A stretch of DNA of 64,000 bases from Pristiophorus japonicus. Taxonomy: Eukaryota. The translations under genes were made by a program, and so were the position numbers. Numbering within the stretch: position 1 is the first letter of the stretch; each line of letters opens with the position of its first letter. The notes under the pieces were generated by a model. That model was not told the DNA's origin. It did not search any database and worked only from the letters and a program-made list of their open reading frames with translations. This document shows positions 1 through 64,000 of this stretch, in pieces. The stretch lies in assembly GCF_044704955.1 (NCBI RefSeq), contig NC_091991.1:13950001-14014000 (forward strand). The letters run 5' to 3'.

Positions 1-2510
1 CGCAACGCGGACCGCCAGGAGCTGGAGGCGGACACACTTCCTGCACGTAGTCGTCAGGGACACCAGAAGTGTCCCTGAGTTCCCACATGGTACAGGAGGA
101 GCATATCACGTGACCGAGCTCTCCTGCCATGACTTAACCCTTAGATACACTTAAATTGGCAACAACAATGCTAACAGGTTACTTACTGTTATAGGAGAGA
201 AAAAAGAAAAACTACTCACCAATCCAGCCAATCACTTACCCCCTTGGCTGTGACATCACCTTTGTTTCTTTCTACTTCTTTTTTGCCTTCTCCCTGTCGC
301 TGCACAAGTATGCCTTTTATAGTCCACACCAACGGACCTCCTCGACGCTGCTCCCGACTGCCACCGACGCTGGGCCCCGGACTCCCTGCTGTGCCTTTTA
401 TAGGCCTCCTTTGTCCACCTTTAGTCCCATTATTTTATCGAGTACTGCTTCTTTAGTGATAGTGATTGTATTACGTTCCTTCCTCCCTATAGCCCTTTGA
501 TTATCTACTTTTGGGATGTTTTTAGTGCCTTCTACAATGAAGACTGATACAAAATATATGTTCAAAGTCGCTGCTATTTCCCGGTTTCCCATTATTAATT
601 CCCCAGTCTCATACTCTAGGGGACCAACGTTTACCGTAACCATTAGCTTCCTTTTTATATACTCGTAGAAGCTCTTACTGTCCATTTTTATATTTCTTGC
701 TAGTTTACTGTCATAAGCTAGCTTCTCTCCTTTTATCATTTTTTTAGTTGCCCTTTGCTGGTTTCTAAAAATTTCCCAATTCTCTGGCCTTCCACTATTC
801 TTTGCAACATTGTATGCCTTTGTTTTCAATTTGATACCATTCTTTACTTCCTTAGTTAGCCACGGATGGTTCATCCTTCTCTTAGAGTCTTTCGTTCTCA
901 CTGGAATATATCTTTCCTGAGAGTTATGAACTATCTCCTTAAATGTTTTTCATTGCCTATCTACCGTCTTACCCTTTAATGTATTTTCCCAGTCCACTTT
1001 AGCCAACTCTGCCTTCTTACCTTTATAATTACCTTTATTTAAGTTCAGGACAATAGTTTGACACCTACCTTTCTCACCCTCAAACTGAATTTGAAATTCT
1101 ACCATGCTATGATCATTCTTCCCAAGAGATCATTAATTAATCCAGTCTCATTACACATTACCAGATCTAAAATAGTCTGCTCCCTGGTTGGTTCCACAAA
1201 GTATTCTAAGAAACCATCCTGAACACACTCGATGAACTCTTCCTCAAGGCTACCCTTCTCAATTTGATTTGTCCAATCAACATGAAGATTAAAATCGCCC
1301 ATGATTATTGCCATACCTTTCTTACAAGCCTCCATTATTTCTTGATTTATACTCTGTCCTACAGTGTAGCTACTGTTAGGGTGCCTATAGACTACTCCCA
1401 CCAGTGACTTATTTCCCTTATTATTTCTTATCTCCACCCAAACTGATTCTACAACTTGATCTTCTGAGCCAATATCATTTCTCACTACTGCATCGATGTC
1501 ATCCATTATTAACAGAGCTATCCCACCTACTTTTCCTTTTTGCCTATCCTTCCGAAATAGCAAATACCCCTGAATATTCAGTTCCCAGCCTTGGTCACCT
1601 TACAACCACGTCTCTGTAATGGCTAGCAGATTATACCTATTTGTATCTATTTGTGCCATCAACTCATCTATCTTGTTACGAATGCTGCGTGCGTTCAGAC
1701 AAAGAGCTTTCAATTTTGTCTTTTTACCATTTTTCCCTACTCTGCCCTTTCTGATACACTCTTATGTTTATATGCTCTGTCCCTTGCTGTCACACTCTGG
1801 TTATCATTACCCCTGTCGCTGCCCTGCACTATTGCCTTCTCCTTTCTCTGACTTTTTACATTTCCGCTCACCTGATTCCACTCCCCCCACCAGTTAGGTT
1901 AAAGCCCTCTCTGCAGCCCGAGTTATTTGATTCACCAGGACACTGGTCCCAGCCTAGTTCAAGTGAAGCCCGACTCAATGGAACAGCTCCCTCTTCTGGT
2001 GTCAGTGCCCCATGAATCGAAACCCATTTCTCCCACACCAATCCTTGAGCCACGCGTTCATCTCTCTGAACTTATTTACCCGATTCAAATTTGCTCGTGG
2101 CTCAGGTAGTCATCCAGAGATTATTACCTTTGAGGTTCTGCTTTTTAATTTGGCCCCTAGCTGCTCATAATCTCTCTGCAGAAGATCTTTCTTTGTCCTA
2201 CCTATGTCATTGGTACCCATGTGGACCACGACAATTAGATCTGCCGCCTCCCACTCCAAGTTCCTCTCCAGCCCAGAGGAGATATCCTTAGCCCTGGTAC
2301 CGGGCAGGCAAACACAGCTTTCAGGACTCGCACTCTCGGCTGCAGAGAACAGAATCTATCCCCCTAACTATACTGTCCCCTACCACTACAACATTACTTT
2401 TTACTTCCCTAACTTGAATGGCCTCTTGTATCATGGTGCTGTGGTCAGTTTGCAGTCCTTGCTCTCATCCACACAGAGAGTAAGAACCTCATACCTTTTG
2501 GACAGGAGCG
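1..2510 (-). mobile_element. CR1 LINE fragments (ORF1 zinc-finger/esterase pieces, ORF2 APE endonuclease and linker), degenerate
   Basis: ORFs 1099-1563 (RKDRQKGKVGGIALL, GVVYRHPN, IMGDFNL, LDLV) and 398-901; ORF1-like MWELRDTSGVPDDY at <90 on the - strand. Confidence 0.88.
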
Positions 2511-2867
2511 AGGGCCATGGAGGGATTTGAAGACTAGGATGGGGTTAATGAAGCAGTTGTGATCTAATGTAGAGTCTTGCTTCCTTTCAGTGAGGATGTT
2601 GCGAGTTAGACACTGACTGAGGTTAGATCGTATTGTCTGTCCACAGTGTCTAATGCAGCAATAACATATTCCATTAAATGTGACATCTATTCAGAGAGTA
2701 GCTGAGAATAAGGTCATTGTTTATTTAGCTGTGAAATTGCAGGTAAAGGAAGCAATTCCAAGAGGAATAGGTTTTCAGAGACCATGTCCCCAGGACAGCA
2801 TGGCCACTGAAACACTGAAGACAAGAACAGTCACTCGGTCCATGGGCACAATGATTGAAGCAGTGCA

Positions 2868-3095
2868 GTTCTCCCCGGTGTGCTGGCCAATACTAAACAC
2901 TCAACCAACGTCACTAAAACAGATTATCTGGTCATGATCATGTTGCAGTATGTGGGAGCTTGCTGTGCGCAAATTGGCTGCCACGTTTCCTATATTACAA
3001 CAGTGACTACCCTCCAAAATTACTTATTTGAGTATAAAACACTTTGGGGCGTCCCGAGGAGGTGAAAGGCACTGTAGAAATGCAAGTATTTCTTT
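2868..3095 (+). mobile_element. DeuSINE (SacSINE1/AmnSINE-like), 3' part
   Basis: gtgggagcttgctgtgcgcaaattggctgcc...ttacaacagtgact...gaaaggc..aaatgcaagt tail, shared with the copies at ~6.2 kb and ~63.4 kb. Confidence 0.75.
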
Positions 3096-3114
3096 TATAT
3101 TCTGCTCTGGTTGA

Positions 3115-3432
3115 GCAACAACAACAACTTGTATTTACGTAGCACCTTTAATGCAGTAAAACGTCCCAAGGTGCTTCGCAGGAGTGTTTTAAGACAAAAT
3201 ACATCAATTTGACACTGAACCACATAAGAAGAAATTACGGCAGATGACGTAGGTTTTAAGGAGCGTCTTAAAGGAGGAAAGAGAGGTAGAGAGGCGGAGA
3301 GATTTAGGGAGGGAGTTCCAGAGCTTGGGGCCAAGGCAACAGAAGGCATGGCCACCAATGGTTGAGCAATTATAATCAGGGATGCTCAAGAGGGCAGAAT
3401 GAGAGGACGCAGTCATCTCGGGAGGCATCTGC
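3115..3432 (-). mobile_element. L2-clade LINE 3' fragment
   Basis: [20 protein letters not shown].....[10 protein letters not shown]-terminus with a (caa)n tail. Confidence 0.8.
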
Positions 3433-3459
3433 ATCAGGAGTAAAATTAGCTGAGTTGCA

Positions 3460-3935
3460 ATACTGGGGAGCCGCGGGCTGTAGTACCGGGGAGCGGCGCT
3501 AGGGGCGCTGGGCTGTAGTGCCGGGGAGCGGCGCTAGGGGCGCTGGGCTGTAGTGCCGGGGAACGGCGCAAGGGGGCGCTGGGCTGCAGTACCGGGTAGC
3601 GGTAGGAGGGGGCGCTGGGCTGCAGTACCGGGGAGCGGCGCTAGGGGCGCTGAGCTGCAGTACCGGGGAGCGACGCGAGGGGCGCTCGGCTGCAGTACTT
3701 GGAGCGCTGGGCTGCAGTACCGGGGAGCGGCGCTAGGGGCGCTGGGCTGCAGTACCGTGGAGCGGCGCTAGGCTGTAGTGCCGGGGAACGGCGCAAGGGG
3801 GCGCTGGGCTGCATTACCGGGGAGCGGCGCAAGGGGGCGCTGAGCTGCATTACCGGGGAGCGGCGCGAGGGGCGCTGAGCTGCATTACCGGGGAGCGGCG
3901 CGAGGGGCGCTGGGCCTGCAGTACCGGGGAGCGTC
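3460..3935 (+). repeat. GC-rich ~35-bp minisatellite directly upstream of the PWP1 ETS sites
   Basis: About 13 copies of gggctgcagtaccggggagcggcgc(t/a)aggggcgct. Confidence 0.92.
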
Positions 3936-4055
3936 GCTCGGGGCGCGGTAAACCGGAAGTGGCGGACCGGAAGCCGCGGGGTTTTGCGTCCGGCGCCGGG
4001 ACGCGGCGAATACCGCTCCGCCGGAGCCCGCGATTTGGCAGCGGGCGGAGCGGCC

Positions 4056-4121
4056 ATGAGCGGCCAGAGAACGTGCGCCGGCTGGGCCCCGCGCGGGGCG
4101 GCCCGGGGAACCCCGGAGAAG
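4056..4121 (+). CDS. PWP1: PWP1 exon 1 ([22 protein letters not shown])
   Basis: gccATG inside the CpG island; aligns to the recalled PWP1 N-terminus (QVTCVAWVRCGVAKETPDK); donor AAG|gtcagg. Confidence 0.85.
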
Positions 4122-7100
4122 GTCAGGCCTGGATGGTGTGGGATCTTGCTGTGCACGGCCGCTTTGGGCCGTTGCGGGCGGGGCGAGGCGAGGGGGCTGA
4201 AGGCGCTACACAAATGCAGGCCTTGACAGAGCTGGGGGCCCTGACGGAGCGCCGGCTGTAAATGGGTCGGTGGGACGGCCGGTGGGAGGATATTTGGGAC
4301 ACGGACAGAGGCCGCCCCCACACCGAGAGCGCGGAGCCCACCGACCCTGGGGCCGGAGCCCCTGCTCCTTGACTGACCGCTCCCCCCCCTCCTCCCCACA
4401 CTCTGGCCGGCTCGCTGCCCCTGGTGTTCCAGAACGTTCTGTCCGAGGGGACGCTCCGGAATGAGCGCCAGAGTTCCCTTTCACCGGGCGGCCTCGCAGC
4501 CCAAAAAAAAGTAAGTGGCGGGAGCGGCTGAGCTTTCCTGGCGGGAGGGAGTTCCCGGCCGCGGCGCTGAGCCTATCCCCGGGGAAGGGCTGGACCGGTC
4601 GGCCCGGCCGCACGCGGCAGAGTATTTGCCGGTTTAAGTTGCTCAGCGAACATTTTGTTCCGTTGGCCGGTCGGTGTGCGACTGCGGAGACCGTGGCGGT
4701 AACCTCAGTAAACTCTCTGTTCTAGGTCACGCTGAGCAAGGACGAGTTGCAGCAATTAATCCTCAGTGCCAAAGAAGAATTTGAGNNNNNNNNNNNNNNN
4801 NNNNNNNNNNNNNNNNNNNNNNNNNNNNNNNNNNNNNNNNNNNNNNNNNNNNNNNNNNNNNNNNNNNNNNNNNNNNNNNNNNNNNNNNNNNNNNNNNNNN
4901 NNNNNNNNNNNNNNNNNNNNNNNNNNNNNNNNNNNNNNNNNNNNNNNNNNNNNNNNNNNNNNNNNNNNNNNNNNNNNNNNNNNNNGGGACAAGCGGGAGA
5001 ATGTTCGAGCTCGGGGCCTGCCGGTAAACGCACTAAACGGCATGGGTTTGTTTCCAGAGCCCAGGAGGAGGGGAGGAACAGGCGGTGGAAAGGAATGAGG
5101 ACGAGCTGATGGATGGAACACGCAATCCCGTCTCTCGTGATTCCGAGACGCTGGAAGCCCGGGGAGAAGAGGAAGAGGAGCAGGAGCAGGATGATGATAG
5201 TCTGGCAGAATATGGCCTCGATGGCTATGATGAGGAGGAAGGTGAGGGGGTGAGGAGAGGAGGGAGGTCAGGGTTAGCGGGGGGGGTGAGGGCGGTGATT
5301 GCTCTGTGTCAGCTGCTCTAACCTACAATGGTATCGTTCCTCACTTACATCGATCCAATCACAACATTCCGTGTCTATAAAATCCTACAGTGTTTGCTGC
5401 AATGAGTTTCTGCAGGGATGTGAAAGCTTTCATTTGCTTTATTTGAGAGAAATTCATTTCTTAAAAATATCGCTTATGCACAAAGTAAAACTTAACAGTT
5501 TTAAGACATCGAATGTTCCAGGAGAGAAACAGGCCATTCAGCCCATCGGGAACAGGACTGAGGGAGAGGGGGTATGAGAGGGGATGTGTGAGGGGATGTG
5601 TGAGGGGCTGAATGGGGACAGAGGGAGGGGATGTATGAGGGGCAGTACTGAGGGAGTACCGCACTGTCGAAGGGGCAGTACTGAGGGAGTGCTGCACCTG
5701 GCGGAGAAGCAGTACTGAGGGAGTGCTGCACCTGGCGGAGAAGCAGTGCTGAGGGAGCGCTGCACTGTCGAAGGGGCAGTGCTGAGGGAGCGCTGCACTG
5801 TCGGAGGGGCAGTGCTGAGGGAGCGCTGCACTGTCGGAGGGGCAGTGCTGAGGGAGCGCTGCACTGTCGGAGGGCAGTGCTGAGGGAGCGCTGCACTGTC
5901 GGAGGGGCAGTGCTGAGGGAGCGCTGCACTGTCGGAGGGGCAGTGCTGAGGGAGCGCTGCACTGTCGGAGGGGCAGTGCTGAGGGAGCGCTGCACTGTCG
6001 GAGGGGCAGTGCTGAGGGAGCGCTGCACTGTCGGAGAGGCAGTATTGAGGGAGTGTTGCACTGTCTTTCGAATGAGATGTTAAACCAAAGCCCCTTTCGT
6101 GCTCTCAGGTGGTCGTAAAAGTTCCCATGGCACTATTTCAAATAAGAGCAGAGGAGTTATACCCTGTGCCCTGAAGCCAATATTTGCAACTTATTCAATA
6201 TCACTAAAACAGATTATCTGGTCGTGATCACATTTGTGGGAGCTTGTTGTGCGCAAATTGGCTGCCGCATTTCCCACGTTACAACAGTGACTGCACTTCA
6301 TAAAGTACTTCATTAGCTGTAAAGTGCTTTGAGACATCCGGTGGTTGTGAAAGGCGCTATAGAAATGCATGCCTTTTTCTGTCTCCTTTAAAGCGAGACA
6401 CGAATTTTGCATGGACTGTGCGGGATTCTCGGAGCATCGTGTTGCATCGAGAATCTGACCAGGTCTGTCTGCACAGATCCCTTCAGTCACGGCCCAAACC
6501 AAATACTTCACCACCATCTCTGATGGAAATAATCGAGAGCTTTGCAGATTTAATAACGTTTGATCAGTGAAATAGGAAGTAGTCTACTTGTGACCCGATG
6601 TTTGCCCGGGTACTGGAGTTGGACATTGTTTAATGAATGGTGTTTGAGCAACGCACAGCCCTGGAACCAATTAACTTTGTGTGGTCGAACCTTTTTTTAA
6701 ATAATGACTGACTTTGTGTGCAGGCGGTGTGAATCTCGGCGACAGTCTGGGCGGGCTGACGGTTTACGCGAGCAACGAGGATGACCCGTACGTCACTCTT
6801 AAAAATACAGTGAGTTGGACTGGGACTCTGCTCGGAATTATTCTGTCCTTCCATCCCCTCCCCGATCCTTTGTCTTAATGACATTCTTTCCAGGAGTGTC
6901 TTGAGTAAGATCCTCCTTTTTGGGGTCTTTTATTGACGTTGACCCAAATTGATAGCAGAGATTAAATCTTTATTTTTTGATTTTATTCTGTACAGTCAAG
7001 GATCAACAGTCCTTACTGTGTCTGAAGCAGCGGTGACAGCATAAAGCTTCATCATACTGCCCGCTGTGCCTTGGGTAACAGTCGTGGTCGCAGTTCTCTG

Positions 7101-10100
7101 GCCCCTCCGGCACGGCCACTGTCGCTATCCTCACCCCCGGGGGTCCCACACCCTGCAGCCCACACTCCGCTATCCTCGCTCCCGGGGGTCCCACGCCCTG
7201 CGGCACGGCCCACAGTCGTTATCCTCACCCCCAGGGGTCCTACACCCTCCAGCCCACACTCCGCTATCCTCACTCCCGGGGGTCCCACACCCTGCGGCAT
7301 GGCCCACAGTCGCTATCCTCACCCCCGGGGGTCCCACACCCTGCGGCCCACACTCCGCTATCCTCGCTCCCGGGGGTCCCACACCCTGCGGCACGGCCCA
7401 CAGTCGTTATCCTCACCCCCAGGGGTCCTACACCCTCCGGCCCATAGTCGCTATCCTCACTCCCGGGGGTCCCACACCCTGCGGCACGGCCCACCGTCGC
7501 TATCCTCACCTCCGGGGGTCCCACACCCTGCGGTCCACACTCAGCTATCCTCACCCCCGGGGGTCCCGCACCCTGCGGCCCACAGTCGCTATCCTCACCC
7601 CCGGGGGTCCCACACCCTGCGGCACGGCCCACAGTCCGTTATCCTCACCTCCAGGGGTCCCACACCCTGCGGTCCACACTCAGCTATCCTCACCCCCGGG
7701 GGGTCCCACACCCTGCGGCACGGCCCACACTCCGCTATCCTCACCCTCCGAGTGTCAGGCTCCAGTCTTTAACCCTTACTGAGATCACCTTTCTATACCT
7801 TTTCCATTCAAACCTATGGAGTCCCACGGAACCAATCACTGACTTACACTTAATCGTCTCCCAAAAGTACTTCATTGGCTGTAAAGTGCTTTGAGACAAC
7901 CTGTGGTCATCAAAGGCGCTATATAAATGCAAGTCTTTCTTTCTTCCCTTTATTTTCATAGGGTCTCCTGTATTACCTGACCTTACCCCGGTTCATTCTT
8001 GCGTGTTACCCACAAAGCTATTTTTAAACAAAACATTCATTTTTTAAGTCTTGTGTAGACCCTTTCCTTATGCTACCTTATCAGTCTCTTTTCCCTGGTT
8101 GCATAGATTCCAGCCCCAGCTGCCTCTTGTTTCACTCGAGTTAGTATAACTCCCATCTTTCCAAGGTCTGCATCTCCGTGTCCGTCAGTTCCGATGCTCG
8201 ATTGTCTGCGTCACTTTGTTACCGTTGGTCAAGATTGCTTACTTTCCCATCTACCCTTGCTGCAAGCTGGTTATGATTGGTTTATTTGCTTTGCTAGCTA
8301 ATTCTGATTGTGTGTGTTTATATAAAGTTAGTATTAATAAGCAAATCAATGAGTTAATTAATAAGGGAATGAGCTGTAATCAGACACGTGTAGTGTTTAA
8401 CGTGTAGATTGAATGCCTGCTGATCTCGAGCTCCGTGCTGGCGTAACTCGAAACTTAAACTCCCAATTTATGTTGTAGGACCAGTATGAAGATGAAGATT
8501 TCAGAATCAAACCCAGTGATAATCTGATCATGGTGGGGAAAGCAGACAAGGATTGCTGCAGCCTAGAGATATACGGTGAGATTGCTAGTAAAGCCCTTTA
8601 AATATCCGATTATACGGAGAAATTTTCCAGTTGTATCTCTGGTGCAGCTACTGGTGTGGGCCAGTATCGGACAAGGTGAGATGGTCTGGGAGAGGTGATG
8701 TAATTACCGCTGGCCTGAGACCGTCTCACATGTGCGTTTTAAGCAGGTGGGCATACACAGAGTGGAGAACGCTGTCCCAGCCACTCCTCTTCTCAATCAT
8801 TACATGTATTCGACTGCGTCTGTGCAAAGCTCTGCTCGTTCCCGCCGTGTGGCGCTGCATCACATCATTCCTGGTCCCAAGGTATTGTTTAATGATCGGG
8901 ATTTGTGCAGGAGGGGAGAGGGGTGCGGGGACGGGGAGTGTGGGGGGGGTGGATGGAATGGAGTGGGGAGTGCAGAGCTCTGATTTACTGTGGTGACCTG
9001 TGAATGTAGATTGCGGGAGATGCAGTGTCGGGGTGGGGGGGGGGGGGTGGTTGGGGGGGGCTTGTGATGTAGATTGCGGTGTTTGGGGGGGGGGGGGGGC
9101 TTGTGATGTAGGTTGCGGTGTTGTGGGGTGGGGGGAGCGCGGGGTGAACCTGTGCTATAGAGTACGGGCGGTGTCGGGGAGGGGGGGGAAGGAACGTGGG
9201 GAGGGGAGGGGGGTGGGGAGAAGGAAGGGGGACAGTGGGGAGGAAGGAAAGCACGGGGAGGGGGAGCGGGGAAGTGTAGTGGTGGGGGGAGGGGAGTGGG
9301 TGGGAGCCTGTGCTGTAGAGTACGGGCGATGTGATGTCGTGTGGGGGGGGGGGGGGGAGAGTGATGCGGGGGTAGCCTGTGCTGTAGAGTGGTGGCGGGG
9401 GTGTAGAACCCTTTTGCTGATGAACGTTCCTCGATGCCGGTTATCACTGTTTGACCCACAATGCGTTGTTTCTTCCAGTTCACAACCAGGAGGAGCAGTC
9501 CCAATACGTTCATCACGACTTGCTGCTTCCGGCCTACCCCCTGTGCATCGAGTGGCTCAACTTCCATCCTGACCCAGAAACACCAACAGGTAGGTGGGCC
9601 ACACGTGGTCATCCGCATGCTTTGTACGAACTGTACTGGAACGTTCCGGTGAGTCGGTGCCGCTCAATCCCAGGCAGGAGGCCGTGGCCCACGTGGAGAG
9701 TGAAGGGAAATTGGAGATTAGTCTCCTGGAGCCCGAGCCCCTCCCCCTCCCCGAGCCGTACCCAGCTCCCGGAGCCTGGCTGCAGTGGTGTTGGCAGAAC
9801 CCAGGGTGGTGAGGGGAGCGGAGCTCTGGTTAACGTGCTGCGTTTAATTGTGACGGAGATTATGGAAAGTGCAGCAACTTCACCATCTATTCAAGCTGCA
9901 CCCTCCCGAGTGCCTGGTGTCCCCACATTGCTCTCCCTTCCGCCGTTGGCTGCTCGTTCAGTCACACTGCTCTTGGCACCCATTCCCAGCGCCTTGCTTT
10001 TACTAATCTTCAGGACATTTGGTCATTTTCCCCCCCACACCCCGAAACACCCGATAGTCACTTGGCCAGTTTGCTACGGTGCAGTTACAGAGGAACAGAA

Positions 10101-13100
10101 GGAGCCCGTTCAGCCCCTCGAGCCTATGCTGCCATTCAGTGAGTTTATGACTGACCTGCGTTTTAACCCCATCCACCCGACTTGGCTCCATATCCCTTAA
10201 TAACCCCGTCTAGCAAAAATCTATCGCTCTCAGATTTAAAATGATTAATTGAGCCAGCATCTACAGTTTTTTTTTGTGGGCGAGAGTTACACATTTCTAC
10301 CATTATGTGAAAAAGTGTTTCACAACTTCTCTCCTGAATGGCCTGGATCCGATGTGTCCCTTTGAAGCAGTTCTGAAGTGTCCACGACCAGATTCACAGG
10401 GTTTCCCACATTGATACTCGGAGATGGGATATTGCAGCGATATTGCCATCAGGCTCATTACTTTCAGGAGGACTGGTGCGTCATAACGAACCCTGTGCTG
10501 TGCCTGTGTCTGACCCTGTGATGTGGGGGGGGGGGGGTGGGGGTGCGTGTGAGAGGGTCTGTGTCTGACCTAGGGGTGGGGGGTGGTCTGTACCTGTGGT
10601 GTGGGGGGGGGGGGGGTGGTGGTTCTGTCTGTCCCTATGATGAGGGGGTTGGGGGGGTCTGTACCTGTGATGTTGGGGAGGGGGGGGGTCTGTACCTGTG
10701 ACGTGGGGGGGGGGTCTGTACCTGTGATGTTCGGGAGGGGGGGGTCTGTCTGCCCCTGTGATGGGGGGGGGGGGGAGGGGGTCTGTCCCTGTGATGTGGG
10801 AGGGGTCTGTATCTGTGACGTGAGGTGGGGGTCTGTACCTGTGATGTTGGGGAGGGGGGAGCTCTGTACCTGTGATGTGGGGGCGGGGGTCTGTCTGTCC
10901 CTGTGATGGGGGGAGGGGGTCTGCCCCTGTGATGTGGGGGGTGGGAGGGGTCTGTATCTGTGGGCAGGCTGTGTGTGAGCTCAGTGACCTCGGCATTCTG
11001 CGTGTGGCTGTAATTCCCATCTTTTTGGTGGTGGATAGCAATGTTCCCTCTAATTCTGTCCCGTGAGTGGTCCCTTTAAATCTGTCCTATGTGTGATCCC
11101 TTTAAGTCTGCTGTGCCCCACTTGCGCGGTGTTTTCCAGCTGCCGGGACCTCGCAATCGATGTGTGGCCGGGGAGCGTTGGTGGATATTAATCCCAGCCA
11201 TTCTGTCCCAGCTTTCCATTCTGTTGTCACATACACCTGCTGGAGGTTAGACTTTGGCCTGCTATTCGGGGATTCCATGTAACCCAGATCACAAGACCCG
11301 AGCTTGTGCCCATGGAAACGGTTACAGAAGCCGACACTAATTCTGCGCGCACCATTGCAAGTCCAGCTCTCCAGTCCAGCATTGTTGGTATTCTCCTGCT
11401 TTTATTTGCCTCTTGCACAGAAATTACAGCAGGGAAACAGGCCAGTCGGCCCATGCAGTCCGTGTTGGGGCATACCCCCCCCCCCCACAGCCGCAGCGTC
11501 ATCATCCCATGTACCCGCCCTGGATCCCCTTTCCTGCAACACCCTCTCTAATTCTTCATTGTGACCTGGTCTTTGCTTTAATCACTGACGCTGGGAGTGA
11601 ATGCCACAGCCTCGCAACCCGCTGTGTAAAAGGTCTCTCCTGCTCTCTGTCCCACATCTCTTGCACTTAATCTTGTCTCCACGTCCCCTGGTTCTAGACC
11701 CATTAACCATGGAAACAGTCTGTTTCTATCTACTCAGTCCCATCCCTTCATCATTTTACACACCTTATTCATTCACCATTATCTCCTTTATTCAAATGAG
11801 CACAGCCCCAATTTTTCAGCCTTAATTTGTATCAGTATTTCCTGACACGGGCTCAATGCCACTGACTCCGTCCACACTGTTCCCTCTATGTTTCCCCTTC
11901 TCTTTTTCTTCTTTCTTGATCCTTTTATTCCTTTGCGGAACTCAAACTTTCGTACATTTTGCCACTTTATCATAACTTTAAAAACTTCTTTGGACTTGTT
12001 TGTGTTGCCACGTGTTTAAAGCCTGTTGCGGAGTAGCTGAGAGTCCTGTTGCGCCCGCCCCTGACCATATTCTCTCTCTCTAGGGAATTACGCTGCCGTG
12101 GGGAACATGACACCCGTGATCGACGTGTGGAACCTGGACCTGGTCGATTGTCTCGAGCCAGTCTTCAGTCTGGGAAACAAAAAGGCAAAGAAAAAGAAGA
12201 AAGGGAAAAAGGTATTGAGTGGCCGAGAGTTCCTGTGAGAGTATTTGCTCCGTGTTGCTGCTTGTTAACATAAGAACATAAGAAATCGGAGCAGGAGTCA
12301 GCCACCTGGCCCCTCGAGCCTGCTCCCCCATTCAATAAGACCATGGCTGATCTGATCATGGACTCAGCTCCACGTCCCTGCCTGTTCCCCATAACCCTTT
12401 ATTCCCTTATCGCTCAAAAATCTGTCTATCTCCGTCTTAAATATATTCAATAACCCAGCTTCCACAGCTCTCTGGGGCAGAGAATTCCATAGATTTACAA
12501 CCCTCTGGGAGAAGAAATTCCTCCTCAAGTCAGTTTTAAATGGGCAGCCCCTTATTCTGAGACTATGTCCCCTAGTTTTAGTTTCCCCTACGAGTGGAAA
12601 TATCTTCTCTGCATCCACCTTCGTTATCTTATATGCTTCGATAAGATCACCTCTCATTCTTCTGAACTCCATTGTGTATAGGCTCAACGTATCCTCATAA
12701 GTCAACCCCCTCATCTCCGGAATCAACCTAGTGAACCTTCTCTGACTGACTGGCCAATACAGAGCCTGTCCTGCAGCAAGTGTTTCCACTTGTGGGGAAG
12801 AGCATAACTAGAGGCCATCAATATAAGATAGTCACCTAGAAATCCAATAGGGAATTCAGGAGAAACTTCTTTACCCAGAGAGTGGTGAGAATGTGGAACT
12901 CGCTACCACAGGGAGTGGTTGAATCGAATAGTATCGATGCATTTAAGGGGAGGCTAGACAAGCATATGAGGGAGAAGGGAATAGAGGGTTATGCTGATAG
13001 ATTTAGGTGAGGAAAGACTGAAGGAGGCTCGAGTGGAGCATAAACGCCGGCATAGACTGGTTGGACCAAATGGCCTGTTTCTGTGCCGTATATCCGATGT

Positions 13101-16100
13101 AATACTGTGTAAAAACATTACGCGATTATGCGAGTCCACAAGCAGTTGTGACCTCGCCACAACACCGTATATAAGCGATAGTGAGGGGGAGGCTGGCAGC
13201 ACAGACCACCTCCCTGCCCTTTCCCACTCTGTCTTTCCCCCAGCCCAGACGAAGGTCCTTTAATGTTTACACGGGTGATCCTGATACCTCCCCATTGCGA
13301 CCACCATGCTGTTCTCCAACATGGGCTGTTTCAGCAGGGGCAGAGCCTGTTGTTTCCTGATGGTATGTGTAGGCAGTTTAACTGTTCGCTCGGACAATTG
13401 GATAGTCTGGAACGCTCGGGACACTGCTGTCTCCACAGTCTTTGCAGCGAATCAGTCGATTAGAAGTAACACTGAGAATTCTCATCAATGCTAACTGATT
13501 ATTTCAGAGTGCAGAGGAAGGAGAGCAGGAGGGACATACTGATGCAGTTCTCGACCTTTCCTGGAACAAGCATATCAGGTAAGACTCGCTGCCACTCTAC
13601 CGCATGCTTTTTAAGGATGTTCAAATTGTGATGTAGAGAAGCAGAATAAATGTGAGCAACGGCCCCTCCCCAGGCACTGGCTCCCCCATCCGTCCACCTG
13701 CCCCTCCCACCCTGCGCTGGCCCACTGTCCTGTCCCCTCCGTAATGCCCCCCCCCGCACTGGCCCCTTGTCTCTTCCCCCCCCCCACCCATGGCCTCACT
13801 GGCACCCTGTTCTCCCCCCGTCCCCTGCACCGCGCCCCCTGTGTGTGTGTGTCCCGCCGCACTGCCCCCCGCCTCACTGGCCCCCTGTTTTCACCCCCAC
13901 CCTGCACACTAGCCCCCTGTCATCGTCCCCCCAGTGCACTGGCCCCCTGTCCATTCCCCCCCGTCTCCTGCACTGTCCCCCACCCAGTAATGCCCCTCGC
14001 CCCACCCCCAGCATTGCCCCCTGTCACAGGCAGCACTCGCTCAGTCTCACCACAAGCCGTCGGTGATTGTTATGATTTTTTTTTTTAAGCTGCGATTATA
14101 ATGAGATACCGTTGCATAACTTCATAACTTTTATTTTTGTTCAAGCATTTGTGTAGAATATTAGTGTGATTCCCTGTGTTGCTACTCACTCCTCCACTAG
14201 TGTGGGCCGATCAGGGGAATTAGAGAAGCTGCAGTCTAACCAGCTGCCACCAGATGGTGCTGTTGGTTTATTTTCCTACTCTTGCCTGGTTTACTGCTAG
14301 TAACTAGAGAGGAAGTGGGCTGTGTACTGCTCGTAACTAGCTAGGAGAGAGGAAATGGGCAGGTTAGTTCTAGTAACTAGCGAGGAAGTGTATGATTGGC
14401 CCATGCACGCCTCGTGTTCACAGCGCTGACCCTCTGGTGATTGTAAGTCTGGAAGCAAGTGGTTTCTGGTTGTTATTTCCCAAGAGTCCTTTGTTGATGG
14501 ACTAAACATGAGGTTGAGCAGAAATGAAGAATAATCGAATGCATGGTTGCCTTTTGCTGAATTGCTGAAGGACAGAGAGGCGTCAGCATTTGAAGCCCTC
14601 AATGCTGCTAACTGAATGTTGTCTGTTGCACACTAGGACTGTTCTGGCCAGTGCGTCTGCGGACAAGTCCGTCATTCTCTGGGATATGTCACAGAAGAAA
14701 GCCGTGACGAATCTCTCTTCACATACAGACAAGGTAAGCTGAAACATAGCCTTCCCTTTCAGTACCACTAGCATCTGGAGCCAGAGTCACTGAGTCCCCA
14801 ACTCCTTAACTGACCTTTCCACAAACCAGGGGTTCTGCTGTCTAGTCTGCGTAGCAATTAACCTTTAAATTATCTCAGCCAACCAGAACTAGCAGCTTTA
14901 AAGGGACATCTGAGTAAACTGCTCTCTGTACTGCTGAGTACGACGCTTGTCCATCCACCATTTAATCACTCCACCATTGGCGGCCATGCCTTCAGCTGCC
15001 TGGGCCCTAAGCTCTGGAATTCCCTCCCTAAACCTCTCCGCACCTTTCCCCTCCTTTAAGACGCTGCTTAAAACCTACCTCTTTGGCCAAGCTTTTGGTC
15101 ACCTGTCCTAATGTCTCTTTCTGTGGCTCGGTGTTTATTTTTGTTGGACAATTGCTCCTGTGAAGTGCCCTGGGCCATTTTCCTAAATTAAAGGTGCTAT
15201 ATAAATGCAAGATGTTGAAAAGCTGTATGTAGGCCTGACCAGTGAGTCTCCAGGTCAAACCTTTAGCAGTGTTTAATACTGCTCAAGTTATTTTATAAGA
15301 GAGCGTAATCACAGATTTTTTCTGTACTCTATCCCAGCAACGCTACATTGTTCCAACAATAACATGAGATAACTCTGAGAACTAATTACTAAAACAGGTG
15401 GTACAAAACTGCGAACAAAGGTAGCTTGCAGCAATTAAAATCCAACAGGATTTGCGCTGTGCTGAGCAATGGTGTCGTCCACTTTCACTGCAGATGTTTG
15501 GAATGAAAGCTGAGTTTGATGGTAATTATTACGGTGCAGGCGAGGGTCTAGCACGGCCGTGTGGACCCACGACTCTTTAGGATGTTTGTGTCTGGGTAGA
15601 CAAGGAACCCGGTGAAGGTGACGTACTTGCCGTGGTTGCTGTACAAAGCAAAGCGCTGGTGCTGCTGACTGTACAGCCACACTCTGTCCCCAGTTCCCAG
15701 CCACAGCATTACACTCTGACTTTGCATCTCCCGGCGCCCAGAGTCGTCTTCATCGAAAATCATGGCCTGCACCTCACTCAGGTTTTTCATCAGCTTGACC
15801 GAAATGGCCTTAAAGGGATGCTTCCCAACGTTGAAGGCGAAGTAGTAGGCGCCTGGGATCTGGCACGTGAAGAAGCCACTCAGCTTGTTAAAGTGTTTGC
15901 CGATATTGATGTATTCCACGTCGAAGGTCACCGCTTGGTGCTGCAGGGTCTCCGTACTCTCCCCCAGCAGTGACCTCGTCCTGGCGACTGAGAATGCTGA
16001 ACGAAGAGTGTCCGCTGGCTGAGGCGCTGTTTGTCGGCTCACAGAGCATCTGTTTGCTTTGGGTTTAGCAGTGGAGTGGGAACAGTTGGAGGTAGTGGGG

Positions 16101-19100
16101 ATAGAAGGCAGGCTGTTGGCCAGCCAATAGGGGGACAGCTCTGCGTAGACTAGGTAGCCAGTGAAGGTTGTGTATGGCCCTGCGTTACTGTACAAAGCAT
16201 ACTTTGAGCTGCCATGGAGGAGCAGCCAGACACTGTCGCCTATGCCTAACTTCAACATCAGGCTCTGGCTCTGCACTTTGCGATTCTTGTGCCGATCCTC
16301 ATCGAATGCAGTCGCCTGCACTTCATGCCCATTTTTCATCAGCATGACTGACAGCATCTTTTTGGGATACTTTCCAACTGTGAAGGCGAAATAATAAGCC
16401 CCAGGAATTCTGCATACCAGCCTGCCTGTGTCCGGGCGGAAGTCGTTCCCAATATTGACCAAGAGCTTGTCAAATGTAACTGCTTTCTGGAGACCTCCCA
16501 GCATGCTGCTGGTCCTGACGGCGGAGAATGCGGATTGGTCGTTGAGACTGGAGCTGTAACCAATCACTGCTGGAACTGCCCGACGGGAAAGAGATTCCAG
16601 AGCCCCGATCAGCAACACGAACCTCAGAAAGGCCATTTCCTCCTGAAAAGAGACATGGATTGGAATTGAGGAGGATGGGAAATAAATGTTGGGAAATCTA
16701 ACAGTCGATTGGCTGCGATTGCTCTGATCACTTTCACAAGCTTCAGCTGTGACCAGAAGGAAGTGAACAAGCCAGGAACCACTGCATGTTGCGAAGGTGC
16801 ATTGTAACCGTGCCTGTTTCTAATTCTTAAATATCTTGAGAGAGATTTGCAATCATGTAATGTTTTTACACAGGATTACATAGGTTATACGACACAGAAA
16901 CAGGCCTTTTGGCCCAACCAGTCCATGCCGGCGTTTGTGCTCCATTTGGGCCTCTGCCCGTTTTTCATCGTCTAAATCTATTAGCATAACCCTCTATTCC
17001 CTTTTCCCTCATCTGTACTATTCACTGCAACCACTCCCTGTAGTAGCGAGTTCCACATTCTCACTGCTCTCTGGGTAAAGAAGTTTCTTCTGAATTCCCT
17101 ATTGGATTTCTTGGTGACTATCTTATATTGATGGCCTCTAGTTGTGCTCTTCTCCACAAGTGGAAACATTCTCTCTATTCACTCTGTCAAAATCTTTCAT
17201 AAGTTTAAAGACCTCTATTAGGTCACCCCTCAGCCTTCTCTTTCCAAGAGGAAAGAGACCCAGCCTGTTCATCCTTTCCTGATAGGTATCCCCTCGCATT
17301 TCTGAGATCATCTTTGTCAATCTTTTTTGCATCCTCTCCAGTGCCTCTATATCTTCCTTATAATAATGGGGACCAGAACTGTACACAGTACTCCAAGTGC
17401 GTTCTCACCAAGATTCGATACAGGTTAGCATAACTTCTCTACTTTTTAATGGGAGTCGGGGCGAACTCCCCACTGGCTGGAGTCATACCTAACACGAAGA
17501 AAGATAGTTGTAATTGTTGGAGGTCAATCATCTCAGCCCCAGGACATTGCTGCAGGAGTTCCTCAGGGCAATGTCCTAGGCCCAACAATCCTCAGCTGCT
17601 TCATCAATGACCTTCCCTCCATCATAGGGTAAGAAGTGGGGATGTTCGCTGATGAGTGCACAGTGTTCAGTTCCATTCGCAACTCCTCATTTAATGAAGC
17701 AGTCCATGCCCGCATGCAGCAAGACCTGGATGACATTCAGGCTTGGGCTTATAAATGACAAGTAACATTCATGCCACACAAGTGCCAGGCAATGACTATC
17801 TCCAACAAGCGAGAGTCTGACCACTTCCCCTTGGCATTACCATTGCCAAATCCCCCCCACCATCAACATCCTGGGGGGTCACTATTGACCAGAAACTTAA
17901 CTGGACCAGCCACATAAATACTGTGGCTACGTCAGAGGCTGGGTATTCTGCGGCGAGTGTCTCACCTCCTGACTCCCCAAAGCTTTTCCACCATCTACAA
18001 GGCACAAGCCACGAGTGTGATGGAACACTCATCAATTGCCTGGATGAATGCAGCTTCAACAACACACTAGAAGCTCGACATCATCCAGGACAAAGCAGCT
18101 TGCTTGATTGGCACCCCATCCAACACCCTTAAACATTCACTCCCTCCACCACTGTGGCTGCAGTGTGTACCATCTACAAGATGCACTGCAGCAACTCGCC
18201 AAGGCTTCTTCGGCAGCACCTCCCAAACTCGCGACCTCTACCACCTAGAAGGACAAGGGCAGCAGGCGCATAGGAACACCATCACCTCCAAGTTCCCCCC
18301 CTAAGTCACACACCATCCTGACTTGGAAATACATCGTCGTTCCTTCATCGTCACTGAATCAAAGTCTTGGAACACCCTCCCTAACAGCACTGTGGGAGCA
18401 CCTTCACCACACGGACTGTAGCGGTTCAAGAAGGCGGCTCACCACCACCTTCTCGAGGGAACTTCGGGACGGCCCACGTCCCATGAACGAATAAAAAAAA
18501 ATCAATTCTGTCCCTCTAGAAATAAACCCCAGTGCTTGGTTTGCTTTTTTATGGCCTTATTAAATTGCATCACTACATTTAGTGATTTGTGTATTTGTAC
18601 ATCCAAATCAATTAACTCCTCTACCCCATTTAGATTCCTATTTTCCAAGTAGTGCGTGACCTCCTTATTTTTCTTACCAAAATGTAATACCTCAGATTTA
18701 TCTGTGTTGAATTTCATTTGCCAATTATATTCTGCAAATTTATTAATGTCATCTTATAATTCGTTGCAGTCCTCCTCAGTATTGATTCATCCCTCCCCCC
18801 CACCCCAATTTGATGGTCATCCACAAATTTAGAAATTGTGTTTTTGATTCTAAAGTCCAAATCGTTATTATAAATTGCGAACAGTGGTCCCAGCTCTGAT
18901 CCTTGTGGAACAACATTACCCACCTTCTGCCACTGTGAATAGTTACCTTTCACCCCTACTTTCTGTCTTGAAGCCAGCTAGCTATCCATTCTGCTACTTG
19001 TCCCAACTCTGATTCTCTGACCTTGTTCATCGGTCTATTCCGGGGTACCTTACAAGAACCTAAGAAATAGGAACAGGAGTAGGCCATACAGCCCCTCGAG

Positions 19101-22100
19101 CCTGCTCCATCATTCAATAAGATGATGGCTGATCTGATCATGGGCTCAGCTCCACTTCCCCGCCCGCTCCTCATTACCCCTTATCGTTTAAGACACTGTC
19201 TATTTCTGTCTTAAATTTATTCAATGTTCCAGCTTCCACAGCTCTCTGAGGCAGTGAATTCCACAGATTTACACTCAGAGAAGAAATTTCTCCATATCTC
19301 AGTTTTAAATGGACGGCTCCTTATTCTAAGGTCATGCCCTCTAGTTCTAGTCTCCCCCATCAGTGGAAACGTCCTCTCTGCATCCACCTTGTCAAGCCCC
19401 CTCATAATCTTATACATTTCGATAAGATCACCTCTCATTCTTCTGAATTCCAATGAGTAGAGGCCCACCTACTCAACCTTTCCTCATAAGTCAACCCCCT
19501 CATCCCCGGAATCAACCTAGTGAACCTTCTCTGAACTGCCTCCAAAGCAAGTATACCCTTTCGTAATTATGGAAACCAAAACTGCACGCAGTATTCCAGG
19601 TGTGGCCTCACCAATACCGTATATAACTGTAGTAAGACTTCCCTGCTTTTATATTCCATCCCCTTTGCAATAAAGGCCAAAATTCCATTGGTCTTCCTGA
19701 TCACTTGCTGTACCTGCATACTAACCTTTTGTGTTTCATGCACAAGTACCCTCAGGTCCCGCTGTACTGCGGCACTGAAAGCCTTTTGGAAATCTAGATA
19801 AATTACATCTATTGCGTTACCCTTGTCCACTCTCTCTGTTTAACAGAACAAAGTTCTGAATTTACGGCAGAATTTGTTTTTTGAAGTATTCTTGTTTCTA
19901 ATTGGCACAGGATGTGTTTTATTCAAACAGTGGGATTTTTAATTGTGAGATTACACTCTGGGTATGTTTGCACAGCTGCCAGTGAAGGACACGTCCCACA
20001 GAGGTATGGTGTGAAATAGTGGGCGATTTTAACCCTACCCACCCAGCAGGTATCAGCTGTGTGGCCGACTAAAACCCCCACCCCTGGGTTATTCACCGAA
20101 ATCTGCTGGGATCTCACCACAGGCCAGGCGGGGACCCTCACAGGTTCACATCACGTCCCGATGGCAGCATCGCAGCCCAACTTGTGAGTCTAACTGGGGC
20201 CTGAGCCGGGAAACACATTGGCTTTCCTGCCAGGTGAAGGGCCGGGGCCAGGAGAGACCCAAGACGCGGGTCTTTCCTTGTGTGGCGAGACCCCCTGGGT
20301 GGGAAGTTGGCCAGTGGGGTTTAAGTGAGGCCCCGCAGAGTAGCGAGTGAGTTTCCTGCTCCCACTCAACACCCAAAACCCACCCGCAGTTCAAATTGGG
20401 GCCAGATCTTAGAAACGTCTCCGTGTTTCAAAATGCTGAATAATATAATGCTATAAATGAAAAGTACCAATGAATGTCGGCACACCACCAACCCAAAGAT
20501 AAAACCATGGGACATCAGCGGCCTGCCTCTGTGACAATGTGTAGACACACACGGGCACACACACGACAGCTGGTTTGGGCAGTGTATTAAGATGCTCAAG
20601 CATAATCCCTGAAGTAACTGAACAGCTCACGCGCTATTGGCGGGGTGGGAGGACTTAAGGCGGTGTTAGAATGTTGTACTGTGTTCTGTGGGAGTTATTA
20701 TTCTATTTGTTTTTAAGGACCTTGAATATCTTTAACTTATGGGGAGGCGGGTGTTCCTTCTGACAGTGGAAGTGTCCCTTGGGGAACTTGCAAACTATGT
20801 CGACAGATCTCAAAGGCAAAATGGTATGTTCTGGATATTGTAGCCAGTCTGAACCGTGATGTGGGTGCACTTGTTACGAGCAGTGCGTCTCTCATTCATG
20901 TTTTATACATGACCAGCTTGCACAGAACATTGAGGAAGACTCTATATCCGTCAATGGGGAATTCTACATCAGATAGTCTTTCTGCAGTATATTTTGTGAA
21001 GCAAGGTTAGTACAATCAATAGAAACATAGAAAATAGGTGCAGGAGTAGGCCATTCGGCCCTTCTAGCCTGCACCGCCATTCAATGAGTTCATGGCTGAA
21101 CATGCAACTTCAGTACCCCATTCCTGCTTTCTCACCATACCCCTTGATTCCGCTAGTAGTAAGGACTTCATCTAACTCCTTTTTGAATATATTTAGTGAA
21201 TTGGCCTCAACAACTTTCTGTGGTAGAGAATTCCACAGGTTCACCACTCTCTGGGTGAAGAAATTCCTCCTCATCTCGGTCCTAAATGGCTTCCCCCTTA
21301 TCCTTAGACTGTGACCCCTGGTTCTGGACTTCCCCAACATTGGGAACATTCTTCTTGCATCTAACCCGTCTAACCCCGTCAGAATTTTAAACGTTTCTAT
21401 GAGGTCCCCTCTCATTCTTCTGAACTCCAGTGAATACAAGCCCAGTTGATCCAGTCTTTCTTGATAGGTCAGTCCCGCCATCCCTGGAATCAGTCTGGTG
21501 AACCTTCGCTGCACTCCCTCAATAGCAAGAATGTCCTTCCTCAGGTTAGGAGACCAAAACTGTACACAATACTCCAGGTGTGGCCTCACCAAGGCCCTGT
21601 ACAATTGTAGCAACACCTCCCTGCCCCTGTACTCAAATCCCCTCGCTATGAAGGCCAACATGCCATTTGCTTTCTTAACCGCCTGCTGTACCTGCATGCC
21701 AACCTTCAATGACTGATGTACCATGACACCCAGGTCTCTTTGCACCTCCCCTTTTCCTAATCTGTCACCATTCAGATAATAGTCTGTCTCTCTGTTTTTA
21801 CCACCAAAGTGGATAACCTCACATTTATCCACATTATACTTCATCTGCCATGCATTTGCCCACTCACCTAACCTATTCAAGTCGCTCTGCAGCCTCATAG
21901 CATCCTCCTTGCAGCTCACACTGCCACCCAACTTAGTGTCATCTGCAAATTTGGAGATACTACATTTAATCCCCTCGTCTAAATCATTAATGTACAGTGT
22001 AAACAGCTGGGGCCCCAGCACAGAACCTTGCGGTACCCCACTAGTCACTGCCTGCCATTCTGAAAAGTCCCCATTTACTCCTACTCTTTGCTTCCTGTCT

Positions 22101-25100
22101 GACAACCAGTTCTCAATCCATGTCAGCACACTACCCCCAATCCCATGTGCTTTAACTTTGCACATTAATCTCTTGTGTGGGACCTTGTCGAAAGCCTTCT
22201 GAAAGTCCAAATATACCACATCAACTGGTTCTCCCTTGTCCACTCTACTGGAAACATCCTCAAAAAATTCCAGAAGATTTGTCGAGCATGATTTCCCTTT
22301 CACAAATCCATGCTGACTTGGACCTATCATATTACCTCTTTCCAAATGCACTGCTATGACATCCTTAATAATTGATTCCATCATTTTACCCACTACCGAT
22401 GTCAGGCTGACCGGTCTATAATTCCCTGTTTTCTCTCTCCCTCCTTTTTTAAAAAGTGGGGTTACATTGGCTACCCTCCACTCCATAGGAACTGATCCAG
22501 AGTCAATGGAATGTTGGAAAATGACTGTCAATGCATCCACTATTTCCAAGGCCACCTCCTTAAGTACTCTGGGATGCAGTCCATCAGGCCCTGGGGATTT
22601 ATCGGCCTTCAATCCCATCAATTTCCCCAACACAATTTCCCGACTAATAAAGATTTCCCTCAGTTCCTCCTCCTTACTAGACCCTCCGACCCCTTTTATA
22701 TCCGGAAGGTTGTTGGTGTCCTCCTCAGTGAATACCGAACCAAAGTACTTGTTCAATTGGTCCGCCATTTCTTTGTTCCCCGTTATGACTTACCCTGATT
22801 CTGACTGCAGGGGACGTATGTTTGTCTTTACTAACCTTTTTCTCTTTACATATCTATAGAAACTTTTGCAATCCGTCTTAATGTTCCCTGCAAGCTTCTT
22901 CTCGTACTCCATTTTCCCTGCCCTAAATCAAACCCTTTGTCCTCCTCTGCTGAGTTCTAAATTTCTCCCAGTCCCCGGGTTCGCTGCTATTTCTGGCCAA
23001 TTTGTATGCCACTTCCTTGGCTTTAATGCTATCCCTGATTTCCCTAGATAGCCACGGTTGAGCCACCTTCCCTTTTTTATTCACAATGCTTCATTCCCAT
23101 CGCATCTCTCCTCTTCAGAGCTCTGTTACTGGCCTGTACCTCCGACCTGCCCATCATTCCCAGCAAACACTGAACACCGACACAAACTCCAGGAGCTGTG
23201 CTCATTGTGCTGCCACCTCCAATTCCATTTACAGTTTGCAAAGGCGGCCAAGACCCAACTCAGTCCCTCAAATATTTCTCCAATTCTCCCTCGAACATAC
23301 CCCATTGCTTCCAGGACAGTCTATTGCACACCTTTACCACACTCTGTGTCAGGTAGGTAGGCCTGCTCCTTCTGAGCCCAGCCCATGTCCTGCCGAGTCT
23401 GCCACACCCGCAAGCATCTTATTGGGTTTCAATTTATCAGTTCCTTCAAGAAGCTTGAATAATCTCCCCTGAACCTTCTCTCTTGCTGCACAAACAGTCC
23501 CAGCCTCTTCATTCTCCAGGTTTGTAACGTAATGTGTAAATAATGGATGCCTTCTATCAGTTAATGTAAAAGAAAATATTTTTCTGGTAATCTAAACATC
23601 TTTTTTGGAATTCTTTGACCTACTTTAGTAACTGGGGCCGATCACGTCCACAGTTGTCACCTTGCAGCGACATTAGAGTGAGGGCAGAGAATTTATACAG
23701 CGATCGGTACTGTGGCTCTTTGGGCCGGTTCCAAGGCCAGTGAATTGAACCTGTTTGTCCCGTGCCGAGTCCCCGAGGCAGCCTGTCCCATAGATTGGCT
23801 CCTTGCTCACTGAAATATTGTTTCCGGGGATTAGTTTTGAATTTTCCTCTCCGAGCACAGGCCGTGACTTCTGGTTCTGCTGTTCTGGACACGGCGAGGC
23901 AGCAAGTCGTGGTCGACATTATCCAATCCCTTTTAGAATCCTAAAAACCGCAATCGCATCCCCCTCGCGTCTCCCTCAAACCGTTCACTGGGTTAGCTGC
24001 TGCTGGACTCAAATCCTTTCAAGTAGCAATGCTGCAGGTTTATTTGTCACTGAGTGTCTATGTGCCCTGTTTAACCCTCCAATGTTTACTGGGCTGGAAA
24101 CTAAAGCTGTGGCTCCACTCTGCAAGCAATCCGGTATCTGGCTATAAATATAAAGTAAGCGCAAATTAAATATAAATCCTGCAGTATTTATAAAAAGTAA
24201 ATGTACTTACGAAACAGATCAGCCGGGTTTTGATCCTTGAAGCTGTGGGTTATAAATATTGTGTAATGGAGGTACAGACCTGTCTGATTTAAGCTTCAAG
24301 TTGCTGCAGGTGAGTGAGCTCAAGGTCAGTGCTGTTTGTTTGCAAGTTCCTGGTGTTTCTCTGTCAGGTGCAGTTCTGTGTGCGCTGGTTACTATTTGAA
24401 TGTTTAGTAGCAGTGAATAAAAGGTGCCATGTACCATTAAGAATGAGGATCAGCAGATTAAACAGCCAGAAGCCTTGTTAGTCCATCAGACAGACTGTGT
24501 TCCAACAGATCATCGTCAGCAATGGGTGGGGGTCTGTGTTTGTGAGACTCTGTTGCCAGCACCAGTACCACAGGTCTTGATGCAATAACAGAAATTTTAA
24601 GATTAAGATCATCATAAATTAAGCTGCTTCCTTTTTAAAAAAAAAAAATATATTTTCTGCTGAGCATAATTGTTATATTCACAGCAAGGTTGCCATGTTG
24701 TTAAATCATACACTGTCTGGTGTTCAGGGACTGTGGGAGTGATTGTTACTGGGTTAATAATCCAGGAATCATGAGTTCCAATCCCACCAGGGCAGTTTGA
24801 GAATTTGAATTCAGTTTCAAAAATAAATCTGAAAATAAAAAGCCAGTCTCAGTAAAAGTAACCATGAAGCTGTGGGATTGTTGTAAAAACCCATCTGGTT
24901 CACTGGTGTCCCTTTAGGGAAGGAAACCTGCCACCCTTATCCGGTCTGGGCCTATATGTGACTCCAGTCCCACACCAATATGGTTGACTCTTAACTGCCC
25001 TCTGAAGTGGCCCCTCAGTTGTATCAAACTCACGAGCAGCGGTTCAAGTCAGTGGCCCACCATCACTGGGCAACTAGGGATGGGCAATAAATGCCAGAGA

Positions 25101-28100
25101 CGCCCACATTCTGAGAATTATATGTTTTTTAAATCACTTGCTGCCTTTGTCTTAAGTTGTGCACTTTGACCTTGTCTGGTATACCTTGGATTGGTGAAAG
25201 AGATTTCATTCCAGCCTCAGGGAGCCCCCGAGTGGTAGTAAAGGTTGCGGCAGTAAATAAATTCCTGTTTTATAATGAGCCAATCTGTTTGGGTTTGTGG
25301 TTAATGGACTTTAGTTGGATGCGTGTGCGAAATGTGTGGCGCTGTTTTAGTGAACTAACAGCATTGTTAAAACGACATGTGATGTCGGAACTAATCAAGC
25401 TGATTGAAGGCTGTCCTGCGGAGTTAACCACTTTCCGTCGATCTCTATTGTCTTGTTCTTCTGAGCACAGGGAAAACGCGGAAAGATTAGCTGATTCCTC
25501 GTTTCCGGTGACCCGGAACACTGGCCAGCTATAAATGGGCTTCAGAGCAATCGCTTTCATCCATGCTCTGATCCCCACTGAGTGTAATTACTGGCTGCTG
25601 TCCGCCACAATAGTTTGTCCATCAACCATCAGAGCGAGCCTCAAGCTGGATCTCCCACTTGTTCTGCAAATGTGTGGTTTTGGGGATATGCGAATGTTGG
25701 GCGCTGCTCGGTGAGGCCCTGTGGAGCGTGACCGCTGTTTGTTTCTCTCACTGGAGCGAGTGAGGCATGTTACAGCCAGGAGCTGTAAATCGGCAGCTGT
25801 AAACAATCTTGTGTTCATTTAAATGTCGTCATCATCATGGGAGTCCCTCAGAGTCGAGGATGACTTGCTTCCACACTAGAAATTAGTTCTCAGGTGACTG
25901 AATGCGGGACCTACAGTCTCTGTCACAGGTGGGGCAAACGGTGTTTGGAGGGACGGGTGGGTGGGGTGCCATGCGCTCCTTCCGCTGTCGACGCTTGGCT
26001 TCAGCTTGCTCTCGGCGAAGAGACTCGAGGTTTTCAGTACCTTCCCGGGCGGTCTTGGGCCAGGGATTCCCAGGTGTCGGTGGGGTTGTTACATTTTTTC
26101 AAAGAGGCTTTGAGGGGGTCCTTGAAGCAGTTCCTCCGCCCACCTGGGGCTCGCTTGCCGTGTTGGAGCTCCGAGTAGAGCGCTTGTTTTGGGAGTCTCG
26201 TGTCGGGCATACGGGTGATGTGGCCCGTCCAGCGGAGCAGTCCACTGGTCAGTGCTTCAGTGCTGGGGATATTGGCCTGAGCGAGGACACTGACGTTGGT
26301 TAGATTCGCAGGATCTTGCGGAGGCAGCATTGGTGGTACTTCTCCATGTTTTGAGCTGCCTGCTGTACATAGTCCATGTCTCTGAACCATATAGAAGAGC
26401 GGGTATCACTACTGCTCTGTAGACCATGAGCTTGCTGCCGGGTTTGAGGTCCTGGTCTTCAAACGCTCTCTTCCTCAGGTGACCTCGTCATCGATGTCTG
26501 CCCTTGTTGACGGGCTCCCGAGATATGGAAAGTGGTCCACGTTGTTCAAGGCCGCGCCGTGGATTTTGATAACCAGGGGGCAATGCTGTGTGACGGGGTC
26601 AGGTTGGTAGAGGACCTTTGTCTTACGGATGTTTCGTGTAAGGCCCATGCTCTCATGGAGCAGGCTTGAGGGGCTAGATGGCCTACTCCTGTTCCTAATT
26701 CTTATGTTCATACGCCTCGGAGAAGGTGTTGACGATGACTTGGTGTTCGGCCCCGAGTGTGCGCAGACGCAGGCGTCGTCTGCGTACTGTCGTTCGATCA
26801 CGGAGGATGGGGTGACCTTGGATCTGGCCTGGAGGCGGCGGAGGTTGAATAGATTCCCGTTTGTCCTGTAATTTAAGCTCCACTCCAGCGGGGAGCTTGT
26901 CGAGGTGAGATGGAGTATTGCAGCGAGGAAGATCGAGAAGAGCGTTGTTGTGATGATACAGCCTTGTTTGACCCCAGTCTGAACGTGGAATGGGTCTGTG
27001 GTGGTCATTGGTCAGGATCACTGCTTGCATGTCATCGTGGAGCAGATGGAAATCGTGCCAAAACTTTTGAGAGCAGCCGAATCTGAAGAGGACGCTCGAA
27101 AATCCCTCACTGTTGGCAATTTCGAAGGCTTTTGTGAGGTTGAAGGCGGCCATGTACAAGGGTTGCTGCATTTCTCTTGTATCTGCCATGCGGTGAAGAT
27201 CATGTCCATTGTGCCCCTTAGTGGGCGAAATCCGCATTGCGACTCTGGGAGGAGTTCTTCAGCCACAGGAAGAAGGCATAAAAACATAAGAAATAGGAGC
27301 AGGACTAGGCCATTTGGCCCCTCGAGCCTGCTCCGCCATTTAATAAGATCATGGCTGATCTGATCATGGACTCGGCTCCATTTCTCTGCCCGCTCCCCAT
27401 GACCCTTTACTCCCTTATATCTCAAAAATCTGTCTATCTCCACCTTAAATATATTCAATGGCCCAGCCTCCACAGCTCTCGGACAGAGAATTCCATAGAT
27501 TTACAACCCTCTGAGAGAAGAAATTCCTCCTCATCTCAGTTTTAAATGGGCGGCCCCTTATTCTGTCCCCTTGTTTTAGTTTCCCCTATGAGTGGAAATA
27601 TCCTCTCTGCATCCACCTTGTCGAGCCCCCTCATTATCTCATGTTTCAATAAGATCATATCTCATTCTTCTGAACTCCAATGTGTATAGGCTCGACCTAT
27701 CTTCATAAGTCAACCCCCTCATCTCCGGAATCAACCCAGTGAACCTTCTCTGAACAGCCTCCAATGCAAGTATATCCTTCCTTAAATACGGAGATCAAAA
27801 CTGTATGCAGTACTCCAGGTGTGGTCTTACCAATACCCTGTACAGTTGCAGCAGGACTTCTCTGCTTTTATACTCCATCCCCCTTGCAATAAAGGCCAAC
27901 ATTCCATTTGCCTTCCTGATTACTTGCTGTACCTGCATACTAACTTTTTGTGTTTCATTCACAAGGACCCCCAGGTCCCTCTGTACTGCAGCACTTTGCA
28001 ATTTTTCTCCATTTAAATTATAATTTGCTTTTCTATTATTTCTGGCAAAGTGGATAACCTCACATTTTTCCACATTATCCTACATCTGCCAAATTTTTGC

Positions 28101-31100
28101 CCACTCACTTAGCCTGTCTATATCCCTTTGCAGATTTTTTGCGTCCTCCTCACAATTTGCTCTCCCACCCATCTTTGTATCATCAGCAAACTTGGCTACA
28201 TTACACTCGGTCCCTTCAGCCAAGTCATTAATATAGATTGTAAATAGTTGAGGACCCAGCACCGATCCCTGTGGCACCCCACTAGTCACTGCCAACCGGA
28301 AAATGACCCATTTATCCCGACTCTATGTTTTCTGTTTGTTAGCCAATCCTCTAGAGGATTCTTGCGATGACTTTCCTGGTGGTCGACAGCAGGGAGATTC
28401 CTCTGTAGTTACCGCAGTCGGACTTGTCAACTTTCTTGAAGATGGTCACGATTACTGTGTCTCTTGAGACCTCCTGGCATGATCTTCTCCTTCCAGATAA
28501 GAGAGATGAGGTCATGGATCCATGCCAGTAGTGCTTCTCAGCCATATTTTAGTGCTTCGGCGGGAATTTCATCTGCTCCTGATGCCTTGTTGTTCTTCTG
28601 TTGTCGGATGGCCTTTTTAACCTCATGCCGGGCTGGGGTTGTGCTGAGATGGTGGTGGGTGGCATGTTGTGGGATGGAGTCGAGGGCACTGACGTCGAAG
28701 ACAGAGTCTAAGTTGAGGAGATCCTCGAAGTGCTCCTTCCAGCGGGCACTGACTGCCTCTCTGTCCTTGATGAGCATCTCTCCGTTCTTGGCCAGTAGTG
28801 GTGTAGGGCCTTGGGTGCTTGGGCCGTAGGTCGTCTTGATATCGCTGAAGAATCCTCGCACGTCGTGGTTGTCGGCTAGCTGCTGGATTTCCAGGGCATT
28901 TTCCACCCACCATCTGTTCTTTTGGTCACGGGTTTTCTGTTGGACCTTGGCCTTCAGACGTCTGTAGAGCTGCTTTCTTGCCCTTGAGTTGTGTTGCTGC
29001 TTCCAGTCCAAGAATGCCTTGCACTTGTGGCATATTAGCTCCTGGTCGTTCTCGTCGAACCAGTCTTGGTGTTTCCTGGTTGAGTGACCGAGCGTCTCTT
29101 CACAGATGCTGACTATGGAAGCCTTGAGTGTTGACCAGGCACTGTGGACACTCTGCGTCTCTGGGTCACTGGGAGTTGTCAGGTTGGTAGCGAGGTGCTG
29201 GCTGATTAGGGCTTTCTTAGCAGGGTCTCAGTGCTCCGGCGTTGATTTTCCTGTGGCATTGTTTCTGTTGCCGTCACTGTTTTGGGGCAATGTTGATGGT
29301 GATGACACAACGAATTTGGCGGTGGTCCATCCAGCAGTCGTCAGCTTTTGTCATGGCGCGGATGATGCACACGTCTTTGCGGTCCCTCGCTCGAACGATG
29401 ATGTAGTCCAGCAGGTGCCAGTGCTTGAAGCGAGAGTGTGCCATGAAGCTTTCTATTTGTCCTTCTGACGGAACAGGGCATTAGTTATGACGAGACCGTG
29501 TTCTCAGCATTTCGTCAGGAGGATGTTGGCATTGGAGTTGGCTTTCCCTACTCCCCCTCCCCCCCCCCCCCCCCCCCCTCTGCCGATCACACCTCCACAG
29601 AGGTCTCTGTCCTTTCCAACCCTGGCGTTGAAGTCGCCAAGGAGGATCAGTTTGCCACTTGTTGAGACTCGGGACAGGGATTGTTCGAGGCTGAGTAGAA
29701 TTCCTCTTTGGTCTCGTCTGTAGCTTCCAGTGTTGGGGCGTACGCACTGAAGACCGTAGTGCACTGGTTCCGGGCTAGGGTGAGCCAAAGAGTCGTGGCG
29801 TTCGTTTATCCCGCAGGGGGAGTCTCTGAGATGGCCCACGAGTTCGTTTTTCCGGTGAAGCCAATCCCATGAAGGCGGCATTCTGCTTCTGGTCTGCCTT
29901 TCCAGAAGAAGGTGTAATTTGTTCTTTGAGCTGGCCTTCCCTTGCCCGCCGGGTCTTGCTTAGGGCGGCGGTGTCTATGTCGAAGTGCCCGAGTTTCTGG
30001 GCAACGATAGCGGTGCGGCATTCCAGTCTGTTGCTGTTAGGGTTGTCCATAAGGGTCCTGACATTCCAGGTCCTGAACTGCATCTTAAAGTGTGGAAGAT
30101 GCCTGTGCGTGAGTTCTTTTAACATGGGGTGGCTGTTGCACACCAGCTATCACACGGGCTTGACAGAGCAAGGTCTTGGTCCAGTGGCAAGGGGATCCAA
30201 GATGACTGGAGACCAGGCTCTGCTGTATGAGCCTAGTACATACACACACGCATACTCCTACTTTCCTCCTTCCCGCAGGGCCTCTATCACTGGGTTTCGT
30301 AGGACGCAATGACGGTCTCACGAACTCGCTGTTGGACCATGCTGCGCCGCTCCTGGGCCACGACCCTACCGCTGTCCTCCGGCCCCCTGCCCCCCCGCTG
30401 GGCCCCAAACCCGCATCAAGAGTCGTCAACCAATCCGCTACCTGGGATGCTGTGACGTTCGCTTTGTCGCTCACTTTGCCTTCGTTGCACTCTCAAGCTG
30501 GCTCGCGCTGCTCCCTGTGGTGGCTGGTTCCTGTCGACACCGCGCTGTGTCCTGGAGCTCTCCTCCTTTATGCCTCCTGCTCTTCCGCTGTGCGCAAATT
30601 GGCTTCTGAATCTCTGGCATTACACAACAGTTGCTACATTCCAAAAGTATTCAATTGGCTGCTAAGCGCATTGGGACATCTGAGATTGTGCTGAGACACT
30701 TATAAATGCAAGATTTTTACTAGATTGGGGTGGGCTTCTTGTATGAATGGCCTGATTCTTTAAACAGGTAGAATAATGTTAGTTTTCCTTGTATCTAAGG
30801 TTACTTGTAGTTTATCCGCCATTCTCAGATCAGCGGGAACTTTATGCCTCCTGTTGTTTAAAGGAGAATATCACTCCAGAAGAACTTTCATCGTAAAGTG
30901 AACTCAAAATAATCTGGAGGGTGTGAAGGGAAATATTTCAAATAATTGTTCAGAATAATCCCACTTGGTAGTTCAGCATGATGCCTTGTCAGTGAGAGTT
31001 GGCACTGATTCCAATCTGAATACTACCCCCAGCACTCGCATTTAATCGGAAGGCCCTGGTCAGGTCAGGGCCAAACACATGTTGCTGAAAGGGGCAGCGA

Positions 31101-31582
31101 GCTCTTGGTGTGGCGATGGAAGGCGAGGCTGTGTTAAAAGCAAATTCCCAAACTACGTATCCATTGCCAGATGCTGATGGCAGTTGCAAAGCTAAATGTT
31201 AAAGGATAGAGCGTGCTAGCTGGAGCATGTGGAGGCGACTCGGAAAGACTCCAAGTTTTAGTCCAAGCAGCATTAATTGTGCTGTTTAAAGAGGAATCAT
31301 AGTCACTGAGGCTTTTGGGGCAAGGTTTTCTCCTGTACAGTTAGAAACTGGGGAGGCAGAGAGAGGGTGGGGGACAGGCGAGTAGGACGGGGGGGAGGGT
31401 GAGGGCATGGGGGAGGCAGGGAGAGGGCAGGGTGGAGGCGAGTAGAATTAGGGGAGGCGGGGAGACACGGAGAGCTGGCGGAGGCGAGTAGAGCAAGGAG
31501 ACTGGAAGAGCGGGGGGAAGGCGAGTTGAACGAGGGGAAGCGGGGAGAGGGGATGCAGGGGGAGGCACAGCTCCTCTGATCT

Positions 31583-31653
<71 letters not shown>

Positions 31654-34600
31654 AATAGCAATAGTTTCCCTTGAGTTTATGGTCCGTACAGTCCTCAGTA
31701 TTTGACAGATAAGTGTCTTCTGTGTCTCAGACTCCGTAACCATTCAATAGACCCATTAATTATCCTGATTACTATGTTAAGCGTGGATCAGGCCTTCAGT
31801 TAGCTGTCTCCTTCCTGTGCTATCCTTAACAATCTCCCTGCAGCAACAGCCAGTGCTTGTTATATTGCAGCGTTCCATACCGGCCCCCTGCCGTGTAATT
31901 GTAGGGCAGGAGTGCAGCTGTCACTGAGCAACATGTCAGGACTTCGTATCATAACTGTGTCAATCAGTGTATAATAAAGAATAATTTCTTGTAACTCATT
32001 AAAGGTTCTGACGTTATCAGAAATTTAAAATCCCTGAGCGTTCTTTGCCATTGTTTTGAGCTTTTTTCCTTCTGCAAAATAATGACCTGCTCAGTGAGAG
32101 CGATAACTGGATAACTAGCCTCAGCATTCCTTGGTTGGAGGGGGAGGGGACCCAGGGTTCTTGCTCCTGATCGCTATGCAATGATTTCACCCCCACCATG
32201 CTAGAAAAGTGCGCACATCAATATAGCGTGCAGACAGGTCAAGGTCCAGCTATGATGCCCTTTTCAGCCAAACAACCTACAGACACTCACCATTAAGAAT
32301 ACACGTGAATAATGGGCACTTGGGTGAAGTTCAAAAGAATGCCCAGCGCCCATGGGGTCATACCCCAAAAGACAGGAGCGAGGACAAAAATTAGCAAAGA
32401 ACATTCACAGAAAAGAACTCATTTAGCCCTGACGCCACCTTTTACATCTTTCCTGTACTGTCTGCAGGGACCAAGGCTGGCCACAGTGTTTGAGATACAG
32501 GAGAATGGGGGAGCAGCAGAGTGCAGCTGGGCAGGGCTGTGGAGCATTGTATTCCCACCCCATTTATACCTATCCAGGCGGTTCCCTTTTCACAGAACAA
32601 ATAGGTCAACCCCAGCTTCTCCAGTCTATCCACATAACTCCCTCATCTCTGGAATCATCCTTGTATATCTTTTCTGCACCCTCTCTACAGCCTTCATATC
32701 CTTCCTAAAGTGCGGTGCCCAGAATTGGACGCAATACTCCAGTTGAGATCGAACCAGTGCTTTATAAAGATTTATCATAATTTCCACTCTTTTGTACTCT
32801 ATGCCTCTATCCATGAAGCCCAGGATCCCGTAAGCTTTTTTAACCGCTTTCTTAAACTGCCCTGCCACCTTCAGCGATTTGTGCACATATACCCCAGGTC
32901 TCTTTCTGTTCATGCACCCCCTTTAGGATTGTACTCTTTAGTTTATATTTCCTTTCCTCATTCTTTCTACCAAAATGTATCACTTCGCACTTTTCTGCGT
33001 TAAATTCCATCTGCCACGTGTCCGCCCATTTCACCAGTCTGTCTATGTCTTCCTGAAGTCTATCACTATCCTCCTCACTGTTCACTATACTTCCAAGTTT
33101 TGTGTCATCGCAAATTTTGAAATTGTGCCCTGTACACCCAAAGCCAAGTCATTAATGTATATCAGGAAAAGCAGTGGTCCCAGTACCAACCCCTGGGGAA
33201 CATCACTGTATACCTTCCTCCAATCCGAAAAACAACCGTTCACCGCTACTCTCTGTTTCCTGTCACTGAGCCAGTTCCTTATCCATGCTGCCCCTGTCCC
33301 TTTTATTCCATGGGCTTCAACTTTGCTGGCAAGCCTATTATGCGGCACTTTATCAAACGCCTTTTGGAAATCCATGTACACCACATCAACCGCATTGCTC
33401 TCATCAACCCTCTGTTACCTCATCAAAAAACTCGATCAAGTTGGTTAAACACGATTTGCCTTTAACAAATCCATGCTGGCTTCCCTTAATTAATCCACAC
33501 TTGTCCAAGTGATTGTTAATTTTGTCCCTGATTATTGTTTCTAAAAGTTTCCATACTACCAAGGTTAAGCTGACTGGCCTGTAGTTGTTGGGTTTATCCA
33601 TACACCCTTTTTTGAACAAGGGTGTAAGATTTGCAATTCTTCAGTCCTCCGGCATCACCCCCATATCGAAGGAGGATTGGAAGATTATGGCCAGTACCTT
33701 CATGATTTCTTCTTTCACTTCCCTCAGCATCCTAGGATGCATCCCTTCCGGTCCTGGTGACTTAGCTACTTTAAGTACAGCCAGCCTTTCTAGTACCTCG
33801 TCTTTATCAATTCTTATTCCATCCAGTATCTCCTCTACCTCCTCCTTTACTATGTCTATGGCAGCTTCTTCCTTGGCGAAGACAGATGAAAAGTACTCAT
33901 TTATTACCTCTGGTTGCTTGCGTAGGTCTTTGGTCCCTGATCAGCCCACCCCTCCTCTTGCCCTTTTCTATAGGCATATAAATAGTAAGCATTTTGGATT
34001 CCCTTTTATGTTGGCTGCCATTCTTTTCTCATACATTCTCGTTGTCCCTCTTATTTTCTTTTTCACTTCTCCTCCGAACTTTCTATATTCAGCCTGATTC
34101 TCAGATGCATTCTCCACCTGACATCTGTTATACGCACTCTTTTTCTGCTTCATCTTACTCTTGAATGTCAAATAGCTATTCGTAACCTACACTTTTTACC
34201 CATAACTTGTTTCGAGTTGGTTTTCAACGTTTGTTTCGCAGCCTTTTATGCTTCTGTCCTGTATTTTTTGTAAACTAACACTCTATGATCAGTAATCACG
34301 TTATTAGAGCTCCCAGATTAGAGGCAGGGGATGCTGAAGCAGCTCATTGCTGGAAGTGGCACTTTAAGATCAATGACTGGCCTTTGATTCCATTCCCATT
34401 GGGAAATGTTTCTTTCATCCCTAAATACCGGGGTGTCAAACATTTAAAGGACGTTTTAAGTAATAGGCAGGAGATCGGGAGCAGTTCAATGTGCAGTACA
34501 CAGCCCAATCAAGCTGCGAATGGGGAAAAAGTTTTATGGATTTCTGTGTGTATTTTTGCACCGTGGAAATGCAGGATCACGAAGGTATGCAGATTATTAT

Positions 34601-37600
34601 AGGAACGGTTAACATTACATGAAGCTTTGATCAGATTGTCCTGTAAATGCAACACTGCACCAAAAGCAGTGAAGCAATTCTGAGTGGGTTTGACGTGTGC
34701 AGGATCAGTGCTGGCACACACCCGGCTTTTACAAGCCTCTTAGTCACTTCAACACCGGAGCACCCAGACGCTGAGGGAGGAAATTCTAACCCCAAAAACG
34801 GATGGGTTGGGGGTCGAGTGCAAGATTAGAGTGTTAAAAATCTGAATCCCAACCCCAACCTGCCCACTTCCGTTTAATGGAGGTGCGACGGGGTTGGGGG
34901 GAAGCTAACCTGCTCCAGGAGGTGAGTCAGCCATTATAATGAGGCATGCCTCATGATGATCCACCATTTTATATCTAACTCTGGCTGGCCGGGTTTCTCA
35001 GACCTCGGGGAACGTGGCAGCGGAGGACAGCTGGATCCATGGGGCAAGTGCCTTTCCATTTACCTGCTGAATTCACGTCCCAACCTCGCCAACCTCCTGA
35101 AATCAGACACCCACCCCCGACCTCTCCGATCTTCTACCCGCCCCTCCCACACCCCCTCCCCCCCCCCACCCCCAGCCTGGCACCGCAGGCCTACTCATCC
35201 GCCGGCCTGCCACCCTCTCCATCCAGCTGGCTGCGGGCAGGAATTAGTGCTTGGAAATGCTAACCAGGCTGTGCAGTTAAATTCGGGAGGGCCTGTGGGA
35301 AACCAGTTCTCCTGGGTTTCCCGACACTTTCTAATACCCCTTTTCCCCACCGCCAAGCTCCCTAACCACCTCCAAACTAAAATTCCGGACGGAGTGTGTA
35401 CAGGGGGGGTTGCTATAGGACCTCAGCGGACTGTGAGCAGTACTATGTTCCAGGTTATAGGGCAGATACTGAGACTTCAGACCGGGTACAGCGCTGAGTT
35501 ACTGGGGGGCGGAAATACAGAGCAAGACGTGGAAATTGGTGGGCCATGGAGACGTCGGGCGGTGAATATTAACGGTGCTCACGCCGTACTGGGACTATCA
35601 GCCAGGCAATGACTGCAATCCACTGATCGCCTGCCTGCTTGGGGGAGGTGGTTAATGATCCCTAAATATGTATACCGCTCCCAGCAGAACGCTGTCTGGT
35701 TTGGTATTGCGGAGCCACATGCTGTTGGCAACTGTATTATTACTCTGAATATTGATGGGATTCTGTGGGACAAAACACCCGAAGCTGACCCGATAAATCA
35801 TTCATTTCATTAACTCGTTCTGTTAAAGTACAAATCCTGTGGATGGAATCATCTGTGAACATTTGATTCATTCTCTCTCGCGCCCCCCTTGCATTTTACA
35901 ATAGGAGTGAAGCTGGACTGTGAATCAGGTGCTGCTTTTGCTCTGGGTTTCATGGTGTATCGGAACGCTGGTTCACAGCCTGTTTAGGTCTTTGCTGCTA
36001 TCGGTCCCGGTGAATCCCGCACCGTCACTGTTTGGTGAGGGTCAGTGCTCCGAGCCAGCGGCATGAGACCCTACCGATCTCAGTATCCCATAGCAACTCC
36101 CAACCGATCCCAGTATCCCACAACAACTCCCAACTGATTCTGTTACACAATGGCAACTCCCGACCGATCCCAGTATCCCACGGCAACTCCCGACTGATCC
36201 CACTACACCACTGCAACTCCCGACCGATCCCAGTATCCCATAACAACACCCAACCGATCCCGGTATCCCACGGCAACTCCCGACTGATCCCAGTATCCCA
36301 CCACAGTACCTGCACCGCAGGAGAGACGTCGTGTTGTCTGAGCTGCTGGACCTGCATTCAGCGAACTCTTTAAGTGTTGTTACACCTTGTACTGACAGAT
36401 AGTAAACTTACCCAATTGGGTGAAACTTCAAGTGTCCTTAGATCTTCAGTCACCTTTCATTAGTGAGTAACCTTTGCCCAGTGTCCAATTTCTGTGCTAC
36501 TGAATGGTGGGGGTTTGCACAGTGCAGGAATGATGGTTCTTTTTGGGGAAGCGTGGGAGGGGCTTGTAACGGTGTTGGTCGGAGTCGGCAATGATCAGGT
36601 GCTGCCTGTATCAACCCTTCAAGGCAGGATTTCTTTTGTCAGCAGTGTCATTGACCGGGTCTTTGTGTGGTTTGGTGAGTGAAGGTTGCGAGAGCGATTG
36701 TTAACTCCAAGTATGCTAAACATTGAATGCACAATGATCACATCAGAAGGATAGTTACTGAGTTTCTATTAATCTGTTTAATTTTTGTCGCTATTTCGGT
36801 TATTTGTCGCTAGTTGTGCTTTGTTTTCTGGAACCTGTTAGAAATGGTTATAAATCTTGAGTGGAGAATTTCCTGAGCTGAGATGTGTTGCGAAAGCTCT
36901 TTGTTTTGTCCTGGCTTCTGAGAGATGATCGTTCAAAATCCATCTCTGCACAAAATAATAAACACACTTCTCAATTTTAAGACCAGCTGCACATGGTCTC
37001 TCCTGCAAGCCCTCTTTGGAAAACAGTGTGTGAGATAATCGTGAATATTAAATCAGTCCCGACTCCAATTTTACAGTCTGGTTTGGATGCAATTACCTGG
37101 TCTCCCAGCGACCATCATTGAATGAAAAGAAAAAAATTGTAATTGTTTATCTCAAATTCTTGTAAATACACTGAGAGGCCAAGTTACTGCAAAGCCAGCT
37201 TGTTCACGTTCCGTGGGGTTTTTGAGTGTGTATAGAGAATATGACAGTCTGCAGTCACGTGCAACATGTGTAAATCGTCTTTGGTTGTAATGGTTTTGTG
37301 CTGTGTGCAGTTTGGGTGCTGTTTGGATATGGGTAACTTTCACATATATTGCCGTTCCTTCATCGTCGCTGGGTCAAAATCCTGAACTCCCTCCCTAACA
37401 GCACTGTGGGAGCATCTTCACCACACGGACTGCAGCAGTTCAAGAAGGCAGCTGACCACCACCACCTCAAGGGCAACTACGGATGGGCCATACGAACATA
37501 AGAAATAGGAACGGGAGTAGGCCATATGGCCCCTCGAGCCTGCTCCGCCATTCAATGTCATGGCTGATCTGATCATGGACTCAGCTTCACTTCCCTGCCC

Positions 37601-40600
37601 GCTTCCCAAATCCCCTTATCGCTCAAGAAACTGTCTATTTCTGTCTTAAATTTATTCAATGTCCCAGCTTCCACAGCTCTCCGAGGCAGCAAATTCCACA
37701 GATTTACAACCCTTTAAGAGAAGAAATTTCTCCTCATCTCTGTTTTAAATGGGTGGCCCCCTATTCTAAGATCTAGTTCTAGTCTCCCCCACCAGTGGAA
37801 ACACCCTCTCTGCATCCAGGCTGTCAAGCCCCCTCATAATCTTATACGTTTCGATAAGATCACCTCTCATTCATTCTTCTGAACTCCAATGAGTAGAGGC
37901 CCAACCTACTCAACCTTTCCTCATAAGTCAACCCCCTCATCCCCGGAATCAACCTAGTGAACCTTCTCTGAACTGCCTCCACAGCAAGTATATCCTTTCG
38001 TAAATATGGAAACCAAAACTGCACACAGTATTCCGGGTGTGGCTCACCAATACCTTGTATAGCTGTAGCAAAACTTCCCTGCTTTTATACTCCATCCCCT
38101 TTGCGATAAAGGCCAAGATACCATTGGCCTTCCTATTACTTGCAGTACCTGCATACTATCCTTTTGTGTTTCATGTACAAGTACCCCCAGGTCCCGCTGT
38201 ACTGCAGCACTTTGTCGTCTTTCTCCATTTAAATAATAACTTGCTCTGATTTTTTTCTGCCCAAGTGCATAACCTCACACTTTCCAACATTATACTCCAT
38301 CTGCCAAATTTTTGCCCATTCACTTAGCCTGTCTATGTCCTTTTGCAGATTTTTTTGTGTCCTCCTCACAAATTGCTTTTTCTCCCATCTTTGAATCGTC
38401 AGCAAACTTAGCTACGTTACACTCAGTCATTTTTTCGAAGCCGTTAATATAGATTGTAACTAGTTGGGGTCCCAGCACTGATCCATGCGGCACCCCACTA
38501 GTTACTGGTTGCCAACCAGAGAATGAACCATTTATCCCGACTCTGTTTTCTGTTAGTTAACCAATCCTCTATCCGTGCTCATATATTACCCCAAACCCTG
38601 TGAACATTTATCTTGTGCAGTAACCTTTTATGTGGCATCTTGTCAAATGCCTCTGGAAGTCCAAATACACCACATCCACTGGTCCCCCTTTATCCACCCT
38701 GTTCGTTACATCCTCAAAGAACTCTAGCAAATTTGTCAAACATGACTTCCCCTTCATAAATCCATGCTGACTCTGCCTGACTGAATTTTGCTTATCCAAA
38801 CGTCCTGCTACTGCTTCTTTAATAATAGACTCCAACATTTTCCCAACCACAGATGTTAGACTAACTGGTCTATAGTTTCCTCTTTTTGTCTGCCTCCTTT
38901 TTTGAATAGGGGTGTTACATTTGCAGTTTTCCAATCTGCTGGGACCTCCCCAGAATCCAGGGAATTTTTGTAAATTACATTCAATGCTTTCACAATCCCT
39001 GCCGCTACTTCTCAAGACCCTAGGATGCAAGCCATCAGGTCCAGGGGATTTATCTGTCTTTAGTCCCATTATCTTACTGAGTACCACCTCCTTAGTGATT
39101 GTGATTGTGTTAAGTTCCTTCCCCCCCATAGCCCCTTGACTATCCACTGTTGGAATATTGTTAGTGTCCTCTACCGTAAAGACTGATGCAAAATATTTTT
39201 TCAGAGTTTCTGCCATCTCCATGATCCACTTTACTAGTTCCCCGGTCTCGTCCTCTAAGGGACAAACATTTACTTTAGCCATTCTTTTCTTTTTTATATA
39301 CCTATAGAAACTCTTGCAATCTGCTTTTATATTTTGTGCTAGTTTACTTTCATAGTCTATCTTCCCTTTCTTAATCATTTTTTTAGTCGTGCTTTGCTTG
39401 CTTTTAAAAGTTTCCCAGTCTTCTGTCCTCCCAGTAGTTTTGGCCACTTTGTATGCCCTTGTTTTTAATTGGATACTGTCCTTTACTTCAGTTAGCCACG
39501 GATGGCTATTTTTTCTCTTACACCCTTTCCTCCTCACTGGAATATATTTTTCTTGAGAGTTGTGAAATATCTCCTTAAATGTACACCACTTTCATCAACT
39601 GTCCTACACTTTTATCTATTTTCCCAGTCCACTTTACCCAACTCTGCCCTCATACCTTCATAGTCTCCTTTATTTAAGCTTAGTATGCTGGTTAGAGATC
39701 CAACTTTCTCACCCTCCATCTCAACTTGAAATTCCATCATGCTATGATCACTCATTCCGAGGGGATCCTTTAATAGGAGATTGTTTATTAATCCTGTCTC
39801 ATTACACAGGACCAGATCTAAGAGAGCCTGCCCACTGGTTGGTTCCATTACATACTGCTCAAGAAACCCATCCCCTATGCACTCTATGAACTCCTCCTCA
39901 AGGCTACCCTGACCAATTTGATTTGTCCAATCAATATGGAGGTTAAAATCACCCATGATTATTGCTGTTCCCTTTTTACAAGCCCCCACTATTTCCTGGC
40001 TTATGCTCCGACCATTAAATGCCGGCCTTGCCAGCAATGCCCACATCCCATGAATGAATAATTTAAAAAGTGCGCCATCTTTGGAAGTCTGAATCATCCT
40101 ATATACCAACACAATTCTATACAATTATAGAATTTACATCACGGATACAGGCCATTCAGCCCAACAGGTCCATGTCAGTGTTTATGCTCCACACAAGCTT
40201 CCTCCCACCCCTAGTCATCTAACCCTGTCAGCAAACATATCCTTCTATTTCTTTCTCCATCATTTATTTATCCAGCTTCTCCTTAAATGCATCTCTGCTT
40301 TTCACCTCAACCACACCCTGTGGTAGCGAGTTCCAGATTCTCACCACTCTAGATAAAGATGTTTCTCCTGGATTCCCTATTGGATTTATTAGTGACTATC
40401 TTATATTTATGGCCCCTAGTTCTAGTCTTCCCCACAAATGGATGCATCTTCTCTACGCCTATCCTATCGAACCCCTTCATAATTTTAAAGACTTCTAGCA
40501 GGTTACCCTTCCGTCTTCTCTTTTCTAGAGAAAGGAGTCCCAGCCTATTTGGCCTTTACTGATAGTTATAACCTCTCAAATCTGGTAAAGTCCAACAATG

Positions 40601-43600
40601 TGAGTAATTCACAAATCTGCAGTTAGACATAAACCTTCCAAGGAATGAGAAATCTTGTGAGCAATAAATTCATTTCTATCACTTTCCAAATCTGACTGTC
40701 ACTGTAGGGAGAAATCGACAGGAGTCAAATGGTGAGAGTTTGTGGCAATTGGTGGGAGACAGAATCTTAGAATCTTACAGGTCTGAACGAGGCCATTCGG
40801 CCCGTCGTGCCTGTGCCGGCTGTTTGACCGAGTGACCTGATTCATCCCAGAGATATATTGGAGATTGTATGGGAAAGACATTAGTAAAGAAAAAATGCTA
40901 AATACTGGATGGGATAAGAATTGATAAAGAGGAGGTACTAGAAAGGTTGGCTGTACTTAAAGTAGATAAGTCACCAGGACCAGATGGGATGCAGCCTCGG
41001 ATGCTGAGGGAGGTTAAGGAGGAAATTGCGGAGGTGCTGGCCATAATCTTCCAATCCTCCTTAGATACAGTTTAACCTTGGTCATGGGGAAGCTTTTCGA
41101 AACTGTAATCAGGGAAAAAAATTAACAGTCACTTGGATAAGGGTGGATTAATTAAGGAAAGCCAGCACGGATTTGTTAAAAGCAAATTGTGTTTAACCAA
41201 CTTGATCGAGTTTTTTGATGAGGCAACAGATGGTTGGTGAGGGCAAAGTGGTTGATGTGGTGTACATGGGACTTCCAAAAGACGTTCGACAAAATGCCAC
41301 ATAATAGGCCAGCCAGCAAAGCTGAAGCCCATGGAATAAAAGGGACAGTGGCAGCATGGATACAAAATTGGCTAAATGACAGGAAAACCGAGTAGTGGTG
41401 AACGGTTGTTTATAGGACTGGAGGAAGGTATACAGTGGTGTTCCCCAGGGATCAGTACCAGGACCACTGCTTTTCTTGAAATATATTAATGACTTGAATG
41501 TTGGTGTACAGGGCACAATTTCAAAATTTGCAGATGAGACAAAACTTGGAAGTATAGTGAACAGTGAGGAGGATAATGGTAAACTTCAAAAATACATAGA
41601 CAGGCTGGTGAAATGGGTGGACACGTGGAAGATGAAATTTAACGCAGAGAAGTGTGAAGTGATACATTTTGGTAGAAAGAATGACGAGAGGAAATATAAA
41701 CTAAAGGATACAATACTAAAGGGGGTGAATGAAGAGAGAGGGACACTTGCGGAGGAGCAGCAAGAGATCGTGGCGGAGGTGTGGCGAATGTCTTTGTGGT
41801 GGAGGAGCGGCGAAAGCTCGTGGTGGCAGTGCGGCAAATGTTTGTGGCAGAGGAGTGGCGAGAGATCGTGGCGGAGGAACGGTGAGGGATTGTGGTGGAG
41901 GTACGGTGAATGTTTGTGGCGGAGGAGAGGCAAATGAGGGTACGGGGCCCAGAAGATCCAAGGGCCCAGGGACAGCCCACACTGCGATATGTGTGTGCTC
42001 TAGGTCCATGCAGCAGAACAGGTCTCCAGTCGTCCTGGTTAATCCTTGCTATTGGATAAAGGCCTAGCTCTGTCGAGCCCATGTGGTGGCTGATGTGCAG
42101 CGGTCACCACACGTTAAAAAAATCCACCCACAGACATCTTCTGTCCCTTCAATTGGAGTTCAGGACTGGATATCGGGTCCTTCATTGAAACATCTGTGAA
42201 CTCATGTGGAAGCAAGTCATCCTCGTTCGAGGGACTGCCGATGTCCTAATAAATCTTTTTTGCAACTTTTCCAATGCCTGTCTGTCCTTTCTGTAATATG
42301 GAGACCAGAATTGCACACAGTGCTCCAAGCGTGGTCTAAAGGTTCTATACAAGGTTAACAAACACCCCTGCTTTTCAATTCTATCCCTTTAGAAATGAAC
42401 CCCAGTGCTTTGTTTGCACTTTTTATGCCTTTGTTGACCTGTTTTACTACTTTGTGTATCTGTACCTCTGGATCCCCTTTCTGTATCCCTAGATCTCTTT
42501 ATTCTTTCCCTAGATCCCTTAAGAGACTGAGTCCAGCTTTCCTATAAATTAGCTGCTGTGCAAGCTTGAAATTTTGCCTCCATGCCAGCGCGTACAGTAA
42601 TCTAATGTGGATCGCAGTGAGGTGCATATTCTAATCGGAGAGCATGAAAGAATGTTGGCAAGTAAAATCAGGGAAAACACACAAAGGTGTTTTATAAATA
42701 CATTAAGAGCAAGAGGATAACTAGCGAATTAGTGGGGCCTATTAGAGACCACAGAGGAAATCTGTGTGTGGAGGCAGAAGATGTGGGTATGATTCTTAAT
42801 GAATACTTTGCATCTGTTTTCACAAAAGAGAGAGGCGATGCAGACTTTGCAATGAGGGAGGAGGAGTGTGAAATATTAGATGCGATAAACATAGTGAGAG
42901 AGGAAGTATTAAGGGGCTTAGCAGCTTTAAAACTGGTTAAATCCCCAGGCCTGGATGAAATGTATCCCAGGCTGTTAAGAGAAGCAAAGGAGGAAATAGC
43001 AGGGGCTCTGACTATCATTTTCCAGTCCTCGCTGGCTACAGGTGTGGTGCCAGAGGACTGGAGGACTGCTAATGTTGTACCTTTGTTTAAAAAGGGAGAA
43101 AGGGATAGACCGAATAATTACAGGCCAGTCAGCCTAACCTCAGTGTGGGAAAAGTATTGGAAAAAATCCTGAGAGACAGGATAAATCTTCATTTGGAAAG
43201 ACAATGATTAATCAGGGACAGTCACCATCGATTTGTTATGGGAAGGTCATGTCTGACTAATTTGATTGAATTTTTCGAGGAGGTAACCAGGAGGGTCGAT
43301 GAGGGCAGTGCATTTGATGTAGTGTATATGGATTTTAGCAAAGCTTTTGATAAGGTCCCACATGGCAGACTGGTCACGCAAGTAAAAGCCCATGGGATCC
43401 AGGGCAAAGTGGCAAGTTGGATCCAAAATTGGCTTGGAGGCAGGAAGCAAAGGGTAATGGTTGGGATGTTTTTGTGACTGGAAGGCTGTATCCAGTGGGG
43501 TTTCGCAGGGCTCAGTGCTGGGTCCCTTGCTTTCTGTGGTATATATTTTCATCGCCTCCAGGCTAGATCCAAGACCGTCCCATTCTCTGTCATCGAAATA

Positions 43601-46600
43601 CAATACATGGATGACATTTGCGTCTGCGCGCATTCAGAGGCTGAACTCCAAGCCATCGTCAACATCTTCAACTAGGCGTACGAAAGCATGGGCCTTACAC
43701 TAAACATCCGTAAGGCAAAGGTCCTGCACCAACCTGACCCCGCCCTATAGCACTGCCCCCGCCCCCCCCCCGGTCATCAAAATCCACGGCTCAGCCTCGG
43801 ACCACGTGGACCACTTTCCATACCTCGGGAGCCTACTATCGGCAGGGACAGTCATCGATGATGAGGTCCAACACCTTCTCCAGTGCATCAGCGCAGCCTT
43901 CGGTCGCCTGAGGAAGAGAGTGTTTGAGGATCAGGCCCTCAAATCTGGCACCAAGCTTATGGTCTACAGGGCTGTAGTGATACCCGTCCTCCTGTAAGGC
44001 TCAGAGATGTGGACCATATACAGCAGACACCTCAAATCGCTGGAGAAATATCACCAACGATGTCTCCGCAAGATCCTGCAAATCCCCTGGGAGGTTAGAT
44101 ACACCAATGTCAGTGTTCTCGATCAGGCCAGCATTGAAGCACTGACCGCACTCGACCAGCTCCGTTAGGCGGACTACACTGTCCGCATGCCGGACACAAG
44201 ACTCCCAAAGCAGCTCTACTCGGAACTCCTACATGGCAAGCGAGCCCCAAGTGGGCAGAGGAAACGTTTCAAGGACACCTTCAAAGCCTCTTTGATAAAG
44301 TGCAACGTCCCCACCGACACTTGGCCAAAGACCACCCTAAGTGGAGGAAGAGCATCCGGGAGGGCGCTGAGCACCTCGAGTCTCGTCACGAGAGCATGCA
44401 GAAAACAAGCGCAGGCAGCAGAAGGAGCAAACGGCAAACCAGTCCCACCCACCCTTTCCTTCAACGACTGTCTGTCCCACCTGTGATAGAGACTATAATT
44501 CCTGTATTGGGCTGTACAGTCACCTGAGAACTCATTTTGAGTGGAAGCAAGTCTTCCTCGATTTTGAGGGACTGCCTATGATGATGATGGACTTGAATGT
44601 TGGGGGTTAAGAAGTTTGCAGATGACACTAAAATAGGCTGTGTGGTTGATAATGCAGAAGAAGTGTAAACCACAAGGTGATAGGAAGGGACGATATGTAT
44701 GAATATAAAGAGGCTGCAGGAGGGGTCAAAACTAAAAATCATGGTTTAAAAACTAGTATTAAAACACTCTACCTAAACGCAAGCAGCATTCGAAATAAAG
44801 TCAATGAGTTGACGGCACAAATCATTACAAATGGGTATGATTTGGTGGTCATTACAGAAACGTGGTTGCAGGGGGGCCAAGACTGGGGATTAAACATACA
44901 GGGTTATCTGACAATTCGGAAAGATAGACAAGAAGGGAAAGGAGGTGGGGTCGCTCTGTTAATAAAGGATGATATCAGGGCAATTGTGAGAGACGAAATG
45001 TTATGAACAAAAAATCTTATGAACAAAATGTTGAATCATTGTGGATGGAGATTAGAGATAGTAAGGGGAAAAAGTCACTGGTGGGCGTAGTTTATAGGCC
45101 CCCCAAATAATAACTTCACGGTGGAGCGGGCAATAATCAAGGGAATAATGGAGGCATATGAAAAAGGAACGGCAGTAATCAAGGGGGATTTTAATCTACA
45201 TATCGATTGGTCAAATCAAATCGCACGGGGTAGCCTGGAGGAGGAATTCATAGAATGCATACGGGATTGTTTCTGAGAACAGTATGTTACAGAACCTACA
45301 AGGGAGCAAGCTACCTTAGATCTGGTCCTGTGCAATGAGACAGGAATAATAAACGATCTCCTTGTAAAAAATCCTCTCGGAATGAGTGATCACAGTATGG
45401 TTGAATTTGTAATACAGATTGAGGGTGAGGAAGTTGTGTCAGAAACGAGCGTACTATGCTTAAACAAAGGGGACTACAGTGGGATGAGGGCAGAGTTGGC
45501 TAAAGTAGACTGGAAGCACAGACTAAACAGTGGCACAATTGAGGAACAGTGGAGGACTTTTAAGGAGCTCCTTCATTGTGCTCAACAAAAATATATTCCA
45601 GTAAAAAAGAAGGGCGGTAAGAGAAGGGATAACCAGCAGTGGATAACCAAGGAAATAAAGGAGAGTATCAAATTAAAAACCAATGCGTATAAGGTGGCCA
45701 AGGTTAGTGGGAAACTAGAAGATTGGGAAAATTTTAAACGACAGCAAAGAATGACTAAGAAAGCAATAAAGAAAGGAAAGATAGATTACGAAAGTAAAGT
45801 TGCGCAAAACATAAAAACAGATAGTAAAAGCTTTTACCGATATATAAAACGGAAAAGAGTGACTAAAGTAAACGTTGGTCCCTTAGAAAATGAGAAGGGG
45901 GATTTAATAATGGGAAATGTGGAAATGGCTGAGACCTTAAACAATTATTTTGCTTCGGTCTTAACAGTGGAAGACACAAAAACCATGCCAAAAATTGCTG
46001 GTCACGGGAATGTGGGAAGGGAGGACCTTGAGATAATCACTATCACTAGGGGGGTAGTGCTGGACAGGCTAATGGGAATCAAGATAGACAAGTCCCCTGG
46101 TCCGGATGAAATGCATCCCAGGGTATTAAAAGAGATGGCGGAAGTTATAGCAGATGCATTCGAGATAATCTTACCAAAATTCTTTGGACTCTGGGGAGGT
46201 ACCAGCGGATTGGAAAGCAGCTAATGTAACGCCTCTGTTTAAAAAAGGGGGCAGATAACATCTGTAATGGGAAAAATGCTTGAAGCTATCATTAAGGAAG
46301 AAATAGCGGGACATCTAGATAGGAATAGTGCAATCAAGCAGACGCAGCATGGATTCATGAAGGGGAAATCATGTTTAACTAATTTACTGGAATTCTTTGA
46401 GGATATAACGAGCATGGTGGATAGAGGTGTACCGATGGATGTGGTGTATTTAGATTTCCAAAAGGCATTCGATAAGGTGCCACACAAAAGGTTACTGCAG
46501 AAGATAAAGGTACGCGGAGTCAGAGGAAATGTATTAGCATGGATAGAGAATTGGCTGGCTAACAGAAAGCAGAGAGTCGTGATAAATGGGTCCTTTTCGG

Positions 46601-49600
46601 GTTGGAAATCGGTGGTTAGTGGTGTACCACAAGGATCGGTGCTGGGACCACAACTGTTTACAATATACATAGATGGCCTGGAAGAGGGGACAGAGTGTAG
46701 TGTAACAAAATTTGCAGATGACACAAAGATTAGTGGGAAAGCGGGTTGTGTAGAGGACACAGAGGCTGCAAAGAGATTTCGATAAGTTAAGCGAATGGGC
46801 TAAGGTTTGGCAGATGGAATACAATGTCGGAAAATGTGAGGTCATCCATCTTGAAAAAAAAAACAGTAAAAGGGAATATTATTTGAATGGGGAGAAATTA
46901 CAACATGCTGCGGTGCAGAGGGATTTGGGGGTCCTTGTGCATGAATCCCAAAAAGTTAGTTTGCAGGTGCAGCAGGTAATCAGGAAGGCGAATGGAATGT
47001 TGGCCTTCATTGCGAGAGGGATGGAGTACAAAAGCAGGGAGGTCCTACTGCAACTGTACAGGGTATTGGTGAGGCCGCACCTGGAGTACTGCGTGCAGTT
47101 TTGGTCACCTTACTTAAGGAAGGATATACTGGCTTTGGAGGGGGTACAGAGACGATTCACTAGGATGATTCCGGAGATGAGAGGGTTATCTTATGATAAT
47201 AGATTGAGTAGACTGGGTCTTTACTCGTTGGAGTTCAGAAGGATGAGGGGTGATCTTATAGAAACATTTAAAATAATGAAAGGGATAGACAAGATAGAGG
47301 CAGAGAGGTTGTTTCCACTGGTTGGGGAGACTAGAACTAGGGGGCACAGCCTCAAAATACGGGGGAGCCAATTTAAAACCGAGTTGAGAAAGAATTTCTT
47401 CTCCCAGAGGGTTGTGAATCTGTGGAATTCTCTGCCCAAGGAAGCAGTTGAGGCTAGCTCATTGAATGTATTCAAGTCACAGATAGATTTTTAACCAATA
47501 AGGGAATTAAGGGTTACGGAGAGCGGACGGGTAAGTGGAGCTGAGTCCACGGCCAGATCAGCCATGATCTTGTTGAATGGTGGAGCAGGCTCGAGGGGCT
47601 AGATGGCCTACTCCTGTTCCTAATTCTTATGTTCTTATGTAAGAAAGCTGCGGTTTGCAGGAAGATATCTATGTACTGGTCAGTGAGCGGAACAGTGGCA
47701 AATGGAATTCAATCCAGATAACTGAGAAAATGCATTTGGGGAGGTCTAACCAGGCAAGGGAATACACATTCAGTTGAACGACACTAAAAAGGAACAAAGG
47801 GGACTGTAGGTCCACAGATCCCTGAAGGTAGCAGCCCAGGTAGCTCAGGTGGTTAAGAAGCATATGGAATACTTGCCTTTATTAGTCTAAACATAGAATA
47901 CAAGAGCAAGGAGATTATGCTTGAACTGTATAAAACACTGGTTAGGCTGCAGCTGGAGTACTGTGTGCAGTTCTGGTTACTACATTACAGGAAAGATGTG
48001 ATTGCACTGGAAAGGATGCAGAGGAGATTTACAAGAATGTTGCCTGTACTGGAGAATTTTGGCTGAGGAAAGATTGTAGATGCTGGGTCTGTTTTCTTTG
48101 GAACAGAGGAGGCTGAGGGGGGAGACCTGATTGAGGTGTATAAAATTATGAGGGGCCTGGATAGAGTGGATAGGGAGGGCCTGTTTCCCTTGGCAGAAGG
48201 GTCAAAACCAGAGGACATAGATTTAAAGTAATTGGGGGGAGGTTTACAGGAGATTTGAGGGGATATGTCTTCACCCAGAGGGTGGTGGGGATCTGGAACT
48301 CAGTGGCTTGAAAGGGTGGCAGAGGCAGAAACCCTCACCATATTTAAAAGGTACTTGGATATGCACTTGAAGTGCCGTAACTTACAGGGCTACAGACCAA
48401 GATCTGGAAAGTGGGATTAGGCTGGATAGCTCTTGGTCGGCCGGCGTGGACACAATGGGCCGAAATGGCCTCCTTCTGTGCTGTAAATTTCTATGATTCT
48501 ATGATATCGCAGTGTGTGTGCGTGCTATAATCTGATGCAGATCGCAATGTCCGTGTGTGTGCAGCAATCTGATGCAGGTTTATTTCAGGGGCCCGAGGTT
48601 TGCCTCAGCTCCTCCGCTGCTGAAGCCCTCATCCATGCCTTTTGTTACCTCCAGACTTGACTATTCCAGCGCACTTCTGGCTGGCCTCCCACATTCTACT
48701 CAAACTAGTGGTGATCCACAACTCGGCTGCCCATATCCTAAGTCCCGATCACCCATCACCTCTGGGCTCGCTGATCTATATTGGCTTCCGGTTAAGCAAC
48801 GCCTCGATTTCAAAATTCTCATTCTTATTTTCAAATTCCTCCATTTCCTCCTTGCCCCTCCCTATCTCTGTAATCTCCTCCAGCCTTATAACCCTCCGAG
48901 ATGTCTGCGCTCCTCTAATTCTGCCCTCTTGAGCATCCCTGATTATAATCGCTCCACCATTGGTGGCCGTGCCTTCAGCTGCCTGGGCCCCAAGCTCTGG
49001 AACTCCCTGCCTAAACCTCTCCGTCTCTCTATCACTCTTTTCTCCTTCAAGACTCTCCTTAAAACCTAGCTCTTTGACCAAGCCTGCCCTAATTTCTACT
49101 TGTGCAGCTCGATGTCAATTTTTTTATATCGTAATACCCCTGTGAAGTGCCTTGGGATGTTTCACTACTAAAGGCGCTATATAAATACAAGTTGTTGTCG
49201 CTTGTGCATTGCTGTGAATCTTTAGCTCACTCACTCTTTTCCTTTCAGGTGCAGACTCTCCGCTGGCATCCGTTTGAAGCACAGACTCTTCTCTCTGGAT
49301 CTTTTGACAAGTGAGATACGATTCTAGGCATTTGTCTCCATTTTGTAAGTTATCCCCTCCCCTCTTGGAGCGTTGCTATCTTTGTCCTAACAGGCCCACC
49401 AGCTCTTCATATTTACAATTGCCAGCCTCTTGTTCAACTCTCTTCATGGCTTCGCCCCCCTCCCCCCCCATCTCTATAACCCCCTCCAGCCCTACACCAC
49501 TCCCTATCTCTAACCTCCTCCAACCCTACACCCTTCCCTAGCTCCGTAACCTCCTCCAGCCCCACAACCCTCCCTATCTCTAACCTACTCCAGCCTCTAC

Positions 49601-52600
49601 ACCTCTCCCTATCTCTGTAACCTCCTCCAGCCCCGCACCCCTCCCTATCTCTAACCTACTCCAGCCTCTACGCCCCTCCCTATCTCTGTAACCTCCTCCA
49701 GCCCCTACACCCCTCCCTATCTCTGTAACCTCCTCAAGCCCCACACCCCTCCCTATCTCTTCATTCCTCCCACTCTGGCCTCGTATGCATCTCACATTCC
49801 CTTTGTCCCTTTGGTGGCCGTGCCTTCGGTCAGCTGGGCCCTAAGTTCTGGAATTCCCTCCCTAAACCCCTCCACTTCCATCCGCTTCTTCCAAGCCAAG
49901 ATTTTTGGTCACCCCTGCTAATATCTCCATGTGTGACTCGGTCAGTGTTTCGCTCCTGTGAAGCACCTTGGGGCGTTTTCCTAAGTTAAAGAATCCATAT
50001 CAATGCAAGTTGTTGTTAAACAGATTGTGCCGTGTTCAGGACAGTTTAAAGACACAGTGTAATATGACACTGTGCAACAGTAGCTGACACCCTCCATTAC
50101 CAAATGAAGCAAAATCCCAGGGTTCATTGAAAGGGTTACAATATTTATTACATTGCAACAGTGACTACACTTCAAAAGTGCTTCATTGGTTGTAAAGCCA
50201 TTTTGGGACTTCCTGAGGTCATAAAAGGTGCTATATAAATGCAAATCTTTATTACTCTCTCTAGCCTCCTCATGCCTCATCCAGTCTTATGCCAATATTA
50301 CTCTTTAATCATCTGCTACGGGGCACATTGCTGCAGCCTCCTGGTTACTGGCCCTCCCCCTCACCCACAGAGAAGTGTATGGTGTGGGTGAGACCTGCAT
50401 CTTGCTGTGTGTGGGATCACTTGTGTCCTTTCACACTGGTGCCCCGAATGGTCTTGCTGCCAGTTTGGGACTGAAGCTACGATCAAAAGCTTCCTTCAAA
50501 CTTTCCTGCCGTCGGTTTGTCCGGTGTTGACTGCAGCGGTTTATGTTCGTTCACCTTGGTTATCTACAGGTCAGTCATTCTGTACGACTGCCGGAGTCCG
50601 AAGGAGAACCATCGCAGCTGGAGGTTCAGTGGGGAAGTCGAGCGAGTGACGTGGAATCATTTTTCACCGTGTAACTTCCTGGTGAGCTTTATTCTGGTTG
50701 CCGGGAGGGGATTGTACGGGCAGCGACGTTGCGCAGTTTCTGAAGGAGTGATGTTGTTGAAAGTAAAAAGGATTGTTGGGATTGCACAGCCAAGAGTTTA
50801 TCGTTTTATATGTGTGGGACCAAGTTTGGGAGTGAATGCCAGTCGTAATAATGAAAGAATATTCATCATTAGTTATCGTTCACACTTCACGGCTTGGCTC
50901 GAAGTTAGTGTGTGTCTTGCTTTTCCAGGCCAGCACGGAGGATGGGTTTGTGTATTGTATGGATGCTCGGTCGGACAAACCACTTTTCACACTCAAAGCT
51001 CACGACGGCGAAGTAACGGGTAAGAAAGGCTTCATCAGCGGTCTGTGAGCTGTATCACAACTTTTAAACTGCACAGCAAGTTTCTCGTGCCTACTGATTC
51101 CCGTTTCAAAGCACAGCGTGACAGTGAAAGTTGCCCTCGCCCGACTTTCATCTTCACATCGCTCCTTGGACAAATATTTTGGGCGGAGATATTTTTTTAA
51201 TGATCTTCCGGAAACACAAACCTTTTATCTTTTTGGGTGATCGTGGTCAGTAACAGTGGATTCATGAGGGCCAGGTTCAGCAAACGCCTGTATTTAGCAA
51301 ATGTAATCTCACTGAAGATTAGAGGAAGAACAGTCCATTCATTATTCAGATTTTATAAAGAATCGAGCCTTGCATTTATCTAGTGCGGTCTCACATTTTA
51401 CAAAGACCCCACACAACCTCACGTGCAGTGAATGCTTAAAATCATACCACACAGGAGGAGGCCATTTGGCTCTTTGAAAGAGCTATCCAATTAGTCCCAC
51501 TCCCCCATAGCCACCAAATGTTTCCTCTTTCAAGCAGCATATTCCAGATCCCAACAACTCACTGCGGAAATGTATTCTCCTCATCTCCCCTCCGGTTCTT
51601 TTGCCAATTTTCTTACATCCGTTATGGATACTGCTGCCACTGGAAACAGTTTCTCCGTATTTACTCTATGAAAACCCTTCATGGTTTTGAACGTTCTATC
51701 AAACCTCCCTTTAAACGAAATTGCTCCAAGGCGAACAACTTTGAAGTGAAATGGAGTCACTGTTGTGCAGCTAAATCTGGTCGCGAATTGTAGCCCATCA
51801 ATCCAAGCAATGCACAATGATCTGGTGTTGGTCAAGGGAGGTCCGTTAAGACACTGGGTGGTCTCCCCCTCCTGCTCCTGTGCGTTCTCACACCTCCACC
51901 TGAGACTCAGACAGGCACACGGGGGCCTCTGCTTGGTTCTGCATCGCATCTGAAGGTCGGCATTTGTGACTGCAACAGTCCCTCAGTACTGCCCCTCCGA
52001 CAGTGCAGCACGCCCTCAGTGCTGCCCCTCCGATAGTGCAACGCTCTCTCAGTACTGTCCCTCCGACAGTGCAGCACTTCCTCAGTACTGCCCCTCCGAC
52101 TGTGCGGCTCTCCCTCAGTACTGCCCTTCCGACAGTGCAACAATCCCTTAGTAGTGTCCTCCCGACAGTGCAACACTCCCTCAGTACTACCTCTCCGACA
52201 GTGCAACACTCCCTCAGTACTGCCCTTCCGACAGTGCATCGCTCCCTCAGTACTGCCCCTCCGACAGTGCAACACTCCCTCAGTACTGCCCCTCCAATAG
52301 TGCAGCACTCCCTCAGTACTGCCCCTGTGGCAGTGCAGCACTCCCTCAGTACTGCCCCTCGGACAGTGCAGCGTCCCTCAGTACTGCCCCTCGGACAGTG
52401 CAGCACTCCCTCAGTATTGTACTGTGATGTCAGCCCAAGCCCTGGGCTCCCATTCTGTTATACAGATGTAAATGGTTCAGAGTTGGTGCTACTCGCCCCG
52501 AAATGGTCAAATGGAGATTTTGTGACTTAGCTCATCACCATTATTGCTTCCCGGCACAGATTTTCCCGAGTGCAGGGAGCACACTGGCGATGGGAATTTC

Positions 52601-55600
52601 CCCGCGGTTAAAGCCTCTAAATCAATTTGGTAAAACATGTATTTGATTTTTTTTTTCCTTAATTAGAAATTCCTCCCCTTTCTATATATTTCTGTTATTG
52701 CTTTACAATTGTGTTTCATTTTCCTCTGGAGCAAAGGCAGGTAAATGGGCTTAAGATGCAGATCAGCCATGATCTGATTGAATGACAGAACATGCTGGAG
52801 GGGCTGAATGCCTCCTCCTGTTCCTGGGTATTCCATTTCCCTCTGTTATTCTATGTCATTCCTCAATTACCGGTTATGTGAAAGCAGAGTTTGATGTGCT
52901 TAAACCATGAGCTGGAACTAACATGCTTTCTTTCAGGTTTGGAACTCAGCAGCCAAATCAAAGGCTGCCTGGTGACCTCATCTTCCGATAAATACGTGAA
53001 GATTTGGGATATTTGGGGGAACAAGCCTAGCTTGGTACACTCCAGGGATATGAAAATGGTAAGTGACGGAAACACTGAGAAATGGCAGTGAAGATAAGAA
53101 TCAATCGGATGTATTACTGGTAGTTGAGGTGCTGGGTGTGTCATTATTGTGTCAGCACGATATCCCATTACACTGGTCAGTGTGACATACTGCGGCTGCA
53201 CATTTAAGGTGATTGGCAGAAGGACCAACGGCAACGTGAGGGAAAACCTTTTTACGCAGCAAGTAGTCAGAATCTGGAAAGCACTGCCTGAAAGGATGGT
53301 GGAGGCAGACTCCATCGCAGCTTTCAAAAGGGAATTGGATAAGTACCTGAAGGAAAAAGATTTGCAGGGCTACGGGGAAAGGGCGGGGGAGTGGGACTAG
53401 CTGTGAGGTTCTCTTGCAGAGAGCCGGCACAGACTCGATGCGTGGAATTGCCTCCTTCTGTGCTGTAACCAGTCTATGATTCTATGATACTAGTGTGGCT
53501 GTTTGTCATTCCCAGTACAGTAAGCTCCCACTCTCTGCTCTTGGTGCGGGTTGTGAAGAAGGCTGAAACATTATTAACATTGCTTTTGCACAGGTTCATG
53601 GGGGCTTTCTGCTGGGGTGGGTGGAAGTGCAGAGTGAATGGTGAATTTGCTTTGTATGAATTGGAGCTGCAATTCCAGCCCCCGTGACCTTGCCCCATGT
53701 CTGTTTGCAGGGTGTTGTGTTCTGTGCCGTGTGTTGCCCAGACTCGCCGTTTCTCTATGCTTTTGGAGGACAGAAGGGAGGTTTGCGCACGTGGGACATC
53801 AGCAGTGTGTCTGCAGGTAATCACTCACACCGAGGCCCTCGGGGCCCCTCAATATTCGCAGCCCAATCTCCTAAAGTCAGAACGTTTAGTGCAGAATATT
53901 CTTCTTCAGTTATTTGACAATAGGTTCGAAGATGATTTTCTGTAGTTAGGAGAGTCAGTGACGGTGGGCCATTCATTGAAATTATCACCAAGGGAGTGAG
54001 GTTGGGGGAAAGTTCTTTACACAGAGGGTTTGTTGGCGTCTGGAATGTTTTGCCACAGGGAGCGGTGAGGCAGAAACCACTGTATCATTGAAGGGAAATT
54101 GGATAAATATTCGAATTAGAGGAAAATACAGGGCTGTTTGTGGGGAGAGAGCGGGCCTGTGGGATTAGTTTGGGATTGTTACAGGGCTATGGGGAGACAG
54201 TGGGGCAGTGAAATCAGTTTGGGATTGATGCAGGGCTATGGGGAGAAAGCGGGGCTGTGGGATTGATACAGGGCTGTGGGGAGAGAGCAGGGCAGTGGGA
54301 TTGATACAGGACTGTGGGGAGAGAGTGGGGCAGTGGGATTAGTGTGGGATTGATACAGGGCTGTGGGGAGAGAGCGGGGCAGTGGGATTAGTGTGGGATT
54401 GATACAGGACTGTGGGGAGAGAGCGGGGCAGTGGGATTAGTGTGGGATTAATACAGGGCTGTGGGGAGAGAGCGGGGCAGTGGGATTAGTGTGGGATTAA
54501 TACAGGGCTGTGGGGAGAGAGCGGGGCAGTGGGATTAGTGTGGGATTGATACAGGGTGATGGGGAGAGCGGGGCAGTGGGATTGATACAGGGCTATGGGA
54601 GAGCAGTGGGGTCAGTTTTAGTTTGTTCTTGCAGAGCCAGCACAAACACGATGGGCCGAATGGCCGCCTCTGCTGTAAACTTTGTTTCTATATATCACAT
54701 TTTTAAGGAAACTGCATCAATAAAGTAGCATTACTTAGAGAGTGTAATAATGCTTTTGATGGTAACAGATGAGGGAGGCTGCAACAGATCGGGTAGGGTG
54801 TTATCGTGTTAAATAAGGAGGAACTGTTTCCAGAAAAGTCAATAACCGGACGACACAGATTTAAGGTGGTTGGCAAAAGGATCAGAGGTAACACAAGGAA
54901 ACTTTTTTACACGGTGAGTTGTTGTGATCTGCAACGCGCTGCCTGAAAGGGTGGTGGGAGCAGATTCAATCGTAGCTTTCAAAGGGGAATTGGATAAATA
55001 CTGAAAGAGAAAAATGTTACAGGGCTGTGGGTAAAGAGCAGGGGCGTGGGAGTAATTGGATAGGTCTTTCAAAGAGTCAGCACAGGTCCGATGGGCCGAA
55101 TGGCCTCCTGTGACATTCTGTGGTATTGAAGGAAGTGCTTGTTCAGTTTCAGGGTTATTCAAAAACTTTTAGAATTCGTTGTGAAATTTCAGAGTAAGAT
55201 AAAGTGTGAAGCTTTAACTTCACAGTTGAACTTTTTTGAGAACTTTAGCATTTCAATTGCAACATGTAACAGTTGTGATTTTATTCAGACGGAACTCTTG
55301 GCCCCACCCAGATTCTAGATGCATCGAACATTAAAAATCTCGACAGCATCTGATGCTGCACACAAGTTCAGTGCTGAAGGGTTGGTTGTTAATTTGTGTT
55401 GGAAGATAGTTGTGTTTATTAAATTGACACAAAGGCCATTGTCCTGTCCATTTCCAAAAGACCTTCAATAAGGTCAAAGCATGCGGAGTCGGGACAAGTA
55501 TGGATATCAGAATGGATAGCTATTCACAGTGGCAGAAGGTGGGAAGTGGTGACTACAAGGATCAGTGCTGGGTCTACTGTTGTTCATAATTGATATTAAT

Positions 55601-56835
55601 GATTTAAACTTTGGAATCAAAAATACAATTTTTAAAAATTGTGGCCAGCACCAAATTGGGTGGGGGGATAGCCAATACTGAAGAGGACTGCAACAAATTA
55701 CAAGACATTAACAAACTTGAAGAATGGGCATATAAATGGCAAATGAATTTCAATACAGATAAGTAATTTCTTCTCTAATGGTTGTAAATCTGTGGAATTC
55801 TCTGCCCCAGAGAGATGTGAAGACAGGGTCATTGAATATATTAAGGTGGAGATAGACAGATTTTTGACCGATAAGGGAATAAAGGGTTATGGGGAGCTGA
55901 GTCCATGATCAAATCAGCCATGAACTTATTAAATGGCAGAGCAGGTTCGAAGGGCTAAATGGCCTACTCCTCCTATTTCTTAAGTTCTTATGTATACCCT
56001 CGCATTTCTAGTATACATATTAGGAAAGCATGAACAAGCTGGGTTTCTTTTCTCTTTTTAAAAAAAAAAAAGTCTGGGGGGGTGACCTAATAGATGTCTT
56101 TAAAATGATTGGTTTTGATAGAGTGGATACAGAGAGAATGTTTCCACTTGTGGGGAAGAGCACAACTAGAGGCCATCAATATAAGATAGTCACCAAGAAA
56201 TCCAATAAGGAATTCAGAAGAAACTTATTTGCCCAGAGTGTGGTGAGAATGTGGAATTCGCTACCACAGGGAGTGGTTGAAGAGAATAGTATCGATGCAT
56301 ATAAGGGGAGACTAGACAAGCATATGAGGGAGAAGGGAATAGAGGGTTATGCTGATAGGTTTAGGTGAGGAAAGATGGGAGGAGGCTCGAGTGGAGCCTA
56401 AGCACCGGCATGGACTGGTTGGGCCGAATAGCCTGTTTCTGTGCCGTATATCCGATGTAATCCTCTGTAAGGTGTTTGTTTCTGAGGAAGTGGCATTTGT
56501 AAATGTTCAGTATCTGCATTGGCTGCGGTTCAGAACTGCAAATGCTTTGGGGCAGAATTCTGTGATCTTATTCACCCTGCTGTCCTGTCCGCTCTCCTCA
56601 TTTGTTTCCGTTCATAAGCTGACTCCGGTTGACGTGTGCAAAGTGTTTCTTTGTAGTAGAGTTTTTAAACACATGGAAGTTTAACTACCCTTTTTCTTGT
56701 TTGCGCTCCTGTGATGTTTTCTCAGTGAACACGGCATTTGGAGCTCGCGAAAGATTACAGGTGGCTGCACCCTGGAGTTCATCGGTTACTGGCCCAGTGG
56801 CTAGCAGCATGACAGAGAATGCAATGGAGTCGTAG
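4056..56835 (+). CDS. PWP1: PWP1 (periodic tryptophan protein 1 homolog, WD40 repeat), full 15-exon gene span, ~500 aa; exons listed individually below
   Basis: Fifteen GT-AG-bounded exons with consistent phases join into a protein matching vertebrate PWP1 motifs ([79 protein letters not shown]-terminal MES*). Exon sum is 1503 nt. Only the intron-2 donor is hidden, by the N gap. Confidence 0.96.
4726..4785 (+). CDS. PWP1: PWP1 exon 2 ([20 protein letters not shown]); 3' end abuts the N gap, so it is uncertain by 1 nt
   Basis: Acceptor ctctgttctag|; matches PWP1 VELSKEEVKRLIAEAKE. Confidence 0.85.
4786..4985. other. Assembly gap (200 N) in PWP1 intron 2
   Basis: Run of exactly 200 N; the true length is unknown. 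Confidence 0.99.
5058..5241 (+). CDS. PWP1: PWP1 exon 3 (acidic region ...[17 protein letters not shown])
   Basis: Acceptor tttgtttccag|; donor G|gtgagg, phase 1, fits exon 4. Confidence 0.85.
5640..6375 (+). mobile_element. DeuSINE with internal 33-bp minisatellite expansion (5640-6060)
   Basis: About 12 copies of gcagtgctgagggagcgctgcactgtcggaggg run straight into the Deu core (gtctttcgaatgagatgttaaacc...cccatggcactattt) and the SINE tail. Confidence 0.85.
6724..6809 (+). CDS. PWP1: PWP1 exon 4 ([28 protein letters not shown])
   Basis: cag| ... |gtgagt, 86 nt, conserved GLTVY..N..DPYVTLK. Confidence 0.95.
7105..7748 (+). repeat. GC-rich minisatellite, ~44-50-bp variable units
   Basis: About 14 copies of ctatcctcacccccgggggtcccacaccctgcgg(cacgg)cccacagtcg. 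Confidence 0.93.
8479..8575 (+). CDS. PWP1: PWP1 exon 5 ([32 protein letters not shown])
   Basis: tag| ... |gtgag, 97 nt. Confidence 0.95.
9000..9410 (+). repeat. G-rich low-complexity / degenerate tandem repeat
   Basis: Long G runs with recurring tgtgatgtagattgcggtg and cctgtgctgtagagt motifs. Confidence 0.8.
9479..9589 (+). CDS. PWP1: PWP1 exon 6 ([36 protein letters not shown])
   Basis: ttcttccag| ... |gtaggt, 111 nt. Confidence 0.96.
10500..10965 (+). repeat. G-rich ~25-30-bp minisatellite
   Basis: Repeated gggggtctgtacctgtgatgt(g)n. Confidence 0.88.
12084..12211 (+). CDS. PWP1: PWP1 exon 7 ([42 protein letters not shown]), with a basic NLS-like tract
   Basis: tctctctag| ... |gtattg, 128 nt. 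Confidence 0.96.
12268..12745 (-). mobile_element. CR1 LINE 3' end
   Basis: [13 protein letters not shown]...TRGHSLRI...[16 protein letters not shown]; (acataaga)n tail. Confidence 0.9.
12775..13112 (+). mobile_element. CR1 LINE 3' end, second subfamily (near-identical to 56140-56470)
   Basis: tttccacttgtggggaagagc..actagaggccatcaatataagatagtcacc...gtgccgtatatccgatgtaat. Confidence 0.85.
13508..13578 (+). CDS. PWP1: PWP1 exon 8 ([23 protein letters not shown])
   Basis: tttcag| ... |gtaaga, 71 nt, WD40 GH...W motif. Confidence 0.95.
13660..14025 (+). repeat. C-rich degenerate minisatellite
   Basis: Recurring cactggccccctgt plus C runs. Confidence 0.75.
14230..14262 (+). promoter_or_regulatory. 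Putative CTCF site (core plus upstream module)
   Basis: TGCCACCAGATGGTGCTG closely matches the CTCF core CCASYAGRKGGCRS; TGCAG upstream module starts 17 nt before CCAC. Confidence 0.55.
14637..14733 (+). CDS. PWP1: PWP1 exon 9 ([32 protein letters not shown])
   Basis: ctag| ... |gtaagc, 97 nt. Confidence 0.96.
14955..15215 (+). mobile_element. L2-clade LINE 3' fragment
   Basis: ccaccattggcggccatgccttcagctgcctgggccctaagctctggaattccctccc...gctatataaatgcaag. Confidence 0.8.
15548..16636 (-). CDS. C1QTNF4: C1q/TNF-related protein 4-like (CTRP4-like), 362 aa: signal peptide plus two tandem gC1q domains, no collagen stalk; nested antisense in PWP1 intron 9
   Basis: Hydrophobic N-terminus [15 protein letters not shown]. 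Two copies of SAFS..RT...AVTFD...NIG..F....G...[14 protein letters not shown]4-typical [19 protein letters not shown] and [18 protein letters not shown]. Splice acceptor tctcttttcag| 6 nt upstream of the ATG. Ortholog versus paralog status is unresolved. Confidence 0.93.
16860..17450 (-). mobile_element. CR1 LINE 3' fragment
   Basis: [12 protein letters not shown] and [23 protein letters not shown]. Confidence 0.85.
17450..18500 (+). mobile_element. CR1/L2-superfamily LINE RT 3' part (distinct family with A-rich tail)
   Basis: GVPQG.VLGP..F..FINDL and MFAD motif DNA; tail cacggactg..gcggttcaagaaggcggctcaccaccaccttctc...catgaacgaataaaaaa. Confidence 0.8.
18500..19840 (-). mobile_element. CR1 RT fragments, with a younger CR1 3' end (19050-19775) inserted
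   Basis: [29 protein letters not shown] and YLDFQKAF motifs. Confidence 0.85.
21018..23080 (-). mobile_element. Young 5'-truncated CR1 LINE with an uninterrupted 552-aa ORF2 portion (complete RT domain)
   Basis: ORF 22768-21110: [46 protein letters not shown], through LWNSLP; (tttctatg)n tail. Confidence 0.96.
24735..25118 (+). mobile_element. SINE with a tRNA-like head, sharing its 3' tail with the 17.45-18.5 kb LINE family
   Basis: B-box-like gagttccaatccc; ends gcagcggttcaag...gggcaactagggatgggcaataaatgcc...cgcccacat. Confidence 0.65.
25826..30650 (-). mobile_element. Near full-length degenerate RTE-clade LINE, interrupted by CR1 insertions
   Basis: APE motifs ([16 protein letters not shown]), [44 protein letters not shown]; (gat)n tail near 25830. 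Confidence 0.92.
27278..28352 (-). mobile_element. CR1 3' ~1.07 kb inserted within the RTE
   Basis: [24 protein letters not shown]; splits the RTE peptide KVIARIL / [15 protein letters not shown]. Confidence 0.9.
31587..31651. repeat. (CT)n/(GA)n microsatellite
   Basis: About 32 perfect dinucleotide units. Confidence 0.97.
32590..34170 (-). mobile_element. CR1 LINE RT fragment, degenerate
   Basis: [38 protein letters not shown]. Confidence 0.9.
36065..36305 (+). repeat. 30-bp minisatellite
   Basis: About 8 copies of caactcccgaccgatcccagtatcccacgg. Confidence 0.9.
37490..40012 (-). mobile_element. CR1 LINE (~2.5 kb, end of endonuclease through 3' tail) inserted into the tail of another LINE (37345-37490 and 40013-40065)
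   Basis: ORFs 40124-39612 and 39537-38608; host sequence ggatgggcca|...|attaaatgccggccttgccagc rejoins across the insert. Confidence 0.9.
40850..41740 (+). mobile_element. CR1 RT fragment
   Basis: [35 protein letters not shown]. Confidence 0.85.
41745..42245 (+). mobile_element. Short RTE-related element with a ~27-bp tandem repeat at its 5' end
   Basis: Repeated tggcggaggag.ggcga.agatcgtgg; ends ggaagcaagtcatcctcgttcgagggactgcc, like the RTE 3' ends at ~44560 and ~62160. Confidence 0.55.
42640..48505 (+). mobile_element. Nested cluster: older CR1 interrupted by an RTE 3' fragment (43547-44589) and a ~3-kb younger CR1 (44666-47640)
   Basis: Host RT reads ..VVYI | [18 protein letters not shown] | ESCGLQEDI across the inserts; the RTE carries DHFPYLGS and MPDTRLPKQ with a (gat)n tail; the inner CR1 runs from LYLNASSI (APE) to a ttcttatg tail. 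Confidence 0.9.
48595..49200 (+). mobile_element. L2-clade LINE 3' fragment
   Basis: [46 protein letters not shown]. Confidence 0.88.
49249..49310 (+). CDS. PWP1: PWP1 exon 10 ([20 protein letters not shown])
   Basis: cttttcctttcag| ... |gtgaga, 62 nt. Confidence 0.95.
49440..50017 (+). mobile_element. L2 3' fragment with an internal ~36-38-bp tandem expansion (49455-49760)
   Basis: Unit ccctccctatctctgtaacctcctccagcccctaca equals the single-copy L2 segment at 48855-48895. Confidence 0.8.
50570..50681 (+). CDS. PWP1: PWP1 exon 11 ([37 protein letters not shown])
   Basis: ctacag| ... |gtgagc, 112 nt. Confidence 0.96.
50929..51019 (+). CDS. PWP1: PWP1 exon 12 ([30 protein letters not shown])
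   Basis: ttttccag| ... |gtaaga, 91 nt. Confidence 0.96.
51890..52450 (-). mobile_element. DeuSINE fragment with a 33-bp minisatellite expansion (51975-52420)
   Basis: About 13 copies of ccctcagtactgcccctccgacagtgcagcact, the reverse complement of the 5640 array, flanked by degenerate Deu-core sequence. Confidence 0.82.
52937..53058 (+). CDS. PWP1: PWP1 exon 13 ([40 protein letters not shown])
   Basis: tttctttcag| ... |gtaagt, 122 nt. Confidence 0.96.
53195..53490 (+). mobile_element. CR1 3' end
   Basis: [17 protein letters not shown]...FKRELDKYL...[11 protein letters not shown]; ttctatga tail. Confidence 0.85.
53711..53816 (+). CDS. PWP1: PWP1 exon 14 ([35 protein letters not shown])
   Basis: tttgcag| ... 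|gtaatc, 106 nt. Confidence 0.96.
53980..54690 (+). repeat. CR1 3' end with an internal tandem expansion of its cagggctgtggggagagagcggggcagtgggattag segment (54125-54615)
   Basis: About 10-11 units of 37-49 bp between the CR1 ORF2 end and its 3' UTR. Confidence 0.82.
54760..56470 (+). mobile_element. Several CR1 fragments in PWP1 intron 14
   Basis: 3' ends at 54760-55125, 55765-55990 and 56000-56470; RT piece at 55430-55765. Confidence 0.8.
56726..56835 (+). CDS. PWP1: PWP1 exon 15, coding part ([12 protein letters not shown]...TENAMES*)
   Basis: ttttctcag|; ends MES-TAG like vertebrate PWP1. Confidence 0.93.
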
Positions 56836-57033
56836 TCTGAGCGATGCCGACACTTCCAGCATTGGCAGATATTTATCTAAAACTTTTCAACTCTTCCTGC
56901 TAAGTTGTGGATGGACTTGGAATGTATTGATTATAAAGAGCAAAGAGAATGATGAATGTGAATTTTTTGAAGTTCTATAACATTATATAAATTACTGAGC
57001 AGGTATCCTGCCTCGTGTAACATTCTACTTCAC

Positions 57034-57039
57034 AATAAA
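57034..57039 (+). terminator. PWP1 polyadenylation signal (AATAAA)
   Basis: Canonical hexamer about 200 nt after the stop codon, followed by GT/T-rich sequence. Confidence 0.7.
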
Positions 57040-57554
57040 GTGGCCCGATACTTATTCCTGTGTGAGTGATTTTTGCAGCTTCACAGTCAGTGAGTAACGG
57101 GAAGGTTCTTGTGCCGGACGGTTGTAAGGAATCTCTCATCAATGCTTTCTATCGGCGAGAAGAAACTGCGGTCCGCCAGCAGTTCACAGACTTGTTGCCT
57201 GGGCCCTTCAGCTCTACACACTGAGAGAATGTATAATCACAACTTGCATACAGACATATTCTGTTTGTTACTGCACACAGAGCACCTACACTTTTATAAT
57301 CAAACATTTTTATTAATGTTTCTTGCATTATATAAATGGGAAAAGTGGAGATTATTAGATCAAAGAAAATGGACAACTCACCTGAGCAGCTTCGGAGAGC
57401 CAGCAATACATGAGGGCTCCTGGTGTTGGGAAATGGGAAGAATGGAGGCTCCTGTCCCCGAAAGGGCAGAGTTGGACCATTGTGTGTGTGTGTGTGTGTG
57501 TATATACTCCCTGATGCACTTCAAGTCCCACCTCCTATCGTCACAATCTTTGGT

Positions 57555-58545
57555 CATCTTTTATAAATCGCTGGTTAGGCCCCAGCTGGAGTATCGTGTC
57601 CAATTCTGTGCCCTGCACTTTAGGAAGGGTGTCAAGGCCTCGGAGAGGGTGTGGGAGGGATTGACTGGAATGGTTCTAAGGATTAGGGACTTGAGTTATG
57701 TAGAGAAGTGGGAGTTCTCCTTAGAGCAGAGAAGGTTATGGGGCGATTTAATAGAGATGTTCAAAATTCTGAGGGGATTTGATAGAGTAAATAAGGAGAA
57801 ACTTTCCAGTGGCAGAAGGGTCAGTAACCAGAGGACACAGATTTAAGATAATTGGCAAAATATTGGGGGGGGGGGGGGGGAGGGGATGAGAATCGTAGAT
57901 TGGTTTTCTGTGCTGTAACCATTCTGAGATTTTTTTTTACGCAGCGAGTTGTTGCGGGGGAGCCAATTTAAAACCGAGTTGAGAAGGAATTTCTTCTCCC
58001 AGAGGGTTGTGAATCTGTGGAATTCTCTGCCCAAGGAAGCAGTTGAGGCTTGCTCATTGAATGTATTCAAATCACAGATAGATTTTTAACCAATAAGGGA
58101 ATTAAGGGTTATGGGGAGCGGGGCGGGTAAGTGGAGCTGAGTCCACGGCCAGATCAGCCATGATCTTGTTGAATGGCGGAGCAGGCTCGAGGGGCTAGAT
58201 GGCCTACTCCTGTTCCTAATTCTTATGTTATGTTGTGATCTGAAATGCGCTGCCTGAAAGGGCGGTGGAAGCAGATTCAATAGTGACTTTCAAAAGGAAA
58301 AGATAAAACAACCTCTTTAATAAAGCTTTTGGTTACCTGTCCTAATATCTCGTGCATTTGATAACGTGCCTGTAAAGCACCTTGGGATGTTTTACTACTT
58401 TGAAGGCGCTATATAAATGCTGCTGCTTGTTGCTGAGACATTTGTAGGGCTATGGGGATAGAGCAGGATGAGTGGGTCTAATTGGATTGCTCTTTCAAAG
58501 AGTCAGTACAATGGGCCGAATAGTCTTCTGTGCTGTAAGATTCTA
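57555..58545 (+). mobile_element. CR1 3' fragments, including a young 3' end (57955-58232) and an L2 tail (58310-58430)
   Basis: LVRPQLEYRVQF, RRLWGDLIEMFK; 57955-58232 is almost identical to 47360-47640. Confidence 0.82.
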
Positions 58546-58989
58546 GATAAACATTTAGAATGGGAAATTTGTATGTAAACAGTTGCTGTCACAATGTACT
58601 TTAAGGCTCATCACCAAATGGCGCCAGCTTGTGTGTTTCGGAAGTATCTCCAAACTCCATGCCCAACTTCTGTACGCGCTCGTCTCTCCTTCAGCACCTC
58701 GTTGTAGACAAAGATCGCAAAGTGCTTCCGACATGTAACAAAAAAAGGGACATCAAGGCCAAGAGAGATTGGGAGCAACCGAAAACTTGGTCAAGAGGTG
58801 GGCTTGAAGGAGGAGTGGGAGGGGATTTCAGTGCGTGGGGCCAGGTAGCTGAAGGCATTGGTGGGTATGTGTGCGCAGACAACACAAAGAGTGATCATGA
58901 GTAAATGTGGCGTGGACTGTTAAGTGACTTCAGGAAACCATCTAGGATCCAAAATAGATAGAGTGAGAGCGGACGCGACGCAAGGTAAC

Positions 58990-59060
58990 GCGCTGTATTG
59001 GCCCTTCCTCTGACGTGATGAGATAAATGTGCATCACATTATCTGTAAACAATGAACAAG
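58990..59060 (+). promoter_or_regulatory. Putative promoter of the TMEM86-like gene
   Basis: Clustered ATTGG (CCAAT box, 58997), TGACGTGA (CRE-like, 59011), AGATAA (GATA, 59021) and TGTAAACAA (FOX, 59044), about 170-220 nt upstream of the candidate ATG. Confidence 0.4.
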
Positions 59061-59218
59061 TTACGTTTTAACTAATTCAAAATCTAACCTTAAAGCTCGC
59101 TGACCATCACAAGTCATGAGTTACTGGTGTTACATCTTTATCACTGTTACTATGGAAACTGTTCTTTCGGCGTTGACCTGTGAACTGGGATAAAGGGAAG
59201 AGTTGCGACCCGTACATC

Positions 59219-59233
59219 ATGGGACATTTCAAG
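59219..59233 (+). CDS. TMEM86-like candidate exon 1, coding part (MGHFK)
   Basis: Strong Kozak atcATGG followed by AAG|gtgact, a phase-0 donor that fits the phase-0 acceptor at 60751; MGHFK-LVFPF aligns with TMEM86A GPK-LVPFF. Confidence 0.55.
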
Positions 59234-59291
59234 GTGACTATTGGTCTGTGGCCGGGACAGCGATTGGTCTCCACGCTCAGAAACATCGCCG

Positions 59292-59548
59292 CTCCCAGCA
59301 GGAACGGGGTGGTTATTGCCAGCAGGAATGGGGTGTTTGTTCCCAGCAGGAACGGGGTGGTTATTCCCAACAGGAATGGGGTGTTTGTTCCCAGCAGGAA
59401 CGGGGTGGTTATTCCCAACAGGAATGGGGTGGTTATTCCCAGCAGGAACGGGGTGGTTATTCCCAGCAGGAACGGGTGGTTAGTCCCACCAGGAATGGGG
59501 TGTTTGTTCCCAGCAGGAACGGGGTGTTTGCTCACAGCAGGAATGGGA
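59292..59548 (+). repeat. 24-bp minisatellite in TMEM86-like intron 1
   Basis: About 10 copies of cccagcaggaa(c/t)ggggtg(g/t)tt(a/g)tt. Confidence 0.93.
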
Positions 59549-59999
59549 TATTTTTTCCGATCATTTACTGAAAATGGGTAATTATATTCCCGCTAACTGA
59601 TCCAGGCAAGGAATTGAGAAAATACTCAGCTACCTATGAGTGTGAAGCAAGGGTTTGGGTCACGGATTAGGGTTAGGGTCAGGGGTTAGAGTTGGGGTCA
59701 GGTTTAAGTTGGGGTCAGGGGTCAGTGACCCGACTGCAGGGGGTATTCTCAATGACAGTTTTACCCCGAGAAATGCCTGTTTGCGAAGGTGGCGATGCCA
59801 GTGAGCGCTCCAAGCGGCGATGCCGGAACTCACACTGCCCTGGGTTGCTCACTATACCGGAGATTATGCAGCAATTCACTGAGCTCAGTTTGACACCGAA
59901 CAAAGGACTTTGGGGAGAGAATTCCCTCCGTCCCTTTCCGTGCTCAAAATAGGATTCAAGAAGTTAATTTTCCCTTTGGGACCCAGTTTTAAGATTTGA

Positions 60000-60135
60000 T
60001 GAAGATCTGACGAAGGATCATCGACCCGAATCGTTAACTCTGCTTCCTCTCCACAGATGCTGCCTGACCTGCTGAGATTTCCAGCATTTTCTGTTTTATT
60101 ACAGATTTCAGCATCCGCAGTATTTTGCTTTTGTC
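60000..60135 (+). mobile_element. Penelope-like element terminal fragment with a degenerate hammerhead-ribozyme motif
   Basis: ctgacgaaggatcatcgacccgaatcgttaactct...cagatgctgcctgacctgctgagatttccagcattttctgtt resembles the PLE-associated repeat end common in fish and shark genomes (recognised from memory). Confidence 0.55.
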
Positions 60136-60394
60136 CGAAGATTTGATGTTCTCCAGAGTCTCAAATCCCCAAACCCCAACCCCCTAAAACCCAAACCCCA
60201 ATACCTCATAACCCAAAGCCCCAAAATTTCAAATCCCAAAACCCCCAAACCCTTAGCCTCTCTGCTCCAGTGGGAGAGTCTCAGTATTTCCAGTCTCTCC
60301 TCATTAACTATAATTCCCCATCCTGGTGAATCCACAGTCCGCTCTCTGTGGCTTTAATGTCCTTTCTATAATGGGAACGAGAACTGTGCACAGA

Positions 60395-60655
60395 GTCACT
60401 GAGAGACCCCCCACACACGGGGAGCCACAGACCCCCACACATGGGGAGTCACTGGACCCCTACACACGGAGAGTCACAGAACCCCACACACGGGGAGTCA
60501 CTGGGACCCCCACACACAGGGAGCCACTGGGACCCCCACATACAGGGAGTCACTGGGACCCCCACACATGGGGAGTCACTGGGACCCCCACACACATGGG
60601 GAGTCACTGAGACCCCCCACACACGGGGAGTCACAGACCCCCACACATGGGGAGT
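60395..60655 (+). repeat. ~24-26-bp minisatellite
   Basis: About 10 copies of cacac(g/a)gggagtcactgggacccc. Confidence 0.9.
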
Positions 60656-60750
60656 AGTCATTGTGCCCTGAGATCACCCAGTAGATGGTAGTTTGATGTC
60701 AGTGTTTGGATTGTCGAGCTTTGTACTGACGATTTGCTCTTTGACTACAG

Positions 60751-60940
60751 TTGGTGTTCCCCTTTACTCTGGCCCTAATTGTGAGATACGAGTATGGAGT
60801 ATCCAAATACCCCCCAGGCATGTTGGCGTTGTTCCTCAACTGTTTGCCAATCCTCATCCTTATCGGCGCACTCCTGGTGACCAAGCAAAAAACTGTGTTC
60901 TCTCGTAGAGTGATGGCGGGACTGAGCTTTGCCACTGCAG
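60751..60940 (+). CDS. TMEM86/YhhN (lysoplasmalogenase-family) membrane protein, exon 2 (LVFPFTLALIV...LNCLPILILIG...RRVMAGLSFATA)
   Basis: ctacag| ... G|gtaagc; aligns to TMEM86A LVPFF...IKCLPI...RIFVGLVFSAVG. Confidence 0.85.
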
Positions 60941-61434
60941 GTAAGCAACCAGAAACGGTGACATTTCACTTTAACTCAGAGCCCGCAAAATGACTGTCCA
61001 ATACTCCAGGTGTCAGGGTGCCCAGAACTGTGCCCAGTACTCCAGGTGTGAGAGTCATTATCCGCTCCTGGCCTTTGTAACTCTCTCGCTCTACATCCCA
61101 ATATCTGGTTTGCTTTCCGGCCACATTCTGTGCTGTTGGTTTGAGTGAGTCAACCATCAACATCCTCAGATCCCCTCCTGTCCTGGAGTCTAGGTCCATA
61201 GGGGCAGAACTTCCACAGGGTTGATCGAATCTTACAGCCCATCCATCGTGCCTGTGCCGGCTCTCTGAAAGAGCGATCCCATCAATTCTCCTGCTTTTTT
61301 GCCACATCTTTGGCAGAAGATCAGTGGAAACAGCAGGTGAGTCTGTCCCTGTCTCCGGGATTTACTGATCCTCTGACAAAGTTACAGCTGTTAGGAACTG
61401 CAAAGGCAGTTCCAGGCCAGATACTTTATATTCT

Positions 61435-62195
61435 CACTGCCATATTCCTTGCTGCCATGCTCCACCTCACAGTCAACAAGCTCCCCGCTGGAGTGGAACT
61501 AAACTACAGAACCAGTGGGAACCTGTTCAACCTTCGCCGTCTCCAGGCCAGGTCCAAGACCACCCCAACCTCTATTGTCGAGCTACAGTACGTGGACAAT
61601 GTCCTGGCTGGACTATGTACAGTAGACACCTCAAGTCACTGGAGAAATACCACCAACGATCCTACAAATCCCCTGGGAGGACAGATGCACCAACATTCGC
61701 GTCCTTGACTAGGCCACAGCATTGAAGCACTGACCACACTTGATCAGCTCCGCTGGGCAGGCCACATTGTTCGCATGCCTGACACAAGATTCCCAAAGCA
61801 AGCACTCTACTCGGAACTCCTTCACGGCAAGCGAGCCGAAGGTGAGCAGAGGAAACGTTTCAAGGACACTGTCAAAGCCTCCCTGATAAAGTGCAACATC
61901 CCCACTGACACCTGGGTGTCCCTGGCCAAAGACCGCCCTAAGTGGAGGAAGTGCATCCATGAGGGCGCTGAGCACCTCGAGTCTCGTCGCCGAGAGCATG
62001 CAGAAATCAAGCGCAGGCAGCGGAAAGAGCGTGCGGCAAATCTGTCCCACCCACCCTTTCCCTTAACGACTATCTGTCCCACCTGTGACAGAGACTGTGG
62101 CTCTCGTATTGGACTGTTCAGTCATCTAAGAACTCATTTTAAGGGTGGAAGCAAGTCTTCCTCGATTCTGAGGGACTGCCTATGATGATGATGAT
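61435..62195 (+). mobile_element. RTE LINE 3' fragment with an internal deletion
   Basis: [27 protein letters not shown]-terminal CPTC..C...GLFSH zinc knuckle, (gat)n tail. Confidence 0.9.
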
Positions 62196-62379
62196 TCTCA
62201 CTGTTTATTTCTCAGTCTCGTTCAATGGCCAATTCACACAGACCCTTTGTCATTGGTTTGTCAGCTCCCTATTGTTAAAATGATAAATCCCATTGTCGTT
62301 CTGATTTTAATGTAAAATCCTTGAAAAGTCTGAGTTAAAACATAAATCGATAGTTTGAGATTCACTCAGAACAATGATA

Positions 62380-63482
62380 GCTCCGAGCAGAAGGTTGTGG
62401 GTTAAAATCCCTCTCCAGAGACTTGAGCCAGAAGCCAAGTTGACACTCTCAGTGCCAGATGGGCAGTACTGAGGGAGCACCACACTGTCGGAGGGGCAGT
62501 ACTGAGGGAGCACTGCACTGTTGGAGGGGCAGTACTGAGGGAGCGCTGCACTTTTGGAGGGGCAGTACTGCGGGAGTGCTGCATTGTCGGAGGGGCAGTA
62601 CTGAGGGAGAGCTACACTGTCGGAGGTACAGATCTGAGGGAGAGCTGCACTGTAGGAGGGGCAGTACTGAGGGAGCACCGCCCTGTCAGAGAATCAGTAC
62701 TGAGGGAGCATTGCACTCTCGGAGGGGCAGTACTGAGAGAGCGCCGCACTGAAAGGGGGCAGTACTGAGAGAGCGCTGCACTGTCGGAGGGGCAGTACTG
62801 AGGGAGCACCGCCCTGTCAGAGGGGCAGTACTGAGAGAGCACCGCACTGTCGGAGGGGCAGTACTGAGGGAGCACCGCCCTGTCAGAGGGGCAGTACTGA
62901 GAGAGCACCGCACTGTCGGAGGGGCAGTACTGAGGGAGCACCGCCCTGTCAGAGGGGCAGTACTGAGAGAGCACCGCACTGTCGGAGGTGCAGTACTGAG
63001 GGAGCACCGCCCTGTCAGAGGGGCAGTACTGAGAGAGCACCGCACTGTCGGAGGGGCAGTACTGAGGGAGCGTTGCACTGTCGGAGGGCAGTACGGTGGG
63101 AGTGCCTTCCTATGGATGAGACGTTATCTGAGTCTGCTCTCTCAGGTGAAGGTAAAAGATCCCGTGGCACTATTTCAAAGAAGAGCAGGGGAGTTTTCCC
63201 GGTATCCTGAGGCCAATATTTATCCCTCAACCAACATCACTAAACCAGTTAATCTGGTCTTTAAGAACATAAGAAATCGGAGCAGGAGTAGGCAATACGG
63301 CTCTTTGAGCCTGGTCCGCCATTCAATAAGATCACGGCTGATCTAGTATTATCACATTGCTATTTGTGGGAGCTTGCTGTGCACAAATTGGCTGCTGTGT
63401 GTCCTGCATTACAACAGTGATTACATTTCAAAAGTAGCTAATTGGCTGTAAAACGCTTTAGGCCATCCTGAGGTTGTGAACA
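62380..63482 (+). mobile_element. Near full-length DeuSINE: tRNA-like head, 33-bp minisatellite expansion (62460-63090), Deu core, antisense CR1-tail insert (~63262-63344) and 3' tail
   Basis: Head gaaggttgtgggttaaaatccc; about 19 repeat units; core ggatgagacgtt...aaagatcccgtggcactatttcaaagaagagcagggg; tail gtgggagcttgctgtgcacaaattggc. Confidence 0.85.
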
Positions 63483-63577
63483 GCTGTACCTCAGGGTCAA
63501 TCCCAACAGTGAGTGAATAAAGTCTGATTGTAACTCTGCCACACGATGAGTTTTAACTCTTCACTTTTGCCTTGCAG

Positions 63578-63999
63578 GGGAACTGTTCTATCTCTTCGAA
63601 GACCGCTACTTAATTCCGAGTTTCAGCTGTTTTGCGATCGCGTACCTTCTGTACAGTGCAGCGTTTGGGCTGAAGAGGGACAATCTGTACCTGGGTGGGA
63701 TCATGTTCCTCGTGATGTTGTCCGTGTATTACTTCGCGTCTCCGGGAGTTCACGGTCTGCCCCAGGCTGTGTCCTATGCGTACACTGTGCCACTCGTGCT
63801 GATGATCTGGAGAGCAGTGGCTTGGTGTCGGCGGAACCACCGCAACAGCTTGCTTGGTCTGTTCGGGACTATCATACTTGCCATGTCCGACACTGTCCTG
63901 TCAGATCGCTTATTTTCATTCCCGGTCCCTCACCATGCGTACCTTGTGAGTTCCTCCTACTATGCAGGACAGCTCTTCATCGCCCTGTCTGTCACATAG
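63578..63999 (+). CDS. TMEM86/YhhN-like terminal exon (ELFYLFEDRY...MIWRAV...AMSDTV...FPVPH...SYYAGQLFIALSVT*); full protein ~208 aa
   Basis: cttttgccttgcag|, phase 1, open to TAG at 63997-63999; YhhN motifs WRA, SD, FPVP and YY.(A/G)Q..(I/V)ALS; several hydrophobic TM segments. Confidence 0.9.
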
Positions 64000-64000
64000 G

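Follow-up and report, generated by a model that had tools for sequence, protein, structure and literature searches.

A predicted secreted double-C1q gene, sister to C1QTNF4/CTRP4, lies antisense within PWP1 intron 9 of Pristiophorus japonicus and was probably born by genome duplication

The window, by which we mean the whole 64,000-nt stretch of Pristiophorus japonicus DNA analysed here, carries PWP1 on its + strand, and the ninth intron of this host encloses a compact coding sequence on the - strand. The principal features are listed below; clade B denotes one of two CTRP4 groups described further on.

4056..56840, + strand: PWP1 host gene, 15 coding exons, placed by tblastn of five PWP1 proteins; the end of exon 2 lies inside the N gap 4786-4985
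14637..14733, + strand: PWP1 exon 9, ending HTDK, donor GTAAGC
14734..49248, + strand: PWP1 intron 9, 34,515 nt, GT-AG, phase 0, without a gap
49249..49310, + strand: PWP1 exon 10, starting VQTLRWHPF
15548..16636, - strand: coding sequence of the CTRP4 paralogue (clade B; probably C1QTNF17 / teleost c1qtnf13), single exon, 362 aa
16550..16636, - strand: predicted signal peptide, hydrophobic helix at residues 2-19
16148..16531, - strand: gC1q domain 1 (aa 36-163), from Pfam and the structure model
16082..16084, - strand: linker Cys185, typical of clade B, from alignment A1
15593..15997, - strand: gC1q domain 2 (strands at aa 214-348), from Pfam and the structure model

The host is identified by one exon that matches the PDB entry 'Periodic tryptophan protein 1', by exon 7, whose best named matches are PWP1 proteins, and by the exon-by-exon alignment of the five PWP1 proteins to the + strand. 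Spliced at their GT-AG sites, exons 4-15 give one open frame with the final stop only, and the product corresponds to database protein P0387, with identity from exon 5 onward. The boundaries of intron 9 read HTDK/GT at exon 9 and AG/VQTL at exon 10, and the initial annotation had rightly described this intron as more than ten times the size of any other fully sequenced PWP1 intron, the second largest (2,909 nt) being 11.9-fold smaller. The sole N run in the window (4786-4985) falls within PWP1 intron 2. No duplicate copies of PWP1 exons were detected in intron 9 by tblastn of the five PWP1 proteins, and the searches made returned no PWP1 paralogue.

The 362-aa reading frame with two gC1q domains that had been reported on the - strand of this intron is intact, beginning with ATG and containing no internal stops, and its coordinates were confirmed. 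Its product comprises two PF00386 C1q stretches (E 3.4e-64), C1q being the only Pfam family reported, and is devoid of a collagen Gly-X-Y stalk. The N-terminus reaches a hydropathy peak of 2.56, similar to that of CTRP4 relatives, and is helical in the structure model too; database model P0001 begins at Met45 and is hence without this hydrophobic helix. The predicted fold (pLDDT 82.9) consists of two jelly-rolls, for which the closest PDB structures are adiponectin and C1q head trimers. As the protein is 81-83% identical to shark orthologues across its full length, the reading frame is not a chance occurrence. Selection on the coding sequence is indicated by its identity to sharks, which amounts to 80-91% in the domains vs 28-64% in the linker, and by third codon positions, which hold 30 of 49 differences from a relative's contig (p 6e-5), these 49 being a partial list of the 87 differences.

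In a tree of 23 chosen proteins, the CTRP4 sequences separate into two groups (split 100/100), each of which tracks species relationships, and nine species carry one copy in each group. Clade A holds tetrapod C1QTNF4, whereas clade B comprises sharks, chimaera, coelacanth and ray-finned fishes; the window gene falls outside the former and groups (100/100) with gar, coelacanth and teleost 'C1q and TNF related 13' proteins of the latter. Constraining it to the canonical shark copies is rejected (AU p=2.65e-17), in agreement with the earlier proposal of a second CTRP4 paralogue as opposed to a translocated orthologue. It is scarcely credible, then, that the nested gene and human C1QTNF4 are true orthologues, the shark copy having been relocated into PWP1 in this lineage: besides the clade B placement away from the tetrapod-containing clade, this reading has against it the presence of both copies in nine species and a PWP1 linkage common to coelacanth and bowfin. 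Cartilaginous as well as bony fishes occur in each clade, and the duplication thus predates the jawed-vertebrate radiation. The two groups also differ in the linker, where alignment A1 has cysteine at the position of Cys185 in 20 of its 22 clade B rows vs 4 of its 21 clade A rows; at least one linker cysteine is present in 95 of 99 clade B rows, and may add disulphide links.

A second tree of 54 rows, with tunicate-like outgroups, recovers clade B with an SH-aLRT of 100 on a long stem. The Ciona protein lies outside all 50 vertebrate rows (SH-aLRT 100), yet with long branches and no valid cyclostome row; clade A is not monophyletic in this tree, clade B adjoins the cartilaginous-fish A copies (SH-aLRT 90, unstarred), and the root is uncertain. 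P0373, the one record labelled as a lamprey (Lampetra planeri), nests among teleosts and was excluded from dating the duplication. No tetrapod protein is present among 98 clade B members, an absence based on the best 120 of 542 and the best 120 of 518 matches, and no lungfish protein occurs in clade B among the matches listed. The suggested loss in mammals is consistent with this distribution, but the loss looks wider, as neither tetrapod nor lungfish proteins were seen.

The clade B gene is situated within two accession numbers of PWP1 in 7 of the 8 non-teleost species looked up (Heterodontus, Mustelus, two Chiloscyllium, two Amia and Latimeria), accession adjacency being a measure of neighbourhood that does not distinguish nesting from adjacency; in Polypterus the two accessions are 1,060 apart. 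Both genes lie on records of equal length in all eight non-teleosts, and on separate records in all three teleosts (Chanos, Cheilinus and Conger). Linkage to PWP1 goes back at least to the split between sharks and bony fishes; teleosts appear to have severed it, and along the tetrapod line the nested gene was apparently lost. We consider it decidedly unlikely that the gene is real and its nesting lineage-specific or an assembly artefact, the two genes being mere neighbours elsewhere. Nesting was observed directly in Pristiophorus japonicus only, accession order does not separate nesting from adjacency, and no read spans intron 9; on the other hand, the gene is flanked in the proper order by PWP1 exons 9 and 10, whose splice sites are canonical and whose frame is continuous, the locus has no gap and no duplicated exon, and a late move into the intron requires an additional event.

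The initial annotation had taken the gene for a probable ohnologue from the vertebrate genome duplications (1R/2R), and paired gene copies on C15, which carries the window, and C14 fit this reading. Copies of RIC8 occur on C14, on C19 and, 0.65 Mb from the window, on C15; YhhN/TMEM86 has one copy within the window itself (C15) and others on C14, C19 and C22; and FAM180 is found on C15 and C14. In further support, PMC7353957 places 'C1QTNF4/17' among 15 families common to gar LG27 and LG8 and attributes these to 1R/2R. PTPMT1-KBTBD4-NDUFS3-like exons occur on C14. The NDUFS3 assignment is backed by a family match, and the other exons are, going by their motifs, presumably those of PTPMT1 and KBTBD4. 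NDUFS3 (C14, 135.6 Mb) and the nested gene (C15, 13.97 Mb) are not neighbours.

Three protein queries did not find a canonical C1QTNF4 in the P. japonicus assembly, a point against the duplication reading, since the two paralogues are not seen together in this species. On C14, tblastn detected none in the 200 kb that surround FAM180 and extend below it, none in another 200 kb flanking and inside a satellite (∼30 kb of which was covered by sampling only), and none in 200 kb around NDUFS3; two weak matches near NDUFS3 (E 0.07 and 0.35) were dismissed. This CA/GT satellite of ∼350 kb follows FAM180 on C14, where canonical C1QTNF4 might be expected, and contains an N gap (C14:79,098,298-79,098,497). 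A separate C1QTNF4 beside FAM180 or NDUFS3, which the initial annotation proposed to look for, was therefore not found, but the satellite and its gap intervene. Of the two observations that together would have refuted the initial annotation, one was made, this being the only CTRP4-family gene found in the assembly, and the other was not, its placement being apart from human C1QTNF4.

Insertion offers another origin for clade B, namely the entry of an old C1QTNF4 copy, made by single-gene duplication or retrotransposition, into PWP1 intron 9 before the jawed-vertebrate radiation. Nested antisense single-exon genes are commonly products of insertion, and the coding sequence here is a single exon; the uncertain root and the long clade B stem leave room for such an event. 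Moreover, in Mustelus the two CTRP4 paralogues reside on same-length records, ∼800 accessions apart, which counts against ohnology because ohnologues are expected on different chromosomes unless these have fused. In Heterodontus, however, the two paralogues are on records of different length, and an insertion needs a chance landing in a region paralogous to the chromosome of its parent, given the paired gene copies above and PMC7353957. On balance, we judge insertion improbable. It is very likely, in our assessment, that the locus holds an intact, predicted secreted two-C1q gene that is the sister of C1QTNF4/CTRP4, lies antisense in PWP1 intron 9 and probably arose by genome duplication; the clade B gene would have been born in 1R/2R.

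The remainder of intron 9 contains the following features.

21113..22768, - strand: LINE reverse-transcriptase ORF (PF00078, E 3.6e-34)
44653..47532, + strand: LINE ORF2 pieces (endonuclease, reverse transcriptase)
16643..16660, - strand: candidate splice acceptor (pyrimidine tract and CAG), 6 nt before the ATG
15272..15277, - strand: candidate polyadenylation signal ATTAAA, from a motif scan only

The LINE reading frame at 21113..22768 is one of numerous LINE pieces that fill the intron in a tblastn map. LINE orientation changes near 40.7 kb, with 9,310 nt minus and 372 nt plus before this point and 210 nt minus and 6,215 nt plus after it; as a signal this switch was discarded, since it is not significant after merging to 10 blocks (permutation p 0.41). 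An AATAAA at 15139 falls inside a repeat, and no Rfam RNA families were detected in the 64-kb window.

At the candidate acceptor, longer isoforms of two other sharks (P0510 and P0521) diverge, and one relative's contig continues 12 nt beyond it without a listed difference. The acceptor implies an upstream 5′ exon, the location of which was not found: tblastn with the N-terminal extensions of P0008 and P0510 returned nothing significant from intron 9, and the sole loose contig end in this search fell within the divergent signal-peptide region. Scans for TATA, CpG and donor sites revealed no clear promoter in the intron. The initial annotation proposed that intron 9 may have grown to house the promoter and enhancers of the nested gene; such growth under selection we consider possible but doubtful. 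The implied upstream exon would be compatible with it, as would ∼10.8 kb outside the coding sequence that match no repeat in a limited library and exceed every other PWP1 intron. Nevertheless, at least 66% of intron 9 is repeat or LINE-derived vs 40% in 12 other introns, its CpG-rich windows fall short of the island at the PWP1 promoter and for the most part coincide with or border on LINE pieces, and omp nested in capn5 manages with short upstream regions (PMC13378369). With this repeat content and no promoter located, growth for regulation is unsupported; the size of the intron is probably due mostly to retrotransposons accumulating beside the nested gene.

Head-on transcription through PWP1 is a proposal of the initial annotation, as is tissue restriction. 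Contigs of relatives from presumed RNA runs, which carry neither strand nor level, span the nested coding sequence at 15623-16654 (X1) and 15571-16554 (X6). In X8, which shows 0-1 differences in unique pieces, contig depth is far higher at PWP1 exon 9 than at a short nested-CDS piece; the contrast hints at tissue restriction of the nested gene, a depth of this kind being unable to rank genes. The nested gene has a coding exon to itself on the - strand and would probably also have its own promoter and 5′ exon farther up intron 9, and PWP1 splicing would simply remove it along with the intron. In human CTRP4, domain 2 mediates assembly into trimers and larger oligomers, and the protein binds nucleolin (PMC8042453). 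By homology, the nested-gene protein is likely to be CTRP4-like, secreted and oligomerising via its gC1q domains, and likely to act in neural or immune signalling through partners on the cell surface.

In common with human and mouse C1QTNF4/CTRP4 of clade A, the protein has a tandem gC1q pair, no collagen stalk and a hydrophobic N-terminus, and its identity to clade A proteins is 60-67% for domain 1 and 56-64% for domain 2. In contrast to C1QTNF4, it belongs to a separate clade, with linker Cys185 and six diagnostic residues, and is encoded within PWP1, whereas canonical teleost c1qtnf4 lies near ndufs3 and ptpmt1 (PMC8812170, in the section available). The clade B paralogue is not new: it was named earlier and is largely unstudied. 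The second paralogue is on record in the 'C1QTNF4/17' ohnologue family of PMC7353957, whose second gar copy (LG8), given that two gar family members were found, is very probably the clade B gene; as far as the available text goes, that source names only the family and is silent on the PWP1 nesting, on loss in tetrapods and on function. UniRef names the teleost members, including P0102, P0123 and P0127, 'C1q and TNF related 13' or si:ch211-219a15.3, and these are distinct from mammalian CTRP13/C1QL3. From what is available of PMC7353957, CHST16 is likewise an ohnologue of the same paralogon retained in fishes and lost toward mammals, but it persists in amphibians and is reported lost in amniotes, whereas no amphibian clade B copy occurs among the matches listed.

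The literature searched contains no account of a CTRP4 paralogue nested in PWP1. The antisense nested pair is nonetheless an arrangement of already known type and involves no new mechanism; LRRTM1-3 in CTNNA introns (PMC3933685) and omp in capn5 (PMC13378369), as described in the available parts of both sources, are similarly compact opposite-strand intronic genes with lineage-specific loss of host or guest. Unlike in these systems, no paralogue of the PWP1 host was found in the searches made, nesting concerns just one of the two CTRP4 paralogues, and PWP1 and guest seem to have been parted in teleosts. Tentatively, the single CTRP4 gene of the first vertebrates could already have resided inside PWP1 and been freed twice by genome doublings, the PWP1 host of human C1QTNF4 having decayed after 1R/2R and teleost pwp1 and c1qtnf13 having been parted by reciprocal loss following the teleost duplication. 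Within this same joint reading, the canonical copy may have disappeared from P. japonicus, leaving the species with the nested gene alone, a mirror image of tetrapods.

CTRP4 has been described as the sole CTRP with two C1q domains (PMC9952994, PMC8042453), yet fishes hold two double-C1q genes, most of which databases label identically. Because the fish paralogues share one database name, 'c1qtnf4' expression studies may mix two genes. The fish-only sister ligand provides a natural comparison for the ancestral functions of CTRP4, and the PWP1 locus may be a clean example, checkable in public genomes, of a nested gene exiting its host via genome duplication.

The window lies at C15:13,950,001-14,014,000 of the 5.9-Gb genome of this shark and carries a PWP1 gene with an antisense gene in its ninth intron. 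The initial annotation of the nested frame was exact, as the frame, its C1q domains and the intron coordinates are all recovered.

+ strand of the window: PWP1 host gene, exons matched by five PWP1 proteins
14734-49248, + strand: PWP1 intron 9 (34,515 nt, zero N)
15548-16636, - strand: nested open reading frame (362 aa)

Once spliced, PWP1 exons 4-15 form one open frame that equals the database PWP1 protein (P0387) exactly from exon 5 onward. The N-terminus of P0387 deviates, with exon 4 skipped, probably owing to the N gap at 4786-4985; this model seems truncated, as does the C1q database model of the locus (P0001), which starts at Met45 without a signal peptide. The second-largest PWP1 intron measures 2,909 nt against the 34,515 nt of intron 9. 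With a repeat library of only 71 loci and the window, repeat or LINE DNA makes up at least 66% of intron 9 versus 40% of 12 other introns, and retrotransposon build-up thus explains most of the length of intron 9, of which ∼10.8 kb has no repeat assignment. LINE pieces in 16700-49248 lie mainly on the - strand up to ∼40.7 kb and on the + strand beyond, a switch that is not significant with elements as the counting unit.

The nested protein has two C1q domains (Pfam), and its closest matches among the best 120 of 542 are sharks. Tandem-C1q proteins of two kinds occur among the matches listed for this query and for a second paralogue, from horn shark (best 120 of 518). In a tree of 23 proteins, picked for spread of species, clade A (canonical C1QTNF4, with the human gene) and clade B (with the window gene) separate with support of 100/100, branching within each follows species relationships, and nine species each hold one gene of either clade. 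The AU test rejects a tree in which the window protein is constrained to group with canonical shark copies (p-AU 2.65e-17). Clade B comprises the window gene, sharks, chimaera, coelacanth, bichirs, paddlefish, holosteans and teleosts, and all tetrapod sequences fall in clade A. By clade score, 98 of the 119 other proteins among the best 120 of 542 are B and 21 are A, with every named tetrapod scored A and none B; of 20 unnamed clade B proteins, 19 group with teleosts and one with cartilaginous fishes. When tunicate-like outgroups are included, clade B retains an SH-aLRT of 100, and the tree neither recovers clade A as a single clade nor resolves the root. Judged from these sequences, the two-clade pattern across species places the A/B duplication before jawed vertebrates, with the two early genome duplications, 1R and 2R, not distinguished. 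A CTRP4 record labelled Lampetra planeri (P0373) sits within teleost sequences and may carry a wrong species label.

Paralogous pairs of RIC8, YhhN/TMEM86 and FAM180 are common to C15 and C14, and NDUFS3, which neighbours canonical c1qtnf4 in teleosts (PMC8812170), lies on C14. Three queries found no canonical C1QTNF4 in this genome, nor was it found beside NDUFS3 or FAM180. Immediately after FAM180 is a ∼350-kb CA-rich/GT-rich satellite (C14:79.05-79.40 Mb; L034-L050, L071-L076, L091-L094), whose strand switches at an internal assembly gap. Human gene order would place C1QTNF4 on this side, where satellite and gap lie, so that the gene may be either lost in this species or missing from the assembly. 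No canonical CTRP4 is named for Heptranchias among the best 120 of 518, and its clade B copy is present among the best 120 of 542; a loss shared across this shark group is possible, and cluster representatives may conceal copies. At C14:135.56-135.75 Mb (L051-L070), exons like those of PTPMT1, KBTBD4 and NDUFS3 precede an endogenous-retrovirus-like element (135.714-135.723 Mb, frames broken by stops) and a RAG1-like frame of 1,034 aa, names that, NDUFS3 excepted, we assume from motifs; this order is unlike the teleost c1qtnf4-ndufs3-ptpmt1 block.

A YhhN-family (TMEM86-like) coding exon lies at 63550-63996 (+ strand), ∼6.7 kb past PWP1. Other YhhN loci are on C14, C19 and C22 (two), and RIC8 and TMEM86 are at most 0.7 Mb apart on both C15 and C19. 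Human has two TMEM86 genes, and the TMEM86-like gene in the window is possibly a further ohnologue absent from human. Two Pfam searches, which give a lower bound, detect one cryptochrome/photolyase gene on C14 (119.69-119.71 Mb) and a single exon on C17, with no match on C15 in the interval from RIC8 to PWP1 (near 13.3-13.9 Mb), the position of CRY1 in human; CRY1 and further members of the photolyase family may have been lost.

Linkage of the clade B gene to PWP1 was gauged from closeness of accession numbers and record length, which inform on neighbourhood and not on nesting. The two accessions are consecutive or at most two apart in seven of eight non-teleost species looked up (Heterodontus, Mustelus, Chiloscyllium punctatum, Chiloscyllium plagiosum, Amia calva, Amia ocellicauda and Latimeria); in Polypterus they are 1,060 apart with equal record length, and in three of three teleosts the records differ in length. 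This shows an old linkage that was parted in teleosts. Both Mustelus paralogues lie on one record, which, barring chromosome fusion, is a point against simple ohnology.

The nested frame is intact, identity to other sharks is 80-91% in the domains and 28-64% in the linker, and third codon positions hold 30 of 49 differences in a partial list against a relative's contig (p 6e-5), a purifying pattern at the sequence level. In its AlphaFold model (pLDDT 82.9) the chain forms two jelly-rolls, and the closest structures, at TM 0.66, are single-chain adiponectin and C1q head trimers, the domain packing being a prediction. With position, strand, coding sequence, family and clade established, the gene would use its own promoter within intron 9 and a non-coding upstream exon joined to a candidate acceptor 6 nt before the ATG, where longer shark isoforms part from its sequence and through which one contig continues. 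The product would be secreted and form oligomers through its gC1q domains, on the pattern of human CTRP4 (PMC9952994, PMC8042453), whose domains 1 and 2 showed no binding to one another in solution (PMC8042453); disulphides from a clade B linker cysteine may join such oligomers.

The ohnologue reading of the initial annotation is mostly borne out by the two-clade tree and the paralogous C15/C14 pairs; it had been anticipated, as C1QTNF4/17 appears among the gar LG27/LG8 families attributed to 1R/2R in PMC7353957. Because of that entry and the UniRef name of teleost members, 'C1q and TNF related 13', the clade B paralogue is already known by name. Our search, mostly outside subscription journals, found no literature on its nesting, distribution or function. 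That a CTRP4 ancestor was nested in PWP1 and then set free via two rounds of genome duplication seems rather unlikely. Antisense nesting with lineage-specific loss has precedents in PMC3933685 and PMC13378369, and is an arrangement of a known kind.

Follow-up and report, generated by a model that had tools for sequence, protein, structure and literature searches.

Introduction

TMEM86A and TMEM86B are the closest described relatives of the gene analysed here. Alanine mutants of TMEM86A at Lys43, Asp82, Asp190 and Tyr213, and of the matching sites in TMEM86B, have less than 10% activity; His mutants of both proteins are reduced, yet keep more than 10%, and Ser189 is needed in TMEM86A (PMC11994398). 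The published mutants are all to Ala, and natural Asp to Glu or Lys to Arg replacements are milder changes. PMC9052158 names Lys-Asp-His-Asp-Tyr as the core residues, states that the catalytic mechanism of YhhN proteins is unknown, and describes lysophosphatidic acid as a competitive inhibitor, i.e., a lysolipid that the YhhN pocket binds uncleaved. The relation of YhhN proteins to GPCR-like and CREST folds has been termed questionable (PMC10041065).

The gene lies in a 64,000-nucleotide stretch of the Pristiophorus japonicus genome (contig NC_091991.1, positions 13,950,001 to 14,014,000; hereafter the window). A sequence-only reading had described it as an intact member of a third TMEM86 lineage with altered catalytic positions.

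Results

Gene structure and expression

The gene consists of three exons with GT-AG junctions that join into 627 nt and encode 208 residues followed by a single terminal stop, as the sequence-only reading had proposed (an intact spliced frame of about 208 residues, free of stops and frameshifts). X1 denotes a sequencing run.

59219..59233, + strand: putative coding part of exon 1 (start codon, 5 codons, phase-0 GT donor)
59234..60750, + strand: intron 1 (GT-AG), containing simple tandem repeats
60751..60940, + strand: exon 2, 190 nt, predicted helices 1-3; X1 record 2, 0 differences
60820..60822, + strand: internal ATG, start of the 180-residue database form P0001, in which the first predicted helix is missing
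60941..63577, + strand: intron 2 (GT-AG, phase 1), within the Gly81 codon, with LINE-like and tandem repeats inside
63578..63999, + strand: exon 3, 422 nt including TAG, predicted helices 3-8; X1 records 2 and 7

Because exon 1 has no cover in run X1, its assignment rests on homology: it agrees in length and pattern with the first five residues of the orthologs P0002, P0168 and P0020, and an in-frame stop lies upstream of the start codon. The end of exon 2 splits the Gly81-equivalent codon after its first base. Record 2 of X1 spans 60749-60935 and then 63573-63832, and is thus joined across intron 2 at the modelled junction (a five-base shift fits both sides), while record 7 spans 63806-64000. 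Neither record shows any other letter with respect to the assembly, changed codons included. Assembly error is therefore ruled out as far as one run allows, the run being of unrecorded kind, possibly from the same animal, and without cover of exon 1; moreover, 8 other species show the His104 to Tyr change as well. Alternative splicing that would alter Glu70 was likewise rejected, as the X1 contig carries the modelled junction. That the gene is expressed rests on this one spliced contig.

Stops, frameshifts and splice-site losses number zero in the window gene and in the 7 other full-length shark/ray rows. P0001 is 28 residues short at its start, and its name, 'lysoplasmalogenase TMEM86A-like', is automatic. 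The database entry for the species therefore lacks the first helix, an annotation that the full 208-residue model corrects.

Family membership and fold

The 180-residue form matches the Pfam YhhN profile (PF07947) over positions 2-182 of 182 with an E-value of 3.8e-25 and 89.1 bits, well over the cut-off of 25.6, and exon 3 alone reaches 2.1e-18; the family assignment thus held on direct alignment. The model of the full-length whale-shark ortholog P0002 shows eight helices (pLDDT 91.2), the first at residues 4-20. The model of the 180-residue form has seven long helices (pLDDT 76.2), the first helix falling within the omitted 28 residues. Five peaks came from a hydropathy scan with strictly spaced peaks, on which the helix count does not draw.

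Fold matches reached Z-scores up to 10.4 with root mean square deviations of 4.2-4.5 Å over 168-170 aligned residues, values in the range of generic helical bundles. A PDB sequence search returned weak serine-incorporator rows only (E 0.014) and no solved structure of a YhhN protein; Foldseek gave nothing matching at E 0.001 or better, the ESM Atlas at 0.90 only bacterial YhhN clusters, and a homolog search with exon 3 only its own protein.

Active-site residues of the window protein

Residues were numbered on a 188-row alignment in which the teleost TMEM86A P0192 carries the human numbers of PMC11994398 exactly. At Lys43, Gly81, Asp82, His104, Gly182, Ser189, Asp190 and Tyr213 of P0192, the window protein has Asn, Gly, Glu, Tyr, Gly, Ser, Asp and Tyr. 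An alignment artefact is ruled out by the absence of gaps in or adjoining the key columns and by the register fixed by the numbering-matched TMEM86A; no Asp or His of the window protein falls in columns 82 and 104.

60838-60840, + strand: AAC, Asn35, at the Lys43 position of TMEM86A; Arg in 8 other shark/ray rows
63580-63582, + strand: GAA, Glu70, at the Asp82 position; Asp in 8 other shark/ray rows
63643-63645, + strand: TAC, Tyr91, at the His104 position; Tyr in 9 of 9 shark/ray rows
63886..63891, + strand: Ser172-Asp173 (GAC 63889-63891), at Ser189-Asp190; Asp here, replaced by Glu in 5 carpet sharks and by Asn in 2 skates
63958..63972, + strand: Tyr196-Tyr197-x-x-Gln200, at Tyr213...Gln217; present in all 8 full-length shark/ray rows

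Two of the five core residues (Lys43, Asp82, His104, Asp190 and Tyr213) are thus kept, the five reading Asn, Glu, Tyr, Asp and Tyr, and the equivalents of Gly182 and Ser189 are retained as Gly165 and Ser172. The motifs that the sequence-only reading had quoted were all found in place, its three substitutions and the retained Asp190 equivalent and YY.xQ motif are real features of the protein, and the need for Asp82 and Asp190 that it had named agrees with the alanine mutants (PMC11994398). The X1 contigs, within the limits given above, show the key codons unchanged.

Residue states in sharks and rays

Nine shark/ray orthologs (8 full-length) were drawn from annotated proteins, a source in which broken copies would go unlisted. 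The sequence-only reading had proposed to check whether the three changes are shared by chondrichthyan orthologs; as a set, they are not. His104 is Tyr in all nine, and Lys43 is lost in all nine, but the replacement at 43 is Arg in eight and Asn in one, Asp82 to Glu is private to the window species, and carpet sharks and skates have lost Asp190 instead, to Glu in the five carpet sharks and to Asn in the two skates. Positions 43, 82, 104 and 190 accordingly read N-E-Y-D, R-D-Y-E and R-D-Y-N in three sub-lineages. Each full-length row keeps two of the five core residues, and not the same two. His104 to Tyr and Phe186 to Leu are fixed in the eight full-length rows, and no set of replacement catalytic residues is common to the shark/ray rows beyond Ser189, Tyr213 and Gln217. 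Two carboxylates are still present in the window species and in carpet sharks.

Outside this group, Asp190 is found in 179 of 179 YhhN rows, Asp82 in 173 (4 gaps, 2 other residues, no Glu) and Lys43 in 158 (14 gaps, 7 other residues, no Asn). Position 104 is His in 144 rows and Gln in 32, natural variation indicating that this site tolerates change; Tyr occurs in a single row, which is repeat-laden and misaligned. The states seen in the window protein are thus no chance occurrence. A set of 28 columns reaches at least 80% conservation in 173 outside rows; none of its 4 charged columns is kept across all 8 full-length shark/ray rows (8 of 32 cells), compared with 16 of the remaining 24 (161 of 192 cells; Fisher test on columns, p 0.024, the cells not being independent). 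In cyclostomes, 20 of 20 charged cells are retained.

Lineage and genome context

In the tree, the nine shark/ray orthologs fall together with the genes of lamprey and hagfish (support 99/96). A separate clade (98/90) unites the A/B-type rows; it includes the genes on C14, C19 and C22 and leaves the window gene outside. The four other TMEM86 genes of the genome are intact at all eight tested residues and have their intron some 14-15 codons later, near Gly96. Judged by tree and intron position, the window gene is a member of a third vertebrate TMEM86 lineage, neither TMEM86A nor TMEM86B, in agreement with the sequence-only reading, and this lineage predates the cartilaginous fishes. The 187 rows contain no bony-vertebrate member of the clade; its lamprey and hagfish members retain all eight tested residues. 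A profile search is no evidence of absence, as it passed over members even of its own alignment. The free tree separates the vertebrate copies, and one vertebrate clade is not rejected by the AU test (p 0.265). An older duplicate would likewise account for the differing intron position.

A tandem pair of myogenic bHLH genes, presumably Myf6/Myf5, lies on C15 at 1.3 Mb from the window gene, and a single bHLH gene, which we take to be MyoD, lies on C14 at 6.4 Mb from TMEM86A. A TEA-domain gene is found on C19, 2.3 Mb from a B-like gene. These are the marks of a paralogous chromosome segment, as expected of ohnologs, based on few markers. A SAPS search in strict mode matched on C14 and C19 only, and an SPT2 synteny search, run without a positive control, found nothing. 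The upstream neighbour of the gene is as follows:

4726..53088, + strand: multi-exon WD40 gene, on the same strand as the window gene

The sequence-only reading had placed the gene next to PWP1: the adjoining WD40 gene is there, and PWP1 is its presumptive name, by similarity.

Literature searches listed no paper under the name 'TMEM86C' and nothing on this lineage.

Rate of change and selection

The window protein shares 38-42% identity with the other full-length shark/ray orthologs, compared with 62-73% for other TMEM86 ortholog pairs, and its branches are long (1.08 stem and 0.9 terminal, against 0.12 for TMEM86A). Some active-site change is therefore expected from rate alone. Whale shark and bamboo shark orthologs are 80% identical. 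Under neutral drift, a terminal branch with 0.5-0.9 changes per site is expected to bring 4.6-8.3 stops into the gene of the window species, the probability of none being 0.01-0.0003. Because the reading frame is open in 8 of 8 full-length rows despite this expectation, the ortholog model has eight helices and the contig is spliced, selection has likely preserved the shark/ray gene, which would encode an eight-helix membrane protein.

Discussion

Judged from its residues, the shark/ray protein is likely a pseudoenzyme whose lysoplasmalogenase activity is low or absent: an intact enzyme fold is found with catalytic residues replaced. That the lineages differ in which aspartate they have lost, on an eight-helix scaffold that is conserved, favours a pseudoenzyme over a new specificity. 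Most activity has probably been lost while a non-catalytic role was retained, and about half of the weight of this proposal falls on lipid binding as the putative role. The vertebrate ancestor would have carried an active copy, as lamprey and hagfish retain the eight tested residues. In the shark/ray stem, His104 would have become Tyr and Lys43 Arg, after which the aspartates may have drifted independently, Asp82 to Glu in the window species and Asp190 to Glu in carpet sharks or Asn in skates. The bundle of helices would have stayed, as would the uncharged residues of the pocket (Gly81, Tyr150, Trp159, Gly182, Ser189, Tyr213 and Gln217), so that a lysolipid might be taken up into the predicted pocket without cleavage, the protein acting as binder, buffer or sensor and hydrolysis being left to the four intact paralogs. 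A doubtful but possible extension is that 'TMEM86C' is an early-vertebrate duplicate, lost in bony vertebrates and an enzyme in jawless fishes, that in sharks and rays gave rise to the first pseudoenzyme of the YhhN family. There it would serve, on a GPCR-like bundle, as a membrane receptor or carrier of lysoplasmalogens or related lysolipids, and its two catalytic aspartates would have undergone three independent losses.

An enzyme that is slower or has a changed substrate (lysolipid, head group or bond), working with Ser189, Tyr213, Gln217, Tyr104 and one or two carboxylates, is an unlikely reading that nevertheless accounts for several features: the two substitutions fixed in every full-length row, the conservative nature of the aspartate-site changes (Glu, Asn), the retention of Ser189 and Tyr213, both needed in TMEM86A, and the dispensability of His104. 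New chemistry should, however, fix its own residues, and here the acidic sites read E/D, D/E and D/N and position 43 is Asn or Arg, at the expense of an Asp190 that is invariant in all 179 outside rows. It is very improbable that the protein is a normal lysoplasmalogenase with mutually compensating substitutions. Glu can stand in for Asp in some enzymes, and both the Pfam score, far over its cut-off, and the automatic database name agree with normal function, but every full-length member departs from the core set at three of five positions, the otherwise invariant Asp190 is Asn in skates, and the window species has no basic residue at position 43.

We also consider it quite unlikely that selection has relaxed on a redundant duplicate and that the gene is decaying slowly, without current function. 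The long branches, the four intact paralogs and a clade devoid of bony-vertebrate members would fit such a decay; the open frames, where several neutral stops are expected in the window species alone, the retained scaffold columns, the similarity of whale and bamboo shark orthologs, and the spliced contig speak against it. The pseudoenzyme reading is preferred. Pseudoenzymes are common after duplication, and the surprise is therefore moderate.

The sequence-only reading had connected the gene to the ether-lipid stores of shark liver. This link is weak, since the oil is reported to contain alkyl ethers only, not vinyl ethers (PMC9029064), alkyl ethers are cleaved by a different enzyme (PMC3137066), and four intact TMEM86 paralogs remain.

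For the study of YhhN catalysis, the third lineage offers a natural series: the lamprey gene is intact, and the shark/ray versions are altered in three different ways. Should the shark/ray proteins be inactive but conserved, the YhhN fold would have a use apart from catalysis, and this would bear on the reported lysoplasmalogen and TMEM86A signalling roles. The annotation of third-lineage genes, now named 'TMEM86A-like lysoplasmalogenase', is corrected as well.

Comparison with known systems

The window protein shares with TMEM86A and TMEM86B the Pfam family PF07947 and the residues Gly81, Gly182, Ser189, Asp190 and Tyr213, and with TMEM86A a prediction of eight helices (PMC9283435). It differs in Lys43 to Asn, Asp82 to Glu and His104 to Tyr, in a short C-terminus, and in its separate clade. 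As in the paralogous TMEM86 genes, the last two exons encode most of the protein, whereas identity to the genome's other TMEM86 genes and to teleost TMEM86A is 26-30%. The lamprey and hagfish proteins named TMEM86B-like or TMEM86A-like (P0003, P0153, P0155, P0009 and P0190) are the sister group and have Arg17, Gly21 and Asp103 in common with the shark/ray proteins, residues found in 0-3% of outside rows; they differ in their unaltered tested residues, and identity is 30-31%. The same intron-2 position is implied by read-through and alternative-start forms in lamprey (P0213, P0152) and skate (P0173, P0174). Myomaker provides an analogy: as described in PMC13644828, it is a membrane protein related to lipid hydrolases (ceramidases) that has a non-enzymatic role and no detected effect on the expected lipid. 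Myomaker belongs to the CREST family, by contrast with the YhhN membership of the window protein.

Gene Model and Genomic Surroundings

The joined exons of the window gene, one of the TMEM86/YhhN genes of the sawshark genome, encode 208 aa with a single terminal stop, and a profile search matches the translation to Pfam YhhN. The intact spliced frame of about 208 aa proposed by the sequence-only reading is thereby borne out. The features of the region are as follows.

Window 59219-59233, 60751-60940 and 63578-63999, + strand: three exons of the window gene, with GT-AG introns
Window 61200-63450: intron 2 sequence with remnants of a LINE-like reverse transcriptase and a tandem array of ~28-base units; both are high-copy in X1, a public sequencing run matched to the window
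Window 4726-53088: multi-exon WD40 gene, which we take to be PWP1; repeats fill its introns, and a gap of 200 N lies at 4786-4985
L025:2534-2800, - strand: tetraspanin exon (Pfam E 2.1e-14), presumably TSPAN9/TSPAN4-like, ~52 kb downstream of the window gene

The tetraspanin is the closest host gene recognised in the 230 kb examined downstream. Segments L010, L026 and L027, also downstream of the window gene, carry broken LTR-retrotransposon-like reading frames that we assume to be gag, protease, RNase H and integrase-like.

One X1 contig spans intron 2 as joined exons and a second contains the remainder of exon 3. Both show 0 differences, and all key codons are therefore seen twice, which speaks against assembly error, albeit in one run of unrecorded kind, possibly from the same animal as the assembly. 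Exon 1 is outside the X1 cover, and its assignment rests on matching ortholog starts. The UniRef entry for the sawshark, Pristiophorus japonicus, bears the name TMEM86A-like lysoplasmalogenase; it is a 180-aa form from an internal ATG (P0001; window 60820-63999) that omits predicted helix 1. PMC9052158 describes a YhhN form without this helix as inactive.

A Third Vertebrate TMEM86 Lineage

Orthologs of the window gene were found in whale shark, zebra shark, two bamboo sharks, epaulette shark and two skates, with a partial isoform in an electric ray. In a 52-row maximum-likelihood tree (two branch-support values are given), the 8 full-length shark and ray rows form one group (100/99) that joins 5 lamprey and hagfish rows (99/96), and a separate TMEM86A/TMEM86B clade (98/90) contains the sawshark genes on contigs C14 and C19 and both genes on C22. 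The same 14-member group, with no added member, is recovered with a support of 94 in a 187-row FastTree, from which one repeat-laden row was omitted. Arg17, Gly21 and Asp103 are common to the shark/ray lineage and all 5 cyclostome rows; their frequency among 173 outside rows is 0-3%. Intron 2 lies within the Gly81 codon in the window gene and near Gly96 in the other four sawshark genes; skate and lamprey read-through or alternative-start forms break at the same Gly, as judged from proteins, not DNA. The shared residues and the intron position are grouping signs that are independent of branch length. Profile and fold both place the window gene in the YhhN family, and it is not an ortholog of TMEM86A or TMEM86B; its separate clade with cyclostomes and its own intron 2 position uphold the earlier proposal of a third vertebrate lineage.

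Two tandem genes that we take to be myogenic factors are found 1.3 Mb from the window gene, and a single such gene 6.4 Mb from TMEM86A; this fits a duplicated chromosome segment. Vertebrate monophyly was not rejected by an AU test (p 0.265), and the window gene may be a whole-genome ohnolog or stem from an older duplication. Neither bony vertebrates nor chimaeras had a member among the matches listed (150 of 520 homologs) or in an insensitive profile search, and the lineage was probably lost from both groups.

The sawshark genome contains at least five YhhN genes, on C14, C19, C22 (a tandem pair) and C15 (the window gene). The C22 genes (G000:C22:43588224-43613591; segments L003, L005, L008 and L013) are both intact and ~24 kb apart. 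In the tree they cluster with TMEM86A (94/84) and also with a sawfish protein, making up another expansion of the family in sharks and rays. Intron 2 of the first contains a partial duplicate, 23 codons long, of the exon 3 start (L008:1882-1950).

Core Residues

Eight TMEM86A residues (K43, G81, D82, H104, G182, S189, D190 and Y213, human numbering) and their TMEM86B equivalents have been mutated to Ala (PMC11994398). According to that report, the G81 mutant was unaffected, more than 10% activity was left in TMEM86A H104 and G182 and TMEM86B H108 and S182, and all remaining mutants fell below 10%; lowered activity is also reported for D82A and D190A (PMC9283435). A core of five polar residues (K, D, H, D and Y) is described as grouped within the helix bundle (PMC9052158).

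We aligned 188 rows, comprising the 5 sawshark genes, 26 named proteins and other homolog or profile-search matches of 150-420 aa. In teleost TMEM86A each of the eight residues falls on its human number; all eight are also present in the other four sawshark genes, including the C22 pair, and in the lamprey and hagfish rows. At these positions the window protein has N, G, E, Y, G, S, D and Y, so that the K43>N, D82>E and H104>Y changes noted from sequence hold against teleost TMEM86A. Judged on its core residues, it does not qualify as an active lysoplasmalogenase. Outside the shark/ray clade (179 rows), D190 is invariant (179/179); D82 is found in 173, with 4 gaps, 2 other residues and no Glu, and K43 in 158, with 14 gaps, Arg in 3, another residue in 4 and Asn in none. 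Position 104 is His in 144, Gln in 32 and another residue in 3, and a natural Gln-type subgroup therefore exists; it includes several named invertebrate proteins, and the database proteins P0011, P0022, P0191 and P0198 are among its members.

The sequence-only reading raised the question whether the three changes are common to chondrichthyan orthologs. H104>Y is common to them (Tyr in 9/9 shark/ray rows), but position 82 is Asp in 8 rows and Glu only in Pristiophorus japonicus, and residue 43, Asn in the window protein, is Arg in the other 8 rows. The 8 full-length rows differ at position 190, where Pristiophorus japonicus has Asp, the 5 carpet sharks have Glu and the 2 skates have Asn. Every full-length member keeps 2/5 core residues, in differing pairs. 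Parsimony suggests an R-D-Y-D state on the shark/ray stem, with three independent aspartate changes afterward.

Probable Retention Without Catalysis

In 173 outside rows, 28 columns are conserved at ≥80%; from this set, the 8 shark/ray rows keep 0/4 charged and 16/24 other columns throughout (p 0.024). All 8 frames are open, in a set taken from annotated, hence intact, proteins; neutral drift would give 4.6-8.3 stops on the sawshark branch alone. The whale-shark ortholog is modelled with eight helices (pLDDT 91) and the 180-aa sawshark form with seven long helices (pLDDT 76). Sawshark shares 38-42% identity with the other full-length orthologs, compared with 62-73% in other TMEM86 pairs, and such fast evolution would count against selective upkeep. 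Slow decay is an improbable reading, and a normal enzyme, given the changed core residues, a very improbable one.

The product of the window gene is probably a pseudoenzyme whose bundle is retained for a non-catalytic role. Catalysis was likely lost or much lowered on the shark/ray stem, with the paralogs covering the loss; the bundle and uncharged pocket residues would have been kept, most plausibly for holding a lysolipid. A YhhN pocket is reported to bind lysophosphatidic acid with no cleavage (PMC9052158). A reduced or altered enzyme is a less likely rival because the substitutions are conservative, Gln naturally replaces His104 in 32/179 members, and the published mutants are Ala only. 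The suggested tie to liver ether lipids is weak, since shark liver oil is described as holding alkyl ethers only (PMC9029064), and cleavage of alkyl ethers falls to a separate monooxygenase (PMC3137066).

Comparison with Known Systems

A PDB sequence search found no solved YhhN structure, and fold searches returned generic GPCR-like and CREST bundles only, a relation called questionable in PMC10041065. A CREST review (PMC13562381) gave no mention of TMEM86 in a term search. The likeness to Myomaker (PMC13644828) is by analogy only. Searches of largely open-access literature found no account of this lineage or of any YhhN pseudoenzyme. The third vertebrate TMEM86 lineage is real and apparently undescribed; as read from its residues, it is intact in jawless fishes and disarmed variously in sharks and rays.
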